DNA from: Sarea resinae
Lineage: Eukaryota
Direction of reading: 5' to 3'
Assembly (NCBI GenBank): GCA_026026165.1
Contig: JAPEUD010000039.1
Coordinates: 62,001 to 126,000, forward strand
DNA: 64,000 bases
The position numbers and the translations under genes are program-made. Below, one piece after another: positions 1 to 64,000 of this stretch. Every line of letters starts with the position of its first letter. The first letter of the stretch is position 1. The notes beneath the pieces were generated by a model that was given only the letters and a program-made list of their open reading frames with translations, made no database searches and was not told the DNA's origin.

Positions 1-433
1 GATGAGAAAAGAAGAGGTCGATTGCTACAAGCCACCAAGGCAGCGGTAGAATGAATGACGAAGAATGAGGCGTCCGGGGTGACGAGAAAAGACGTGTTCG
101 ATTACTACACGCCACCAAGGCAGCGGTAGAACAAACGAGGAAGAATGAGGCGTCCGACAAGACGAGAAAAGACGTGTTCAATTGCAACACACTACTAGAG
201 CAGCGGTTGAACGAACAACGATGACGAAGGCGATGCTTGAGTGGTCGGCACAGGTGTTGAACTCGGCGTCGTCGATGACGGTGTTGATGAATGTGTTGAT
301 GAAGGGGTTGAAGAGACGGAAGAAGACGTGGATGGTGGAGACGAATTGGTAGAAGTGGTAGAAGTGGTAGAAAGAAGGAGCGTCCGACCAGACGAGAAAG
401 AAGATTCCATTGCTACACGCCACTAGAGCAGGT
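1..433. repeat. 80-bp tandem repeat (units 1-80, 81-160, partial 161-232, further partial ~364-433), probably continuing left of the window
   Basis: The unit GACGAGAAAAGACGTGTTCGATTACTACACGCCACCAAGGCAGCGGTAGAACAAACGAGGAAGAATGAGGCGTCCGACAA recurs at an 80-nt period with substitutions. A low-complexity tract (233-363) separates the last partial copy. Confidence 0.85.
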
Positions 434-756
434 ATGACTCAACTACCGCCAGTCATCACGGCTTGATTGCGCCTGCCGAGATAATTCACACCGTGAATGG
501 GTCAACGACCTTGTTGGTTAGATCACCTGGGCAAATACGTGCCGGTTGTGACGTTGCTCATCTTTCGTCCTGCCTCACTACTCTCACCGCCTTGGATCGG
601 GCTAGATTAGCCGCGTACTTCGTACTTCGTACCTGCCTCGTTTGAGCATGATTGCATCACGATGCACACTGCCTTATCAAACCCTACATCTTGATCTGGC
701 TATTGCACGGCCGTACCGTAGACAACAGTCGAACGAGGACTTCCGGTCAGACCAGC

Positions 757-2100
757 ATGGCGTCTCTCAATGTCTACATCACGACCTTCAACTGTGCGCG
801 CGAGCCGCTGCGATGCGAAGACTTTGCCTCGCATCTATTCGATGCCTTGCCATCCGAGGACATCGATGCGTTACCGGACTTGCTGGTGTTGTCGCTTCAA
901 GAGCTGGCACCCATCGCACAGTCGTTTCTCGGAGGCTCGTTCTTGACATGGTATCTGGAGAGATTTCGTTACGCTGTTGAGCTGGCCACATCTCGCTTTG
1001 GAGGAAAGAGCACGAGGTATAGTAATGTTGTCACGAGAAATGTTGGCATGACAGCCATAATGGTCTTTGCCAAAGAAGAAAAGGCCAAAGCTATCCGGTG
1101 GGTTGAGACGGCTGGCGTTGGGGTCGGCGCATGGGGGATGGGCAACAAGGGTGCGGTAGGGGTGAGGCTGGGCTACGATGCTGCTGCACGCGGGGCGAAT
1201 GCGGAGTCCGAGAGAGAAGTCATGGAGATGACTTTCGTCGCGGCGCATCTAGCTCCAATGGAAGATCAAACGGACAGGAGGAATGAAGACTGGAAGAATA
1301 TCGTCCGAGGCTTGGTATTCACACCAGTGGACAGATCGACGATATCTCCAAGAAGAGTCGGAAATGCGACAGAGGAGGAACGGCCATTGTTGTACGACGC
1401 GATCGAAAATGAAACTAGGCGGTACTCCGGGCTTTATGGCTCAACATCTCATGTCTTCCTAGCCGGCGATCTCAACTACCGCACCCAAAATCGAAAGCCT
1501 GGCCCACAAGATCACCACGCCTATCCCCAGCCGGCAGAATACAATGATGACTCTAGGCATTACTCCTACCTTTTCAAGGACGATCAACTATCGCGCGAAC
1601 TGAAAGCTCAGAAGACATGCCACGGTTTTACCGAAGCTCCCGTTGACTTTCCCCCAACCTACAAATACTCGAACAAGCAGTCCGAGTTCCGCATAGATGG
1701 AGAACCCCAGAAGTGGCAGTGGGCGAAACACCGCTGGCCCAGCTGGTGCGATCGGATTCTTTTCCTTGTTCCACCGCCTGCAGGAGGAGATATTCAAACA
1801 CACCAATACACGGCTTTACCCCTGATGCCTACGTCAGACCATCGTCCTGTTGCAATCTCACTCTCCTTGCCGCTGAAGCCTATCAAGCGCTCGGATCTCA
1901 CCTCGGACGACCCACGAGCACAGTCACCGTTCTCCATAGATCCTAACTGGAAGGAGAGGAGGGAATGGGCGAGGAGGCGAGAGATTGTTGTGGGAGCATT
2001 TGCCTACTTGGGTCTTACTTGGGAGGGCAATGGAATCTTGCTTGCTTCGGCTGTTGGTGCTTTGGGCGGCTGGCTTCTTATCAGGTCACTTCTTGATTGA
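757..2100 (+). CDS. Inositol polyphosphate 5-phosphatase (INP54-like, C-terminal hydrophobic tail)
   Basis: Intronless ORF with ATG at 757 (MASLNVYITTFN). Shows the 5-phosphatase motifs LQE, GNKGAVGVR, FVAAHLAP, GDLNYR, FPPTYKY, PSWCDRIL and SDHRPV, and a hydrophobic C-terminus. Confidence 0.92.
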   Translation: MASLNVYITTFNCAREPLRCEDFASHLFDALPSEDIDALPDLLVLSLQELAPIAQSFLGGSFLTWYLERFRYAVELATSRFGGKSTRYSNVVTRNVGMTAIMVFAKEEKAKAIRWVETAGVGVGAWGMGNKGAVGVRLGYDAAARGANAESEREVMEMTFVAAHLAPMEDQTDRRNEDWKNIVRGLVFTPVDRSTISPRRVGNATEEERPLLYDAIENETRRYSGLYGSTSHVFLAGDLNYRTQNRKPGPQDHHAYPQPAEYNDDSRHYSYLFKDDQLSRELKAQKTCHGFTEAPVDFPPTYKYSNKQSEFRIDGEPQKWQWAKHRWPSWCDRILFLVPPPAGGDIQTHQYTALPLMPTSDHRPVAISLSLPLKPIKRSDLTSDDPRAQSPFSIDPNWKERREWARRREIVVGAFAYLGLTWEGNGILLASAVGALGGWLLIRSLLD

Positions 2101-2378
2101 GGGGATGCTCTGAATTGTGATACCCATGCTAGATTTGCTGAAATGCTGCGCCATGTATCATTATTTGCCTTTTATGCATAATCATTGATGACTTTCACTG
2201 CTTGAAAGCAAAAGCAGAAAGCCAAATCGTGTGTCTTTTGAATTGATACATGTGCTGGATGGACAGCAGAGATAGAAGTGGCAGTCGTGGGCTTCTTTCA
2301 TTTCACAAGTTTTTCTATAGTCGGGCCGAGAAGCAGAATCGCGCGCGCTCGTCGAAATGGTTGGGGACAGTTTTGTTT

Positions 2379-2609
2379 TGAGACGTTTTGTTACGTTTTG
2401 CTTTGAGACGTTCGACGATTTTTGACGGAAACTTCAAAGAGGCCGAGCTACTTCTTTACCCTCGGCACACTCCCAGCAAGATTAATGGCATGTGTCGAGG
2501 CCTTTGACGTTGGATTTTTTTGAGACGTTCGACGATTTTTGACAGAAACCCCGTGGAAGATATTGTTGATTGGGGATGAACGTTTGAGACGTTCGATTTA
2601 TACAAAAAC
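2379..2609 (+). repeat. Cluster 1 of the dispersed ~29-bp TGAGACGTTCGACG motif (copies at 2404, 2521, 2585; partial at 2379)
   Basis: 2404 TGAGACGTTCGACGATTTTTGACGGAAAC; 2521 TGAGACGTTCGACGATTTTTGACAGAAAC; 2585 TGAGACGTTCGATTTATACAAAAAC. Confidence 0.9.
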
Positions 2610-2772
2610 TCATTGGGGCTGCTTAGCGAGTCTAGCGTTGCGTCCCTGTCGGACCGCGTCTAGATAGCAGATAAGCTCCAGAATCCCCACAATCTCAATC
2701 TCACTCTACCCCACAATATCACTCCTCTCATCTACATTCCTCTTTTTGCCATCATCTCGTCCTGTTAAAGCC

Positions 2773-3627
2773 ATGGCATCCTTATTTACAGTACCAATCT
2801 CCACTGGCGGTCGCATTACTTGCACGACTCCAGTTCCTCGAGTCTATCTCCTCACCTTCAACTCCCAACCTGACAATCGGCTGAAATCAGACTTTTGCAA
2901 CGCTTTTTACCTCGCGCTAGACATCATAGAACATAAACACCCGAAAGGCGTTGTTGTAACCACGTCCGGCATACAAAAGTTCTATTCCAACGGCCTAGAT
3001 CTGGATCATGCCAATGCGACACCTGGATTCTGGAAGGATGTTCTGTTCCGTCTCTGGCACAGGATCTTGACGTGAGTGATAGAGACTACTGAATCTCAGT
3101 ATTAAACATTATATGCCAGATACCCAATGCCAACCGTCGCGTTGATAAATGGCCATGCTTTCGCCGGGGGCTTCATGCTCGCGATGATGCACGACTACCG
3201 CATCCAGAACCCACATCGAGGCTATCTCTGTCTCAACGAGCTAGCTCTTGGTGTTCCGCTTAAAGCTCCGATGTCATCCATATTTCGGCAGAAAGTGCCC
3301 TCGCCCCAGACGTATCGGACGCTTGTGCTCGAAGCCAAGCGATTCACAGCACTAGAGGCACTCAAAGAGGGCATCGTGGACAGCCTCGGCGGTCTCGACG
3401 AGGTGCTCACTTTCATCGACGAGATGAAGCTGGTAAACATGGGGGGTACGGGCGTGTACGGGAAGCTCAAGGCCGAGATGTGGAGGGAGACTGTGCAATA
3501 TCTCCGAGACCCCGATGAGCAGGAACGGAAGTGGGATGAGATGCTTTTACGGGACGAAACGCGGAAGGGGGAGAGTCTGAAGAGAGTGGCCGAATGGGAG
3601 AAGGGCGAGGCGAAAGCGAAATTGTGA
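2773..3627 (+). CDS. Enoyl-CoA hydratase/isomerase (crotonase) family protein, Delta3,Delta2-enoyl-CoA isomerase-like; C-terminal AKL suggests peroxisomal PTS1
   Basis: Exons 2773-3071 and 3120-3627 (GTGAGT...CAG intron, frame preserved). Motifs KFYSNGLDL and YPMPTVALINGHAFAGGFMLAMMHDYR. The protein ends in -AKL. Confidence 0.9.
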
Positions 3628-4004
3628 ATCATTGAGCAAGGCATTGCATTGGAGTTCCGGGGTTTTTCCTGCTCCTTGGAGAGCTATCTCAGGATCGTGA
3701 TGTACAGAATAGAATCACAGGACCAAATTGCAAAGACGAAGGGATGCTCATCTTACTGTCTGTCATGCGAAAGCCAACGTAACCGCCATACTTGCAGGTA
3801 ACGAGAGGCCAAATAAAGCATCGCCAGTGGCACATGCAGAAGGGAATTCTCGAGATATAATGATTGGCAGGCCAATAAGCGATACCTTTCACGATCACTA
3901 TAGAGCTATTCCCTGTTCCCGCTGTTTACATATTATGAGAGGAGTGATGATGGTGGAGCTGTGATATAATTGACTGTCTATTGTGCCCTCATCGCTATTT
4001 CATC

Positions 4005-4376
4005 TGAGACGTTCGACGGAAATTGTCAAAAAGTACACCTTCAGGATACATGGCAACCTTGAGAGGCTCAACGGTCCTTGGTCAAAATTGGAAACTACCG
4101 AGCGTCTCAATGTCAAGAAGGCGCGCTCCAGGCATGTCTAGCATGAGACGTTTAACGATTCTGGGACAAAACTCGCCGTGTGCGCGCCTGCAAAACTGAG
4201 ACGTTCGACGAATTTTGACGGTAAACAAACTGCTTCATCACGTGCGACCATCGATCTCTTTCTTCCCTTTTTGTCTCAGATCCGGACAAGGCGTGCATCA
4301 ATCTGAAAAGCATCCATGGACCAATTGTTTGAAGATTAAAATGAGGTAGAGACGTTCGACGATGAATGCCGAATTG
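4005..4376 (+). repeat. Cluster 2 of the dispersed ~29-bp motif (copies at 4005, 4144, 4197, 4348; degenerate at 4060; weak inverted copy ending 4109)
   Basis: 4005 TGAGACGTTCGACGGAAATTGTCAAAAAG; 4144 TGAGACGTTTAACGATTCTGGGACAAAAC; 4197 TGAGACGTTCGACGAATTTTGACGGTAAAC; 4348 AGAGACGTTCGACGATGAATG. Confidence 0.9.
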
Positions 4377-4791
4377 AAGTTGAGATGACGTCTCGTATCG
4401 GTATCTCCACCTCTCTGCTTTATCTGATCGGCGCCTTTTGATTCGCTACGAGCCTGCGCCCTAAGCTCCCTGAGCTCCCCGAATAAACGGCAAACCCCAA
4501 ATCACAACCGTCTACGACGACGAGCCGGTGTTATTGTTCATGCCATATTCACGCTCAATCCCTTCTGTGGATGTATAATACCACTTGGCCTCGTCTAGTC
4601 GTCTAATCTCACCCCTCGATCCTTCCTTTTCTGCATCTTCCCTAAGCGTCTTATCGATTACCCGGTTGGATAGGGCCTGAGCTGAAAAGAAGCAGGCGTC
4701 TGCTTCGTGCGACCATATCGACAACTATTTACCTATGCACGCCGTCCTCATCAGCCCTTGAATCCGCAGAGATTTCATCACTGGTCTCAGT

Positions 4792-6914
4792 ATGACTACT
4801 CTCACTGCAGAAACGGCTCGGCTCCCAGAACATTGTGCTCACAAACTTCCGACATCATGTCGACTCACGGCAACGCCTCTCTGCTGTGCCTGTGCCGATC
4901 AGCGATCGCATTCGGCTTCATATCCGACATACATTGACGGAGTGGGCTTTGTCTTGAGTGGCACGAGATGGCAGAGATACTGTTGGATGTGTAAACGTAC
5001 GCTGGCCATGGTTGACGTGATGACAGCCCAAGCTGATGAATGCTACAGAATTCTGGGAGGCTAGGGTCGCGGCCTGTGATCCTCCTCTTCGACCTGCGCA
5101 GACACGTATACCCGACCATCCCGATCAATCAGAGTTTCTCGAACGATGGTATGATTATCATCGTGGCTATCGAATCGTCGTTCATGACGATGGCTCCGAG
5201 ACTAGGGTTCCAATGCTCGGAGAGCCCTTGAAAGATACTACACCAGGACAGCTACCGAGAGATTTAGATGAAATGCGGAGGAGCAGGCACACAGAAGAGG
5301 AAGCTATACCGCTGACCCTCGATTCCGATCCCAACAGAGGGACCGAAGAAGGTCAGACTGGCGTTATTCGATCTAGTGAGCCTGAGCCTGAGCCCGAGAC
5401 GGTAAATCCAGAGAGACCGCGGGACGAAATATCTGCGCTCCTCAATTATAGAAGCCCCGTTTCGAACACGATTTTGGCGGACCAGACAATGCGGACAGAG
5501 TATCAAGCTCGCCGAGTGGCTACCTTACGGAGAGAACTGCAGCGCATGAGGGGAGGCATTGAGCGTGTAATGACCGGCCTTCGTGAGCTCGGAGAGGAAA
5601 TCCCAGAAACTGGTAATCTCATCAGACTTCCATGGCCTCAGAATGATCGTGCTCGACTCGGACGAAGCGGCACAGGACAGGATGCTCTGAACAGACTTGA
5701 GTTGCCATATCGAGCATTTCGCGGAACTCCTGAGCATGACTCGGAGTCCAACCCCAACAGCATTATGGCTGCCATACAACAGCGTCTGAGCGAAGCCGTG
5801 GCGAATCTCGACCGATGCCGCAGAGACAGAGAACGAGCCGCCGATGAACTGGAAGCCTCGGAGGGCCACGTCCAGGCCGCTAGGGAACGAGTCCGGCGAA
5901 TCGAACGTGAGAGGCGCACTGCCGAGAATTACTCGCAGGTCTTTGGCACCAGAGAAGAAATCGAGCGGCAAGGCGCTGACTACGAGAGTCCAATCGGAGG
6001 AATGTTCAACCGAGCATGGGGCAGGTATAGAGAGCGAGAAGAAGCCAGGCGAAGAGAGCAGATTCTGCGAGACGTCTTGGCCGCAGAAGAGCGGATCATG
6101 GAGGATACCAACCACGAATTTGACGGGACGGAGATTCGCCAGCCTCCTGAGCGTGGAGCACTTCTGGATAGGGAAGAACAGGCATTGACGGAATACTACG
6201 CCGGTCTGAGGGATCAGGGCTGGGCTCAATCTTCAGATCGTCAATCAGATCGACTCCCTCGACCAACGCTGCCAGAACGGCCGGGCGACGACGGCAGCGG
6301 CAACGACAATTCAACATCGGATGCCGACATCGATGAAGCCAACCGCTCCATGCAACTTGAAGTACCCTTGGAAACGCCCATGCACGACTCAATGACGCCG
6401 CCGCCGCCGCCAATCGGCTCCGGCCTAGGACCCGACTCCACCCGCCTGAACCGGATCCGCGTTCAAGGCCAACGAATGTCACGTCTGATTTCGATGCTTC
6501 AAAACACTCCTCGCGCCCTCGCCCTCAACGATCAAGACCCTTCCTCTTCATCTTTTCGCGAGCCGCCTAGCGCGGCGGATATGGACGTCCCAGGTCGTGG
6601 TCTCGACAATGCTGACGACGACCGCCCTCCCCCGAAAGACGATGCCGAGATGAATGTCAGTCTCGAGTGTAAGGTTTGCTATACCCAGATGGCAGATACG
6701 GCGGTATTACCGTGTGGACATCTGGTCATGTGTCGTTGGTGTGCGGAGGTGCATGTTGGGCCTACTCTTTCACATGATCGGACGCGGCCTAGGGGGGCGG
6801 CAAATTGTCCTGTCTGTAGGCGGAGGGTCAAGCAGAAGGTATGATCTGTGCTTTCAGGGCCGAAGCACTTTGCTGATCTCTTTGACGACATAGGTCCGCA
6901 TTTACCGCGGATGA
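4792..6914 (+). CDS. C3HC4 RING finger protein (putative E3 ligase) with N-terminal Cys/His cluster and central coiled coil
   Basis: Exons 4792-4996, 5049-6838 and 6894-6914 are joined by GT-AG introns in consistent phase. C-terminal RING reads CKVC...LPCGHLVMCRWC...CPVCR, ending VRIYRG*. Confidence 0.85.
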
Positions 6915-7433
6915 GCTAGTCTCGTTGGTAGAGTGACATGGATGTGTGTGGTGCTGAGTCGGATTCACGGCGATGGACTTTTGCTCCCTTTGGTCATCAT
7001 TATCCAACCCTTCCTCTCCATCTGCCATTACGTCTGCCTCTTTTTTTACCCCGCCACGATATCAGCATCTAGTTCGGCCGACTTCCCTTGCGTCTCCTCA
7101 TCTTTCACGTCTTCCAACCTTTGTGTCTGCGTCTACGTCAATTGTCCACCATCCATCATCGGTCGCACGCCTTATCGACATTTCTGCTATTTCCAACCGG
7201 CTAATCCTATTCCGTACTCTTCACACCGATCAATGATACCGGACCTGTTTACCTGCCTACGAACTTGCCTAGGTCGTACCTACCTATCCTATCACCTTGA
7301 CTTCTCTTTTCGTTTCTCTTTCTTTTCCTTCTATACCCTCTCCCTTCTTTCTCTTCATTCACTACTACCCAGATTCCTGTAGTAGAAATTGGCATTGTAC
7401 AAGCATCGTACATGCGTCGTTGTCGCAACCTGA

Positions 7434-8022
7434 ATCCAATGGAAAAGAAACTTTGTACAGGAAAAGGTCACACAGCGCCAAGATTGGGCACAGCTCTTGC
7501 TCGTTTTACCAAGGTTTGCTCGTCCAGTATAATGTCACGGCGGGCAGGATCGAACCTGCTCTTTCGGATCGGCCGATGGCCTGTAGGAGCCCTTCCAGAG
7601 CAGCGCATATGCACAGACAATTGCGAAAGGATTGCTTGAAACAGATTGTGGTGTATTTGTAAGCATCGTGAAGTTTTCTGACGGAATGATGCTGCTGACC
7701 AGTGACGATTTCTGTCGCCTACTGCGTAGGCCAGTGACGGTTCGTTCTTACCCGCCGCTAAGGCTAATCGCCAAATTCCCGTCTCTTAGCGAACATTTGA
7801 CGATTTCTACCAAGAACATGTGGAAAGCGCTCGTTGCCATGCTATTTCATCCGTCTTGCATGAAGATCAAATGGGGTACCCAGTGGCGTTGATCTTGCTC
7901 CTCTGAACCGGTTGAATCTATTCCAGCCACATCCACCCTATATTCAACCGTTCCATGCGTCCTGTACATCGAGGAGCTGCATGCCTTCAATTACCTTACC
8001 CGACTCGCGGTGTCATCGGGTA
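7434..8022 (+). pseudogene. Possible small intron-rich gene or pseudogene, product unknown
   Basis: Consecutive intron-like segments 7514-7586, 7658-7729 and 7740-7789 (donors GTTTGC/GTAAGC/GTTCGT, TAG acceptors, branch GCTGAC/GCTAAT in the last two). Splicing them gives an open frame WKRNFVQEKVTQRQDWAQLLLVLPRSP...IVVYLPVTRTFDDFYQEHVESARC. No clear start codon and no recognised domain. Confidence 0.3.
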
Positions 8023-8223
8023 AAAGTTGTTCCGTAGCACACGGTCGCGGGTGGGACTTCTTATTTCATCATCGCAACTCCCGCAAATCACCAAAATAAT
8101 CCCACACATCGGGACATCACGCCCCAGAACCCACAACATTCTATTCGTTCCCGCTCGATCCCTGTACTATAGAGCTCAAATTATTCTCGAATCGTCAGCC
8201 GTTATGTCCAGATCTCCAGCGCA

Positions 8224-9411
8224 ATGGCCTCTCAATTCATCCCCCGCGCCGTCTTTCCCACGCTCGACTCTCTTCCGCGATCCTACTTTCTCGGCCACCA
8301 CCGCTCGGGCCTCACCAAGATGAAATCGATGCTTTCGTCCATTGATCTCCTCCTCGAATGCCGGGATTACCGTGTGCCCATAACATCCACGAATCCACTC
8401 TTTGAAGCGACGCTGGCGGGCAGAGAGAGAGTGATTGTGTATACTAAAAAGGATCTGGGAAGTGAGGAACGGGAAGAAGATCGAAGGGTGAGTAACCTCT
8501 TGTTAAGGCTGAGCAATAGAGCCACCAGACTATCCCCCGCCCAAGCGCACACTCCGTCTAATTTGGCTTGCAAAGTCACTAATATCCACTCGTCGATTCA
8601 GCGCGAAGAAATGATCCGACACTTCCACCACCCCTCGCCCGTCCTCTTCTCCTCCCACAAAGACAAAGCCTCGGTCCGCAAGATCCTCACCCTCGCCAAA
8701 TCCCGCGCCGCCGCAAACCCTTCTCTAACGGGACATCGGATGATGATCGTCGGCATGCCCAACGTCGGCAAATCCTCGATGCTGAATGCCCTGCGTCTCG
8801 TCGGCGTCGGCAAAGGCAAAGCAGCCATCACCGGGGGCCAACCGGGCGTCACGAGAAAGATCGGCACTAGCGTCAAGATCGTTGATGGCAGCCAGACCGA
8901 GAACACGGGGAGAGAAGGGGCGGAGGCCGTGGGCGAGAGCACGGACATCTACCTGGTCGATACCCCAGGCGTCTTCATCCCCTTTGTGCCCGACCCGGCC
9001 TCGATGCTCAAACTCGCCCTCTGCGGCTCTGTGAAAGATACTATCATCCCTCCTACCACACTGGCGGATTACCTCCTCTTCCAGCTGAACCTGCACGACC
9101 CCCTCCTGTACGCCAAATTCTCCCCGCCCACCAACGACATCACCGTCCTCTTGACCGCCATCGCCCAACACACGGGCCGTCTAGGCAGGGGCGGCACCCC
9201 CGACCTCGAGGGCGCAGCGCTGTGGATGATCCAGAGATGGCGTGGCGGATCCATGGGTCGGTTCGTCCTCGACGACGTCAGCAAGGGCGCCTGGGAGGAG
9301 AGGAGGCGCATGGCCGAGAAGTTGGGCGGGAGCATGAACTCGGCCCGCCGAGCAGACAAGGACGCAAGAAGGGAGCGGGGTCGAATCAGACGGGCGGGTG
9401 TGGCGCAGTGA
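8224..9411 (+). CDS. MTG1: Mitochondrial ribosome-assembly GTPase (RbgA/YlqF family)
   Basis: YFLGHH N-terminus, ECRDYRVP, circularly permuted G motifs TKKDL / GMPNVGKSS / PGVT / DTPG. One intron at 8488-8601. Confidence 0.93.
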   Translation: MASQFIPRAVFPTLDSLPRSYFLGHHRSGLTKMKSMLSSIDLLLECRDYRVPITSTNPLFEATLAGRERVIVYTKKDLGSEEREEDRRVSNLLLRLSNRATRLSPAQAHTPSNLACKVTNIHSSIQREEMIRHFHHPSPVLFSSHKDKASVRKILTLAKSRAAANPSLTGHRMMIVGMPNVGKSSMLNALRLVGVGKGKAAITGGQPGVTRKIGTSVKIVDGSQTENTGREGAEAVGESTDIYLVDTPGVFIPFVPDPASMLKLALCGSVKDTIIPPTTLADYLLFQLNLHDPLLYAKFSPPTNDITVLLTAIAQHTGRLGRGGTPDLEGAALWMIQRWRGGSMGRFVLDDVSKGAWEERRRMAEKLGGSMNSARRADKDARRERGRIRRAGVAQ

Positions 9412-9894
9412 TTGATTGTCCTTGTATAGTAGAGTCTGAGACTTGCTTTCTTTCTGTACGGATACCTGTAGATTTGGTTGAGAGGCGTTGTCGATGCTGT
9501 TTCCTCTTTGGGTTTCCGGCTTTTCATCGCATTGCATTGCATCGCATTGGGTCGGCGATAGAGGTCACTTATCAGGATGGTAGCCCTCCTTTTTTCCACT
9601 CTGTACTTGGATTCTACTGTAAATAGGTTCTGATAGACGAATCTGATTTTGAACACCGCAATCCGAACCAAATCACAATTTGGCATCATGAAAGTTTAAC
9701 AGGGCCTCAGTAGATGTGTATACAGATGAGATATATTGCCATGCTTCTATGATTATGAACTGTTCGGCCTTTTTCTGCTCCATCTATATATTACATATAC
9801 ACATGCCATTTCTATTGACCGATGCCAATCGCCAATCAAAAAGACACCAAAAAATCCCATCACACTCCTCCCGAGTCCATACATGAACAGAATA

Positions 9895-12826
9895 TTACAC
9901 AAACATGCCTCTCATCTCGGCAACGACCTTCTTCTCCGCCTGAGCGCTCAACCGCTCGAACCGGTCGACGCTCATGACAAAGGTGCCCCTGCCGCCCGTC
10001 AGACTGCGCAGGTGTTTCAGGTACCCGACCATCTCCTTCAGCGGCACGCGCGCGACGATACTGCGGCCGCGACTGCCGGAGACGTAGTCGGACTCGTTGT
10101 TAGAAAAGGAGGCAAAGGGGTCCGGAGGCGCGTATATTTTCGAGGTGGGGATCGCGGGCGAGTCTTCGGCAGGTGGGCCCGAGGATGAGGAGGACGACGA
10201 GGAGCTGTCGTCGCCGAGCGAAAGCACGTGCCCGCCTCGCGCGGAACTGATGTCGTGTACGACGGCGCCCAGACTGGCCTCGTCGACGTTGATGACGACG
10301 TTCATGACGGGCTGCATGAGGGCAGTGCCAGCGTCGTCGGCCGAAGCCTTCAGCGCCGCCGAGGTAGCCAGACGGGCCGCGGACGAGAGAGCCGCGGGCG
10401 TGGTGTCGGCGCCGAACAAGTGCGAAGCCGGGTCGAGAGTCAGCCGCACGTGCGTGCTGTGCAGCGGGAAGGCGTGCTTGGGGCCTCGGGCGAGAGCGGC
10501 GAGGGCGCCGTTCGTGAGGGAGGTGTGGATTGTTTGGAGAGGGACGGGTGAGGTAGAGGCGTCGAGGTCCGGGTGCGAGATCGTGATTAGATTACCATCT
10601 CTTTGAATAGTCATGGTGCTATCGTTTGTTGGGGAGACAGGCGCGGCCTCGACGTCTTCGGGTGACAAGGGCTCGACAAGAGCCGTGGCGCCCGCCGTAC
10701 CCTTCTTGCCAGCGATTTCTTTGTCGTAGATGCGCGTTTCCGGCGCCGACGACGCTAGGATGCATTCGCGGTAGCCAATCTCGATGCTGCCCATTGAGGC
10801 TTTAGCCTTGAAGTCGTTGACGAGGCGGTCGTTGGCAATCTCGAGATGTAGCTCGCCCATGCCGCTCAGGTGCGTCTGACCCGAGTCTTCGTCCATGGAG
10901 ACGCTGAGGCTAGGATCTTCTCGCAAGAGAAGCGCCAGGCTCTCTGAGACATGCTTTTCTTCGCTCAGGCTGTGGGGTTCGACGCTCGCGAAGAATACGG
11001 GCGGGGGAACGTCAATGGGCCGTAATTGCAGCGTGTTGAGTGGTGCTGGGGGACCGGATTTTGTGCTCGCACCCGTGAACGATATCAGCGTATCTCCGGT
11101 CCTGGCATGCTTGAGGCCCGGGATGACGCCGATCTGGCCGGCTCCTATTGAAGGAACTTCGATGGCGTCGTTGGCGTACATTTTCAGGAGGCGCTGCGCG
11201 CGCTCCGAGACGTGGAGGTTGGTGTTGAAGAGGAGGGTGTTTCTGTTGATACTGCCAGAGTAGACTCGGACGTAGACGAGGACTCCACGGCGCGGATCGT
11301 TGACCACTTTGAATGCCAGAGCACATGACTCGAGGTTCTTAACGAGAGACTTGACTTGTCCGCTCGTCGGAACAAGATTCTTTTTCCTCGATGACTTTTC
11401 GGGCCGCGATTGCTCGAAGAGTAGCTTTCCACTTATCAAGTCATTCAAGCCCCCAGTGAGGGCGCCAACCCTGACTTCGGGATCTGGTCTCTCGGTCGGA
11501 TCAGGCAAAAGATCAACCACCGCGTCGAGGAGCGGTTGTACGCCGATATTTCGGAAGCTAGCGCCTGCAAAGACCGGCACAATCTTTTGTGGCCCGTTCA
11601 CTAGGCATCTTCTCAGAGATTCCGTGATATCCATGGCAGGGATTGCCAGGTGGTCTTCATCGTGCTCCAAGAATCTCTCGACCATCTCATCATCGTGCTC
11701 GCTCAGAAGCTCTACCAGCGCCACTCGAGCTTTCGAAATCTCTTCGGCTAGCTGCGCGTCGGTCGTCCTTAGCTCCTCCAAAGTGAAAGCTTTAACGGCC
11801 TTTCCATCACTTCCTTCCTCCCATTTCATGCCACGCAAGCCGACGACATCACCTACGCCGGTAAATCTCCCGTTTCCTCCTTCCCACCAGGGGATCTGGC
11901 AAAGAGCAGGCCAGCTTTGGAGCCTCGACCCTATTTCCTTGACGGTTCTGGCAAATGCTGCGCCATCTCGATCCAACTTGTTGACGAAGATGATTCGAGG
12001 GATCTGGTAGTAGTTGGCTTGATTCCAGACCTTTTCGGTCTGAGCTTCAACACCGGCTACTCCATCTAAGATGCAGACCGCTCCGTCTAGGATCCGAAGG
12101 GATCGAAGGACCTCAAAGGTGAAATCGGCGTGTCCTGGGGTATCGATGAGGTTGATAGTATGTGAAGCAAGTGAGCGAGGGATGGCGTTCGCTGGAGATT
12201 TACTAGCTGTTGGAGATTTTGACTGGTTCTGGTCCGGTGGGAGTGGCGGCCAGTGGAACGTGATTGCTGCTGACTGAATGGTGATGCCTCTTGCTCGTTC
12301 GGCTGGAAGGAAGTCGGTCACAGTCGAGCCATCGTCGACATCTATACGAGTAAGCTTGGAAGCTGGAAGTGACAGAACCGAGCAGCAAATTGACAGGCAT
12401 AGCACAGAGGCTTCGTATGATGCGAGAATATTGAGTGCTCAGAATAGAAGCTTCGAAACGAGCAGCAAAGAGTTCGAAACATGTCACGTGAACGATGAAA
12501 TCATCGAATTACCTCCAATCCTACGTGTGAAGCCGCTGTAGAAGAGCATGCGCTCCGTCGTAGTTGTCTTGCCCTTTTCACGAATACGTTAGCTGCAAGG
12601 CCTACGCTACAAACAGAGCGTGCTGATGAAAACCTACAGCATCGATATGAGCTATAATGCCAATGTTCCTCGTCCTCGCAAGGTCTGTAGCAGAAGCCGC
12701 ATCTGCTTGTTGAACGTGACACCGTGAGGCAGCAGAGAACGCCCTCCTCGAGGATGTCACAGTATGCCGCAGTTTTTGACGGCATCCACTGCATATCCAG
12801 CCGGGAAAACCACGGACTTGTGACAT
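9895..12826 (-). CDS. MEF2: Mitochondrial ribosome-releasing factor 2 (EF-G2)
   Basis: Exons 12826-12638, 12573-12513 and 12341-9895. Motifs [55 protein letters not shown] and [16 protein letters not shown]. Arg/Ser-rich presequence. Confidence 0.92.
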
Positions 12827-13358
12827 GATTCCGCTGTCAGATCAGAGATGCCTCGATGATTCCATGCTGAGCTGAACAGACAAAGAGACAAAAAGATGCT
12901 AATGGATCGATCACAATGCTGAATCACGAATGTCCACAATGATGGCATAGATCATTGATGTTTTCATCGGCGTGTGTCGCTTGGCGCTTAGTCGTCATGT
13001 ACGAGATACGCGATTCAGCCGCGCTTTCGACCCATAAGCCGAGGTGGACGCCGAGATAATGCGGCGCCTCGAGCAATGCTCACCCGGACGCTCCTTCCTC
13101 TTCGGCTTGTAAATGTCAAGAAAGAACCATCAACTGGCCTCCTGCACATCTCTGCATCTCTGTTGTGTCGTGGCTGGGAAGAGCTATAAATAGTCACGCA
13201 CTCCTCCTTACCCGGCACGTGCATCCAGCCATCGGTGGTACCTCCATCGTCATCTTGCACATCAGGTCTGCAACCGCGACACGAGCAGCATCGTTGCAGC
13301 CATTCTCCACACGTAAACTTCACATCCCATCCATCAATTGTAGTCCAGCCTGCCCAGC

Positions 13359-15355
13359 ATGGACTACTCGTCACTATCCAATGATCTTGAGCATGCTGCC
13401 GGCGCCTCGCCGTGGTCGTCATCTCCACAGCCCAACACGCCTCAGCCGACTGGCAGCGACTCCCCTTCGGCATCACCGTTGGCATCTGCAACACAATCGG
13501 CCTATGCCTCGGAGCCAGAAACGGCCAATCTTCAAGGAGTCTCAGGTGGACAGGGCTCGTTAGTGTCGAGTGAGCACATCCGACCTCAGAGTTCAGACAC
13601 TGCGACTGGAGACGAAGATGCAGAGCAAGGCAAGCCCGACCTTGCCGAAAGATTGCAGTATCCGCAGCCTGGAGAGCACGGTTATTCGCCGCACACACCG
13701 TATCAGCAACAACCCCAGTACCGCTATCAGGAGAACGTTAGACCTGAGCCACAGCGATATCACCACAGTGCTCGGCCTGCCGGTCAACGACAGCATGTTC
13801 CGCAATACAAACTCCAAGCCAAGATCACTGGGCTGGAGCGCACGGGAAGGAAGGATCCTATCCTGAGGTTTGACGTTCATGTACGATTTGATTGAAGCCT
13901 GATGATTGGATGCTGACAATCATAGACCAATCTCCCCAAGTTTCGGACAACGCAGTTCAGAGATGTCCGCCGCACACACTCGGAATTCGTCAAGCTCGCG
14001 GACCACCTCATATCTTCAAATCCAGAAGCTTTCGTACCTGCCGTTCCTCCACCATTAACCTCCGCCGGCGCTGGAACAGACGAGGATGAAGCACGCGTCA
14101 AGGCATCCTTGCAGCGATGGCTCAACTCCGTTTGCGGAAATGAGGTTCTCATGAGAGATGAAGAGATGGTTTTCTTCGTTGAGAGTGACTTTGGCTACAG
14201 CCCCGTGGTTCGCCGCAAGCAGCCAGCCACCGGCGTACGAAGAAAGGTCATCAAGCAGTTTGCGCCACCACCAGATGATACCCCTGAGCTACAGGAAGCC
14301 CGTCCAGTCGTCAAACAATTTTATCTGGGGACAATGGAAACGGGACAAAAGGTCGACAAAGTCGTAAAGGCTCGACGAGGTATGACTTTGCCTCTGTTCA
14401 TATCTATTCTTTTCTAACATGCCCTCTAGCCCTCGGTCTGGCCGAGTCCGACCTGGGCGTCAAATTGGGCCAGATGTCGACGCAAGAAACCCACCCAGGT
14501 CTCAGTAACGCCTACCGCAAATTAGGCAAGACCATCCAAAGCACGGGTGACTTTCACGCCGCTCAGGGTACCGCCGAAGCCACCACCCTCTCCGACCCCC
14601 TCAACTACCACTCCTCGGACGCCTTCATCGTGAAAGAGACCCTCACAAACCGGCACATACTGCTCCGCGAACTGATCCAAGCGCAAGCTGCCACGAGATC
14701 CAAGCTAAGCGCCGCCGACCGTCTTCGGGCATCCTCGTCCGTCAAACGCGATAAAGTCGACGAAGCCATCGCCGCCCTCGACGAGGCCCGATCCCACGAA
14801 TCCTACCTGACGCAGAAGACGGCTCGCGTGACCGCTAACCTCGTCCAAGAGCGTCGCAGATGGTTCAGCCGCACGTCCAACGACCTGCGCGCCTCGCTGC
14901 GCGAATACGTCATCCGCTCCATCGAAGCCGAACGCCGTACGCTCGCCACGCTCGAGGCCGTCCGTCCCGACATTCGTGCCATTGATGCTTCCGGCGGCCT
15001 GTCCCGTCTGGGTCGTGAGGCCCACCCGGCCACCCGCCGCGCCAGTATGGCTGCCTCCCAGGGCCCCAAGGGCGATGCCTGGAGCGGGGTTCCTCGCCGC
15101 CCAGACGGTCTCAACAGGAGCATCAGCGGTAGTCTCGTCGTGCCCGTCCCTGGGGCGACGGGTGACGGCGCCGAGGGGACTGCTGACGGAGAGGGCAGAG
15201 TCAATGGCGACGCAGGGCCTGAAAATGGAGCTAGCAGGAGTCGGGCGGTCAGCACGGCTGGCAGTAGCACGTTGAAGGGCATCACCGAGGAAGAAGACGA
15301 TGATCGCGTCGATGCGAGGAATGCGGCTAGTCGCTTGGCTGCTAGCACGTTTTAA
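13359..15355 (+). CDS. VPS17: Retromer PX-BAR sorting nexin Vps17
   Basis: Exons 13359-13880, 13926-14379 and 14430-15355. KITGLERTGRKDPILRFDVHTNLPKFRT PX start, FVESDFGYSP, and C-terminal DRVDARNAASRLA typical of fungal Vps17. Confidence 0.9.
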
Positions 15356-16416
15356 GCCATTTTCTTCTCCTTGATTGCTGGCCTGAACGGCATGCTCAGT
15401 TTCTTTTTTCTTTTCTCCTCACTCACTTACCTCTGCTCTTGCTTGTGTTGTCGTCTTGTTTGTCCCTAGCTTAGTCAGGTCCTATATCTCCGTTTCCTAT
15501 TCTTTGTCCTTCTGTAATTAGGCATGAAGATGGTCGAGAAGAGAGATGAGTGAAAGGATGTCCTGTCTGCAGCTTGAAGTCGATGTCAAGTGAAAACGAT
15601 GGATATGAGTGAGAGAGATTATACCTCCCCCAGGCGATGTCGTAGATGTAGTCATTGACGTGAAGGTACTAGGTACCGTAGCTTCCATAAAGATGCACAG
15701 ATGAGTGAGATAAGATAAGATTACGACGTAGTAGACTAGACTAGATAGAATGCAGCCATGTATGTATGGTCCTGGCCCTCATCTCCGTGCCAGCCAGTTC
15801 CTCGATTCAAAGCAGATACTGTCTTGTCCCTAATCCTATCCCTGTCCTCATCGCCTACAAAGAGCTAGCCAAGTTCCGGACGCTGCCTACTCCATCATGC
15901 CCAAGTAGCCTCCCTCGTTTCCCAGAGTGAGCGGAGTGGTTGACAGTGAGGGCCAAACGGATGCATGGACGGGCAGTTGAACTGAGCTCTGAACGTATGT
16001 TTGAATTGCACGTGTGCGTGCGTGCGTGTGCCAATGTATGTTGAGTTGTCTGTGTATTCTCGCACGTCGATACAGACGCACATTTTACTTGTGCGCCAGC
16101 ATCTATGCTTAATCTGTAATGGTGTGCGGGGATGGGGCTGTTTGGCGGATGGGTGGTTGGGAGCTTGTGTAGCGACACTCTTGAGATCCGGTTGAGACCG
16201 ATCCATTCGGACCACAGACAAGGTGCTTCTCTTCCCCTGCGACAATACTCAGTCCCAGCCGACCCTCGATAAAACCTACTCAATCCTGAGTGGCCCCGCT
16301 CCTTCTCCCTTTGGCGCGGCTCACGAATGGCCGTCGCTGTGACCAGAGAATTAATAATTCCTCCTAGCATCAGTGAACACAGTGTCTGTCAAAACCACTG
16401 AATAGGCCAAGAGTAG

Positions 16417-19400
16417 TCAATCGGGCCCCTGGTGCTGTCCTACAACGCTCTCACGCTTCGGAAGCAGCGGTTCCAGGATTCCTCTAACTACAAGTGGCGC
16501 AATAGCGGTGACATTGTATTCGCTGGCTTTAAGACGCATAGCTCGGTCTTCGGTCACAAGTACGGCCATTTTCGTGCTACCAATATTGTCGGCCTGGCTG
16601 TCCAATCTATTGGACGCCGACTGCCGTAACCGCTCTTCTCCGATCAATTCTTGTTGTTTGGTCGTGCTAATAATAACCTCATCGAGGCTCTTCTTGTGGT
16701 CTTCGGATGGGTAATGATGGATCTGCTGTTCTTTGAACGTGCTTCCAGGGGTAAGATTAGTTCCACTAGATGAAACAATTGTGATATCCTTCCCTTCATG
16801 AATGGCAGACTCGATAGCGTGCAGAGCTTTCTCGGCAGCTTGGCCGATAGCGGCCTCATTGTCAGATAGATCTCTTAGTTCGGTCATGACTGCATGCGGG
16901 ACGACAACTCGCCAGCCTGCGCCCCGCGCCATAACCTCGAAAACTTCGAGACGATCGATGAATAGATTTGTATCGCATACCATTGCCTGATTATTCAGTC
17001 AGCAAAACTTGACGAATGATAGTTAGGAAGACGAACCGTAAAGGAGGGATCCAAGGATTGCGCTGCAGCAGAGACAATTCTCGAAGCCCTGGACGGTGGA
17101 GACGATCCCCGCTGATCCGCATAACGCGGGTGCTTCGGGCTTTCTTGTGGCGAAAATTCAATCACCCCTGATTCATCCTCGAGAATTTGCAGCTCTACTT
17201 CGATGTCTTTTATCGGTGGCGCCCCTTCATTTGTAGTAGCCGCGCTCTTTTCAGCTTCTTGGGAATCATTTTCGGGCCGCGTCTTGAGCTTCAGAGATGG
17301 AGAGATAGAGAATGTGCGCGATTCCGGGTCGAAATGCAAATAGCGATCAGTCTAGAAAATCAGTTACAAACTCACCAAAACAAAATACGTTCAGCACACC
17401 TGTGAGATCTGGTACGCCAGCCATAGAATTCTTTCCTTTCTGACTTCCTTCATCGAAGGGAGTTCAAACGATCTCTCGTCGTCCTCGATCATGGCATCGG
17501 AGAACCAAGCCTCTGGAAAGTAGTTCTGGGCCCAACCCAATCCGCGAATCGAAAAGTCCTCCGGCAGGGGTCGGCCGACTCCTTTCTCAGGTTCCGGAAA
17601 TCTCGTACTCTCCAGCCGGGCCCATTCCTGATAAGAAGGAGCGAGGGTGTTGAGCATGGAACACATCGAAGCCCAAGGCACATCGTACTCTATGAGCTTC
17701 ATAGCTTCGTCGACAGAACGGAGGTAGTGGATGAAGACGAGAGACACGTGAATGTGAGGAAGAACGTTGGGATCGCCGAACCTCTGCAGAGCGATATCGA
17801 ATGTTGAAAAAGTGAGACGCTTAGAGTTGTTGAAATTGATCAAGGGAGCAGACATTTCAGAGACCGCTTCTGGGGTCGTCTCACCTGGTGGAACTGGCTC
17901 CGACGAGGCATGCTCTCCAGCAGGAGAAGATTGCTTCGAGCGCTGATTTCCAGGAGGATCTTCGGAAGAGACCTTTTGCATCTGCTGAGACGCATGCTCC
18001 GTTGGATCTCCTGCCTGAACATTTCCAGCCCTGAGTGTTCGAAGCAGAATGCCATCCTCTGAACCAAATCCTAGCATGGCGGCGAAATTGGCCACAGCGA
18101 TATAGACGCCCTGCTCTCTCCAGTTACCCACCTCCTTGCCGATATGCGTATCCAGGAGCTGAAGAAACTCCGCTTGTACTGCGGAGAACCTGGCTAGGTC
18201 TTTGTCGGTGAAAAGAAGACCATGTGCCCTCACAAAAGCAGTGTCGATGGCTGAGAGGTAATTCTGGGCTTGGCTCGAACTCAGAATCGGCTCGAATAAA
18301 GTCAAAATTGACTCCCGAGCAGACATGAATGGATGGACGACCGACAACGACTTTGCATAGTAAAACAACTGCTGGAGGGCGTCTGGGCGAGCGAGGATGG
18401 CCAGATGGTGATACAAGCGGCCAATCGAAGGAGATTTGTCCGCGGCTTTACTATACCAGAAGCGAGCGACCCCGGTCCAGGTTTCCCTGTCTCGGAGGTC
18501 GTCGTCCTCGATGGCCATCCGATATCGTCCAAGGTCCCCGAGGCATTCGATCCATGTGTCTTCAAACGTGGGCACAGTCTCGTAGAGCAGAGCCATCATC
18601 GAGTAGGCCAGATAGATGAACGCGAGCATGTGGTCGAGAGAGTCGGGCAGCCGATGGCGAAGAAGTTCCAGGAATGAATGGATACCGTGGCGCCACATAC
18701 GTGCAGGCATGGCATACTTGCTCGCGAGTCGCCGGAGAGCTGGACTGGCCGAGGGGTGCTGAGAGGCAAGGAAGAAGTCATGGTGCTCATGGAGCAAGGT
18801 TCGGTGGAGAGCTATCAAAGCTTGAAACTGCTCGTTGCTCAATTTCGGCTGCTCTCCATTCTCGGGATCCATAAGAGCCATGGCTTGCTTATTGTCGACC
18901 TCGATGCACTTCGTTTCGATCATCCCCAGAGTAGCATAGATGCCTCTCACTTCATTGACGAGCTGCTCTTGTGAGATCGGTCTGGTCTCGGGTTGCAAGA
19001 CGAGCTCCGTGTTAGCCTGTCGCTCAGACTGGCTGGCCTTGACAGGTAGTCCAGTCGGATGAATGGTCTGCTGCTCTCGAGCCGCGGGATCATCGAGAGG
19101 AAGTTGATCGCTCGAAATGGCCGTGTCGGCTGACGCCACCTTTGCCGGACCAGAAGGCCGTTGGCTGAGCGATCCCGGCATTCCACCTCTCCGTTTGGGT
19201 GTCTCCTTTCTTGACCGAAGAGTTTGGGATCGAGAATCGGCGAAACGTTGGTGCCGTGCAGGCAACGCCATCGAGTTTGTTAGAAACGCATCTTTAGGAT
19301 TGTCCGAACTCGGATCGAAGAGAGTGCGCTTCTGGCTCGGCACGGGCCGGCTCAGGTCGCCTTCGCCACTGACGGGAGCGCTCCGATCGAATTCCGGATC

Positions 19401-19960
19401 CAGAACTGACTGTCTTGAGCGAACAAACGGTCCCCCAGACCGTGCTTTGGCCCGCCGAGGGTTTGTCGCCGTTCCCGATGCATTCGTGTCCTGCGGGCTT
19501 TCGGCAGAGGTAAGATCCCCTCCTGCTGCTCGTTTTCGAAGAGTGATCGGTGACAAAGAGTATGACTCGGCTGGTGCTGCATCTGGCACATCTCTCATGG
19601 GTGTGTCTTGCTGCTGCTCTAGTGAGAGCTTGTCGATGTCGCCAATCTCTTTTCGATTACGCCTGCCAGGAACAGCTCCGGCAGAGGACGGCCGGCTGAT
19701 CCGAGGCTGAGAGGCCGTCTCATCTCCCAGATTAATTCTCATGGAGTCATCAGATGAGGGACGGACGGACGGCGACAGAGCCGCACTTGGGCTTTGTGAT
19801 CCATGGCTCCCGCTTGCTTGTTTTCTATTGTTTGGTTTAGCTAGGATCCCAAGAAGACGCCCGAGCACGGTTGAGCCATCTGCAGCTCTCGTCCTACTTA
19901 CGTGCGTGCAGCTTGTCTGAGATGCTTCTCAAATTTCCTTGCCAAGGGATGCTCGTTCAT
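16417..19960 (-). CDS. EST1/SMG6-like protein with Est1 TPR-like domain and C-terminal PIN nuclease domain
   Basis: ATG at 19960, introns ~19901-19825, ~17399-17353 and ~17037-16987. Est1-family motifs LIALHRTLLHEHHDFFLASQHP, WIECLGDLGRYRMA, GRLYHHLAILA and PLPEDF. PIN motifs VCDTNLFI, VMTEL and LVTEDRAMRLKA. Confidence 0.88.
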
Positions 19961-22900
19961 GTTAGAGTGGAAACCAAGATGACCACGAAATCGCTGAGTC
20001 TCGTTTCAACAGCTGCCGCATATGCGCGAGATGCCTGATTGGCTCGCCAGTGGGCTCATAACCTCAATACCATGCATGCATGCAGTGGAACCATCTGAGG
20101 AAAAATGGCAAAGCAGACGACAAAGAATGGGATGGTCCCCAACAGCAAGAATGGAATACTTGGTAGTCGTCGCCGAGATGGGTAGGAAGGATAGGGTAGC
20201 TCAGCAGGCGGGGGACGGTGGTGGTGGGGACGAGATAGCAATTCCTAATGGCGGTATGAGAGCAAGTACTCATTGGTGGTGTGCCGGGGAGGGAGCGATA
20301 AGTACAGGTACGAGACAGAAGGAGGTACAAAGTACCACTACCACTGGGTCGATGACGACGCCGGGTAAGTGGGTAGGTAGGTAGCCCAGCCCAGCCCCAG
20401 TATCTTGATGATTGATATTGATGATCGGGCAGCTTGATGGATGACGGTGCAAGAGCCGCAACGGTGCAGTTTCTTATTGTCGATGAATTGAAGGACAGAC
20501 TTGGTGACGAGTCTTGCGATGGACTGCTCTAGATTAGTATGATTGTGAGGCTCTGGACTCAGTATATCAGTGGTTCAGCCTGGCTCCGGAACCTGGAAAG
20601 TAGGCAACAGGCGAACCATGCACGATGCTGGGTAGCGGAATGGAAGCGACAGACGTCTGCCTAAGGTCGCTACAGCTCCCTGACTAGGGAGAGACATCTG
20701 GAGCCCCGAGGCGGCGACGGCGCAGCAGTAGTAGCGTCGGCAGAAGGATCGATGCATCACCGTCGCTGAGGCCCCTCGACCCCCAGCCTCAGGCCTCAAC
20801 CGCTGTCCGTAGAGGGCGACTTGCTTGGAATGTGGGGTGCACTCGCGATCCAAGGTACCTCTTCGTCTGTCTTGGGGGGCCCGGTACGGTACCTGATCGA
20901 GTGTGTCCTCGCCCTCAGGCAGCCACTTCCATAACATGGCTGCTGGAGCCTGCTGGAGCCTGGAGCCTAGCCTAGAGGGGTGAGATCGATCAAAGACGGA
21001 ATTGCCCTGGTATTTGGCGTCCTTCATCCACTCACGTAACACATCCTGCACACATTTAATCTCTTTGTATTACACGGGCAGCATTGCGCACGGCCTGATC
21101 CCAGAAGGCTTCTCGTTGCCGCAGAATCTTCCTCGGGCTTTCTTCGTGGCACGAACACCAAAGCAAATTGGGTAGGTGCGGACGCATCAAGACACACCGC
21201 TGCTTCCGACGAGAATGAAAGGAAAAAGAACATGATCATCTCAAACATATCCCGTGATGTCTCGGCAACAAGATTCGATGCGCATTCATGATGAAACGGC
21301 TTTACTTATTGTCTATTGTCATGCGCATCTCTGATACTCCAAGGTCTGACTCGTCTCGTATTGATTGAGTTCGTAAAAGGAAACTCACTGCCCATCTCGC
21401 ATCTCTACCTTCTGCGCGTGATTAGACGAGTCGCGACTCACGAACGCATCGCCCCGAACTCCAAGGAATGAAAGCAGAGCGAGTCGGATGGCTCCTTCAT
21501 CTGGCAGATGCGTTTCTGTTTATCAGGCACGATGACTTGCAGAAACCTCATTCTTCATACCTGCTCTCTCATGCTGGTCTCTTGACTTTCTACTATCCGG
21601 CCTGATATGCGGTTTCTTGAGTTATGAATTGTATTCAACTAGCAACACCAACCACCTACCCAATTCTCTTTGTCTCCTTTCCCACCTAGAAGTCACAGTC
21701 ACAGAATTAGCTAGTCAGTCTTTCGCACTGAGCAAAGACGCGACGCGGGCTTTACTCCATCTCAGTACGTATGCCTGAACGCCCTGCTTACACGACACGA
21801 GTGGCTGGCTCTGCTCAGGCCGCTGGGTCGTAGGACTCTCCATCAGTCCTTCTCCGAGCTTCATAGACTCAAAGTCAAGGCTGGTAGATGACATGATGGG
21901 AGCATTGAAAGCCTCTAGCCTTTACTGTCCATACTTGCGACAACAGCTCTTCTTCCGCTGGAAGCGTCAGATCTGGAGTGATCAAGAGTGAATACGTGCT
22001 TTCGCACTACTCGCGATAGCGCCAACACGGCTCCAGTACGAGTACACGATGCTACGGTCACCGTGGAGAAAGAGCCTATCTAACCACTGTAGACGCAACG
22101 CCTCACGATTTTACGAGTAGTACTCTAGGCAACGGGCAGCGGTGAGGGACTTGCCAAGCCTTAATCCGCAGGGCAGTCTGACGATGGATCCGCGTTCGCT
22201 GGACCATTGTTGCAGCAACTAGATGGAAGATTAAGACACGCATCAGTACCCAACGTGCCCGGCGAACAAAGCCTAGAAACCCTCTGTTCGACATCGGCGA
22301 TGGAGCCGTGGGCCTTGCTGTGATGCGTGGACTGGAGGGACGCCAATTACCTCGAAAATGGCATCGCTCGAGTCATGCATCATTGGCTCCCGAGCCCCAA
22401 GGATAGTGGCCTCTTCGATAAGGTTCTCGCAGTCTCCAGCTATAAGTGGCCGACTTGCTCCTACCCCACAACTGCACCGACGCCTCACTGATTCCCTCGT
22501 ATACTCCCGTCTATGGTCCCTTGAGTAAACCACGAATCAAGGTTGATCTGATGCAGTAGGCGGCTTTCTGGAGGGAAGGCAATTAGGGAAGGCAATTAGC
22601 CTCACTTATCCCAACAGGCTGTCTCCCAATTCCATCGACTTCAGCGTGAGGTCTCCAGTGGAAAGGGTATATGCTTACCGTTAGGTCTTTCGATTCTGTA
22701 AACACCATGTAGGTTTGCACGTCGCGTTCTCCGGGGCTGATGTCGATAGCAACGTTGATGTCGCAGGCTGCCGAACAAGGTCAATCCCAACTTGTGGATA
22801 TGAGCATTTGTTTGTTATACGTAATGCAACCTTGGCTTTTGCACCGCCGTCCTCGGCAATCAGATTCGTGTTCGGCTGACGTTGATCTTCCACACTGATC

Positions 22901-24327
22901 TGTTTCATCTCACTGCGTGAGGATTCCCAACTATCTAGTCTGATTGATCAAGAGGGATCAAGATAAGTCGGATATGTTCCAAGCTCTTGTCCATTCTGTC
23001 TCTGGAGGCAGTCTTTTCTCTAAGCCTTACAAGGTCGTGATGTCACTTGTTTCGGCTTCAATGCTGACTATTACGATGTTTGATATACAGAGTGCTTGCT
23101 ATGACACATCATCACACGGCAAGTGGATGATAGTCTGACTGACTTGAAGGCTCGAATGACCTGTAATGTCCTCGAGACATTGGCAGCCTTCAGAACGACG
23201 AGGATCAGGCCTCAACTCAGGCCTGCTCGGACAGCAGTCACTCCAAATGCTTCCGCCTTCTTCCCATCAGCAAGAGGGTCAATGCTTCACTCCGCTGAGT
23301 CATATGACTTTTCAACGTAAAGCCTTTTCCGGAAGATCGCTCATAGAATTCGAGGACCGTGTCAGGTTTCGAAGAGTCATCAATGATGGCCTGCATGTCT
23401 GCGGCCGCGACGCAAACGCTGACGCAACATGACTGCGCAAATGGCGTCTCCGAGGAGATTGTTCTTCAGCGATGAGTGAGAGCCTCATTTACGGAAGAAC
23501 AAAAGGTTACGTTGATTTGGCAAGGCAGCCTTCATTAGCAGACGTCGAGTCATCGAAACAGCAAACAACCTCGCAAAAAGCCAGTTCTAGACTCTACGTC
23601 GCAAAGAGACAAAGAAGGCGACTGTTTCGATTTGCACGCCTCAAGCTAGGCGCTTTCTCATGGGATGCACACTTCAGGAGTTGATGAACCTATCCGTCAT
23701 CGGACATCGCCGAAAACGACGCCTCTTGAAGCTGGAAATTATGGATGCGCGATTTAGCGGAGTTCAAGCCGCTCATTGCCGTGATAAGGCGATCTCCGAG
23801 ACACAATCTCGAATGAACATGGCTTCATCTTATTCAAGAAACATCAGCACACCGATAGAAACAACAGCATATGGCCGTGGAGCGATGGCATTAGCGACAC
23901 GATACATCTGGTCGTGAACAAAGGTCGCCCAACAATTACAGATCGGAAAGTGCATCACGTGGCTTGCCTCATTGTCATTCGTCCAATGAATTTTGAGAAA
24001 TCATCAATCTCCAGTTTTCACCAAATATTATCTATCTTCTTGGCCTGGGCTTCCATTTGCGAGCAGAACCTACATTTGGTCAATCGAAATTCATCTTACG
24101 ACAACGGCTTTTGATAGCCTTGGAAGGTACAAGAAATGGGATCCTTCACTGAGAGAATTTAAAGCTTGATCTTCAACCCGAAAGCCGTTTAAGTTTCGCA
24201 ATTTTGCCCTCCATTCGGTATCTAGCTTTCGCAACCTTGAAGCTTTCGTCAATCCTTGCATTTTTCGAGCTTCTGCTCCTTGGGACGTCACGCTCACACC
24301 AGAGTATAGTTACCGATTGATATTTTC

Positions 24328-25470
24328 ATGGCTCCAAGGCTAGGATCTCATAGGTCCTCGGATGGAGGAATAATTCGCCATGACTTGCGGAAGAGTCTAA
24401 GCCTGGGCCTGTACTCCAAAAAGGGGATCATGGTGGAGGCAATATTGCAGGACCCTCCCATTTGGCGCCTGGAGAAGAAATACTGCAAGGCTCTCATCCC
24501 TGCAATGCCTTCATAGTCTAGGTCTATCGTGGTACATGGTGCAAACCTCTGAGCCATACAGCTCGTCGAAGTTCTGAGAGCGCGAAAAGACACCATGCAA
24601 TTGAGCAAGCTGGAGAAGGCAACCAAGCCAAAGCCCCTTTCTGAATCAAAATTTTTTCTGAAGATCGGTAGAATTCATGATATGGGGTGGCGAGTGTATT
24701 TTCATGATTGGGCATGTGATAAGAGTTGCACGAATGCCGATCGTCGAACTTGCTGTGATTATTCTTTAACTGGTTCTTCATGGTGGCTATCAGGACCTGA
24801 CGCAGAGAGGACGTCAAGGTTACAACATCCTACAGACTGGTAGAGTTCGTAACCAGACTTGACGTTCGAGGAATTGCAGTATGCAGCGTGTAAAGAGACA
24901 TTAATTTGGCAAGTATCCCTGGTGTAGCATAGGAAGGCTGAGGCCTATGAGATCCGAAGTGTGGGACGCCCTGCACACTGTGCAACACCCTGACAGTGGA
25001 CAAACGGGAACTCTCGCATCTCTCATGGTCTCACACTGAAGTACTGCCCGGCAAATTAAAGTCAGTATCCGCTGCCCTCCACTCCGAATTCGAAGATGGC
25101 CACATATTACGGGAAGATGATCGACGAAACATACAAGATGTCCAGCCACCGAGAAATTACACTGCCGATCTTCCACGACACGGTCGAATCAAAGGCGGTC
25201 CACCAACTATCAGTATGCCACCCAGATCCTGATGATTCTGATGAGCTCACAGAGGCAAGGGAACGCCTCATACGGGAATTTCTCCCAACATTTAAAGTCA
25301 CCCGTCGACGTTTATTCGCCTTGCATCATGCCATGGCAAACAGCGCAGACAACATTCACGTCAGGCAACTCGACCGCAGTTGGTACGTCCGATCGAGCGG
25401 ATTCTCGGGGTTGCACGCAAGCGGCAACTTCACCGTCGCTTTCGCGATTGCGGTACAGATACATGGGTAG
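24328..25470 (+). pseudogene. Possible decayed coding relic of unknown family
   Basis: ORFs 24328-24516, 24595-24843 and 25096-25470 share one reading frame interrupted by about seven stops. Segments look protein-like but I recognise no domain. Confidence 0.25.
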
Positions 25471-27936
25471 GATGCAAGTTTGCGGTGTGCTTTGGCAGCC
25501 GGCTTGCAGCTGGAGTGTACAAAGAACTGCACCGCCGCGGTGTGCACCATCAACTCCAGGCCCTTGTCCGCAAGGCATGGAGAGCTTCATTGCGCACCGA
25601 TCACGGCCACTCAATGACATTCCCAGTTGGATGGCTCAAGGGACAAGGCAGACCCAGGCTTCGGCATAAATCGATTCGGCCTCACGTTCCGTTTCCGACT
25701 CACGCGGGCGGAAGTAAAGGAATCAACAAGGGTAATAGAGACGATAGGCTGTTGCTTCCCCGTCATCTGTTGATATCATTGAATCAGATTATTTAGCTAC
25801 ATCTCTTAGGCAGACGCACTGATCTTACCCGCGGCAGTTCCCGCCAGGACGCTGTCTCACATAATCCAAGCCTGCATGACATGACATGATTGCATTGGAT
25901 TAGGTTGGTTTTCACACGGCACACGGCACCCGGCACACGGACGGCACGCGCAACACTGAATGGAAGTTCCCGCCCCCACACCTTCGACAGATTTAAGCGC
26001 GACAGTTACGAGCATAATCGCTTAACATCCCGGTGGATTGGGTAAAGGTATTGAGGTACAGCTATCGTGGCCATAGCATGGCTGCCTAGCAAGGCAGTCA
26101 GCCGCGTGAGAAGTCAGCGGTTTTGAGGTCCGGAAAGGTTCCCGATCCCACAGACAAGCCGTGGGTTTTGATCGTCCTTGAGCCGACTGCGGGGTCATCC
26201 AGGGAGCAACCCGCACGTTCTACTGCGCAGTACGTTTATTTGCTTCCACAATCACCGGTCCATTATCAATAGCACTGTCTGTGTTGCGATACAAGAGGCA
26301 ATCCAGCCATCCGCCTTTTGCTTCTAAATATAGCCATGACGCATGGCATGGCATGTAATGGAGCTACTGCATAGGCCAGCAAGGAATCCCCTACGTCGGC
26401 GTTGATGGTGATCGTGGATTATGCGTCAAGGCGCATTCAGGCAGCCTAATCCGCCTACAAAGATGTCTTACCATGATATCGAGAACATTAAAAAATCAGA
26501 GAGCCGGAAAGACCATCTCGTTTCTGAGAGCAATCAAGCTGACGGAGCCTTGGCGTTCTAGAAGACACCCTGAAATGCATTCGATTTTGAACGAAGACCA
26601 CGAGACTTGTCATTGACGCTCAAGATCGGGGTTGGGGGCCAACTCGCAAAAGCGGTATCTTACTTGGACGAGTAGTGCCGGCCGGACCCCACGGTGCCTG
26701 CCTTTTCAGCTAAGCTACCCAAATCCTAGCCACTATCGGGCGTTCTCTGCAATAATCTTTGAACAATCACCTCTAACAACAATATACCACCACCGATAGA
26801 GTCTCATCTCATCTCAAGTCTCTCTCGTAAGGCTGATTCTGCCACGTTCTTACTCGGCACAAGGTCGTGAAACTTCAATCTCACATCTCACCACACCGAA
26901 GCTCTTGTTTTCACTGGTAGTGCTATCCGAGGATGACCATCATACCATGCTCTTACCCCGCCTCCTCTGCATTACCCCAGAACGCTCATCGGCAACGCTG
27001 ACGGGCAGGGATGACTCTTCGACGCGCGCTCTAACATGGCCATGGTCGATAACCAGCAATCTGCCTTGTGCCTTCCATTCAGCCTCGTGTGTTCCAGGTA
27101 TTGCTTGATTTCAAGCTCTCGCAACACCAATCACCGCAGGCCATTTTCGGACTAATGCCCCGACGACACTCAGGCCTCTTGTATTGATTTTCCTTCTAGC
27201 AGTCAGCCAACCAGTCAGGTAGCTACCTACGGAGTCAGGAGCCCTACCAGCGTACTACCAAGGCCGAGAGTATTGCTGATCAGCCCTACCCGGCTCTAGA
27301 CAAGCACTGCGTGCAGGCGCTTTGACGGACTTGGTGCCCCGGTTATCAGGCGCTTCGAGCTCAGGGTGGAGGATATAGCCTACCAGCTCTCGCTTCTCCA
27401 GCGTCATCTTTACCCCGTCCCATAGCCCATAGATGGCCCCATCTTGACTCTCAACTCGGCGAGACACAACCGTCACTCGGGTCGGACCTCCTGCTGTCCG
27501 TGTGCTGCGCTTTTATAGCCCGTACCTGGTATTATCTGGCACATGACTCGGGTCGTGACGAGCCAGAAATGAACAGTTCAAATGAAGCCGGCCTACCTAA
27601 GAGCGTGTGAGCGTGACCTTTCTACCTTGTGCTCACTGTGACCACGTCGATCATATCAGCACTAGCCGCCTTATCTCCGTAAACTCCATCTCCGCCTTCT
27701 TGTGTGTACTACCCAGGTGGTAACTAAGCCAAAAAGTCTATCATTGGTATTGATCCCTTCTCTGCTGCACCTGATCTACGACTTCGAAACCAAGATCATT
27801 CCTTTTGTAGATGACCATGACGATGACAATGCTGTTCCCATACCACCCTCCTCTCAACCGTTCAAACGATCTTTCCCCGACCCCCAACTGCCGGCCTCAC
27901 GGACGGAATCTGGCTGAGCTCCTCCTACTGGGGGTC

Positions 27937-28050
27937 TGAGACGTTCGACGGATTTTGACGATAACTCCATCCATGTACTGTAGAGGGGACCCGTGATAGC
28001 GCGTCGGCGTCTGTCTACTCTGAGACGTTCGACGAAAATTTCACCAAAAC
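27937..28050 (+). repeat. Cluster 3 of the dispersed ~29-bp motif (copies at 27937, 28021)
   Basis: 27937 TGAGACGTTCGACGGATTTTGACGATAAC; 28021 TGAGACGTTCGACGAAAATTTCACCAAAAC. Confidence 0.9.
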
Positions 28051-28585
28051 CTCAATTAGCTAAGGTACCTTGGGTAAGGAACTCGAAGGTTGAGGGAGGA
28101 GTCCTGGCTTGCTCGCTTGCCACACCTTGGCACTTCTCACCTTCTTCGGCGAAGAGCTCTATTTCTTGATGATGTTTCTTTTCTGGATCCATGCAGGTAG
28201 ATAGGTAAGGTAAGGTAGGTAGCTACAATAAGACCTTGGCGTGAAAGATATTTGATGCCTAGAAGATTCAGCGCTACTACTGTGAAAGGGTCTCAGTAGA
28301 GGCACTTAGGTAGTAAGATAATACAGGACAATATCTATACTGTCAAAAGTTGAAACTGGCTGGCTAGCGACTGCAAAGGAACCCATGTTTGGTAATTGTT
28401 TTGTTGATCTGATGTCTCTCCATTCGTATCATTTCTCCCCTTTCTCCTTCTTTGACCTTCCTTCCCCTATTTGCCCCCTCCCCTTGTTCGCCTTCTAGAG
28501 ACACCCGTATGAGACGTTACACATATGCCACAAGAATCATGCCCGATCAATCAAAACCCAAAACTTTAGTATTCATACCTCGCAC

Positions 28586-30721
28586 TCATCCACCCCCAGC
28601 AGCCCTTCTCATCCTCTCTTCGGCCGCCCTCGCCCTTCGCTCCCTCTCGAGCCTCATCCTCATCTCAGGCGTCAAGCCCCTCGCCTCATCCTCCCGTAGA
28701 TCCCTCGCCGTCTTCGCGGCCCCGGCCCCAATCACCATGCCCGGGCCCCTCCTCCGCGCGTCCTTCTCGCGCACCGAGTCCTCACGCCGCGCCTGCTCCT
28801 TGGCCAGCCGCTCGACCTCGGCCGCTCGTCTCGTGGCCTCGGCGCGCGCCTCGTCGTCCCTCTCGCGCGCCGTCCGCTTCTCGGCCTCGGTTTTGCTGAG
28901 CGCACTGGGCACGCGCGCGCCTCTCTTACCATCGCCGTCGCCGTCGCCGTCACCATCATCCCAGACGCAAAAGGCCTCGCCGAGCTCGGACCGCGCGACC
29001 CGGAACGCGTCGCGTGTGGCACGATCGCCTGCAATCTCAAAGGCCGTTTTGCCCTCGTCGTTGCGGAGTGTGGGGTCAGCCTGGGCTTTCGTCAGGAGCG
29101 CGAGGACAACAGCGGGTGCGTTGAGCGAGGCCGCCAAGTGCAGCGGCGTCGGCGCGTGGTGGTTCTGAGGCGTCGAGGGGGGGTGGAAGCGGAAATTAGG
29201 CGACAGGAGGTGCGTGTTTAGGTACGTGAGAAGGGCGGGGGCTTTAGATCGGCGGATGAGCGCTTGTAGTTGGGACGTGTGTAGGAGTAGTGCTTCTTCT
29301 TCTTTGGATACGGTGGAAGGTTTGTTGGGTGTGGAAGAAGAAGAGGCGGGTTTGGATGAGTTTGTTTCCGCGGCCGCAGCATCAGCGGCAGCAGCAGCGA
29401 GAGCAGCTTCATCTATCCGGCTAACTTTCACGCGAGTGAGCTCGACAAAGGCACGCATCAGCTCCGCCTGCGTCGCCCGTCGTGTACTGAAAGGGAACCC
29501 GCGCACCCTAGGATCATTGAGTCTCAGGACTTGATCGTCGTAAGGGCCGAAGAGGGTACGGCGATTGGTGCTGCCCGTCGCGCGGATGAAGAGGAATTGC
29601 GCCGTGTCGATGAGCTGGCGCCACTCGGACAATAGAGAACGAATCTCGGATGTCAGCGCCGTTTCGTTGTAGCGGCGGAGGGAAGAGCCGGCTGAGTGTG
29701 CGGCGCCCTTGGCCGAGTCGTTGGCCAATTGCGCCCCGCCTTGTTTGCGACGCGTCGTGTAGCGGTGGAAAGTCTTGTGTGCGAGGACAGTGGCTTGGCG
29801 TTCGTCGGGACTGCCGGTTCGTTTGGTGAGTTTGGGGGCTAGGGAGACAACCATGGCCGCAAAGTGGCCGCCACCGACCATGCATAGGAAGATATGGGGT
29901 GAGTCTGGGGATGCGGGAGCGGGTGCCGAGTCGACGTCCTTTGGCTTTTGCAAAGGGCGGATTGGCGAGAGCTGTTTGTTGCGAACAGTGGAGATCAAGT
30001 GAGCTTCCTCTTCTTGTTCGGCGTCGGTGAAAAGAGCTCGGTAGATGCCCAAGGAGGTATTCGGGGGTATGACGGGCGTGGTGAACCAGAGGAGCGGAGG
30101 TTTGCCCGAGCCGCGTTTTCGTTTCGCGGGCGCAAAGTCGCCATCGCCTTTGTTGTTTGAGATCTGAGCTTGACGCTTGAGTAATGCGTTGAGAGTCGAG
30201 TCCTTTGTTTTGATTGACCCGACTTCTCCGTCTTCTTCGTCTTCGGTATCCGACGAGTCGGAACCGGAGATGCTTTCGTTGAGATCTGTGATCGTTAGGG
30301 CCAAGATACAAGCATCCTAGGATTCGGATACGTACCGCCCACCAACTTCTCGAATTCTGTCTCGTTGACAGCTTTCAGGCCCCGCATCTTCTGTTTTATG
30401 TTGTAGCCGTGAAAATCAGACTTGACGTGACTTCGCTGATCCTGCACGGTCGGGAACGCCACACCGCAGAGAGCGCAGGAAGCCGAAGATTTGGATGTGC
30501 CATCTTGCAGCTGCTCGGGGTTCTTCTCCGCGTGAGCAGAGATGGTGGAATCTTCTGGTGAAAACGGCGTGCCAGTGTCGCTTTTAAGCTCTATCGTTGC
30601 CAAGATGTCGTCTGGCAGGTCGAACACTGTTTAAAGTTTAGCTTGCTGAAGGTATTCTCGAGCCGTCAGAGCTCATACCGTAAAGAGGCTTCTTCAGAAG
30701 CTCTTCTTCTCGTGAAGCCAT
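28586..30721 (-). CDS. VMS1: Vms1/ANKZF1 ribosome quality-control factor (C2H2 zinc finger, VLRF1 domain, ankyrin repeat, VIM)
   Basis: Three exons (start MASREEELLKKPLYVFDLP). CALC...H...H zinc finger, ESISGS, GGHFAA, HKTFHRYTTRRKQGGAQ, SAGSSLRRYNE, ankyrin TPLHLAA, and C-terminal RERRARAAEERM (VCP-interacting motif). Confidence 0.93.
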
Positions 30722-30927
30722 AACTCTCTGCACGTATCGACCACAGGTGCTGTGTTGCTTGTGGGACAGCGAGGACGAGAAATCGACAGACGTCACTGCA
30801 AAGCGTCGGCCAAGATGGATGAGTCAGAAGTCAGTCGTAGGGCTGCTCTGAGACGATCGATCAGATCAGATAACAGATAATCTCTCCAGATTCGCTTACC
30901 TTTTCCCCAAATGGACCGAGGACCCTG

Positions 30928-30968
30928 CGCTAACTCGCTAATTCGCTAATCCGCTAATCTCCCGCTAG
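30928..30968. promoter_or_regulatory. Four CGCTAA repeats at an 8-bp period in the divergent promoter between VMS1 and the hypothetical gene
   Basis: CGCTAA at 30928, 30936, 30944 and 30952, plus CGCTAG at 30963. The regulatory role is inferred from position only. Confidence 0.35.
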
Positions 30969-31309
30969 ATCCCCGACTGTGTTCCAATTGTTCCAACACC
31001 AAACAGCCAGTGCAGCCAGCCACCTCCCTAAGGTGGGCAGGCAGTCTCTTTGCCGTGTTCTAGGCTTTGGCTCTGGACACAGAACATGCAGCAGCATCTG
31101 CTTTCATGATGCATTGAAGTGATTGCCTTTCCTCTTGACTCTCATTCTTCACTCTGTCGAATCTCATCTTCGGATCCCCTTACTCGATTCCTCTCTATGT
31201 GACCTGTTCATATTGACGCTTCCGTCATGCTGTGAACGATTACGTACGTCTAGGCCACTGACTCCAGATTCTCCTGCTCTCTACAATTTTGGCGACGTGA
31301 AAAGCAAAG

Positions 31310-32968
31310 ATGCCCTCCGCGACAGACGTAGTCACTTACGTGGGCGTGCCGCTCGCCGTGCTGGGGGTGATGCCTATTCTGTACACCAGCGCGCGCGCCG
31401 TACTCACTGTCCGCGGCATCCGTCGCGAATTGCATGCCAACGGCATCTTTGCCACGACGCGTGGCTCGCTCATGTCCGGCGTCGTCGAGATCGAGATCCA
31501 CCGCAACAGCATCATCCCGCTGGACCGCCACGACCCAGCGTACTGGCAGCTCAGCTCCAGTCCCTCCGTCCTCAAGGGTGGCTCTTGGACGACTTTCAAT
31601 TGGAACGCCCTCATCACCGGCCACAAGCTCTACAGGCTGCAGTACAGGGACGAGCTGTCGCAGCCCCAGGCCGAGATCGATTTCGAGGAGTTGGTTGCCT
31701 TTTTGCTCGACCGTGGCGCCAAGCCCAGTAAGGATGGCTTTCGCATGTTGCGGACCAGTGGCCTTTGGACACCGTCGGGGACCAAGCTTTTGCTATCGCC
31801 CGACACGCAATCTGCTGTCTTGAGAGTCGCGGTTGCGGACGATTCGGATGGCGTGCTGAGTCTTTCGGTGCATTGGCGCAAGGAGTGGGACGCGAGAGAT
31901 AGAAATTCGCTTCCGCCGTACTGGATGCGACTTGAACGGCCAGAGATGAAAGTCATCGCTGACAAGATCCCGGGCCCGCACGACCAGACCTCCGACATCG
32001 CACTCCCGCCATACACACCGCCCTACACCTCGATCCGCATCCATCTCGGGACTCAAGGCCTCACGGCCGTCTTCCCAGAGCGGAAGCACGAGTTGCTGCC
32101 CGAGCCGGACCACGCGGGTCAACCGCACGACCACCTCCTGCTCCAGGCCGGCCGACGTCCAACTTCCCTCCCCGGGCTCTGGTTTGCCTGCGCCGCCACC
32201 GCTCTGTCGCAGTACAAAGGCACGACAACGCTCTGGAGTTACACCATCCCAGACGACCTGCGGCGGTTCGCGGAGCGCGACTCGGTGCCATGCGGCGTGA
32301 TGGTGCTGCTGGGAGTCATCGACGAAGCCGACACGCCGACGTGGGCGACGCCCGTCCAGGTGCGTGACTGGGGCGCTGAGCGCCACCAACGCTTCCTGCG
32401 TCAATGCCGGGCCATGGAGTACGAGCGCACGCTGCCGCCCGACCAGCAGGAGGCCGCGCGCCGTGTCCGCACTCATGAGCAGATGGACCAAATGCGCGAC
32501 GATTCGATGCGCGAGATGCGCGAGGCGGAGGAGCTGGCCGAGCGCCGTACCCTCGAGGCCTTGAAGTCGCCCCGGCTCGATATTGGCGCCGTGGCGCGCG
32601 CGAATCTCGCCTGGCTTCGCAGCAGAGACAATAGAGCCGACAAGGGTAAAGATGGTGGGGCAATGACAACACCCACGCTGCTTCCCGGGTCCATCGGAGA
32701 AGTCGTCGAGGACACCCTGTTCTCCATGATCTTCGACGAGGCGTTGGCCGGTTGCCTGACCGAGATGCTGGATAGATGGAAGGAATGGAGTGACAGTGGT
32801 GGCATGAATCGCGCTCATCTAGAATTCGTCAAGACCAATCAGATGTCATTTACCTTGGCCAGCTGTGTCCTGTGGCTGCTACGGGAGGGCTATGCGAGCA
32901 CGCTGAGACATGTCACCGATGATTTGCAGGAGTGTATCAAGGTGTGGCAGAAGGTGAGGTTGGGGTGA
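31310..32968 (+). CDS. Conserved fungal hypothetical protein with N-terminal hydrophobic helix
   Basis: 552-aa intronless ORF with strong GC3 bias. N-terminus TYVGVPLAVLGVMPILY, internal GGSWT and LRTSGLWTP, C-terminus DLQECIKVWQKVRLG. Function not recognised. Confidence 0.8.
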   Translation: MPSATDVVTYVGVPLAVLGVMPILYTSARAVLTVRGIRRELHANGIFATTRGSLMSGVVEIEIHRNSIIPLDRHDPAYWQLSSSPSVLKGGSWTTFNWNALITGHKLYRLQYRDELSQPQAEIDFEELVAFLLDRGAKPSKDGFRMLRTSGLWTPSGTKLLLSPDTQSAVLRVAVADDSDGVLSLSVHWRKEWDARDRNSLPPYWMRLERPEMKVIADKIPGPHDQTSDIALPPYTPPYTSIRIHLGTQGLTAVFPERKHELLPEPDHAGQPHDHLLLQAGRRPTSLPGLWFACAATALSQYKGTTTLWSYTIPDDLRRFAERDSVPCGVMVLLGVIDEADTPTWATPVQVRDWGAERHQRFLRQCRAMEYERTLPPDQQEAARRVRTHEQMDQMRDDSMREMREAEELAERRTLEALKSPRLDIGAVARANLAWLRSRDNRADKGKDGGAMTTPTLLPGSIGEVVEDTLFSMIFDEALAGCLTEMLDRWKEWSDSGGMNRAHLEFVKTNQMSFTLASCVLWLLREGYASTLRHVTDDLQECIKVWQKVRLG

Positions 32969-33302
32969 TTCTTCCTTGGGCGTCTATTGAGGGAGGAGTT
33001 GGATGAGCTTCTGTTTTCTGGTGTGGAACGTAAACGTAGGGGTCTGGACATCTATAGAGTTGTTGTAAAAGTGTAGAGATCGTAGTATCGAGTAATTGTA
33101 GCGGAGCTTTTATTTAGTGAAGATTCTTGATCTCTATGAATCTGTCTATGGTTGTTCTGAGAAGGGTTTTCGTAATCCGAGACTGCATCTGCAATTCCTG
33201 TAGATTTTTGGAAAAAGAACGGGTAGATAAAGGAAATGCTGGCATCTCAGAGATGAGCGAAAAGACAGGTCGAATGGAGTTTTGGTCATTCGTTACCGTG
33301 CA

Positions 33303-34900
33303 TTAAGCAGGCTGGCAATAATTGGCCGGAAAGCTCCCTCTCACTCCCCTGAGCTCTCCTTCCCACCAATCGTCGCTACTAGCCGTCTTCTTGACCACCT
33401 TGATCCGATCGCGCTCTCTGAAGGTCAGATCGCCTTCACCCTGTCCTTCAAAATCATACAGAGCTACGACCCACTGTCCTTGATTCGAAGCTAGTCTCTT
33501 CGGAGGGGGTGGAGGCGGCTTCTTCTTGCCTGCTGCTGCCGTGGACAGCGCTCCAGAGGACTGTGGACGGTCGCGAGCGAAGTAATCTGCGTGAGGTCCG
33601 GCGGGCGCATGTCCGGTCTCTGATGACGGGGTGTGGTAGTCGTTGGACGACGGACTCAACATTCCCGAGCTAGCTGGTGGTGACAGCATACCCGAAGCTG
33701 AAGACGGTGTAAAGGAGCCAATTTTTGGCCTGCCGGACGGCGAAGAACTGGGATTTGCCGTCGACGGTCGGAGTTCGGGAGAGAGGGCCGGTTTGGAGTC
33801 GTGTTGACTGCTTCGGCGACGGTTGTTCATGCTGCTGCTGATGTTGCCGCGGATGTTGAAACCCGAGACTGAGGAGCTGTTCTGGCGGGGATCCAATTCC
33901 ATTGGATGTTGGACGGCTTTACCGTGAGCAATGGTCTCGATACCAGATTCTACTTCGTGCTGGACTGGCTTGAAGGCGTCACTCCACTCCGACACGACTT
34001 GTTCCATCGGAGGCGACGGAGACGGGTAATTGTGATCTTGACAATAACTGTGAAGCGTGGTGTAATATTGAGCCAGAAGGGTATTCTGAGTCATGACCTG
34101 AGCGGCCAGGAGGTGGGGAAGGAGTGAGTATGCCGCCGCAAGTAAGGGAGGCAGCGTGTGCTTTATATGATCGGTCGCTTCGTGGAATTGCTTGATCACA
34201 ATTAGCTTGAGGCAGCATCAAGAACGATGGAGCCTCACCTCCGTCGCCGTCGCCAGATCGTTTTCCTGCTTGACTAACGTTGCATTCTCCCGATCTGACC
34301 TCTTTGTCTTCTTCCGGAGATTGTCTACTCGACTACTATATCGGTCGTAGTCCAGCTGGTGGATAATCAGATCTATCCGCGGACTCAATCATGGGGATGA
34401 CATACCCTCTTCTCTTGTCTTTTCTTGATGACCTTCTTGAACGGTTGGAGGCTGTCTCTTGTGGTGATGGCTGGCTGCAGGATTCTTGCGTCGACCATAT
34501 TGACCTCAGCCAAGAGTTCATGTCGCAACTCTTCGTAGGCCTCTCGAAGATCACTCGTCCTAGCCAGATTCTCCTGTGGAGTCGGGACAGGCCCATGCGG
34601 TTCATGAAGAGCTCCCGATTCGCTGGTGCCGACGACGGGGTTGTAGATGGCATTGAACTCGTTGGCCAAGTTGTATTGGATGGTCAGTATATTGCTCCAG
34701 GCATCTCGCCAGGCCTTTGTGCCGTCGATAATCTGAAGTCGCGACGATGTTAGCCGTGGATCGAGTCAGGATGGAAGACAGCATGCCTTTGTCATCATCT
34801 TGTCGGCATCCTCGAAGTCTTTCAAGAGCATTGCAACTTGAGCCTCGTCTGCAGTCTTCGGGAGGAATTTCCCAAAGCTGCGCTTCACCGTCATCATCAT
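33303..34900 (-). CDS. BAR and SH3 domain protein
   Basis: Exons 34900-34787, 34732-34406, 34355-34239 and 34190-33303. Amphipathic start MMMTVKRSFGKF, BAR segment KKRQEKRLDYDRY, poly-Pro KKKPPPPPPK, and SH3 ALYDFEGQGEGDLTF...WWEG...GSFPANY. Confidence 0.88.
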
Positions 34901-35734
34901 GGTTGCGGTTTCTCGGGCTGAGCCCTGGCAGCGGTGAGGAAGAAGAGATGATGTTCACTCGCAGCCAGTCTGCCTGTTCCAGACAGCGACGATGCCTCGG
35001 AGAAGAGATGGTGTGCACTGATGAGAGTCAAGTATCAGAGCATCAATTGCTGGTTGAACGAGGAATTGGAGAGGGTGAGGCAGTGACTCGTTACTGGCAG
35101 CAGCTGCGCCCCGCGCTACTTGACGCACAATCCCCATATACGCGTACGATCGACAGTTGACGTCGTACCTAATCGAGACGAACCAGTGACATCCATTCGA
35201 TACTCATCTTCATACGTGATCCATCTCCACCTATTGAGGCATGGAATTGTCAGTCGAGACAGGAGCGGGGGCACAACATCACCATTGTCACATCACGCTG
35301 TCCGCCCGCGATCAGATCGTTGCCTGGAGGTGATGATGCCTGGGTGCCTGGTGCCTGGTGCCTGAGGTGGTGGCGGTCACGGTGACTACCGTAACTGTAT
35401 TGCCTCCATGGATACACGAGGTAGGCAGTACTTGCGCCCAGAATAGCAATGCCCATCGATCGCCCTGGAGGTGACTCGCCAAGGTCCACGCGGTGGGCGG
35501 CGACTTCCAAGTTCAGCCCTCTCGCCTCTCGTCACATGACTCCGCGCTTCTGGGGCCTTTCCCCACGCGTTCACACAAGCGAGACACGTTTACCCGCTGG
35601 GGGAGCTGCTTATCGGCCTCCTGTGGCATGACCGTTGACCGAAACACTAACACCAACACCAACACCAACACCAGCCGGCTGGTCTGGCAGAGATGACTTC
35701 CACATATCGATAACCTCCAGCTCCTGTATCGCGA

Positions 35735-38044
35735 ATGGCTGTTGCTGCTCCACGCAGTTCTGTCAGTCTATCCATCCCCTCCACCCAGAATACCGCCCCC
35801 GTCCTCGAATTCCGCTGCCTCTTCACCCATGACCTGCGGCGCAAGGCCAAGCGCTGGCAAGATGGCTTCTTACGGTTCCACACCTTTAACAAGCGGGTCA
35901 TGGTCTACGACGTCCCCAGAAACTTCATCGCCGATATGCATTGGCGGGAGACGAGCGAGCTGCAAGACGGCGACGAGCTGACGCTGGAGAATGGCGTCTT
36001 GGTGCAGGTGCAGGACGAGCTTGGACGGGTGGAGCAGGACCTGACTGGCTTGTGGGAGAAGAAATTGAAAGACAGGGTGGAGCGGCTGGGTGGAAATGCC
36101 GTGCGAGCACATCTGGCGTCTCCGGCAAGGCTGCCCGTTGCGTCTCCGGTAAGAACGCCAATACCCGTGGATACTCGATCAGATCCGACTAGGCCTCTGC
36201 CTGTCCTCCCAGCAAAATTACGACACAGGTCTCTTAATGCCTTGCTCGGGACACCGAAGGGGGCAAAGGGGATGCAGGGGAAAGCAATCATTTCATCCGT
36301 GTCGCCATTTGAGCAACGACATGGATCGGCCGTAGACGTGGTCGACAGTGGAAGGCCTACAAAACGGCAGAAGACGAGCAACGAGCGAAATGGGCAGCGC
36401 GAAACGAATCCTTCAGTCAGGACTTGGGGAAATGAATGGTCAACCACAGCAGATACTCGCTCTAAAGTCCGTCAGCCAGCTTACGATCCTATCCCTATCA
36501 TCTCATCATCTGCCTCCCTAGAAGCTACTCCACCATTATTAGACAGTATCCCACCGAAACCCAAAGAGATCCATCCGGAAAGCCTGCGCCCACATCTCCC
36601 ACCAAATCTGCCAACCGAAACACTCCGCCTCTCGAGGCTTCCACCACGAAAGAAACTCCTGTGCCTCGAAGCTCCCAAGTCCCGCATTCTCTTCGATACA
36701 AACCGAGATCCGGTCCAGAGCAGAGAGAAGGTCAGGGGCACAAAACAAAAAAGGACAGCAAATCTCGGGCCACCAGTGCGACTTGACCTGCAAAGTCTCC
36801 CCTCGTCCGACCTTCTTGATTTCGAGATCTCGGACGACGACGTTTTGGCTCCTTCGAGGCGTGGACGAGAAAGACAGATGGAGGAGCATAGGCAACAACC
36901 AGAAAGTAAAGGAGAAAACCAGCTATGTAGGGACATGAATCTAGATTCTGACCCAGACATCCATGACGATGACCACAGTGGAGGACTATTCCTTACTCCG
37001 ACGCCTTCAATGGAAGAGATGGGCAGAGAAAGGTCGGACGAGATCAGACACGAGGGTCAGCATAGCAACGAGGATGGAGGTTCGGCTGGCAAAATCAATT
37101 GCGAGGAGAAACGAGACACGACACACACGATCAACATCTCCCCCTCTTTCGCTTCTTCCAAGCCTTCAGCAGCTGCGCCTGCAACCCCAACTCCTCTCCC
37201 ACCGCCACCACAGCCATCACCAAAACGCAGACTCGGACTCAGACCAAGTCCAACGTATCCAGACGGCCATGTCACCCTGCTCGAGCCTCCATTACCATCA
37301 GAAGTACCAGAAGAGATACCACCACAACCAGAGTCAATCGCCACGGGAAGCCGAGACCAAGGAGCAGAAAATAGCGGTAGACCACCACCTCTACCCAGGG
37401 CCACTGAAAGCGTGGAGATCCCCGTCGGCATCGCACTGCGACAGCAACAGCCACAAGCACAAGCACAAGAACAGTCTATCCAAGAACAGGCGCCAGTGCA
37501 GTCACTTGGACAGTTGGAACGATTGGAACACGCACCTCTTCCTCGAGCTCTCCCTCAAGCTCTCCCTCAAGTCCAGGCTCGTGTCCAACCCCCACCTCAG
37601 CCCCAACTTCAGCCACGAACAAAACCAAGCCTACACCTACCGCCGCTCCAAAAACCACCCCAGCCGCTCTTCAAACTTCCACATTTCATGACCTCCAAGC
37701 CGGCTTCGAACCCCGAACCCCAGATACAAGCTACCACCTCCGCGGCCTTCCAGCAGGTTGAACCCCCTCTCATCCCGCCCGCCGAAGCACAGGCAACAGA
37801 GCCAGAACCGCAACAGGCACCAAAGACCAAGACCAAACCCAAGCCCACGATGACGACCACGGCCAAGAAATCAGACAAGACCAAAAGCTCCAAGGGGAAA
37901 AGGTCGAAGACGGACTTAGCCCCACCAGTAATGCCGACCCAAGGGCCCTGGACAATCGAAGCGTTCGATCTCCTCGGCCTTTACGGTCCCCCTTCTCCTT
38001 CTCCTTCTCCGTCGGCATCTTCTTCCCGCTCTGCGTCTCCTTAG
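35735..38044 (+). CDS. DUF2439 (ZGRF1/Mte1/Dbl2-like N-terminal domain) protein with long disordered tail
   Basis: 769-aa ORF. EFRCLFTHDLRRKAKRWQDGFLRFHTFNKRVMVYD...DGDELTLE matches the DUF2439 pattern. C-terminal GPWTIEAFDL motif. Confidence 0.82.
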   Translation: MAVAAPRSSVSLSIPSTQNTAPVLEFRCLFTHDLRRKAKRWQDGFLRFHTFNKRVMVYDVPRNFIADMHWRETSELQDGDELTLENGVLVQVQDELGRVEQDLTGLWEKKLKDRVERLGGNAVRAHLASPARLPVASPVRTPIPVDTRSDPTRPLPVLPAKLRHRSLNALLGTPKGAKGMQGKAIISSVSPFEQRHGSAVDVVDSGRPTKRQKTSNERNGQRETNPSVRTWGNEWSTTADTRSKVRQPAYDPIPIISSSASLEATPPLLDSIPPKPKEIHPESLRPHLPPNLPTETLRLSRLPPRKKLLCLEAPKSRILFDTNRDPVQSREKVRGTKQKRTANLGPPVRLDLQSLPSSDLLDFEISDDDVLAPSRRGRERQMEEHRQQPESKGENQLCRDMNLDSDPDIHDDDHSGGLFLTPTPSMEEMGRERSDEIRHEGQHSNEDGGSAGKINCEEKRDTTHTINISPSFASSKPSAAAPATPTPLPPPPQPSPKRRLGLRPSPTYPDGHVTLLEPPLPSEVPEEIPPQPESIATGSRDQGAENSGRPPPLPRATESVEIPVGIALRQQQPQAQAQEQSIQEQAPVQSLGQLERLEHAPLPRALPQALPQVQARVQPPPQPQLQPRTKPSLHLPPLQKPPQPLFKLPHFMTSKPASNPEPQIQATTSAAFQQVEPPLIPPAEAQATEPEPQQAPKTKTKPKPTMTTTAKKSDKTKSSKGKRSKTDLAPPVMPTQGPWTIEAFDLLGLYGPPSPSPSPSASSSRSASP

Positions 38045-38049
38045 GCCTT

Positions 38050-39420
38050 GTCCCTCTCTGCTTTTCCCTAGTCCTCATCCCTCTGTGTTCTGCGAATCTT
38101 CTCGTCTATCCCTCTAGCCCTCTTCTTCTTGTTTCCTCCTCATCCATCTCCCAGATCTTATCACCGGTGATAGCTGCTAAAGCTAGATTCTCATCCCCGC
38201 TTTCTCCTCGTTCTATTGTCCTCGGTCTCGCGCCCTGGCTGTCCGTCTCTTTGTCTGTCCGTCTGTCCGTCTGTTCGTCTGTCCATCTGGCTGTCTGTGC
38301 ATTTCTCTGTCCGTCTATCTCACTCGCTCTCTCACCACCCATATATAACACGTTGGCTTTTCACGGTCCGACATGGCACAGCATGGCATAGCATCGCACA
38401 ACCTTCATACACATACTTCTGAGAGACGTAGATACAGGAGGAGAGAAGAGAGAGGAGAGAAAGAGGAAAAGAGGGGAGAGGAGAGAGGAGAGGGGAAACA
38501 GAAGAGAAGCGAGATCAGTGAAAACAAAAGAAGGGGGGGGGAGGGGGGGACGGCTAGCCTACTGTACCTATCTCTTTAGCTACCTTAGCTACCTTAGCTA
38601 CCTTAGCTGGGCGCCAGCGTCCTCGTTCTTGTGCTTAAACACTTACTCAATACATACTCATACTCGTACTCGTACTCAACACGCACTTATACGCAATACA
38701 TACTCAATACACATACATACCCAAGTCCCACTAAGGGACGCCTACAAAAGACCCCTACAAACACCATCCACCATTCCATCCCTCCAAGACCAAAAGGACC
38801 AAAGTCTCGAATGTCAATCTTTCAGATTCTCAATTCCTCCCAAAAGAGCAAGCAATGGAAGCATCGACGAAACATTAATCATTCCATTTCATTTCATTTC
38901 AATGCAGTTCAGTCTAACATAGTCCCTACCGCCGACATATCCTATCCTACCCTCTTAGCCTACCCTATTATCCTAGCCTCCCCTATCCTGCCTAATTCGA
39001 TCCTATCCCACCTGATCCGACTCTAGCCTAGCCTAGCCTAGCAAAAGCTAGTAGTGGTGGTAGTGGTGATAGCAGTAACAGGCGTGCTGGTGCTGATACC
39101 ACTCCACCAACATCCATCAAGTAGATAGGGAGGTAGGAAGGTAGGTAGGTAGCTTTCGATCTTGCCTCTTCCCATATAATCTCTCTCGCCCGCTCGCCCG
39201 CCCGCCCGTCCGTCCTCCAACACACACACACACACAAAGAGATTACATCAAGTCCGAAACATACAGACAACGATCCGCGGAGACGCCCGTCCGTGCCGAC
39301 AAAGGAGAGGAAAGAAAGACAGAAAGCGCGAGGCGGATGAAGCATGCAGAGGCAACAAAGAGAAAGAGGACGAGATTAGATGACTGATGGGGGAACAAAG
39401 GGAAAGAGTGCAGGGCCTAG
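38050..39420. repeat. Microsatellite-dense low-complexity intergenic region between convergent genes
   Basis: (GTCT/GTCC)n ~38240-38320, GA-rich 38437-38550, (TAGCTACCT)3 38577-38608, (TACTCR)n ~38655-38680, (CTAGC)4 39023-39042, (GGTA)n ~39130-39152, (CA)8 39220-39236. Confidence 0.8.
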
Positions 39421-39917
39421 CCGCTGCCATTACTCGAGACTTCGGCGAAGCTCGACTTCAGTGTAGAAAAAAGTAAAATGATGTCAAGTCGTGCCGAGTA
39501 AAGTGTCCGGCAGAGAAACCCTGAGCTAAACATCCGGAGTGCCGGGGCTGATCTTCGGAGTTGAACAGCTGCCCCAAGGATAGGGTAATTAGACATGAAA
39601 ACCGATAGAGTTCAAACAAAAGAGCATATATATAGAAAAGTATCGAGAACCGATGTGGCAGAAAAGGGAAATTTTTAGTTTTAAGACAATTTTATTGAAG
39701 AATATAAGAAAAGGAAACTGGATGGTTCTTTGATTCTTCTTGCCGAGAACGGGAGACGATAAGATTGCAGGGAGGTAAGAGCACAAAGGAAATTGATCAT
39801 TCATCGCATTCGAGCATTCTGCTAGTGGAACAGACGTTGGATGATGATTGAACTGCAGGCGGACGTATAGCCCAATGTTGATGGCGACAGCAAGGACTTT
39901 TTCGACTGTCAATCAGG

Positions 39918-42900
39918 TCAGTGATGATGATGGGCGTCATCCCCATGTCTCCCCGTCAACGAAGAGCTCAGGCGGCCCTTCCTGCCAGCCAAGGAGCCAA
40001 CATCATGTTTACCTGGATCAATATCAGCACAACGACCAGTAAAAAGTGAAAGCAAAGAAAACTCACCATCACAACATGCTCGCACATTCTCCAATCGATC
40101 GGCCTCCTTCTCCTGCTGCTCAATCACCAGTCGTAAATCCTCGGCCGAATCATGGTCGACGTCCTGTACAATTCCACCGGATGTGGGATCGTAGATATTA
40201 CTTTCCACTCGGTCTACACCCATGGCGCTGTGTCTGCTGCGGCGGCTGGAGAAAGAACCCCGTAGCGACGAGCCGGGCCGAAACATGTTGCTGAGGCGCG
40301 AGATGGAGCCTTGCATGGAGCCTTGCGGCTGCTTGATGACTGTCTGGGGTGGTGCTAGCTCTGCTCGTTCGGCGGCAGCAGCTGCTGCTCTAGCCGAGGG
40401 GGTAGAGGTAGGTGGCCGGCGATTCGACAGTCGCGAGGAATTACGATTCGGTGAGGTGTTGCGAGTGTTGTGGCTGTTGTACGAGGAGCGGGAGGTGGCG
40501 CCGCCAGTGCGAGTGCGGTAGGACGAAGGATTAAACTCCTCTACGTCTTCGGCGGTGATAGTCTGACTCGGGTCGGCGGAATCCTCGACACTGGCAGCAG
40601 ACTCTTCGCCCGTCCTCAGTAGCAGATACGAAAGAGCATTGAACCACGTCTCGTGTCTTTGGCCAGTGGTAGCTGTGAACTTGACGGCTCGGCCAGGGGT
40701 GAGGATCACTAGACTCTTGCGGTGGAGACCTGGCGGCATGGGATTGTCGTCGGTCATGACGCGCACAGCTTCAATGGCCACACTTTTAGCCCTGAGCTCG
40801 GCTTTGCCCGCCGAAGAAGGATCCCGATCGCTCCAGTACAACGTTCTCGTATACGGATGGACCCAGAAATACCGTCGATGTCGATTGTCCGACATCTCGC
40901 CACGACCAGCCTTACGGGTATATTTCCAAAGATACTCGCCAATCATCGTCTGGGTGATGGCTTGAATCATACGCGGATCGGTACCACCCTCGGCAGGACC
41001 CTGAGGTATTCCAGGCATGCCAGGAGTAGCAATGTTGAAGCGCTCATCAAGTTCCGAAGCAAAAGAAGATACAGAAGAACGTCGCGTGACAGGCGATGAG
41101 ACGTCACTGCGGCCGGTGGAAAATCGTGGCCGAGGCGTAGTGCCAGCCCTCGACCCAGGGCTCTGGGAATTCTGATTATTCGGTGTCCGCGGTCGTAGAT
41201 GTGGGTGGGATTTGTAAGCGGATGCAGGCGCGAGAGGCGGTCCCATCTGACCAGCATGAGCATCTGGAGTAGATACTCGTTGAGCGGCAGCGGCGATTGC
41301 CTGTTTATGGTCGGGCGGAAGAGGCGGATGCGTTGCGCTCACAACACTTCGCACACTGTTCGCACTTCCCGGACGTCTGGGGCTTCTCGGCGGAGGCTCG
41401 TCGATGGTGATTTCACCGTCCGCTATCCTGACTTTTACACTGTTATCGGACTTTCTGTGTCTGATTACCGAGCTCGACCTTTGCCTCCCCGGGGACCCTG
41501 AGCCTGTGCTTTGGCTGTCTTCTTCGACTACGGTCGAGGTTCTCTTATTCCTATCTTTCAGCAGCATGTCAATCTGCGTAGCTGATAGCATAGTTTGCGA
41601 GCTTTGATCGACCATGGGAATCGGCTCCGGTTTGATAATCACAGGATTCTCCTTGTTGGCAGACTCTCTCAGGGCAATGTTGGATGACATATCCTTGAGA
41701 GGCATTTTCGCTTCATCCGTTTCGCTACCAAATTGCGGGAATGGCTCACTGCTGGTGTCGTCCTCGGCGATGTGATGTTGAGCTGGAGGCTTGTTCCAGC
41801 CGAACATGGACCCCAAGAATCCAGGCCTCGCATCCTCCATCTTGGGCGCTTTCGTTTCCTCTGGAATAGGAAGAGGAGTCTCTTGGACTGCGACATCACG
41901 TGTTTGCTCTTCTGGTGGAGGTGGCGCAATTGGCTCCGTCTCTTGAGTTTGGACCGAAGAAAATGTCAGTGGCGTGAGGACCTCTTCGACAGCAGGTAGC
42001 TCTGGAACTTCGACTCTCTCCGGTGCAGTGTGTTGAGATGTGATGTTGGAGAGCTGCAGATGCACCACTTCGGGTTCGGGTTCAGGCTCTGTCTCGACAA
42101 TGGGCTCGGGCTCACTCTCCGGTTCGACAGGTGCAATCGGCTCCGTGTGCTGAGCTTGAATATGTGATAGAGCAAAGGGAGCTGGGGCGGCAGGCGCTTG
42201 AGTGATTGCAGGCTCGGGCACGGGCACAGGCTCAACAGGCGATATCGGCTCCGTTTGCTGCGCTTGAACGTATGACAAGGCCAAGAGAGCGGGTGTAATG
42301 GGCGCCTCGATGGCCGGAATCTCTGGCTCAGGCTCAACGGGAGATATCGGCTCCGTATGCAGTGCTTGAATGTACGACAACGTCAAAGGAGCAGGCGGAA
42401 TGGGCGCCTCAATAACTGGAGCCTCGGGCTCAGGTTCGGCAGGGGCGATTGGTTCCGTATGCTGCGCTTGGATGTACGACAAAGCCAAGGGAGCCAGCGG
42501 AATGGGCGCCTCAATAGCCGGAATCTCTGTCTTATCCACGGAGCTCTCGTGCTGGACACCGGCATCGAGGTACTCATGGACTTCTTGCGCGGGCGTTGGA
42601 GGCTCAATGTGCTGGACACCTGCATCGAGGTATTTTCGAACTTCCTGCGGGGATGCTGGGGGCTCGACGTGTTGAACTCCTGCGTCAAGATACTCGTGTA
42701 CCTCCTGCGGCGGAGCAGGGGGCTCGACATGCTGAACACCCGCATCATGATATTCATGGACGTCCTTACTGCCGGTGTACTGGACACCTGCGTCTTGATA
42801 TTCGAAAAGGGGTTCAGGGGCTGAAGGAGTTTCTTCGCCAACTTTGGCCTCGCCAACAGTCAATGCTCTAGCTTCGGTACTAGCAGCGGCTTCAGGTGCA

Positions 42901-45284
42901 GTCAGGACTGGTAAAGGTTCTGGCGCTGGCGCATCGGTCATTGTGCTAGCATCAGTCATTTGCGCTCTTAGCGAGGGCAGAATCTCTAGATCCGCTGCGG
43001 TTGGCGGTGGAACAGAAGTGCCGCGTGCAGGGGTGGACCGTTGAGAGCTGGCCCGGCTTGGGGTGCCCTCGTATTCTGTACCTTCTTCGCTGTCCGGGGT
43101 ATTCAACTCTCCCAGCTCGGCGAATAGGCTTTGACCGGCGGGAGCACCTTGACTACCGTTACTGAGGAGGCTGGCAGGTGAATTCCTAGCACTTGTGGGG
43201 TTGCTTCCGAATAAGGTGCCCTCGCTTCCCACTCTGGATCGACGGTATGCTGCACCACGGTTGATCTTCAGGCGTAGACGTTGATGTTGTTGAACCGGTG
43301 TTTTGATCTCGTAGTCGTCATCCTCATCTGTGGACGTGGATGCCGTACTCATGTAAGAAAGTTGGTCACCCGGTTTGGCCAGCGACAGAGGGGATGTCCT
43401 ACGGGCGCGGAGCGTACCGCCTTTGACTGGACGTCCTTCTGTCTCGGTGAGGTCGTCACTGCTCTCAGGAGCGAAGCTCTCCGCTCCAGTCTCGAACGCG
43501 TCCGTCTCGGTGGCGGTGCCTTCTCTCTCATTGGCCGTCTCAAAGGCATCACTCGCCTCGTTTGCAGTCTCGAATGCGTCGCTCTGATCCGTGACAGGCC
43601 TACTCTCCGTTCCACTAGAAACGCCCAGTCTGGATGCGGCCGACCGGCTAGGGCTGTGTTGTCCGTCATGATCTTCCCAGCCAGCCTCGTCCATGAGAAT
43701 CTCACTCTTGCTATTCCTTCCTAGGCCGAGTAGATTGGGTCTACTAGGTTTCTTGAACGTATCTTGATGAGGCACCACCTTCCGTCGCTTTCCAGCGCTG
43801 CTCGGTCCTCCGAGAGAGACGTCGTTTCGCCTCAGCTCCAGCTCATCCCTGGCCTCTTGCAGCATGCGTCTCAATTCAATCTTCTCGGTCTTCTCACGGT
43901 GTATGTTACTCTTGAGGTTCTGGATCATGCGATGCGCATGATGAAGCGAGCTCTTCAATGTTTCCGACTCGAGCATGTTGTGCCTGGGAGTTCCTTTCGT
44001 TGGCGAGGCAGGAGGTGAGTGTTCCGGGGTAGTCTGATCGGCACCGAAATCCTCATCGTCGGAGATGATGTCTCTTGCCGGAGCTGCTTCTTCTTGTCGA
44101 TACCGTCCAGCCATGGCCCGCGCCAGCTCTTCATTCTGATGGTTCAGCTCTTCCACTTTGCGTTGCAGTGCACCCCGTTCGCTCTCGCCCATGGTCAGGT
44201 TTCGGCGTAGACCGGCAGCCTCGGATTCGAGGAGCTTCCGGCTCAGAGCATGGTCCTCGGCGAGTCTGGCGTTGGCCTGCTTCAACTCATCCAGCTCTTT
44301 CTGCACGGTTGTCTTTTCGGCATTCGCAGACGTCAGATTCTGGGTCAAGCGCTGCTCCCTGTCTGCGGCAACCTTGGCGGCGGCGATGAGCTCGTGCGTC
44401 TGAGTTTCGAGATTCCAATTTTCGTCCTTGTATCGCTGTTCGCTTTCGTCCAAGCTCCGGAGCCGCTGCATGAGTCCCTCCGCTTCCACTTCGAGCCGTG
44501 ACTTTTCCAGATTGACGGCTTTGAGAGCCTCATCTCTCTCCGCCAGGATGGCTTGGAGGTTGCGGACCTGCGAGAGAAGGGATGTGCTGATCTCCGTAGC
44601 AAATTCGATATCCTTGACGCGACTTGACGGCTGGTTGCGCTGCTTTCGCGAAGGGACGTTGAGCTTTGACGGTGAGTGATTTGCCTGACTGGAGAAAGTG
44701 GAGGGAGTAGACGGTTGCTGTCATGCAGATATCAGTGATCAGTCCACCGAACACTTATCAAAAGTACTCACCCTTCCATCAACGGCAAAAGGCGAACTAC
44801 TCGTGGCATCAGCACTAGCAACCCTCGACTTTGGCCCTAGGAAGGCTCTTGCACTCTCTCGACCGACTTCGTTGTATTCTTTTTCGATCTCGACCAATCT
44901 CTGGCGTAGGTCCGGTCCAATTTCCGCCTCTCCCTGCTGCCTCTCCACGTCTTTCAGCCGCTCTGAAAGTTCTCTTCGCTGCTCCACCAGCGTCGTACCG
45001 AGCTTCGAGGCATCTTGGATTCGGCGTTCGGTTTCGGCAAGATGCGCTTCTAGCGCTCTCTTGGCTTGCGACGGTGAGGTGGCGGCATTGACAGCGAAGA
45101 GCTGGGTGTCAAAAGAGGAAAACCGGTGGGGATGGTTGCTGCTGGAATGGGTCGACAGGAAGGGATCATCCAACGGTCGTGAGGTATTCGGGGTCTGGTC
45201 GAGCGGTGTGCCAGTATCGGCGCGGCCACCCAAGTCTCTGCCCATATTTCCTTCGCGCGACGTGTTGGCAGTCGAGGTGGCCAT
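39918..45284 (-). CDS. apsA: Nuclear migration cortical anchor ApsA/Num1/Mcp5 (coiled coil, internal repeats, C-terminal PH domain)
   Basis: Exons 45284-44772, 44717-40067 and 40012-39918. DIEFATEISTSLL coiled coil, PH domain ITQTMIGEYLWKYTR...HRRYFWVHPYTRTLYWS...WFNALSYL, and LENVRACCDGKHDV C-terminus. Confidence 0.92.
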
Positions 45285-46665
45285 TCTGACGACCGAGCTT
45301 GGATCGACGAGATCTTTCAGATGGCAGCCAGGATCGTCTCCAGGCCTGGCAAGTCAATGCAGGACGCTGCTGACGACGAGACGAGCACGAAGAAGCGGCG
45401 GTGGCAGACGCGAATATGCAGGCCCCGTCAGGATCGCAACATGGTCCTATTGAGAAGCGAGGGGCGCGACCACGTCGGATATCGCGAGGGGGCGGATAAG
45501 ATGGAACGCGCGGGAGTGGAACGAATGACGGTGGAGCGAGAAGAGAAGAGGATGGGACGGATGGATGGCAAGGTGCAGCAGAGGGCCCGCCTACAGAAGC
45601 ACCGTCGTGGGTGATGAAGCGTCGCGGAGAGGACGACGATTGGAATGCTGCGAAGAAGCTGGATCGGATGAAGGTGGTGATGGGATGAATGGATGAATGA
45701 ATGAATCGAGTACATGTATGGGCAGTCCGGTCCACTTGTTATGGCCCGAGGGCTGAAACGAACGAGCGCTACGGCTTTGACGCGCGCACGAGCAGGGAAA
45801 GTGACACGGAATGGAGACGAACGAGGTCACCGGTACGAAGTGGAACGAAGTGAGACGACCCTTGTGGTACTGCCACGGGTGCGGGTGCTGGTCGCAGCAC
45901 CAACGTCGAGGTCCTCGAGACTGCGGGACATGTACCTTCCCACGCGTCCTTGTTTATTGCCCTCTTCTGGCAATTGGCATCACTGTTTCAGGGTCTGCTT
46001 TTCTTTGATGATGGTTCAGCTTCCATCGTGTGCGGCTCAACTGCCCAGGGGAGGTGCTCGACGTTGTTCTCATCGCCATCACGAGTGCATCATCTACAGC
46101 GTCCCGCGTCCGTCGAGAAGGCTCCCGTTTCGGCATTCATTGAAGACTCCATCGCCCGCTCGCTGCCTCCCACTTTAATCTCGGGAATCTCGATGAGATT
46201 GGATGAGATGGATGAGGTGATGATGAGTCAGGCCGTACTCCGTACTTTGTTTCGTGCAGCACGACTCGGGCCTGGGGGTACGCGACCCATCTCGGAAGAC
46301 GCCACGTATTGAGTACGGAGTACTGCAACGGTTGATGGTGACCGAGAATAGAGACAGAGCCAAAGAAGATCAAAGAAGATCAGGGCAATCACGACCGACG
46401 GGACCATTGTCGATACAAAGATGATGAGACTACGAATACTCCAATCCGCTGAGTAATCCGCACAGAACGACAACAAACAAAGAAAGGCCACGGGGAGCAT
46501 CAGATGCTTAGTCATCCTCCATCATGACTCAGCCACCCATCGATGATCCATCAGCCACAGTCGTCGATACTATATCACGAAGACCGACCAAGAGCTCTCC
46601 ATTACAATTGCATCATCACCACCCTCGCTCTCCATCACCTCTCATCACATTAAGCCCCTTCAAGT

Positions 46666-47784
46666 ATGGAGACGGCAACATCCCCCCCAGCCATCTTCAA
46701 GAAGCGCTCAGCAAAATCCAAATCCAGCGTACGGAAACGGCCCGCGACTCCACCACCAGCTTCAGACTCCTCGTCATCATACTCGTCGTCCGAAGATGAA
46801 AGCGGCCGGCGAGTGAAACGACGAAGAAAGAACGCGGGAGTCATCGCAGCCTCTTCGTCGAAGCGAGCCGACAAACCAGACGCGAATCCCGAACTCCTCT
46901 CGACGATCAAATTCGCCGCCGACAGGTCCGCCACCATCGCCTCCACCAACGACGCAACGAAGCAATCGAACTGGTTCGACGAAGACGCCGCCCAAGGGGA
47001 AGCCGACGCCGCATCCTCGAAAGCCCTCCTCGGCACCACGCGTTCTCTCCCACAATCCACCAGCACATCCACCCCTCGCACCAACCCCACCGACAAGACC
47101 TACAAAGGCGCCGCAGCCTACACGACGCACATCCAAAAGAACGCGGACCCGCCCCACCGCAGCAAAGCGGCGCAGATCGGGCCGGTCAAGGCGCCGACCA
47201 ACATCCGCACCATCACCGTGACGGACTTTGCGCCCGACGTGTGCAAGGACTACAAGCAGACGGGCTTCTGCGGCTTCGGCGACAGCTGCAAGTTCCTGCA
47301 CGCGCGCGAGGACTACAAGCAGGGCTGGGAGCTCGACCGCGACTGGGAGATTGGCACCAAGGGCAAGAAGGTCACCGGCGGCCGCACCGTGGCGTCTGCG
47401 GCGGCCAAACGCCGAGCTGCTGGCGGCGCGGGCGCCGACGCCGATCCCGACAGTCTGGATGCCGCCGATGAAGAAGACGAGGACGCCCTCTTGGAGAAAA
47501 TCCCCTTTGCCTGCATCCTCTGCCGCAAACCCTACACGAACCCGATCGTCACCAAGTGCGGCCATTATTTCTGCGAGGCGTGCGCGCTGCAGCGCTATCG
47601 CAAGAACCCGTCGTGTGCGGCGTGTGGGGCCGGCACGGGCGGCGTATTCAACGGTGCCAAGAATCTGAAGAAGCTGTTGGAGAAGAAGAGGGAGCGGGCG
47701 AGGAAGAGGAGGGAGCAGGCTATTGCGGATGGGGAGGAGGCTAGTGAGGATGAAGAGGCCGACGATGAGGATATAGAGGAATAA
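46666..47784 (+). CDS. CWC24: Pre-mRNA splicing factor Cwc24 (CCCH + RING)
   Basis: GPVKAPTNIRTITVTDFAPDVCKDYKQTGFCGFGDSCKFLHAREDYKQGW followed by RING IPFACILC...KCGHYFCEAC...CAAC. Confidence 0.96.
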   Translation: METATSPPAIFKKRSAKSKSSVRKRPATPPPASDSSSSYSSSEDESGRRVKRRRKNAGVIAASSSKRADKPDANPELLSTIKFAADRSATIASTNDATKQSNWFDEDAAQGEADAASSKALLGTTRSLPQSTSTSTPRTNPTDKTYKGAAAYTTHIQKNADPPHRSKAAQIGPVKAPTNIRTITVTDFAPDVCKDYKQTGFCGFGDSCKFLHAREDYKQGWELDRDWEIGTKGKKVTGGRTVASAAAKRRAAGGAGADADPDSLDAADEEDEDALLEKIPFACILCRKPYTNPIVTKCGHYFCEACALQRYRKNPSCAACGAGTGGVFNGAKNLKKLLEKKRERARKRREQAIADGEEASEDEEADDEDIEE

Positions 47785-48213
47785 GAGCCAGCGGGATAGA
47801 TGAGAGACTTGATCGGGTCGAGGTCACTGTATGACTATTGATTTATTGTGATCCACGTCCAACACCGTGCGCAACGCAGAGCCATGAAACGTCTTCGCAA
47901 AGTCAGTTAGACGGCCAGACAGCCAGGGTCTAGTCTGGCCCTTAAGACGATGGCGGCGGGGCGTGGTACATGTCCCATCCAAGACGGGCCAAAATAAGCT
48001 TCAGATGAACTGGTACTGTAAAGTGTCTCACCACGAGGAATGATATCGCCCAGCCAGATCAGAATCATAGAAGACAGAATATTTACCCATGGCTCACACC
48101 AATCTAATCAAGTGTTCCATCATCCAGTCGCCTGATGCTCAACCCAAACACCTCCATGTCCACCACCAGTCTGGGCCCCTCCGCCAAGCCCAGTTCCACA
48201 CCCAAATCCTAGA

Positions 48214-49408
48214 TCAAAGCTTGCCCGCCCTTCTCAACCCCTCATAGAGCGCCCATGCCCCCAAGGCCTTCCCATCCCGTCCGCCCACCCGCCACAGTTC
48301 CTCCAGCCTACAGAGCCTCAACGTGATCTTCTCGCCCTCGTCCCTTAGGCCCGTGAGCTTGCCGCCCCATTCGGCCAGCTGGCGGCGCGGGATCCGCTTC
48401 TGATGCAAGAAGACGGGGATGAATTCGTCGGAGCCGCCAGGGGACGGGTAGATGGCTTGTTGGAGCTTCTCTTGTGCTTCTGTGGCGGCATCCTCGCTGC
48501 CAACGCTGTCACTGGGTCCGTCGTGCGAACCGGGCCCGCGGCCCGAGTTGGAGTTCGGGACGGGGTCGACAAGCGGCGAGAGAGCTAGTTCGGTCAGGTT
48601 GATGAGGTCTGATGATGGAATCTCCAGTCCTGTCTCTTCTTGTATCTCTCGCGCCGCCGCGCCCGCGAACGTGCCGCTGTCGTCTATCATGCCGGCCGGG
48701 AGCTCGGGAAAGGAGAGCGAGCCCGCTGGGATGCGCGGCTGGAGGGTCAGGAGGACATGTTTGTCGTCTTCGCAGCGCAGGGCTACGTCGTCGGGTTGGA
48801 GAATTATCTGTTTTACTCGTTGTCAAAAAGGTTGCTTTCTTCGAGGCTGGACGGATATTTCGCAGCTATAGTTTGAGCTGTACATGGGTAGTATATAACA
48901 AAAGATGGGGCTGCAGAGATTGGAAGATCTAACATACCATCAGCCCAACACTACCGCCTCTCAGGAATACACTTCCTGGAAGGCCCTCTCCCTTGTCGTT
49001 CTTGACCTCGCATCTCAATTTCACGAACCCGACTCTCTCCCCACCGCCGAAGAAATCAACGGCCTGCACCTCGATGCTTTTGAGCTTGTAAGGGGTGGTG
49101 TGGAAGGGGTGAGAGGTGTTCGTGTGCTGGAGCGAGAGAGAATGCTGCAGGGTCGCGATCCAATTCTTAAACGCCGGAAACGAGAGGAGTTGGGATTGCG
49201 AGAGTGTAGAAGGAGGGAGAGTTATGGGTATTGGCGGGCTGGAGTGGGGCAAGTCGAATGTCGTGGTGGACATTTTGGAAGCTGTGGTTGCGAAGAAGCG
49301 GGACGTGCTGGATCTTTTGCAGATGGGTATGGATCTGAAATTGTAGAGTGGAAGTTGGCGAATGGGAACGGAGATGCGGTGGCTGCGAAACGCGGAGCAG
49401 GAGAACAT
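48214..49408 (-). CDS. Nudix hydrolase (NUDT14/ADP-sugar pyrophosphatase-like)
   Basis: Two exons (intron ~48935-48809). VQAVDFFG..RVGFVKL, LPGSVFLRGGSV, Nudix box ELPAGMIDDSGTFAGAAAREIQEETGL, YPSPGGSDE and TGLRDEGEKITL. Confidence 0.88.
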
Positions 49409-49987
49409 CTAGGAGGGAGTTGAGCGCAGAGATAATACACTGATGCTACGGATGGATGCGATGGCCGGGTGCATGAATGGCAATGGCATAGAAGAGAGAG
49501 AATGGGAATGTGGATGATATGTCATTATGATCCGTGGTGTTGAACCGTTGGAGCTTCGGGATGACGTATAGTCGCGTCCGTCATAGATCTCGCTAATCTC
49601 TATCGCTATCTTCATCGTCCCGAGCAAGAGGTAAACATTCAAACGAAATCGTGGAAGCTGATTGCGGGTATAAGTAAATCCTCAAATCCTCAGATCCTCA
49701 GTCAGTCTTACATATAGCCCATGCCGATATGCAATTGCGGCATGAAACTGGGTCGATCGCAATTCTATGCCCCTTCGTTTTTCATAGTTCATTCACTGCC
49801 AATAATTGCACAACATTCTGGCCGGCCGCACCTCAAGGCTGGTGCGTCACAACCCTTATAGAGTCCCCACGGCGTCACACCCGCGAAGTTTGCGACTAAC
49901 CACTTAATTTGAAATGAGTGCTTTGTTGACTGTTTGCCCAGTCTCCTCTCTTACTTGAAGCCAAAGTCACGTATTCGTTACAATAAG

Positions 49988-50015
49988 TGAGACGTTCAAC
50001 GATCTTTGCAGAAAC
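49988..50015 (+). repeat. Single copy of the dispersed ~29-bp motif
   Basis: TGAGACGTTCAACGATCTTTGCAGAAAC. Confidence 0.75.
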
Positions 50016-50325
50016 CCGCCACCCGGGTCTTGCCGTACCCGGAACCAATCACAGATCGTGAAGGTGACAATGGATACAAGATATCATACAAGACAGAGGA
50101 CGATAAAACCTAAATTTCCTCGGTATATGGTGACTCCGTACGTCGAGGCTTTAATCTACAAGTTATGTATGCTGCGCTCCAAAAATCCAGACACCGCTCA
50201 ATAGCAATCGCTAAGCAAACCGTCTTGTTTATACTCTTCCAGTTCTGAAACTAATCCCATTGAGCTCCATTGCCCCTCGAAATTGTCAACAAGACAAGAT
50301 GAAAGCAGCAGAGGATAGGAAGCCA

Positions 50326-51707
50326 TCACAGTTCAATGACAACCTTCCCTACCCTCTCGCCCCGCTCGTCAACCGTAGCTGCTGCAAGTTCGAGTGCGTT
50401 TCCGACTTCAGCTAGGCCATGGAATCGATGCGTGACCATCTGATCCAGAGCCGGTAAGACACCAGCACTTAGTATTTTGATGCCAGTCGCATAGGTATTG
50501 GCGTAACGAAAGATTCCGAGGATGTCGACTTCTCGGAGATGCGCAGCTGATAGGGGAAGAGTCTGAATTGGCGTCCCCATGCCGACCATTACAAGCTTGC
50601 CGCCAGGTCGGGTAGTCTGCGCGAGGGTTAGTCAATGGAATAGACACAGAATAGGCGGCGAGATGAAGCTAGGAAGGGCATCAGGGGGTTGCTTGATAGC
50701 AGCGGAGGAAAAGCTTACGTATAAGCCAGCCTGCATGCAAACTTCTTTACCAGTGCAGTCGAAAGTCACGTCGGCACCCTCAACGTCAGGTTCGTTTTCC
50801 GATGCTATTTCGTTGATCTCGCTGGCTAATTCCTTGGCAGCATCTAGCTTTTCGGAGATCTCGCTGTCAAGCTTGGTACGCGGCACAATATAACCTTTGG
50901 TTGCGAACCCGTGCCGAAGTGCGTACTGAACACGGCCGGCGTCAATGTCAGCGATGAGCACCGTGGTTGCTCCGCAAAGTTTGGCCATGGCAGCGACCAC
51001 GAGACCAATGGTGCCAGCGCCGAAAACAACGGCAGTGTCGCCCTGCTCGATCGATGCTCTTCGAGTGGAATGAATGGCAACCGACAGAGGTTCTAGCAGG
51101 GAGGCTGCGTCAAAGGATACGCGGGAAGGTATCCTAGTCATTCGTAAGCCACGATATGAGCCACAATCAGAAAGAACTTACTTGTGACACCATTTCGCCG
51201 GGTGATTGATCCTCTCCTGCAGGGTTCCTTGGTAGTGAGGAACTGACTTGGCACTACTTCGGAATCTCATCTTCGAGCAAAGGTTGTATCGACCCCGTTG
51301 GCAGACCCTGCAATTATCACAGGGCACCCCCACCTCCAAAGCCACCCTCTCACCGAGCTGGAAGCCCGTCACGGCAGTGCCAATTGCAATGACGACACCA
51401 GCAGACTCGTGACCCAGTGAGAGAGGTGCGACTGCTTGAAGATCGCCGTTCCGGAAGTTCTTGTAGTATGCACAGTCAGAACCACAAATGCCGGTTGATT
51501 TGATGGCAATTTGGAGTTCATATGGTGCAGGCTCTCCTATGGTTCGAGTTTCCTAACGCTTCGTTAGAGAGCAGAAAATCCCGATGGTCAGGATCATCAT
51601 ACAAGCCGTATGTCTCGCGGCCCATGGAGCACAGAAGCTAGGATGGATGAGCTTTTGGCATATGTAGGAGGCAGAGTCTGGATATCAGAGAGGGCAGCGG
51701 GAGCCAT
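50326..51707 (-). CDS. Zinc-dependent polyol dehydrogenase (sorbitol/xylitol dehydrogenase family, MDR)
   Basis: Four exons from ATG 51707 (MAPAALSD...SVLHGPRDIRL). GICGSD, LGHESAG, structural Zn site C-x2-C-x2-C-x7-C, LLEPLSVA, GAGTIG and FRYANTY. Confidence 0.92.
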
Positions 51708-54700
51708 GATCGCTGTTTGGTTGGTAGACAGTTGATGAGTAGCAATCGACGCTCAGACAGAGGCCCCCAAAGCAGGGACGAAGAGTCCTTATAGATGCCA
51801 GAGCTTGGTACCTGAGAGGCCATTGCTGTTGATCGGGGTGAGGCATGCTGTTGGCCGATAACGTTCCGACACAGACGGCCGACGACGCCCACACGGTAGC
51901 CCTTGTCCTCGTCCAGATTCCTATCTTTACATCTGAGGATACAGATCCCTACTCTACTCCACCAGCTCTCTAGGTCAGGGAAGGTAAGGTGTTCAGGTAT
52001 CCATGGATGCAGGACATCCGAACAATTATACATATCACTGCGTCGAGCAAGGAGGCTGTTGCTGTACTCTGATCTGCTTGCAGTAGTATCGCCCTGACTT
52101 CACGTCATGCTCGCACCGTCAGCTGCACGAATGCTGCAATGGTGTCGCAAACGAGCCCGTGCAGACGGCACGCCGTGAACGTGCAGCTTTCCGTCAAGTG
52201 CGTAGGCTAGAGGACGAAGGACCCATGCGCTCTCGCCCATGATTCGCACTTGAAGCATATGCGGCGGGGACCCCTAATTACCGGGTCATTGCCGCGGCCG
52301 GAAACTCGCGTAGCAGTTTCTTTTTCCCGAGCGTGGCTTATCCCATCTAGACACGCCTCTTTGCCCCTGTCCGCTCATTCCGCTCTCTGAGAGGATGATG
52401 CCCAATCGCGATCTCCATCTCATCCTACTCCCCGGTGGAGCTATTGACCCCATCAGGCCCATGCGTGGCCCGTTGGATGCATTTCAAGGAGGGTGAATCG
52501 GAGCGGATTCACCAGGACTTGAAGATGATCGGACTCCCTTTTCGCAAACTGCGAATGCTGTAATGCTGCTGCAGATGATGTGGATCGCATGCTGCAGATG
52601 GCGTCCGGAGCAAACCTGCAGTCACTTCGTGCTGGTATGCATGGCCGCTGATAAGGTCCCCTTGAGAAAACGCTGGAATATGTGACTGCATACTGGCTCG
52701 TCAAAGTATTCTAGTCTAGTCTCTAGGACGAGACACACGAGCTAAATCAGTAGTTTGATTGCTCGTTGGAAATCATTTGTACCGTCAGCTCTGTTGTGGG
52801 GATCGGGAGCTACAGCGCTTGGTCGTTCTCCTTGGGGAACTTCTACTGCAGTCAATCATTAGGATTGATGGATGAGTTCACCCTTGGATCATCGTTCAAG
52901 GCTGTGAAGATGTTGCAGCAAGGTCGGGCCAGAGTCTCAAGAGTCCGAATATTGGCCACATCTCGGAAGCGACGAAGGCGGCCATCTTGCAGGACGTCCA
53001 CTCGATCGACAGGCCTGCTGCGACAAGGTCGACCACAGCAGATCCCTGATCTCAGGCTCGCCTTTTCAAGAACTCCGGCAGGTTTAGCCCCACCTCTTCT
53101 TATCAAGATCCCTTCCTCTCCACGAGTGCGACCTGCTGAACGGACAGTGATCAAAGGCCAGGGGACGGATCCGTGAATTCGTTCGTTCTATGATCATCTT
53201 ATGCCGCTAAGAGCTCGGCGAGACTGATCGACATTGCTCTCCCTCATTTCAATTGCCACACCGATGCACCATTTATCCGACACCTCGCATCATCGCTTTG
53301 GGGTAGAAACAACTGTGGCACAACAATGCTTTTACGTAGGCCACCGTCTAATCAAAGAGAGGGGAGATAACCACGCATCATGTAAGGACTCTCAAGGCAC
53401 TCACAGCAACATCATCATCCGATTACTACAGCCAACGCGCATTGCCACCAGGGCACTTGGTAGTATTGCAGTGCCGCCACCATATTGTTTATCGAACATG
53501 AAGCATTGAGCATCCACGTCATCCGCCTCGAGGATGGAAATCGTTGAAGATGAATGGCAGATGTACCAGATATTCGGCTCGGTCTGTGCCATGCCCATAA
53601 GCAAGCTCGAGCTCGAGCTCAAGGTTCCGCAGTTTTCGTACCCCGGAGTACTCTATTTCCTCAGTGCAGGCGGTGTGCGACGCGGCCGTCTTGGCCGTGC
53701 GCCTTGAACCTCGTCCCGTCTCACCCATCTGCATCTTTGCGCGATGAACACGGAGATTGACACACCGAGCTTCGGCCATGGGGAGCTGCGGGTCTTGCAG
53801 TAAACATGAAGTTGGAAATCTTTAGACTTCTGTCTGCTTGGAATAGTGGCCTTGTCGAAGATGCAAAATGCCGAGCGTCCGCTGAAACCCTTTGAAATTT
53901 GTTACTTCGAATTTTATCATCAGTCACCTGACAATAAGATTGAGTAGCGCCAGCACATCTTTGAAAAGGACTCAATGGAGATTTAAACTGGGAAGACGAA
54001 GCTTCTGAATGCGTTGGGGGTAATTTTAAGCAGCTTGTCGCATTTTTGTTACGAGCTGTATTTATTAACTCTACGGACTACTCAGGTAGCAAATCTAACC
54101 CAATGAGTATGTTAGGATTAACCGAAGATAAAGGATATAAAAGCTAATGGAAATAATCATCAATATTCCAGAGACTACCTTCCTTGGTACTATCATTGTT
54201 GATATTGTGATTATTAGCTAGAGAGAAAGGTAAATAGCAGCCACAAACAAAGAAGGCACGACTCAACCTGCAAAGCTCGTCGTTCAAGCGAGACGACTGA
54301 GCGAGGCGGAAAGGTTGACAGCTGGAGCCTGGAATTTACCGGAGTACTTCGTCGATGTACCCCTCTTCACTCAGGCTGCTCCTTCCAGTTGTTGCAGCGC
54401 CAAGACTTTCGCATCGCATCATGAACTCAATCAATACCTCTACCTAAAGACCGAATAGACGACCGAATCCATCAAATCCTCACTTGATCACCTCTCAGCT
54501 GCAGAATCTCCAGCAGTCTTCGGTTCACTCCCACCTGTGTGAAAGCTCTTCTCTGTTGTTCTGACAAAGTTCCTACCGCGTTGGCGATTGACTCTGCTCG
54601 TCGCTTGGTACATTTATACAAAACACCTTCATGATAGCTGAAAAACAAAGTGCATCGGCATCTACACATGCTCGACTCACTCCGCTTCTCCGACCATTCT

Positions 54701-54741
54701 TAGCATAACAAGCCTCTCTTGGCTTGGGGACGGAAGGCGAG

Positions 54742-57700
54742 ATGGGCAGTGGAAAGAGGAAGCGGTCAGAGAGGACCTATTCTCAAGATGGAAATGAAGG
54801 CTCACGGCCCTCCCCGCATCGGCCGGGCAATTTGAATCTTGCTCAGCAGAATCAAGCGCGTGAGCAACAGCATCAGCAACACCAGCAATATCAGGATTAT
54901 CGTGGAAGAGGAGGCAGGCGAGGGAGCCGTGGTGGACGAGGTGGTGCAGGGTCATCACCGAGGAGTCCTCAGGTGGGACCTTCTCCCGCGAGACAGAATG
55001 GACAGCCATTGACGGCCATGTCGCCAACGGCCTCCCCAACACCACAACGCGAAAATCCTAGACCACCACCGCAATCGATCACACAGACAGCGCCTCCAGC
55101 AGCATCTAGACAGCCACAACAAGCTGAGCCCAAGAAGCCTTCTACTCCTCCGCCGTATAGTTTCGAGTATGTCACTGATGAGAGGCTGGGTGTGTGGAGG
55201 ACGACAGGACGACAGACTGTGATAGATATTGGTTTACAGGCTCGTGCAGAAGGGGAGGCGTTGACGCTTGGTTCCTTGTTCCAGGAGTTGATAAAATCTA
55301 GTCTCTACGGAAGGATTGATGCAACGGAGGCCGGCACGACGATCAGAGATATCATTACCACTGCGCCTATGCCCGAACCCGATGCTGTCAACGGACTGCA
55401 CAAGGAACTGGATCTACAGTCACTCTTCCTCGACTGCCTCTCGATACTTGCTGAGAATGACGTTGCCGGTCCATCTCTACGCTCATTGATCCTAGCCACT
55501 CAGGTTTCCCCCGAGCTCATGAGACAAGAACTCGAGACATCTCTCCTTCAATCTTTGGGAATGATACGGAGTACGTTTGGCCGTGTGGGAATCCGAAAGC
55601 AAACCAATCTACTCTATCGACAGTCTAATTACAACCTGCTGCGAGAAGAAAGCGAAGGCTATTCGAAACTCGTCACAGAGCTATTCACCACGAGCAATAA
55701 TGAGCCTCCGACTAGCGAAGTGGTCGGAGACACGTTTGAACGAGTGAAAGCGTTGATTGGCGCGTTTGACTTGGACGTCGGCCGTGTCTTGGACGTAACT
55801 CTCGACATCTTCGCGGCTGTTCTGGTCAAGCAATTTCGATTTTTCGTCAAATTTCTGCGATCGAGCTCATGGTGGCCCAAAACGGATTTCAACGAGACTG
55901 TCAAGGCATTCGACCAAGAGTTCGGGTCTCTTCCAAAATGGGCTCTTCCTGGGTCTGCCGGCTGGTCCACTAGCGACGAAGATAAAGTCTTGTTGCTTGG
56001 GATGAGAGAGAAACGTGATCGACTCTTTTGGGAACGAGTACGCGAGGTAGGCATGGGTGCTTACTTTGAAATTGGAGGGCGGAAGTCGGCTAGCCAGGAG
56101 GAAAGAGATGCAGCTGCTGGTGGCGATGGCGAGAATGGAGCCCAGATCGATGAGGATCACCAATGGATTAAGACTACAGGAACCATCCCGCCTCAAGGAA
56201 ATCGAGTAGCCGCTCAGCTGCTTGGCTTCAAGCTACGTTTTTATGCATCATCAGCACGAGACTCACATGATGTGCTTCCCGTCAACTTGATCTATCTTGC
56301 GGCCCTTCTCATCAAGATCGGCTTCATCTCACTCCGGGATCTCTATCCTCATTTATGGCCCCTTGACGAACATATGGAGGCAGTCAAGGCCGAAAAGATG
56401 AAGGAAAAGGCGGAAAAGGAGAGGTTGAAACGTCCTGGCGGTGGAGCAAAGAATGCTCTAATGATGGCCGGTGCACTTGCGGATGACACGTTCCCTCAGC
56501 CTCCGAGGTTGCGGGAGCCTGATGCAAGCCGAGGAACGCCCTCTAGAGTAGAAACGGAGGCCGAAAAAACAGCCACAGCCGCCAAGCAAGAAGAGTCCGA
56601 AAAGTTGCCCGAACATTCCGACCAGAAAGTTCAACTACTTCGAAGTCTGCTCTGCATCGGAGCGATACCCGAATCCCTCTATATTCTTGGACGCTTTCCT
56701 TGGCTATTGGACGCTTTCCCAGATCTTCCTGCCTACATCCATCGTATCTTGCATCACAGTCTGAGCAAGGTCTACGATTCTTTACGTCCATTGGAGGAGC
56801 GTGAAACTCTTCGAAAAGCCAGGAAAGTTCCCGCCTCTGACCAGTCTGGTCTCTCAAAAGGCCAACTTCGACTCATTGATCCGCCAACTCGAAAGGTTCT
56901 TAGATGGGCCGAGCTTGACAGGGATGATACGAACGAGGCCACAGATTATCGATTCTACTGGGATGAATGGGCCGATAACGTGCCTATTTGTCAATCGGTG
57001 GATGACGTTTTTTCTCTCTGCGGAACGCTGCTCAACCTTTCGGGAGTCAAGATCGGACAAGACCCTTCGCTACTCCTCAAGTTGACACGCATCGGGAAGA
57101 AGTCCTTGGCTAGCGACGATTCGAGCGCGAATGTGGCTCGTTGGATCGACTTATCGAAGCGACTGCTTGTCCCCGCACTGAGCTTGACCACGAACAACCC
57201 GGGCGTCGTCAATGAAGTGTTCGATCTACTGAGAAACTTCTCGACGAGCACCAGATATTCCATCTATGCCGAATGGTACTCGGGCCAAATCTCCAGGCTT
57301 CCTGATATCAAAGCTGCCTTTGATCAAGCAAGAGCGGAGACAAAAGATGTGATGAAGAGAATCAGCAAGACAAATGTGAAGCCAATGGCGAGGGCTTTGG
57401 CAAAAGTTGCATACGCTTCCCCGGGAATAGTCTTTCAAGTGGCCATCTCGCAGATCGAAGCGTACGACAACCTTGTAGAGGTTGTTGTGGAATGCGCGCG
57501 CTACTTCACCTTCCTCGGCTATGACGTCCTGACTTGGTCTCTGATGAGCTCTCTTGGAGTGGAGGGCCGCTCTCGTGTCCAAGCGAACGGCATGTTGACT
57601 AGCAAATGGCTACGATCTCTATCGCTGTTTGCTGGCAGGGTTTTCAAACGCTATTCAATCATGAATCCAACACCCATACTTCAATACGTCACAGAGAAAC

Positions 57701-60700
57701 TCCGAAACGGTAGCACAGACGAACTTAGGGTTCTGAAGGAGATCACTACCGCGATGGCAGGTATAGTGGCAGATACCAATTTCAACGAGGCACAAACCAT
57801 TGCCATGGCTGGTGGAGAGCTCCTGCAATCGCAAACACTTCTGCAACTGTTGGATAAACGACATGAGTCCAAAACCACTGCGCGGCGTCTAATTCGATCT
57901 CTAACTGAGCCAAAACTTGCTGGTCAGCTTCTGATCTCCATTGCCCAAGTCCGGCAAACATGTATCTTCAGGTACCCCGAGGAAATGGCGGATCTGAAAG
58001 TCATTGGGAGTATCTTCGACGAGGTCCAACGAGTCTTTACCCAGTTTCTCGACCTACTGCGAAATAATCTCTCTGTCAAAGATTTTGACAGCTTGGTCCC
58101 GGACGTAGTTCGCCTCATCGACGAATTTGGCCTCGATCCGAGCGTTGCTTTCTGGATATCTCGGCCCAGCTTATCTCAAGCCCTGACTGAAGCAGATAAG
58201 CCTGGTACCCAATCGCTAGCGGATTCGGAGAAGAGCCAAGAATCGAGGTCAACCGACACACCTGAAGCAGATCCTACTCAGGACGTTGTCATGGAAGACT
58301 CGGTTGCGGACAGCGTGAAGCAGGAAGGAGAGACGCCCATCAACGGGTCTGATGAACCTATGATTAGCGACCAAGATATGAAAGACTCTTCACTTGTTGT
58401 GCCTAATCTGGTCAAGGCTGGAAAATCTCCAGCTGCTGAGACTCCCTGGCATCCAGTGTTGCAGTCGCTCATGGAACAAGTCCGGCCTTTGATGCCGGAA
58501 GATTTCTGGACTAACATGAGCCTCCCGTTCTATGTCACTTTTTGGCAACTTTCGACGAATGATGTGAACGTCCCAACCCAGAGCTACGAAGACGAAATCA
58601 ACCGGCTGTTCAGGAAAGAAACGGCATTGACCAGCGACCGATCCGACATGTCCGCAGCAGGATTACAGAGAAAGGAAAAGGAAAAGAAGAGCCTGAATGA
58701 CATGCAGGTTCGCTTGCGTACGGAGTTGAAAGGGCAGATACAAGCCTACTCTATGGCCAGGAATCGGTTACAGAAAGAAAAGGACCACTGGTTTGCCGAC
58801 TTCTGGGGCAAATGGGATCACCTGAACGATGCTCTCATCCAAAATTGCTTCTTGCCCCGGCTGCTCATTTCTTCATCTGACGTTCTTTACACTGTCAGAA
58901 TGATCAAATACCTGCATTCAAGTGGGACGCCCAACTTCAGAACAATGGGAGTCATTGACCGTATCTTTCGAGAAAAGCAACTGGCTGCGATTATATTCAT
59001 CTGCACAAGCCAGGAAGCAGAGAACTTTGGCCGCTTTCTGAATGAATTGTTAAAAGATCTCAGTCGCTGGCACGCGGACCAGCCTCTGTATGAAAAGGAG
59101 GCTTTTGGGTTGAAGAAAGACCTGCCGGGATACGCGAAGAAGATGAACGCCGAAACCGGTCCGGAGACGTTCCTCGACTACGAGGAATTTCGCCGGTTAC
59201 TCTACAAATGGCACAGAAACCTCAACAGTGCTCTGAAGTCTTGCTTCGTGAGTGGCGAATACATGCATATTCGTAACGCCATTATCGTTTTAAAGGCAGT
59301 CTGTCAATACTTCCCGGCTGTCAACTGGAATGGTCGAGATCAAGTTACAGCGGTTACGCAAATCAGCAAGGTGGAGCAGCGAGACGATCTCAAGATTGCC
59401 GCGCTGTCGTTACTGGGCAACCTGAAGAGGCGCGAGAAGCAGTGGATGTTACCTCAGGCTTTCAATCTGGTGAGTCTGATTGTCTTTTTTTGCTGCCCAC
59501 AATACTGATGAAATCCAGATTGAGCCGAGTGCTGGTGCAGCTGCCAGCCGAGCTAGTTCTGCAAGACCGGCAACACCACAGACCGACCCCGGAGCGGCAA
59601 AGTCCCTGAATGCGGCTGCTTCCGAGTTCAAGCCAAAGCCTCAATCGAAGTGAGTCAGAGCTGCACGACTGCTGAATCGGACGATCTAATATCAATCTAG
59701 TGTCAATGGAAATGGCAAAGGACGAACCACTTCGGATAGAATGGAAGTCGAGGATGGCGAGGTTGAGGATGCAAAAATGTCAGATTTTACCGATGGTCCC
59801 ACGAAGAGTTCCGACGTTCCGGCTCCAGGAGCCCATGAACTTCAAGACACGGAACAGCCGGTACAATTGAAGCCAGTCGCTGCCTCCGATCCTATCCTCC
59901 AAAGTGAGCCTGCGGAGAAGAAGCCTTCCGATCCCGCCCCTATATCTACTCCTGCCGTCTCAGAGTATCGTACAGTCACGCCGAAGCCAAGCCAACAGGA
60001 TCGCCAGAAACCAGGACAATTAGAAAGTCAGAGGTCAACTCCATCAACCACCCCATCTAACCAAAACCCGCCATCCGTATCAGAACCGGATAGGATGCTT
60101 GAGGCCAACGGGGGACCTGGCCGACCACAGCATGCATTGCCCAATCGTCCTGAACCTCCAAACCCTTACAATCGACGGATGGCTCCCGAACGTGTAGGAC
60201 CCCCTGAACGTGTAGGAGACCGGCGAGATGGAAGAGACCAGCGGTATGCGGAGCACAATAGGCCGGATAGGCCCGGTGATTTACCAAGAGACTTCCCGCA
60301 TGATCGTCGGTCACCAACGCCTTCTCGACGAGCTTTAGATCGTCTACCGGATCGCCCAGCCAATGGGGAACGCGATCGAAGAGAACCTGCTCGTGGTGGC
60401 GACAGAGAGATGCACCTCCATCTTGCCGCAGAGGATAGGTATGGAAGATCACCGGCTCGAGACTCCCGTCCCGGGTCTAGAGAAGGAGAATGGCATGACC
60501 GAATAGGTCGTGATCGACCGGGCCCGCCAGATTTAAGAACCCAGGACTATGACCGCCCAGCTCGAGACTCTGTCATGGGGCCCCCTCGTTCTGCGATTGC
60601 GCATCATCCTGACCGGGCGGCTTTGATCAACGGACCGCAGCATCCAGATCGTCAGGCACTAATCTCCGGCTCACAACATCCTGACCGGCTGATCCCCAAT

Positions 60701-62311
60701 AGCAGTGGCCAACATCCTGAACGTGGGGCTTACATGAATGGCAGTCAGGATCGACGACCGGAACCTCCTCGATCTGATCGGGATGAGAGGAGGGATCGTA
60801 GCTCACGTGGGCAATCCCCTAGGCGACCAGACGATCGCCGCGCTCCTGGGCATTATTCTAGGACCGAGGGACAATGGGATGAACGACCTCCACTACATGA
60901 GCGGGCTTCGAGTGGCGACTTGGGCTATGCTAGCCGCCGCTACGAGGAGACGCATCCTCCCACTGGCCCTCGTGGTGATCGCCCCGGCCGATCCAGTCAA
61001 GACTTTCCGCCTCCTGCTGATCGCTCCAGAGAGCTTTTTCAGCCTTCGGCTGCACCACCGCCTCCACTAGATCCTAATCACGGTCGATTGAATCGGGATC
61101 CCCATTCCGACCGCCAGCAAGACCCAAATTATGGACGGCTTAATGCGGGACCCGAGATTCCTTCAGGCCCACGTGCTAGGCTGCAAGGTGACCGTGAGAG
61201 AGGAAACCGCGTTGTGAGTGCTCCTCAGCCACAAATGGAGACGCGCCACCCAGAGCAGCCTCCACAGAGTCAAGGTCCCCAGGCTCCTGACAGACATCCG
61301 CCCACGGGGCCGGCTTCTCGAAGAGGACCACCTCGGCCGGGTCCTCAGTATGAACAATCTTCGGCCCCATCTGCTCCGTCTACACCAAGTACCGAGACGG
61401 CAACTACTGATATGTCAGGAGTCCATCCTGATCGCCTAAGAGCTTTTCAGATCACATCTGATACGCCAGGTTACGCGAATCCACCCCAGCAGCAGGCTTC
61501 AGCGGCCCCGCCTGCCCAAGTACCATCTCCTGGTCCATTGGGACCACCACCGTCAGGACCGCGGGGCTCGTTCCGTGGACCCCCTAATTCAGTGGCTCCC
61601 CCGCCACCGTCTCGGAATCCTCCGACTGGGCCAGCATCCACATCCGACAGAGTGCGTGGAGATAAGCGGTTTGCGGGTCTTCAGACTGTGTTGCAACAAG
61701 CTGGCTCTTCCAACGGGCCTGATCGAGACGAGCGCAGCACCAGCATTCGAGGACGAGGTGGCAGAGCTAGCAGTGGTGGAATGCCGTCACCGATGACCTC
61801 TGGCCCTCCCGTAACAAACATGAGCCGAGGCGACGCTATGCTTGGGAGGCCAGACCTGTTCGCCAGTCGTGCAGGTGGCCCTCCTACACCGGGGACGGAA
61901 GATGAACGTACCCCTACGCGGGACCATCGGAGAGAAAGCTTAAGGGACAACGAACGACGGTCTGGCCGCCACCATCCTAGTCGGTCCGATAGTCGAGGTC
62001 ACGAAGATGATAATAGACGGGACGAGGAGCGAGGTTCTTCTCGAAGAGATGAGCATCGAGAGCGGAGGAGTGCAGCAAGCGGCCGTGATGAGAGAGAAGG
62101 CCGACGAATTCGCGACGAGAGGGAGGAGAAGGATCCGAGGGAATATCGAGAAGAGCTCCCGATTGAGGAGGATCGGAGCCGTGGAGGAAGGAAGGATGAC
62201 AGAGATCGGGAGAGGCGAGAACGAAGGAAGAGGGGTCGTGCCGGCGAGGAGGCGGCGCCTGCTGATCGTGAACGCAACCATGGGAGCAAGAGGATGCGCC
62301 GGGCTCCTTGA
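54742..62311 (+). CDS. THO2: THO complex subunit 2
   Basis: Exons 54742-59469, 59519-59649 and 59701-62311. LLYRQSNYNLLREESEGYSKL, LIGAFDLDVGRVLDV, MKRISKTNVK, FYVTFWQLS and EYMHIRNAIIVL, then a long R/D/P-rich tail. Confidence 0.95.
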
Positions 62312-63773
62312 GAGGCGGGCATTACAGAGAGGATACTGTATTGACGAGATTGTGTTCTTCCAATGTTTCTTCGAAAGCGATGTCATGGGTGGCGTCTTGG
62401 TCGCATGAGTCTATGGGCGACTCGAGGCTTTAGCTATTGCAAACCTGTAGAATACTATGCTTTGGATCCTGGGGCTCTCGGGCGCTTTCTCTTCAACTAC
62501 GTGTTTTCTATCATCTCTTCTACGAGGGTATTGCTATGCCTCTATATGATATTGTTTCGCTTCGCTTTTTACTACTCGAAAAATGGCCGTGCTCGGATCA
62601 ATGGATGGGTGGGGATATGATTGACGGTCAGAGCCATGACATTTCCAATCCCCGTTCACACGGTTCTTTCTTGACCATCCCTGCCTGCTTTGCACATGCA
62701 AAGACTCGTCTATAGACCACTCACTGGTCGCTTGCTCTCCGTGGACGGCGTACTATGTAGTGGAGGCCTCGGTCGGTTGGTGGGCAAGGCAAGGCACTCG
62801 TCGGTCGGTTGGATAAGTTGAAGGTTGAAGCGGAGACGAGGGATGGACGGACGGATCATGATATGAATGAATCATGCCCGAACATCGAGCATCGAACAAC
62901 GGACATCGAACATGGAGCACTCGGTCTCTCGGTCCCTGAAGCCATCCCCGGAGCACTCTAGTCTCGTTCCCTCGTTACATACAGAGTCATGTACTCTCTA
63001 CTCATCGTCAGGTCCTCTCTGATGCATCCATCCATGGCGGTGCACCGACACGATGCATTCATTTATTATTGATTCATGGCTGATCGACGGGCGATCCTGC
63101 TTCCTGGCCTTGTCTTTTACTGTGATGGTACTCTACCAAGACGTGGCCACCGGATGGGACGACGAGACTGTCTTTGGAGGAAGACGCTATCATCAGCAAG
63201 CTGGATGATGTGGTTACTATGGATGTGGGATGGATCACCGCAAGGCCGTCTGATTCAGTGATTGATTATTGACTGATCTTCAGATTGCCCTCGTCGGAGT
63301 CGAAGCGACGGAGAGGCGAAGAGAGAGATGGGTCAATGTGATTGGTGGCGCCACGTTGACGGCTGGACTGGGAAGACGCAGGTTCCATCCATGGATATTG
63401 CGCTTCCACTGTATTCGGACCCATCTACGAAGTACAGTACTTTGTGCTCTACAGTACGCTCTCCCGCACATTCAACAATACTAGAGTATGAGCACTAACA
63501 GACCCAGTAGTCACTGCAGCTGTCAGTTGTCAATTGCCAGCAGTGGGAGGCGCTGTACTCCTAGAGTAGTCTGGACTCCAGAATAGAATAGTAGAGTACC
63601 GCAGCAGGTAGAGCTAGTGGAGTTAGCAGGTACTAGTGCTGCTAGCACCGAGAGCGTTCACGACCCAGTCTCAGTAGAGTGTAGAGGACTTTGTAGTAGC
63701 GCAGTTCTACTATGACTACTCTGTACTGACTCCCCCTGGACTCACTCACTCGCCCCCGTTCTGCACATGGGGC

Positions 63774-63999
63774 GAAGAAGAAGAAGAAGAAGAAGAAACA
63801 GAAGAAAAGGGGATTCGACTCTACCTAGTAGTAGGGCCCTCACCCCTACGCGACCTGTAGTACTTCAGTAGTGCTGCGCGGTCCTCCTCTTCTAGGCTGG
63901 GATCGTCTATTGGGAGGGACCTGCCTCTCCCCTTTCACCACCCCGGTCGTGTGCCGAACCCCCCTTGGGACGCTGGACGCTGGACGCTGGACGCTGGAC
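63774..63999. repeat. Short tandem repeats (GAA)8 and (GGACGCT)4
   Basis: (GAA)n at 63774-63797; GGACGCT x4 from 63968. Confidence 0.75.
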
Positions 64000-64000
64000 C

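Follow-up and report, generated by a model that had tools for sequence, protein, structure and literature searches.

Does a short motif that recurs in the intergenic DNA of Sarea resinae represent a defined genetic element, and of what kind would this element be? We analyzed a stretch of 64 kb (the window), for which an initial annotation had reported seven exact copies of the 13-mer GAGACGTTCGACG. All seven are present where they had been placed, all on the plus strand, and none of 100 dinucleotide shuffles contained any exact match. Allowing at most two mismatches, we found 12 matches in the window, all on the plus strand, compared to 2.34 expected; 10 of them fall into four loci, while those at 16948 and 59164 lie inside long ORFs. 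The 8-mer TGAGACGT occurs on the plus strand in 12 of its 12 matches in the window (2.48 expected). A 30-nt PWM with a cut-off of at least 12 bits gave 10 matches on the plus strand of the window and 0 on the minus strand, and on shuffled DNA one match each in 3 of 20 shuffles. Using a cross-species profile and E < 0.05, nhmmer identified 10 copies in the window, which are spread over four intergenic loci and all lie on the plus strand (2404, 2521, 2585, 4005, 4144, 4197, 4348/4349, 27937, 28021 and 49988). The motif is real, non-coding and far above chance. The copies and related features of the window are:

2404..2433, plus strand: full copy of cluster 1 (core, W-rich stretch, TTGAC and AAAC); PWM 47.1 bits, E 2.7e-7
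2521..2550, plus strand: full copy of cluster 1, with 97% identity to 2404 across 31 nt; E 1.3e-7
2585..2613, plus strand: copy of cluster 1 with the core broken past 12 nt and the A-rich ..AAAAC tail retained; E 0.039
2379..2388, plus strand: fragment TGAGACGTTT, 25 bp ahead of 2404, at chance level when taken alone; E 13
4005..4033, plus strand: full copy of cluster 2 with the tail variant GGAAATTGTC; exact 13-mer, PWM, E 2.6e-6
4060..4088, plus strand: decayed copy of cluster 2 with 3 mismatches in the 14-mer; PWM 18.6 bits, E 1.3
4144..4173, plus strand: copy of cluster 2, TTTAACG variant; PWM, E 3.2e-4
4197..4226, plus strand: full copy of cluster 2; exact 13-mer, PWM, E 5.7e-6
4348..4372, plus strand: core only of cluster 2, first base A, tail lost; PWM 14.1 bits, E 2e-4
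27937..27966, plus strand: full copy of cluster 3; exact 13-mer, PWM, E 3.2e-6
28021..28049, plus strand: full copy of cluster 3, 84 bp past 27937, with a tail like those at locus L037 (see below); E 1.2e-5
27853..27882, plus strand: possible decayed copy GTTCAAACGATCTTT, like the 49988 variant, 84 bp ahead of 27937; reading by eye
49988..50017, plus strand: single copy, TTCAACG variant, between two minus-strand genes; PWM, E 1.8e-6
1..430, plus strand: 80-bp tandem repeat with three full units and a partial one, carrying the core-like TGAGGCGTCCG..

Among the near copies proposed earlier, those at 2585, 4144 and 49988 hold at E < 0.05, while the copy at 4060 reaches only E = 1.3 alone, yet stands in register within cluster 2. 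The weaker copies that had been added to this list did not stand: taken alone they are at chance level (24861, E = 5.4; 2379, E = 13; 28510, E = 19; 30849, E = 21), and only 2379 and 28510 adjoin clusters. The W-rich spacer, the TTGAC and the AAAC tail are seen in the copies as described; the 5' boundary of the motif is sharp and its 3' border fuzzy. The DNA between copies is unalignable in the window, in agreement with the claim that it is unrelated, and holds no further shared family there, although spacings of 84 bp recur between copies. An intergenic position on the plus strand had also been claimed, and no copy was found within an ORF having a Pfam match.

The motif is not confined to the window, but is multi-copy elsewhere in this genome as well. 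The core TGAGACGTTCGACG followed by an R-W-rich...RRAAAC tail is also arrayed in metagenome contigs, namely the L037 group, L063 and L102. A first metagenome pattern, consisting of the core plus NWWWTTGAC, gave 0 loci; a second one, which fixed one copy per locus only, matched at least 117 loci, at least 110 of which are single matches, mostly in G+C-rich contigs resembling prokaryotic DNA (L017, L055 and L061 were not judged within this set). Extra cores with at most one mismatch were found in 5 of the 117 listed loci (L027, L037, L054, L063 and L102), corresponding to 3 separate genomic loci, compared to 0.07 extra cores expected in the 225 kb fetched. The tails of these arrays have RRAAAC(C) in common at positions 24–30, which was not part of the scan pattern. 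Viral contigs gave 4 single matches and no arrays; ORFs called across the arrays and used to find further arrays returned one self-like match only, and neither X2 nor X3, two sequencing runs from the same study, showed coverage at 80% likeness. The mitochondrial carrier encoded at L037 has 72% identity to the Sarea resinae protein and is about equally far from the proteins of Lecanoromycetes, Xylona and Penicillium. The same comparison also shows relatives of the L037 organism at 84–93%. Judged by sequence, the host of L037 is another ascomycete, deeply diverged from Sarea at class-level distance. The copies in this other fungus form tandem units about 115–140 bp apart, and about five such units can be aligned at L037.

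In order to describe the conservation of the motif we aligned 21 copies, in which positions 2–14 are each kept in 16–21 of the 21 and 11 of these 13 positions in at least 19. When tandem units are compared pairwise at L037 and L102, identity is 86–90% in the core and 40–45% in the rest, from which it follows that sequence-specific constraint acts on the core. At L037, the two haplotypes show 2 events in the 610-bp array versus 12 in 970 bp downstream, which are too few for a statement on constraint. As the tandem units of the other fungus can still be aligned, arrays of one direction are explained by tandem duplication.

Our preferred reading, which we hold tentatively and at somewhat below even chance, is that the motif serves as the recognition site of a putative sequence-specific DNA-binding protein and is organized in homotypic arrays. 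A cis element that is read by its sequence, as had been suggested before, is what the invariance of the core points to. The binding-site reading is favoured because the core is conserved across organisms and the constraint is restricted to it, because no coding or RNA signal was found (see below), and because of the position of the arrays and their tandem origin. The 14-bp core would then be the main protein contact, and the R-W-rich stretch together with the RRAAAC tail a weaker second contact, with the sites grouped as homotypic arrays of one to five in intergenic DNA. Such arrays may arise via local tandem duplication of units of about 80–140 bp, so that most copies of one array would share their direction; in the window, too, the spacers would later have decayed while selection retained the core. 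The arrays would most likely act locally on the adjoining genes, in an enhancer/UAS-like or silencer-like manner.

Fungi are known to carry homotypic clusters of transcription factor sites between their genes, the multi-site GAL UAS being one example. The arrays described here resemble them in having several copies at variable spacing within a non-coding stretch of 200–400 bp close to gene starts, and in keeping the motif while spacers are unrelated and flanks drift; the core is kept, the spacers are diverged, and the arrays are non-coding and gene-proximal. They differ in their nearly invariant 14-bp core, which is longer than usual and holds more information than most single fungal transcription factor sites; this weakens the binding-site reading. 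It is weakened further by the neighbouring genes, which have no common theme, neither in the window (a phosphatase, a peroxisomal-type enoyl-CoA isomerase, a RING protein, a Vms1-like protein, a NUDIX protein and a Zn-ADH) nor at the other loci (a mitochondrial carrier and a small membrane protein), and by cluster 3 and the L063 array, each of which faces a convergent gene at its 3' end. A stretch of 7 kb without ORFs or Pfam matches also adjoins cluster 3. The copies of clusters 1 and 2 lie 160–1030 bp upstream of plus-strand gene starts, and 49988 is located about 580–715 bp upstream of the start of the minus-strand NUDIX gene. A distance of 280–650 bp past a stop codon, as given in the initial annotation, is roughly right, with measured distances of 304–485 bp for cluster 1, 378–721 bp for cluster 2, 537–621 bp for cluster 3 and about 310 bp for 49988.

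We also searched for coding and structural signals. A peptide repeat ETFD(D/E) was considered and rejected, as in the sole read-through frame the third codon positions vary no more than the other two; many copies run into a stop codon a few codons on, and several of those in the window do so 2–3 codons past the core. For hairpins, none of the 7 copies folded better than its shuffles (z between -0.02 and +1.73), and the tails fold inconsistently. ARAGORN found 0 tRNA genes in the window and 0 in all 9 related loci scanned. This speaks against a tRNA gene or a tRNA-derived SINE, which should show a cloverleaf or an A box plus a B box. The B box of tRNAs, GGTTCGANNCC, can also occur apart from tRNA genes and then cluster as a boundary element (TFIIIC ETC/COC sites). 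The core of the motif contains GTTCGA, the B-box centre. However, the match covers the central 6 of the 9 fixed positions of the consensus, and where the B box has a conserved C two bases on, the motif has an A.

Another possibility is that the arrays are unannotated genes for small non-coding RNAs, with the motif as promoter or 3'-end signal and the DNA between copies transcribed; parallels would be polycistronic snoRNA clusters and, in nematodes, the motif upstream of piRNA genes. We consider this quite unlikely. Arrays may run with or against the genes beside them, as independent transcription units would, the units combine conserved boxes with variable middles, and in L037 and L102 a C-box-like ATGATGA ends a hairpin 56–79 nt past each core. 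From 6 paralogous sequences of these two loci RNAalifold draws three small stems, which were not found in the window. Against such genes, just 8 of the 21 aligned copies begin their core with a D box CUGA, no terminal stems were found by eye, and the additional boxes are missing from the window clusters (no C box in cluster 1). In the window no Rfam family reached the gathering score, and searches that admitted E up to 10 brought up chance-level rows only (snoZ102_R77 with 21 bits where 40 are needed, sR7 with 16.4 where 37 are needed).

Other contigs of the same genome match the window over the ~28–36-nt motif only, with unrelated flanks. At least one other locus of this genome is identical to the 4005 copy over 28 nt including its unusual tail, which looks like copy-and-paste between loci and speaks against the binding-site reading, and at two others forward and reverse cores lie 17–40 nt apart, like inverted-repeat pairs. 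These observations, together with the sharp 5' boundary, would fit a short dispersed repeat that spreads by copy-and-paste or cut-and-paste, with MITE-like ends or solo terminal repeats and the core as a putative transposase site. MITEs and solo TIRs are likewise short, multi-copy and intergenic with one sharp end. We regard this explanation as unlikely, since 0 of 10 window copies have an inverted partner and the flanks of 11 copies viewed show no consistent target duplication (the 3' border of the unit being fuzzy). Moreover, the core is invariant over a class-level distance while the remainder of the unit differs, which is rare for transposon ends without recent transfer, and the identity of core versus spacer at L037 points to selection on the core. 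A 17-mer that was apparently common to the region upstream of cluster 3 and another locus was discarded, as window flank had been mixed into a two-read consensus.

The direction of the copies raised the question of a polarity at the chromosome level, which the initial annotation had proposed. Copies within one cluster are not independent, and so the test comprises four loci; with all four on the plus strand, p = 2 x (1/2)^4 = 0.125. At other loci of the same genome, as well as in L063 and L102, reverse-complement cores lie beside forward ones. Relative to the gene with the nearest 3' end, three of six arrays have the same and three the opposite orientation, which speaks against a transcription-polar rule. 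The motif is probably not a chromosome-wide polarity signal. These three observations also stand against a polar architectural element (fork barrier, terminator, insulator or origin) with a putative Myb-like or multi-finger reader, which we judge very unlikely although the window loci are about 22–25 kb apart and all on the plus strand. Its closest parallel would be RTS1 of Schizosaccharomyces pombe, a region of ~450 bp in which four repeated motifs bind the Myb-domain protein Rtf1 and forks are blocked from one direction only (PMC10473836). RTS1 region B/Rtf1 and the rDNA Ter/Reb1 sites share with our arrays 3–5 direct repeats packed into a few hundred intergenic bp and a long asymmetric site suiting a multi-Myb reader (PMC10473836). 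They differ in that copies of our motif are also inverted side by side and the arrays are scattered among ordinary genes; the likeness is one of architecture. In addition, the reverse complement of the core contains TCGAAC, which fits the TYGAAC core reported for GC-ACS, an origin motif from Pichia pastoris that is 20 bp long and GC-rich (PMC3945215). GC-ACS is similar in being a ~20-bp oriented, G/C-containing motif, intergenic near promoters, that needs a one-sided flank; it belongs to another subphylum and occurs as one motif per origin and not in arrays (PMC3945215). Our comparison with it spans 6 bases.

The arrays might instead be an ancient, so far undescribed element of filamentous ascomycetes that provides oriented multi-copy landing pads for a chromosome-organizing Myb-like or multi-finger protein, as a fork barrier, insulator or origin-type element, or serves as a dedicated promoter signal for a class of small RNAs, and not an ordinary gene-specific enhancer; to this reading we assign a low probability. 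Beyond model species, hardly any architectural or regulatory element of filamentous ascomycetes is, to our knowledge, defined by its sequence. The initial annotation did not recognize the motif as a described element, and our string searches of a paper library returned only matches that, by their titles and abstracts, are unrelated and primer-type. The core is arrayed and kept letter for letter between fungi of different classes, and as a string it did not turn up in the literature searched. Such a core could be used directly as bait in a DNA pull-down. Should its binding protein prove conserved, the arrays would define a new regulon, or else a new chromatin element, across a large fungal group, while a spreading repeat would be of local interest only. 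The tandem repeat at 1..430, which carries a core-like sequence in its units, is possibly a diverged array of the same motif.

Throughout the window we searched for copies of an approximately 30-nt motif composed of a near-invariant 14-nt core, a W-rich stretch, TTGAC and an AAAC tail. The seven exact occurrences of the 13-mer GAGACGTTCGACG reported in the initial annotation, all on the + strand, were confirmed with correct positions, and no match was found in any of 100 dinucleotide-preserving shuffles. Allowing at most two mismatches we observed 12 matches in the window, all on +, compared to 2.34 expected; TGAGACGT alone was likewise found on + in 12 of 12 cases (2.48 expected in the window). 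A 30-nt weight matrix gave 10 matches on the + strand and none on the - strand of the window, and nhmmer with a cross-species profile gave 10 matches at E<0.05, located in four loci:

Motif loci in the window (nhmmer, cross-species profile)
2404-2613, + strand, cluster 1
4005-4372, + strand, cluster 2
27937-28049, + strand, cluster 3
49988, + strand, single copy

The W-rich stretch, TTGAC and AAAC proved real; beyond the motif, the copies have nothing in common. Among the weaker copies proposed earlier, those at 24861 and 30849 do not exceed chance with the nhmmer profile, while those at 2379 and 28510 do lie beside clusters but are mere short fragments. Searching the window for the 14-mer with at most three mismatches yielded 18 matches on + and 2 on -, compared to about 2.4 expected per strand; 11 of the 18 are motif copies, and the seven extra ones (e.g. 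16948, 59164, 10971, 63966), several of them inside ORFs, form a small excess.

Pfam shows the window to be unremarkable fungal DNA, densely packed with genes. A phosphatase gene on the + strand ends 304-485 bp before cluster 1, and an enoyl-CoA hydratase/isomerase gene (2773-3627) starts 160-370 bp after it. Exon 2 of the latter is 100% identical to a protein that NCBI attributes to a metagenome-assembled genome of Sarea resinae; for the next relative, identity is 72%. Cluster 2 is found 378-721 bp past the stop of this gene and 660-1030 bp ahead of a + strand RING gene. This isomerase gene (0.85 kb) is thereby flanked on both sides by the two largest arrays in direct orientation (2379-2613 and 4005-4372), and its translation ends in AKL, a peroxisomal-type C-terminus. 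Cluster 3 is found 537-621 bp beyond the stop codon of a Vms1-like gene on the - strand and marks the right edge of a stretch of about 7 kb in which long ORFs and Pfam matches are absent. The 49988 copy is situated between two - strand genes: it is about 310 bp beyond the stop codon of one, encoding a zinc alcohol dehydrogenase, and upstream of the other, a NUDIX gene, by about 580-715 bp.

In the metagenome collection the strict motif pattern gave no match; a looser pattern (14-mer plus RWWWT) matched at least 117 loci. Among the 117 matches listed, 110 were single-match loci, mostly in prokaryotic-looking contigs, and at least five loci held further core copies (at most one mismatch), compared to 0.07 expected in all 225 kb. 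Three of these (L027, L037, L054) represent a single locus present in three assemblies, and L038 is a truncated fourth copy of that locus; L102 and L063 are loci of their own. The L037 array has about five tandem units, all on +, spaced roughly 115-140 bp, and begins about 280 bp beyond the stop codon of a mitochondrial carrier gene that is also on the + strand. As this carrier is only 72% identical to its Sarea resinae ortholog, and just as distant from ascomycete proteins of several other classes, the two fungi must be deeply diverged. L063 contains four forward copies and one reverse copy adjoining the 3' end of a convergent gene, and L102 two forward and one reverse. The units of L037 (1440-2050) and L102 also carry a small CATCA..TGATG stem with ATGAG(T)GA after it, a GGGAGCACTCCC-type palindrome 3-6 nt ahead of the core and tails ending in ..ATTGGGTTAGC-like sequence; two L037 haplotypes differ by a 32-bp deletion removing one stem and by one base within a core.

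We aligned 21 motif copies from the window and the other-fungus sources. Each of the positions 2-14 is conserved in 16-21 of them; in the tails, R at 15, T at 19 and RRAAAC(C) at 24-30 are common features. Among the units of L037 and L102, pairwise identity amounts to 86-90% for the core, compared to 40-45% for the remainder. The motif is real and conserved. A coding origin was rejected: in the sole read-through frame, third codon positions vary no more than first and second ones, and stop codons soon appear. The same holds for structured RNA or hairpin DNA, with seven of seven copies folding no better than shuffles and tails folding inconsistently. ATGATGA boxes in L037 and L102 units had made a box C/D snoRNA cluster tempting; of the 21 aligned copies, however, only 8 have CUGA at the core start, and the window lacks the extra boxes. 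Known RNA families gave no match at gathering score (chance-level rows only, at E up to 10), and scans for tRNAs or SINEs found none. That the arrays are units of unannotated small-RNA genes seems quite unlikely to us.

We tentatively favor the reading that the arrays are putative sites for a sequence-specific DNA-binding protein: tandem duplication would give rise to them, selection on the core would keep them, and they would act on nearby genes. The broader proposal of a protein-read cis element stands. Against such protein sites speak the unusual length of the site, the lack of a common theme among neighboring genes and the position of some arrays adjoining 3' ends. A further objection comes from X1, a sequencing run that contains the window sequence and is possibly its source, so that it is not independent. 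At least 11 X1 records aligned to window 1900-5100 and, once the contigs of the window itself and a single foreign match in coding sequence are set aside, those listed touch only motif positions (2396-2431, 2403-2433, 4002-4029 and 4196-4224). In six of seven X1 flank strings no 12-mer recurs in the window, disregarding for one of them the motif core, so these six come from other loci; the seventh partly equals cluster 3. From these motif-only matches and foreign flanks it follows that the motif is multi-copy outside the window. In two flank strings, cores in reverse complement lie within 17-40 nt of a forward one, so both relative orientations occur side by side. The 4005 copy was matched exactly over 28 nt, unusual tail included, at one other locus, and this twin resembles copy-and-paste; a short mobile repeat is a conceivable though unlikely explanation.

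The initial annotation had further claimed a chromosome-level strand polarity. Since copies inside one array are not independent, we counted polarity per locus: four of four loci on + correspond to p = 0.125. Relative to the gene with the nearest 3' end, three arrays run in the same and three in the opposite direction, and reverse copies occur in L063, L102 and at other loci of the Sarea resinae genome. Taken together, these data give no support for chromosome-level polarity, and the argument built on it is weak. Direct orientation within arrays results from tandem duplication, as whole units of L037, a young stage, can still be aligned. Compatible with such an origin, 84-bp spacings recur in the window: they separate 4060 from 4144 and 27937 from 28021, and what may be a decayed copy precedes 27937 by the same distance. 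That the arrays are a polar barrier, insulator or origin element appears improbable, although two papers offer parallels: fission-yeast RTS1 packs four repeated motifs into about 450 bp, bound by the Myb-domain protein Rtf1, and forms a polar barrier (PMC10473836), and the reverse complement of our core fits TYGAAC, the core and only compared part of the Pichia pastoris GC-rich origin motif (PMC3945215).

The motif is apparently undescribed: by titles and abstracts, the 13-mer and six sub-strings of the motif or its reverse complement matched only unrelated papers, presumably as primers, and none of six papers retrieved for the Sarea resinae genome deals with genome repeats. The B-box, the GAL UAS and piRNA motifs served as general points of comparison.

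The interval 21100-28400 (about 7 kb, G+C about 0.50), which has cluster 3 at its right edge, contains no ORF longer than 182 aa and, in 22 ORFs scanned, no Pfam match at E<=0.001 (one weak row at 0.059); an extended regulatory region, genes for non-coding RNA and decayed DNA are all conceivable. The stretch 1-430, which precedes the phosphatase gene, holds an 80-bp tandem repeat with three full units (66-83% identity), a further partial unit at about 378-430 and a core-like TGAGGCGTCCG.. in each unit on the + strand. This repeat is possibly related, in diverged form, to the motif arrays, in which case arrays would be present in three intergenic regions in a row. Inside a long - strand gene (39921-44720) with a Mcp5-type PH domain, tandem repeats that keep the frame were observed at 42113-42802, with units of 102-108 nt (four copies) and 60 nt (three to five copies).
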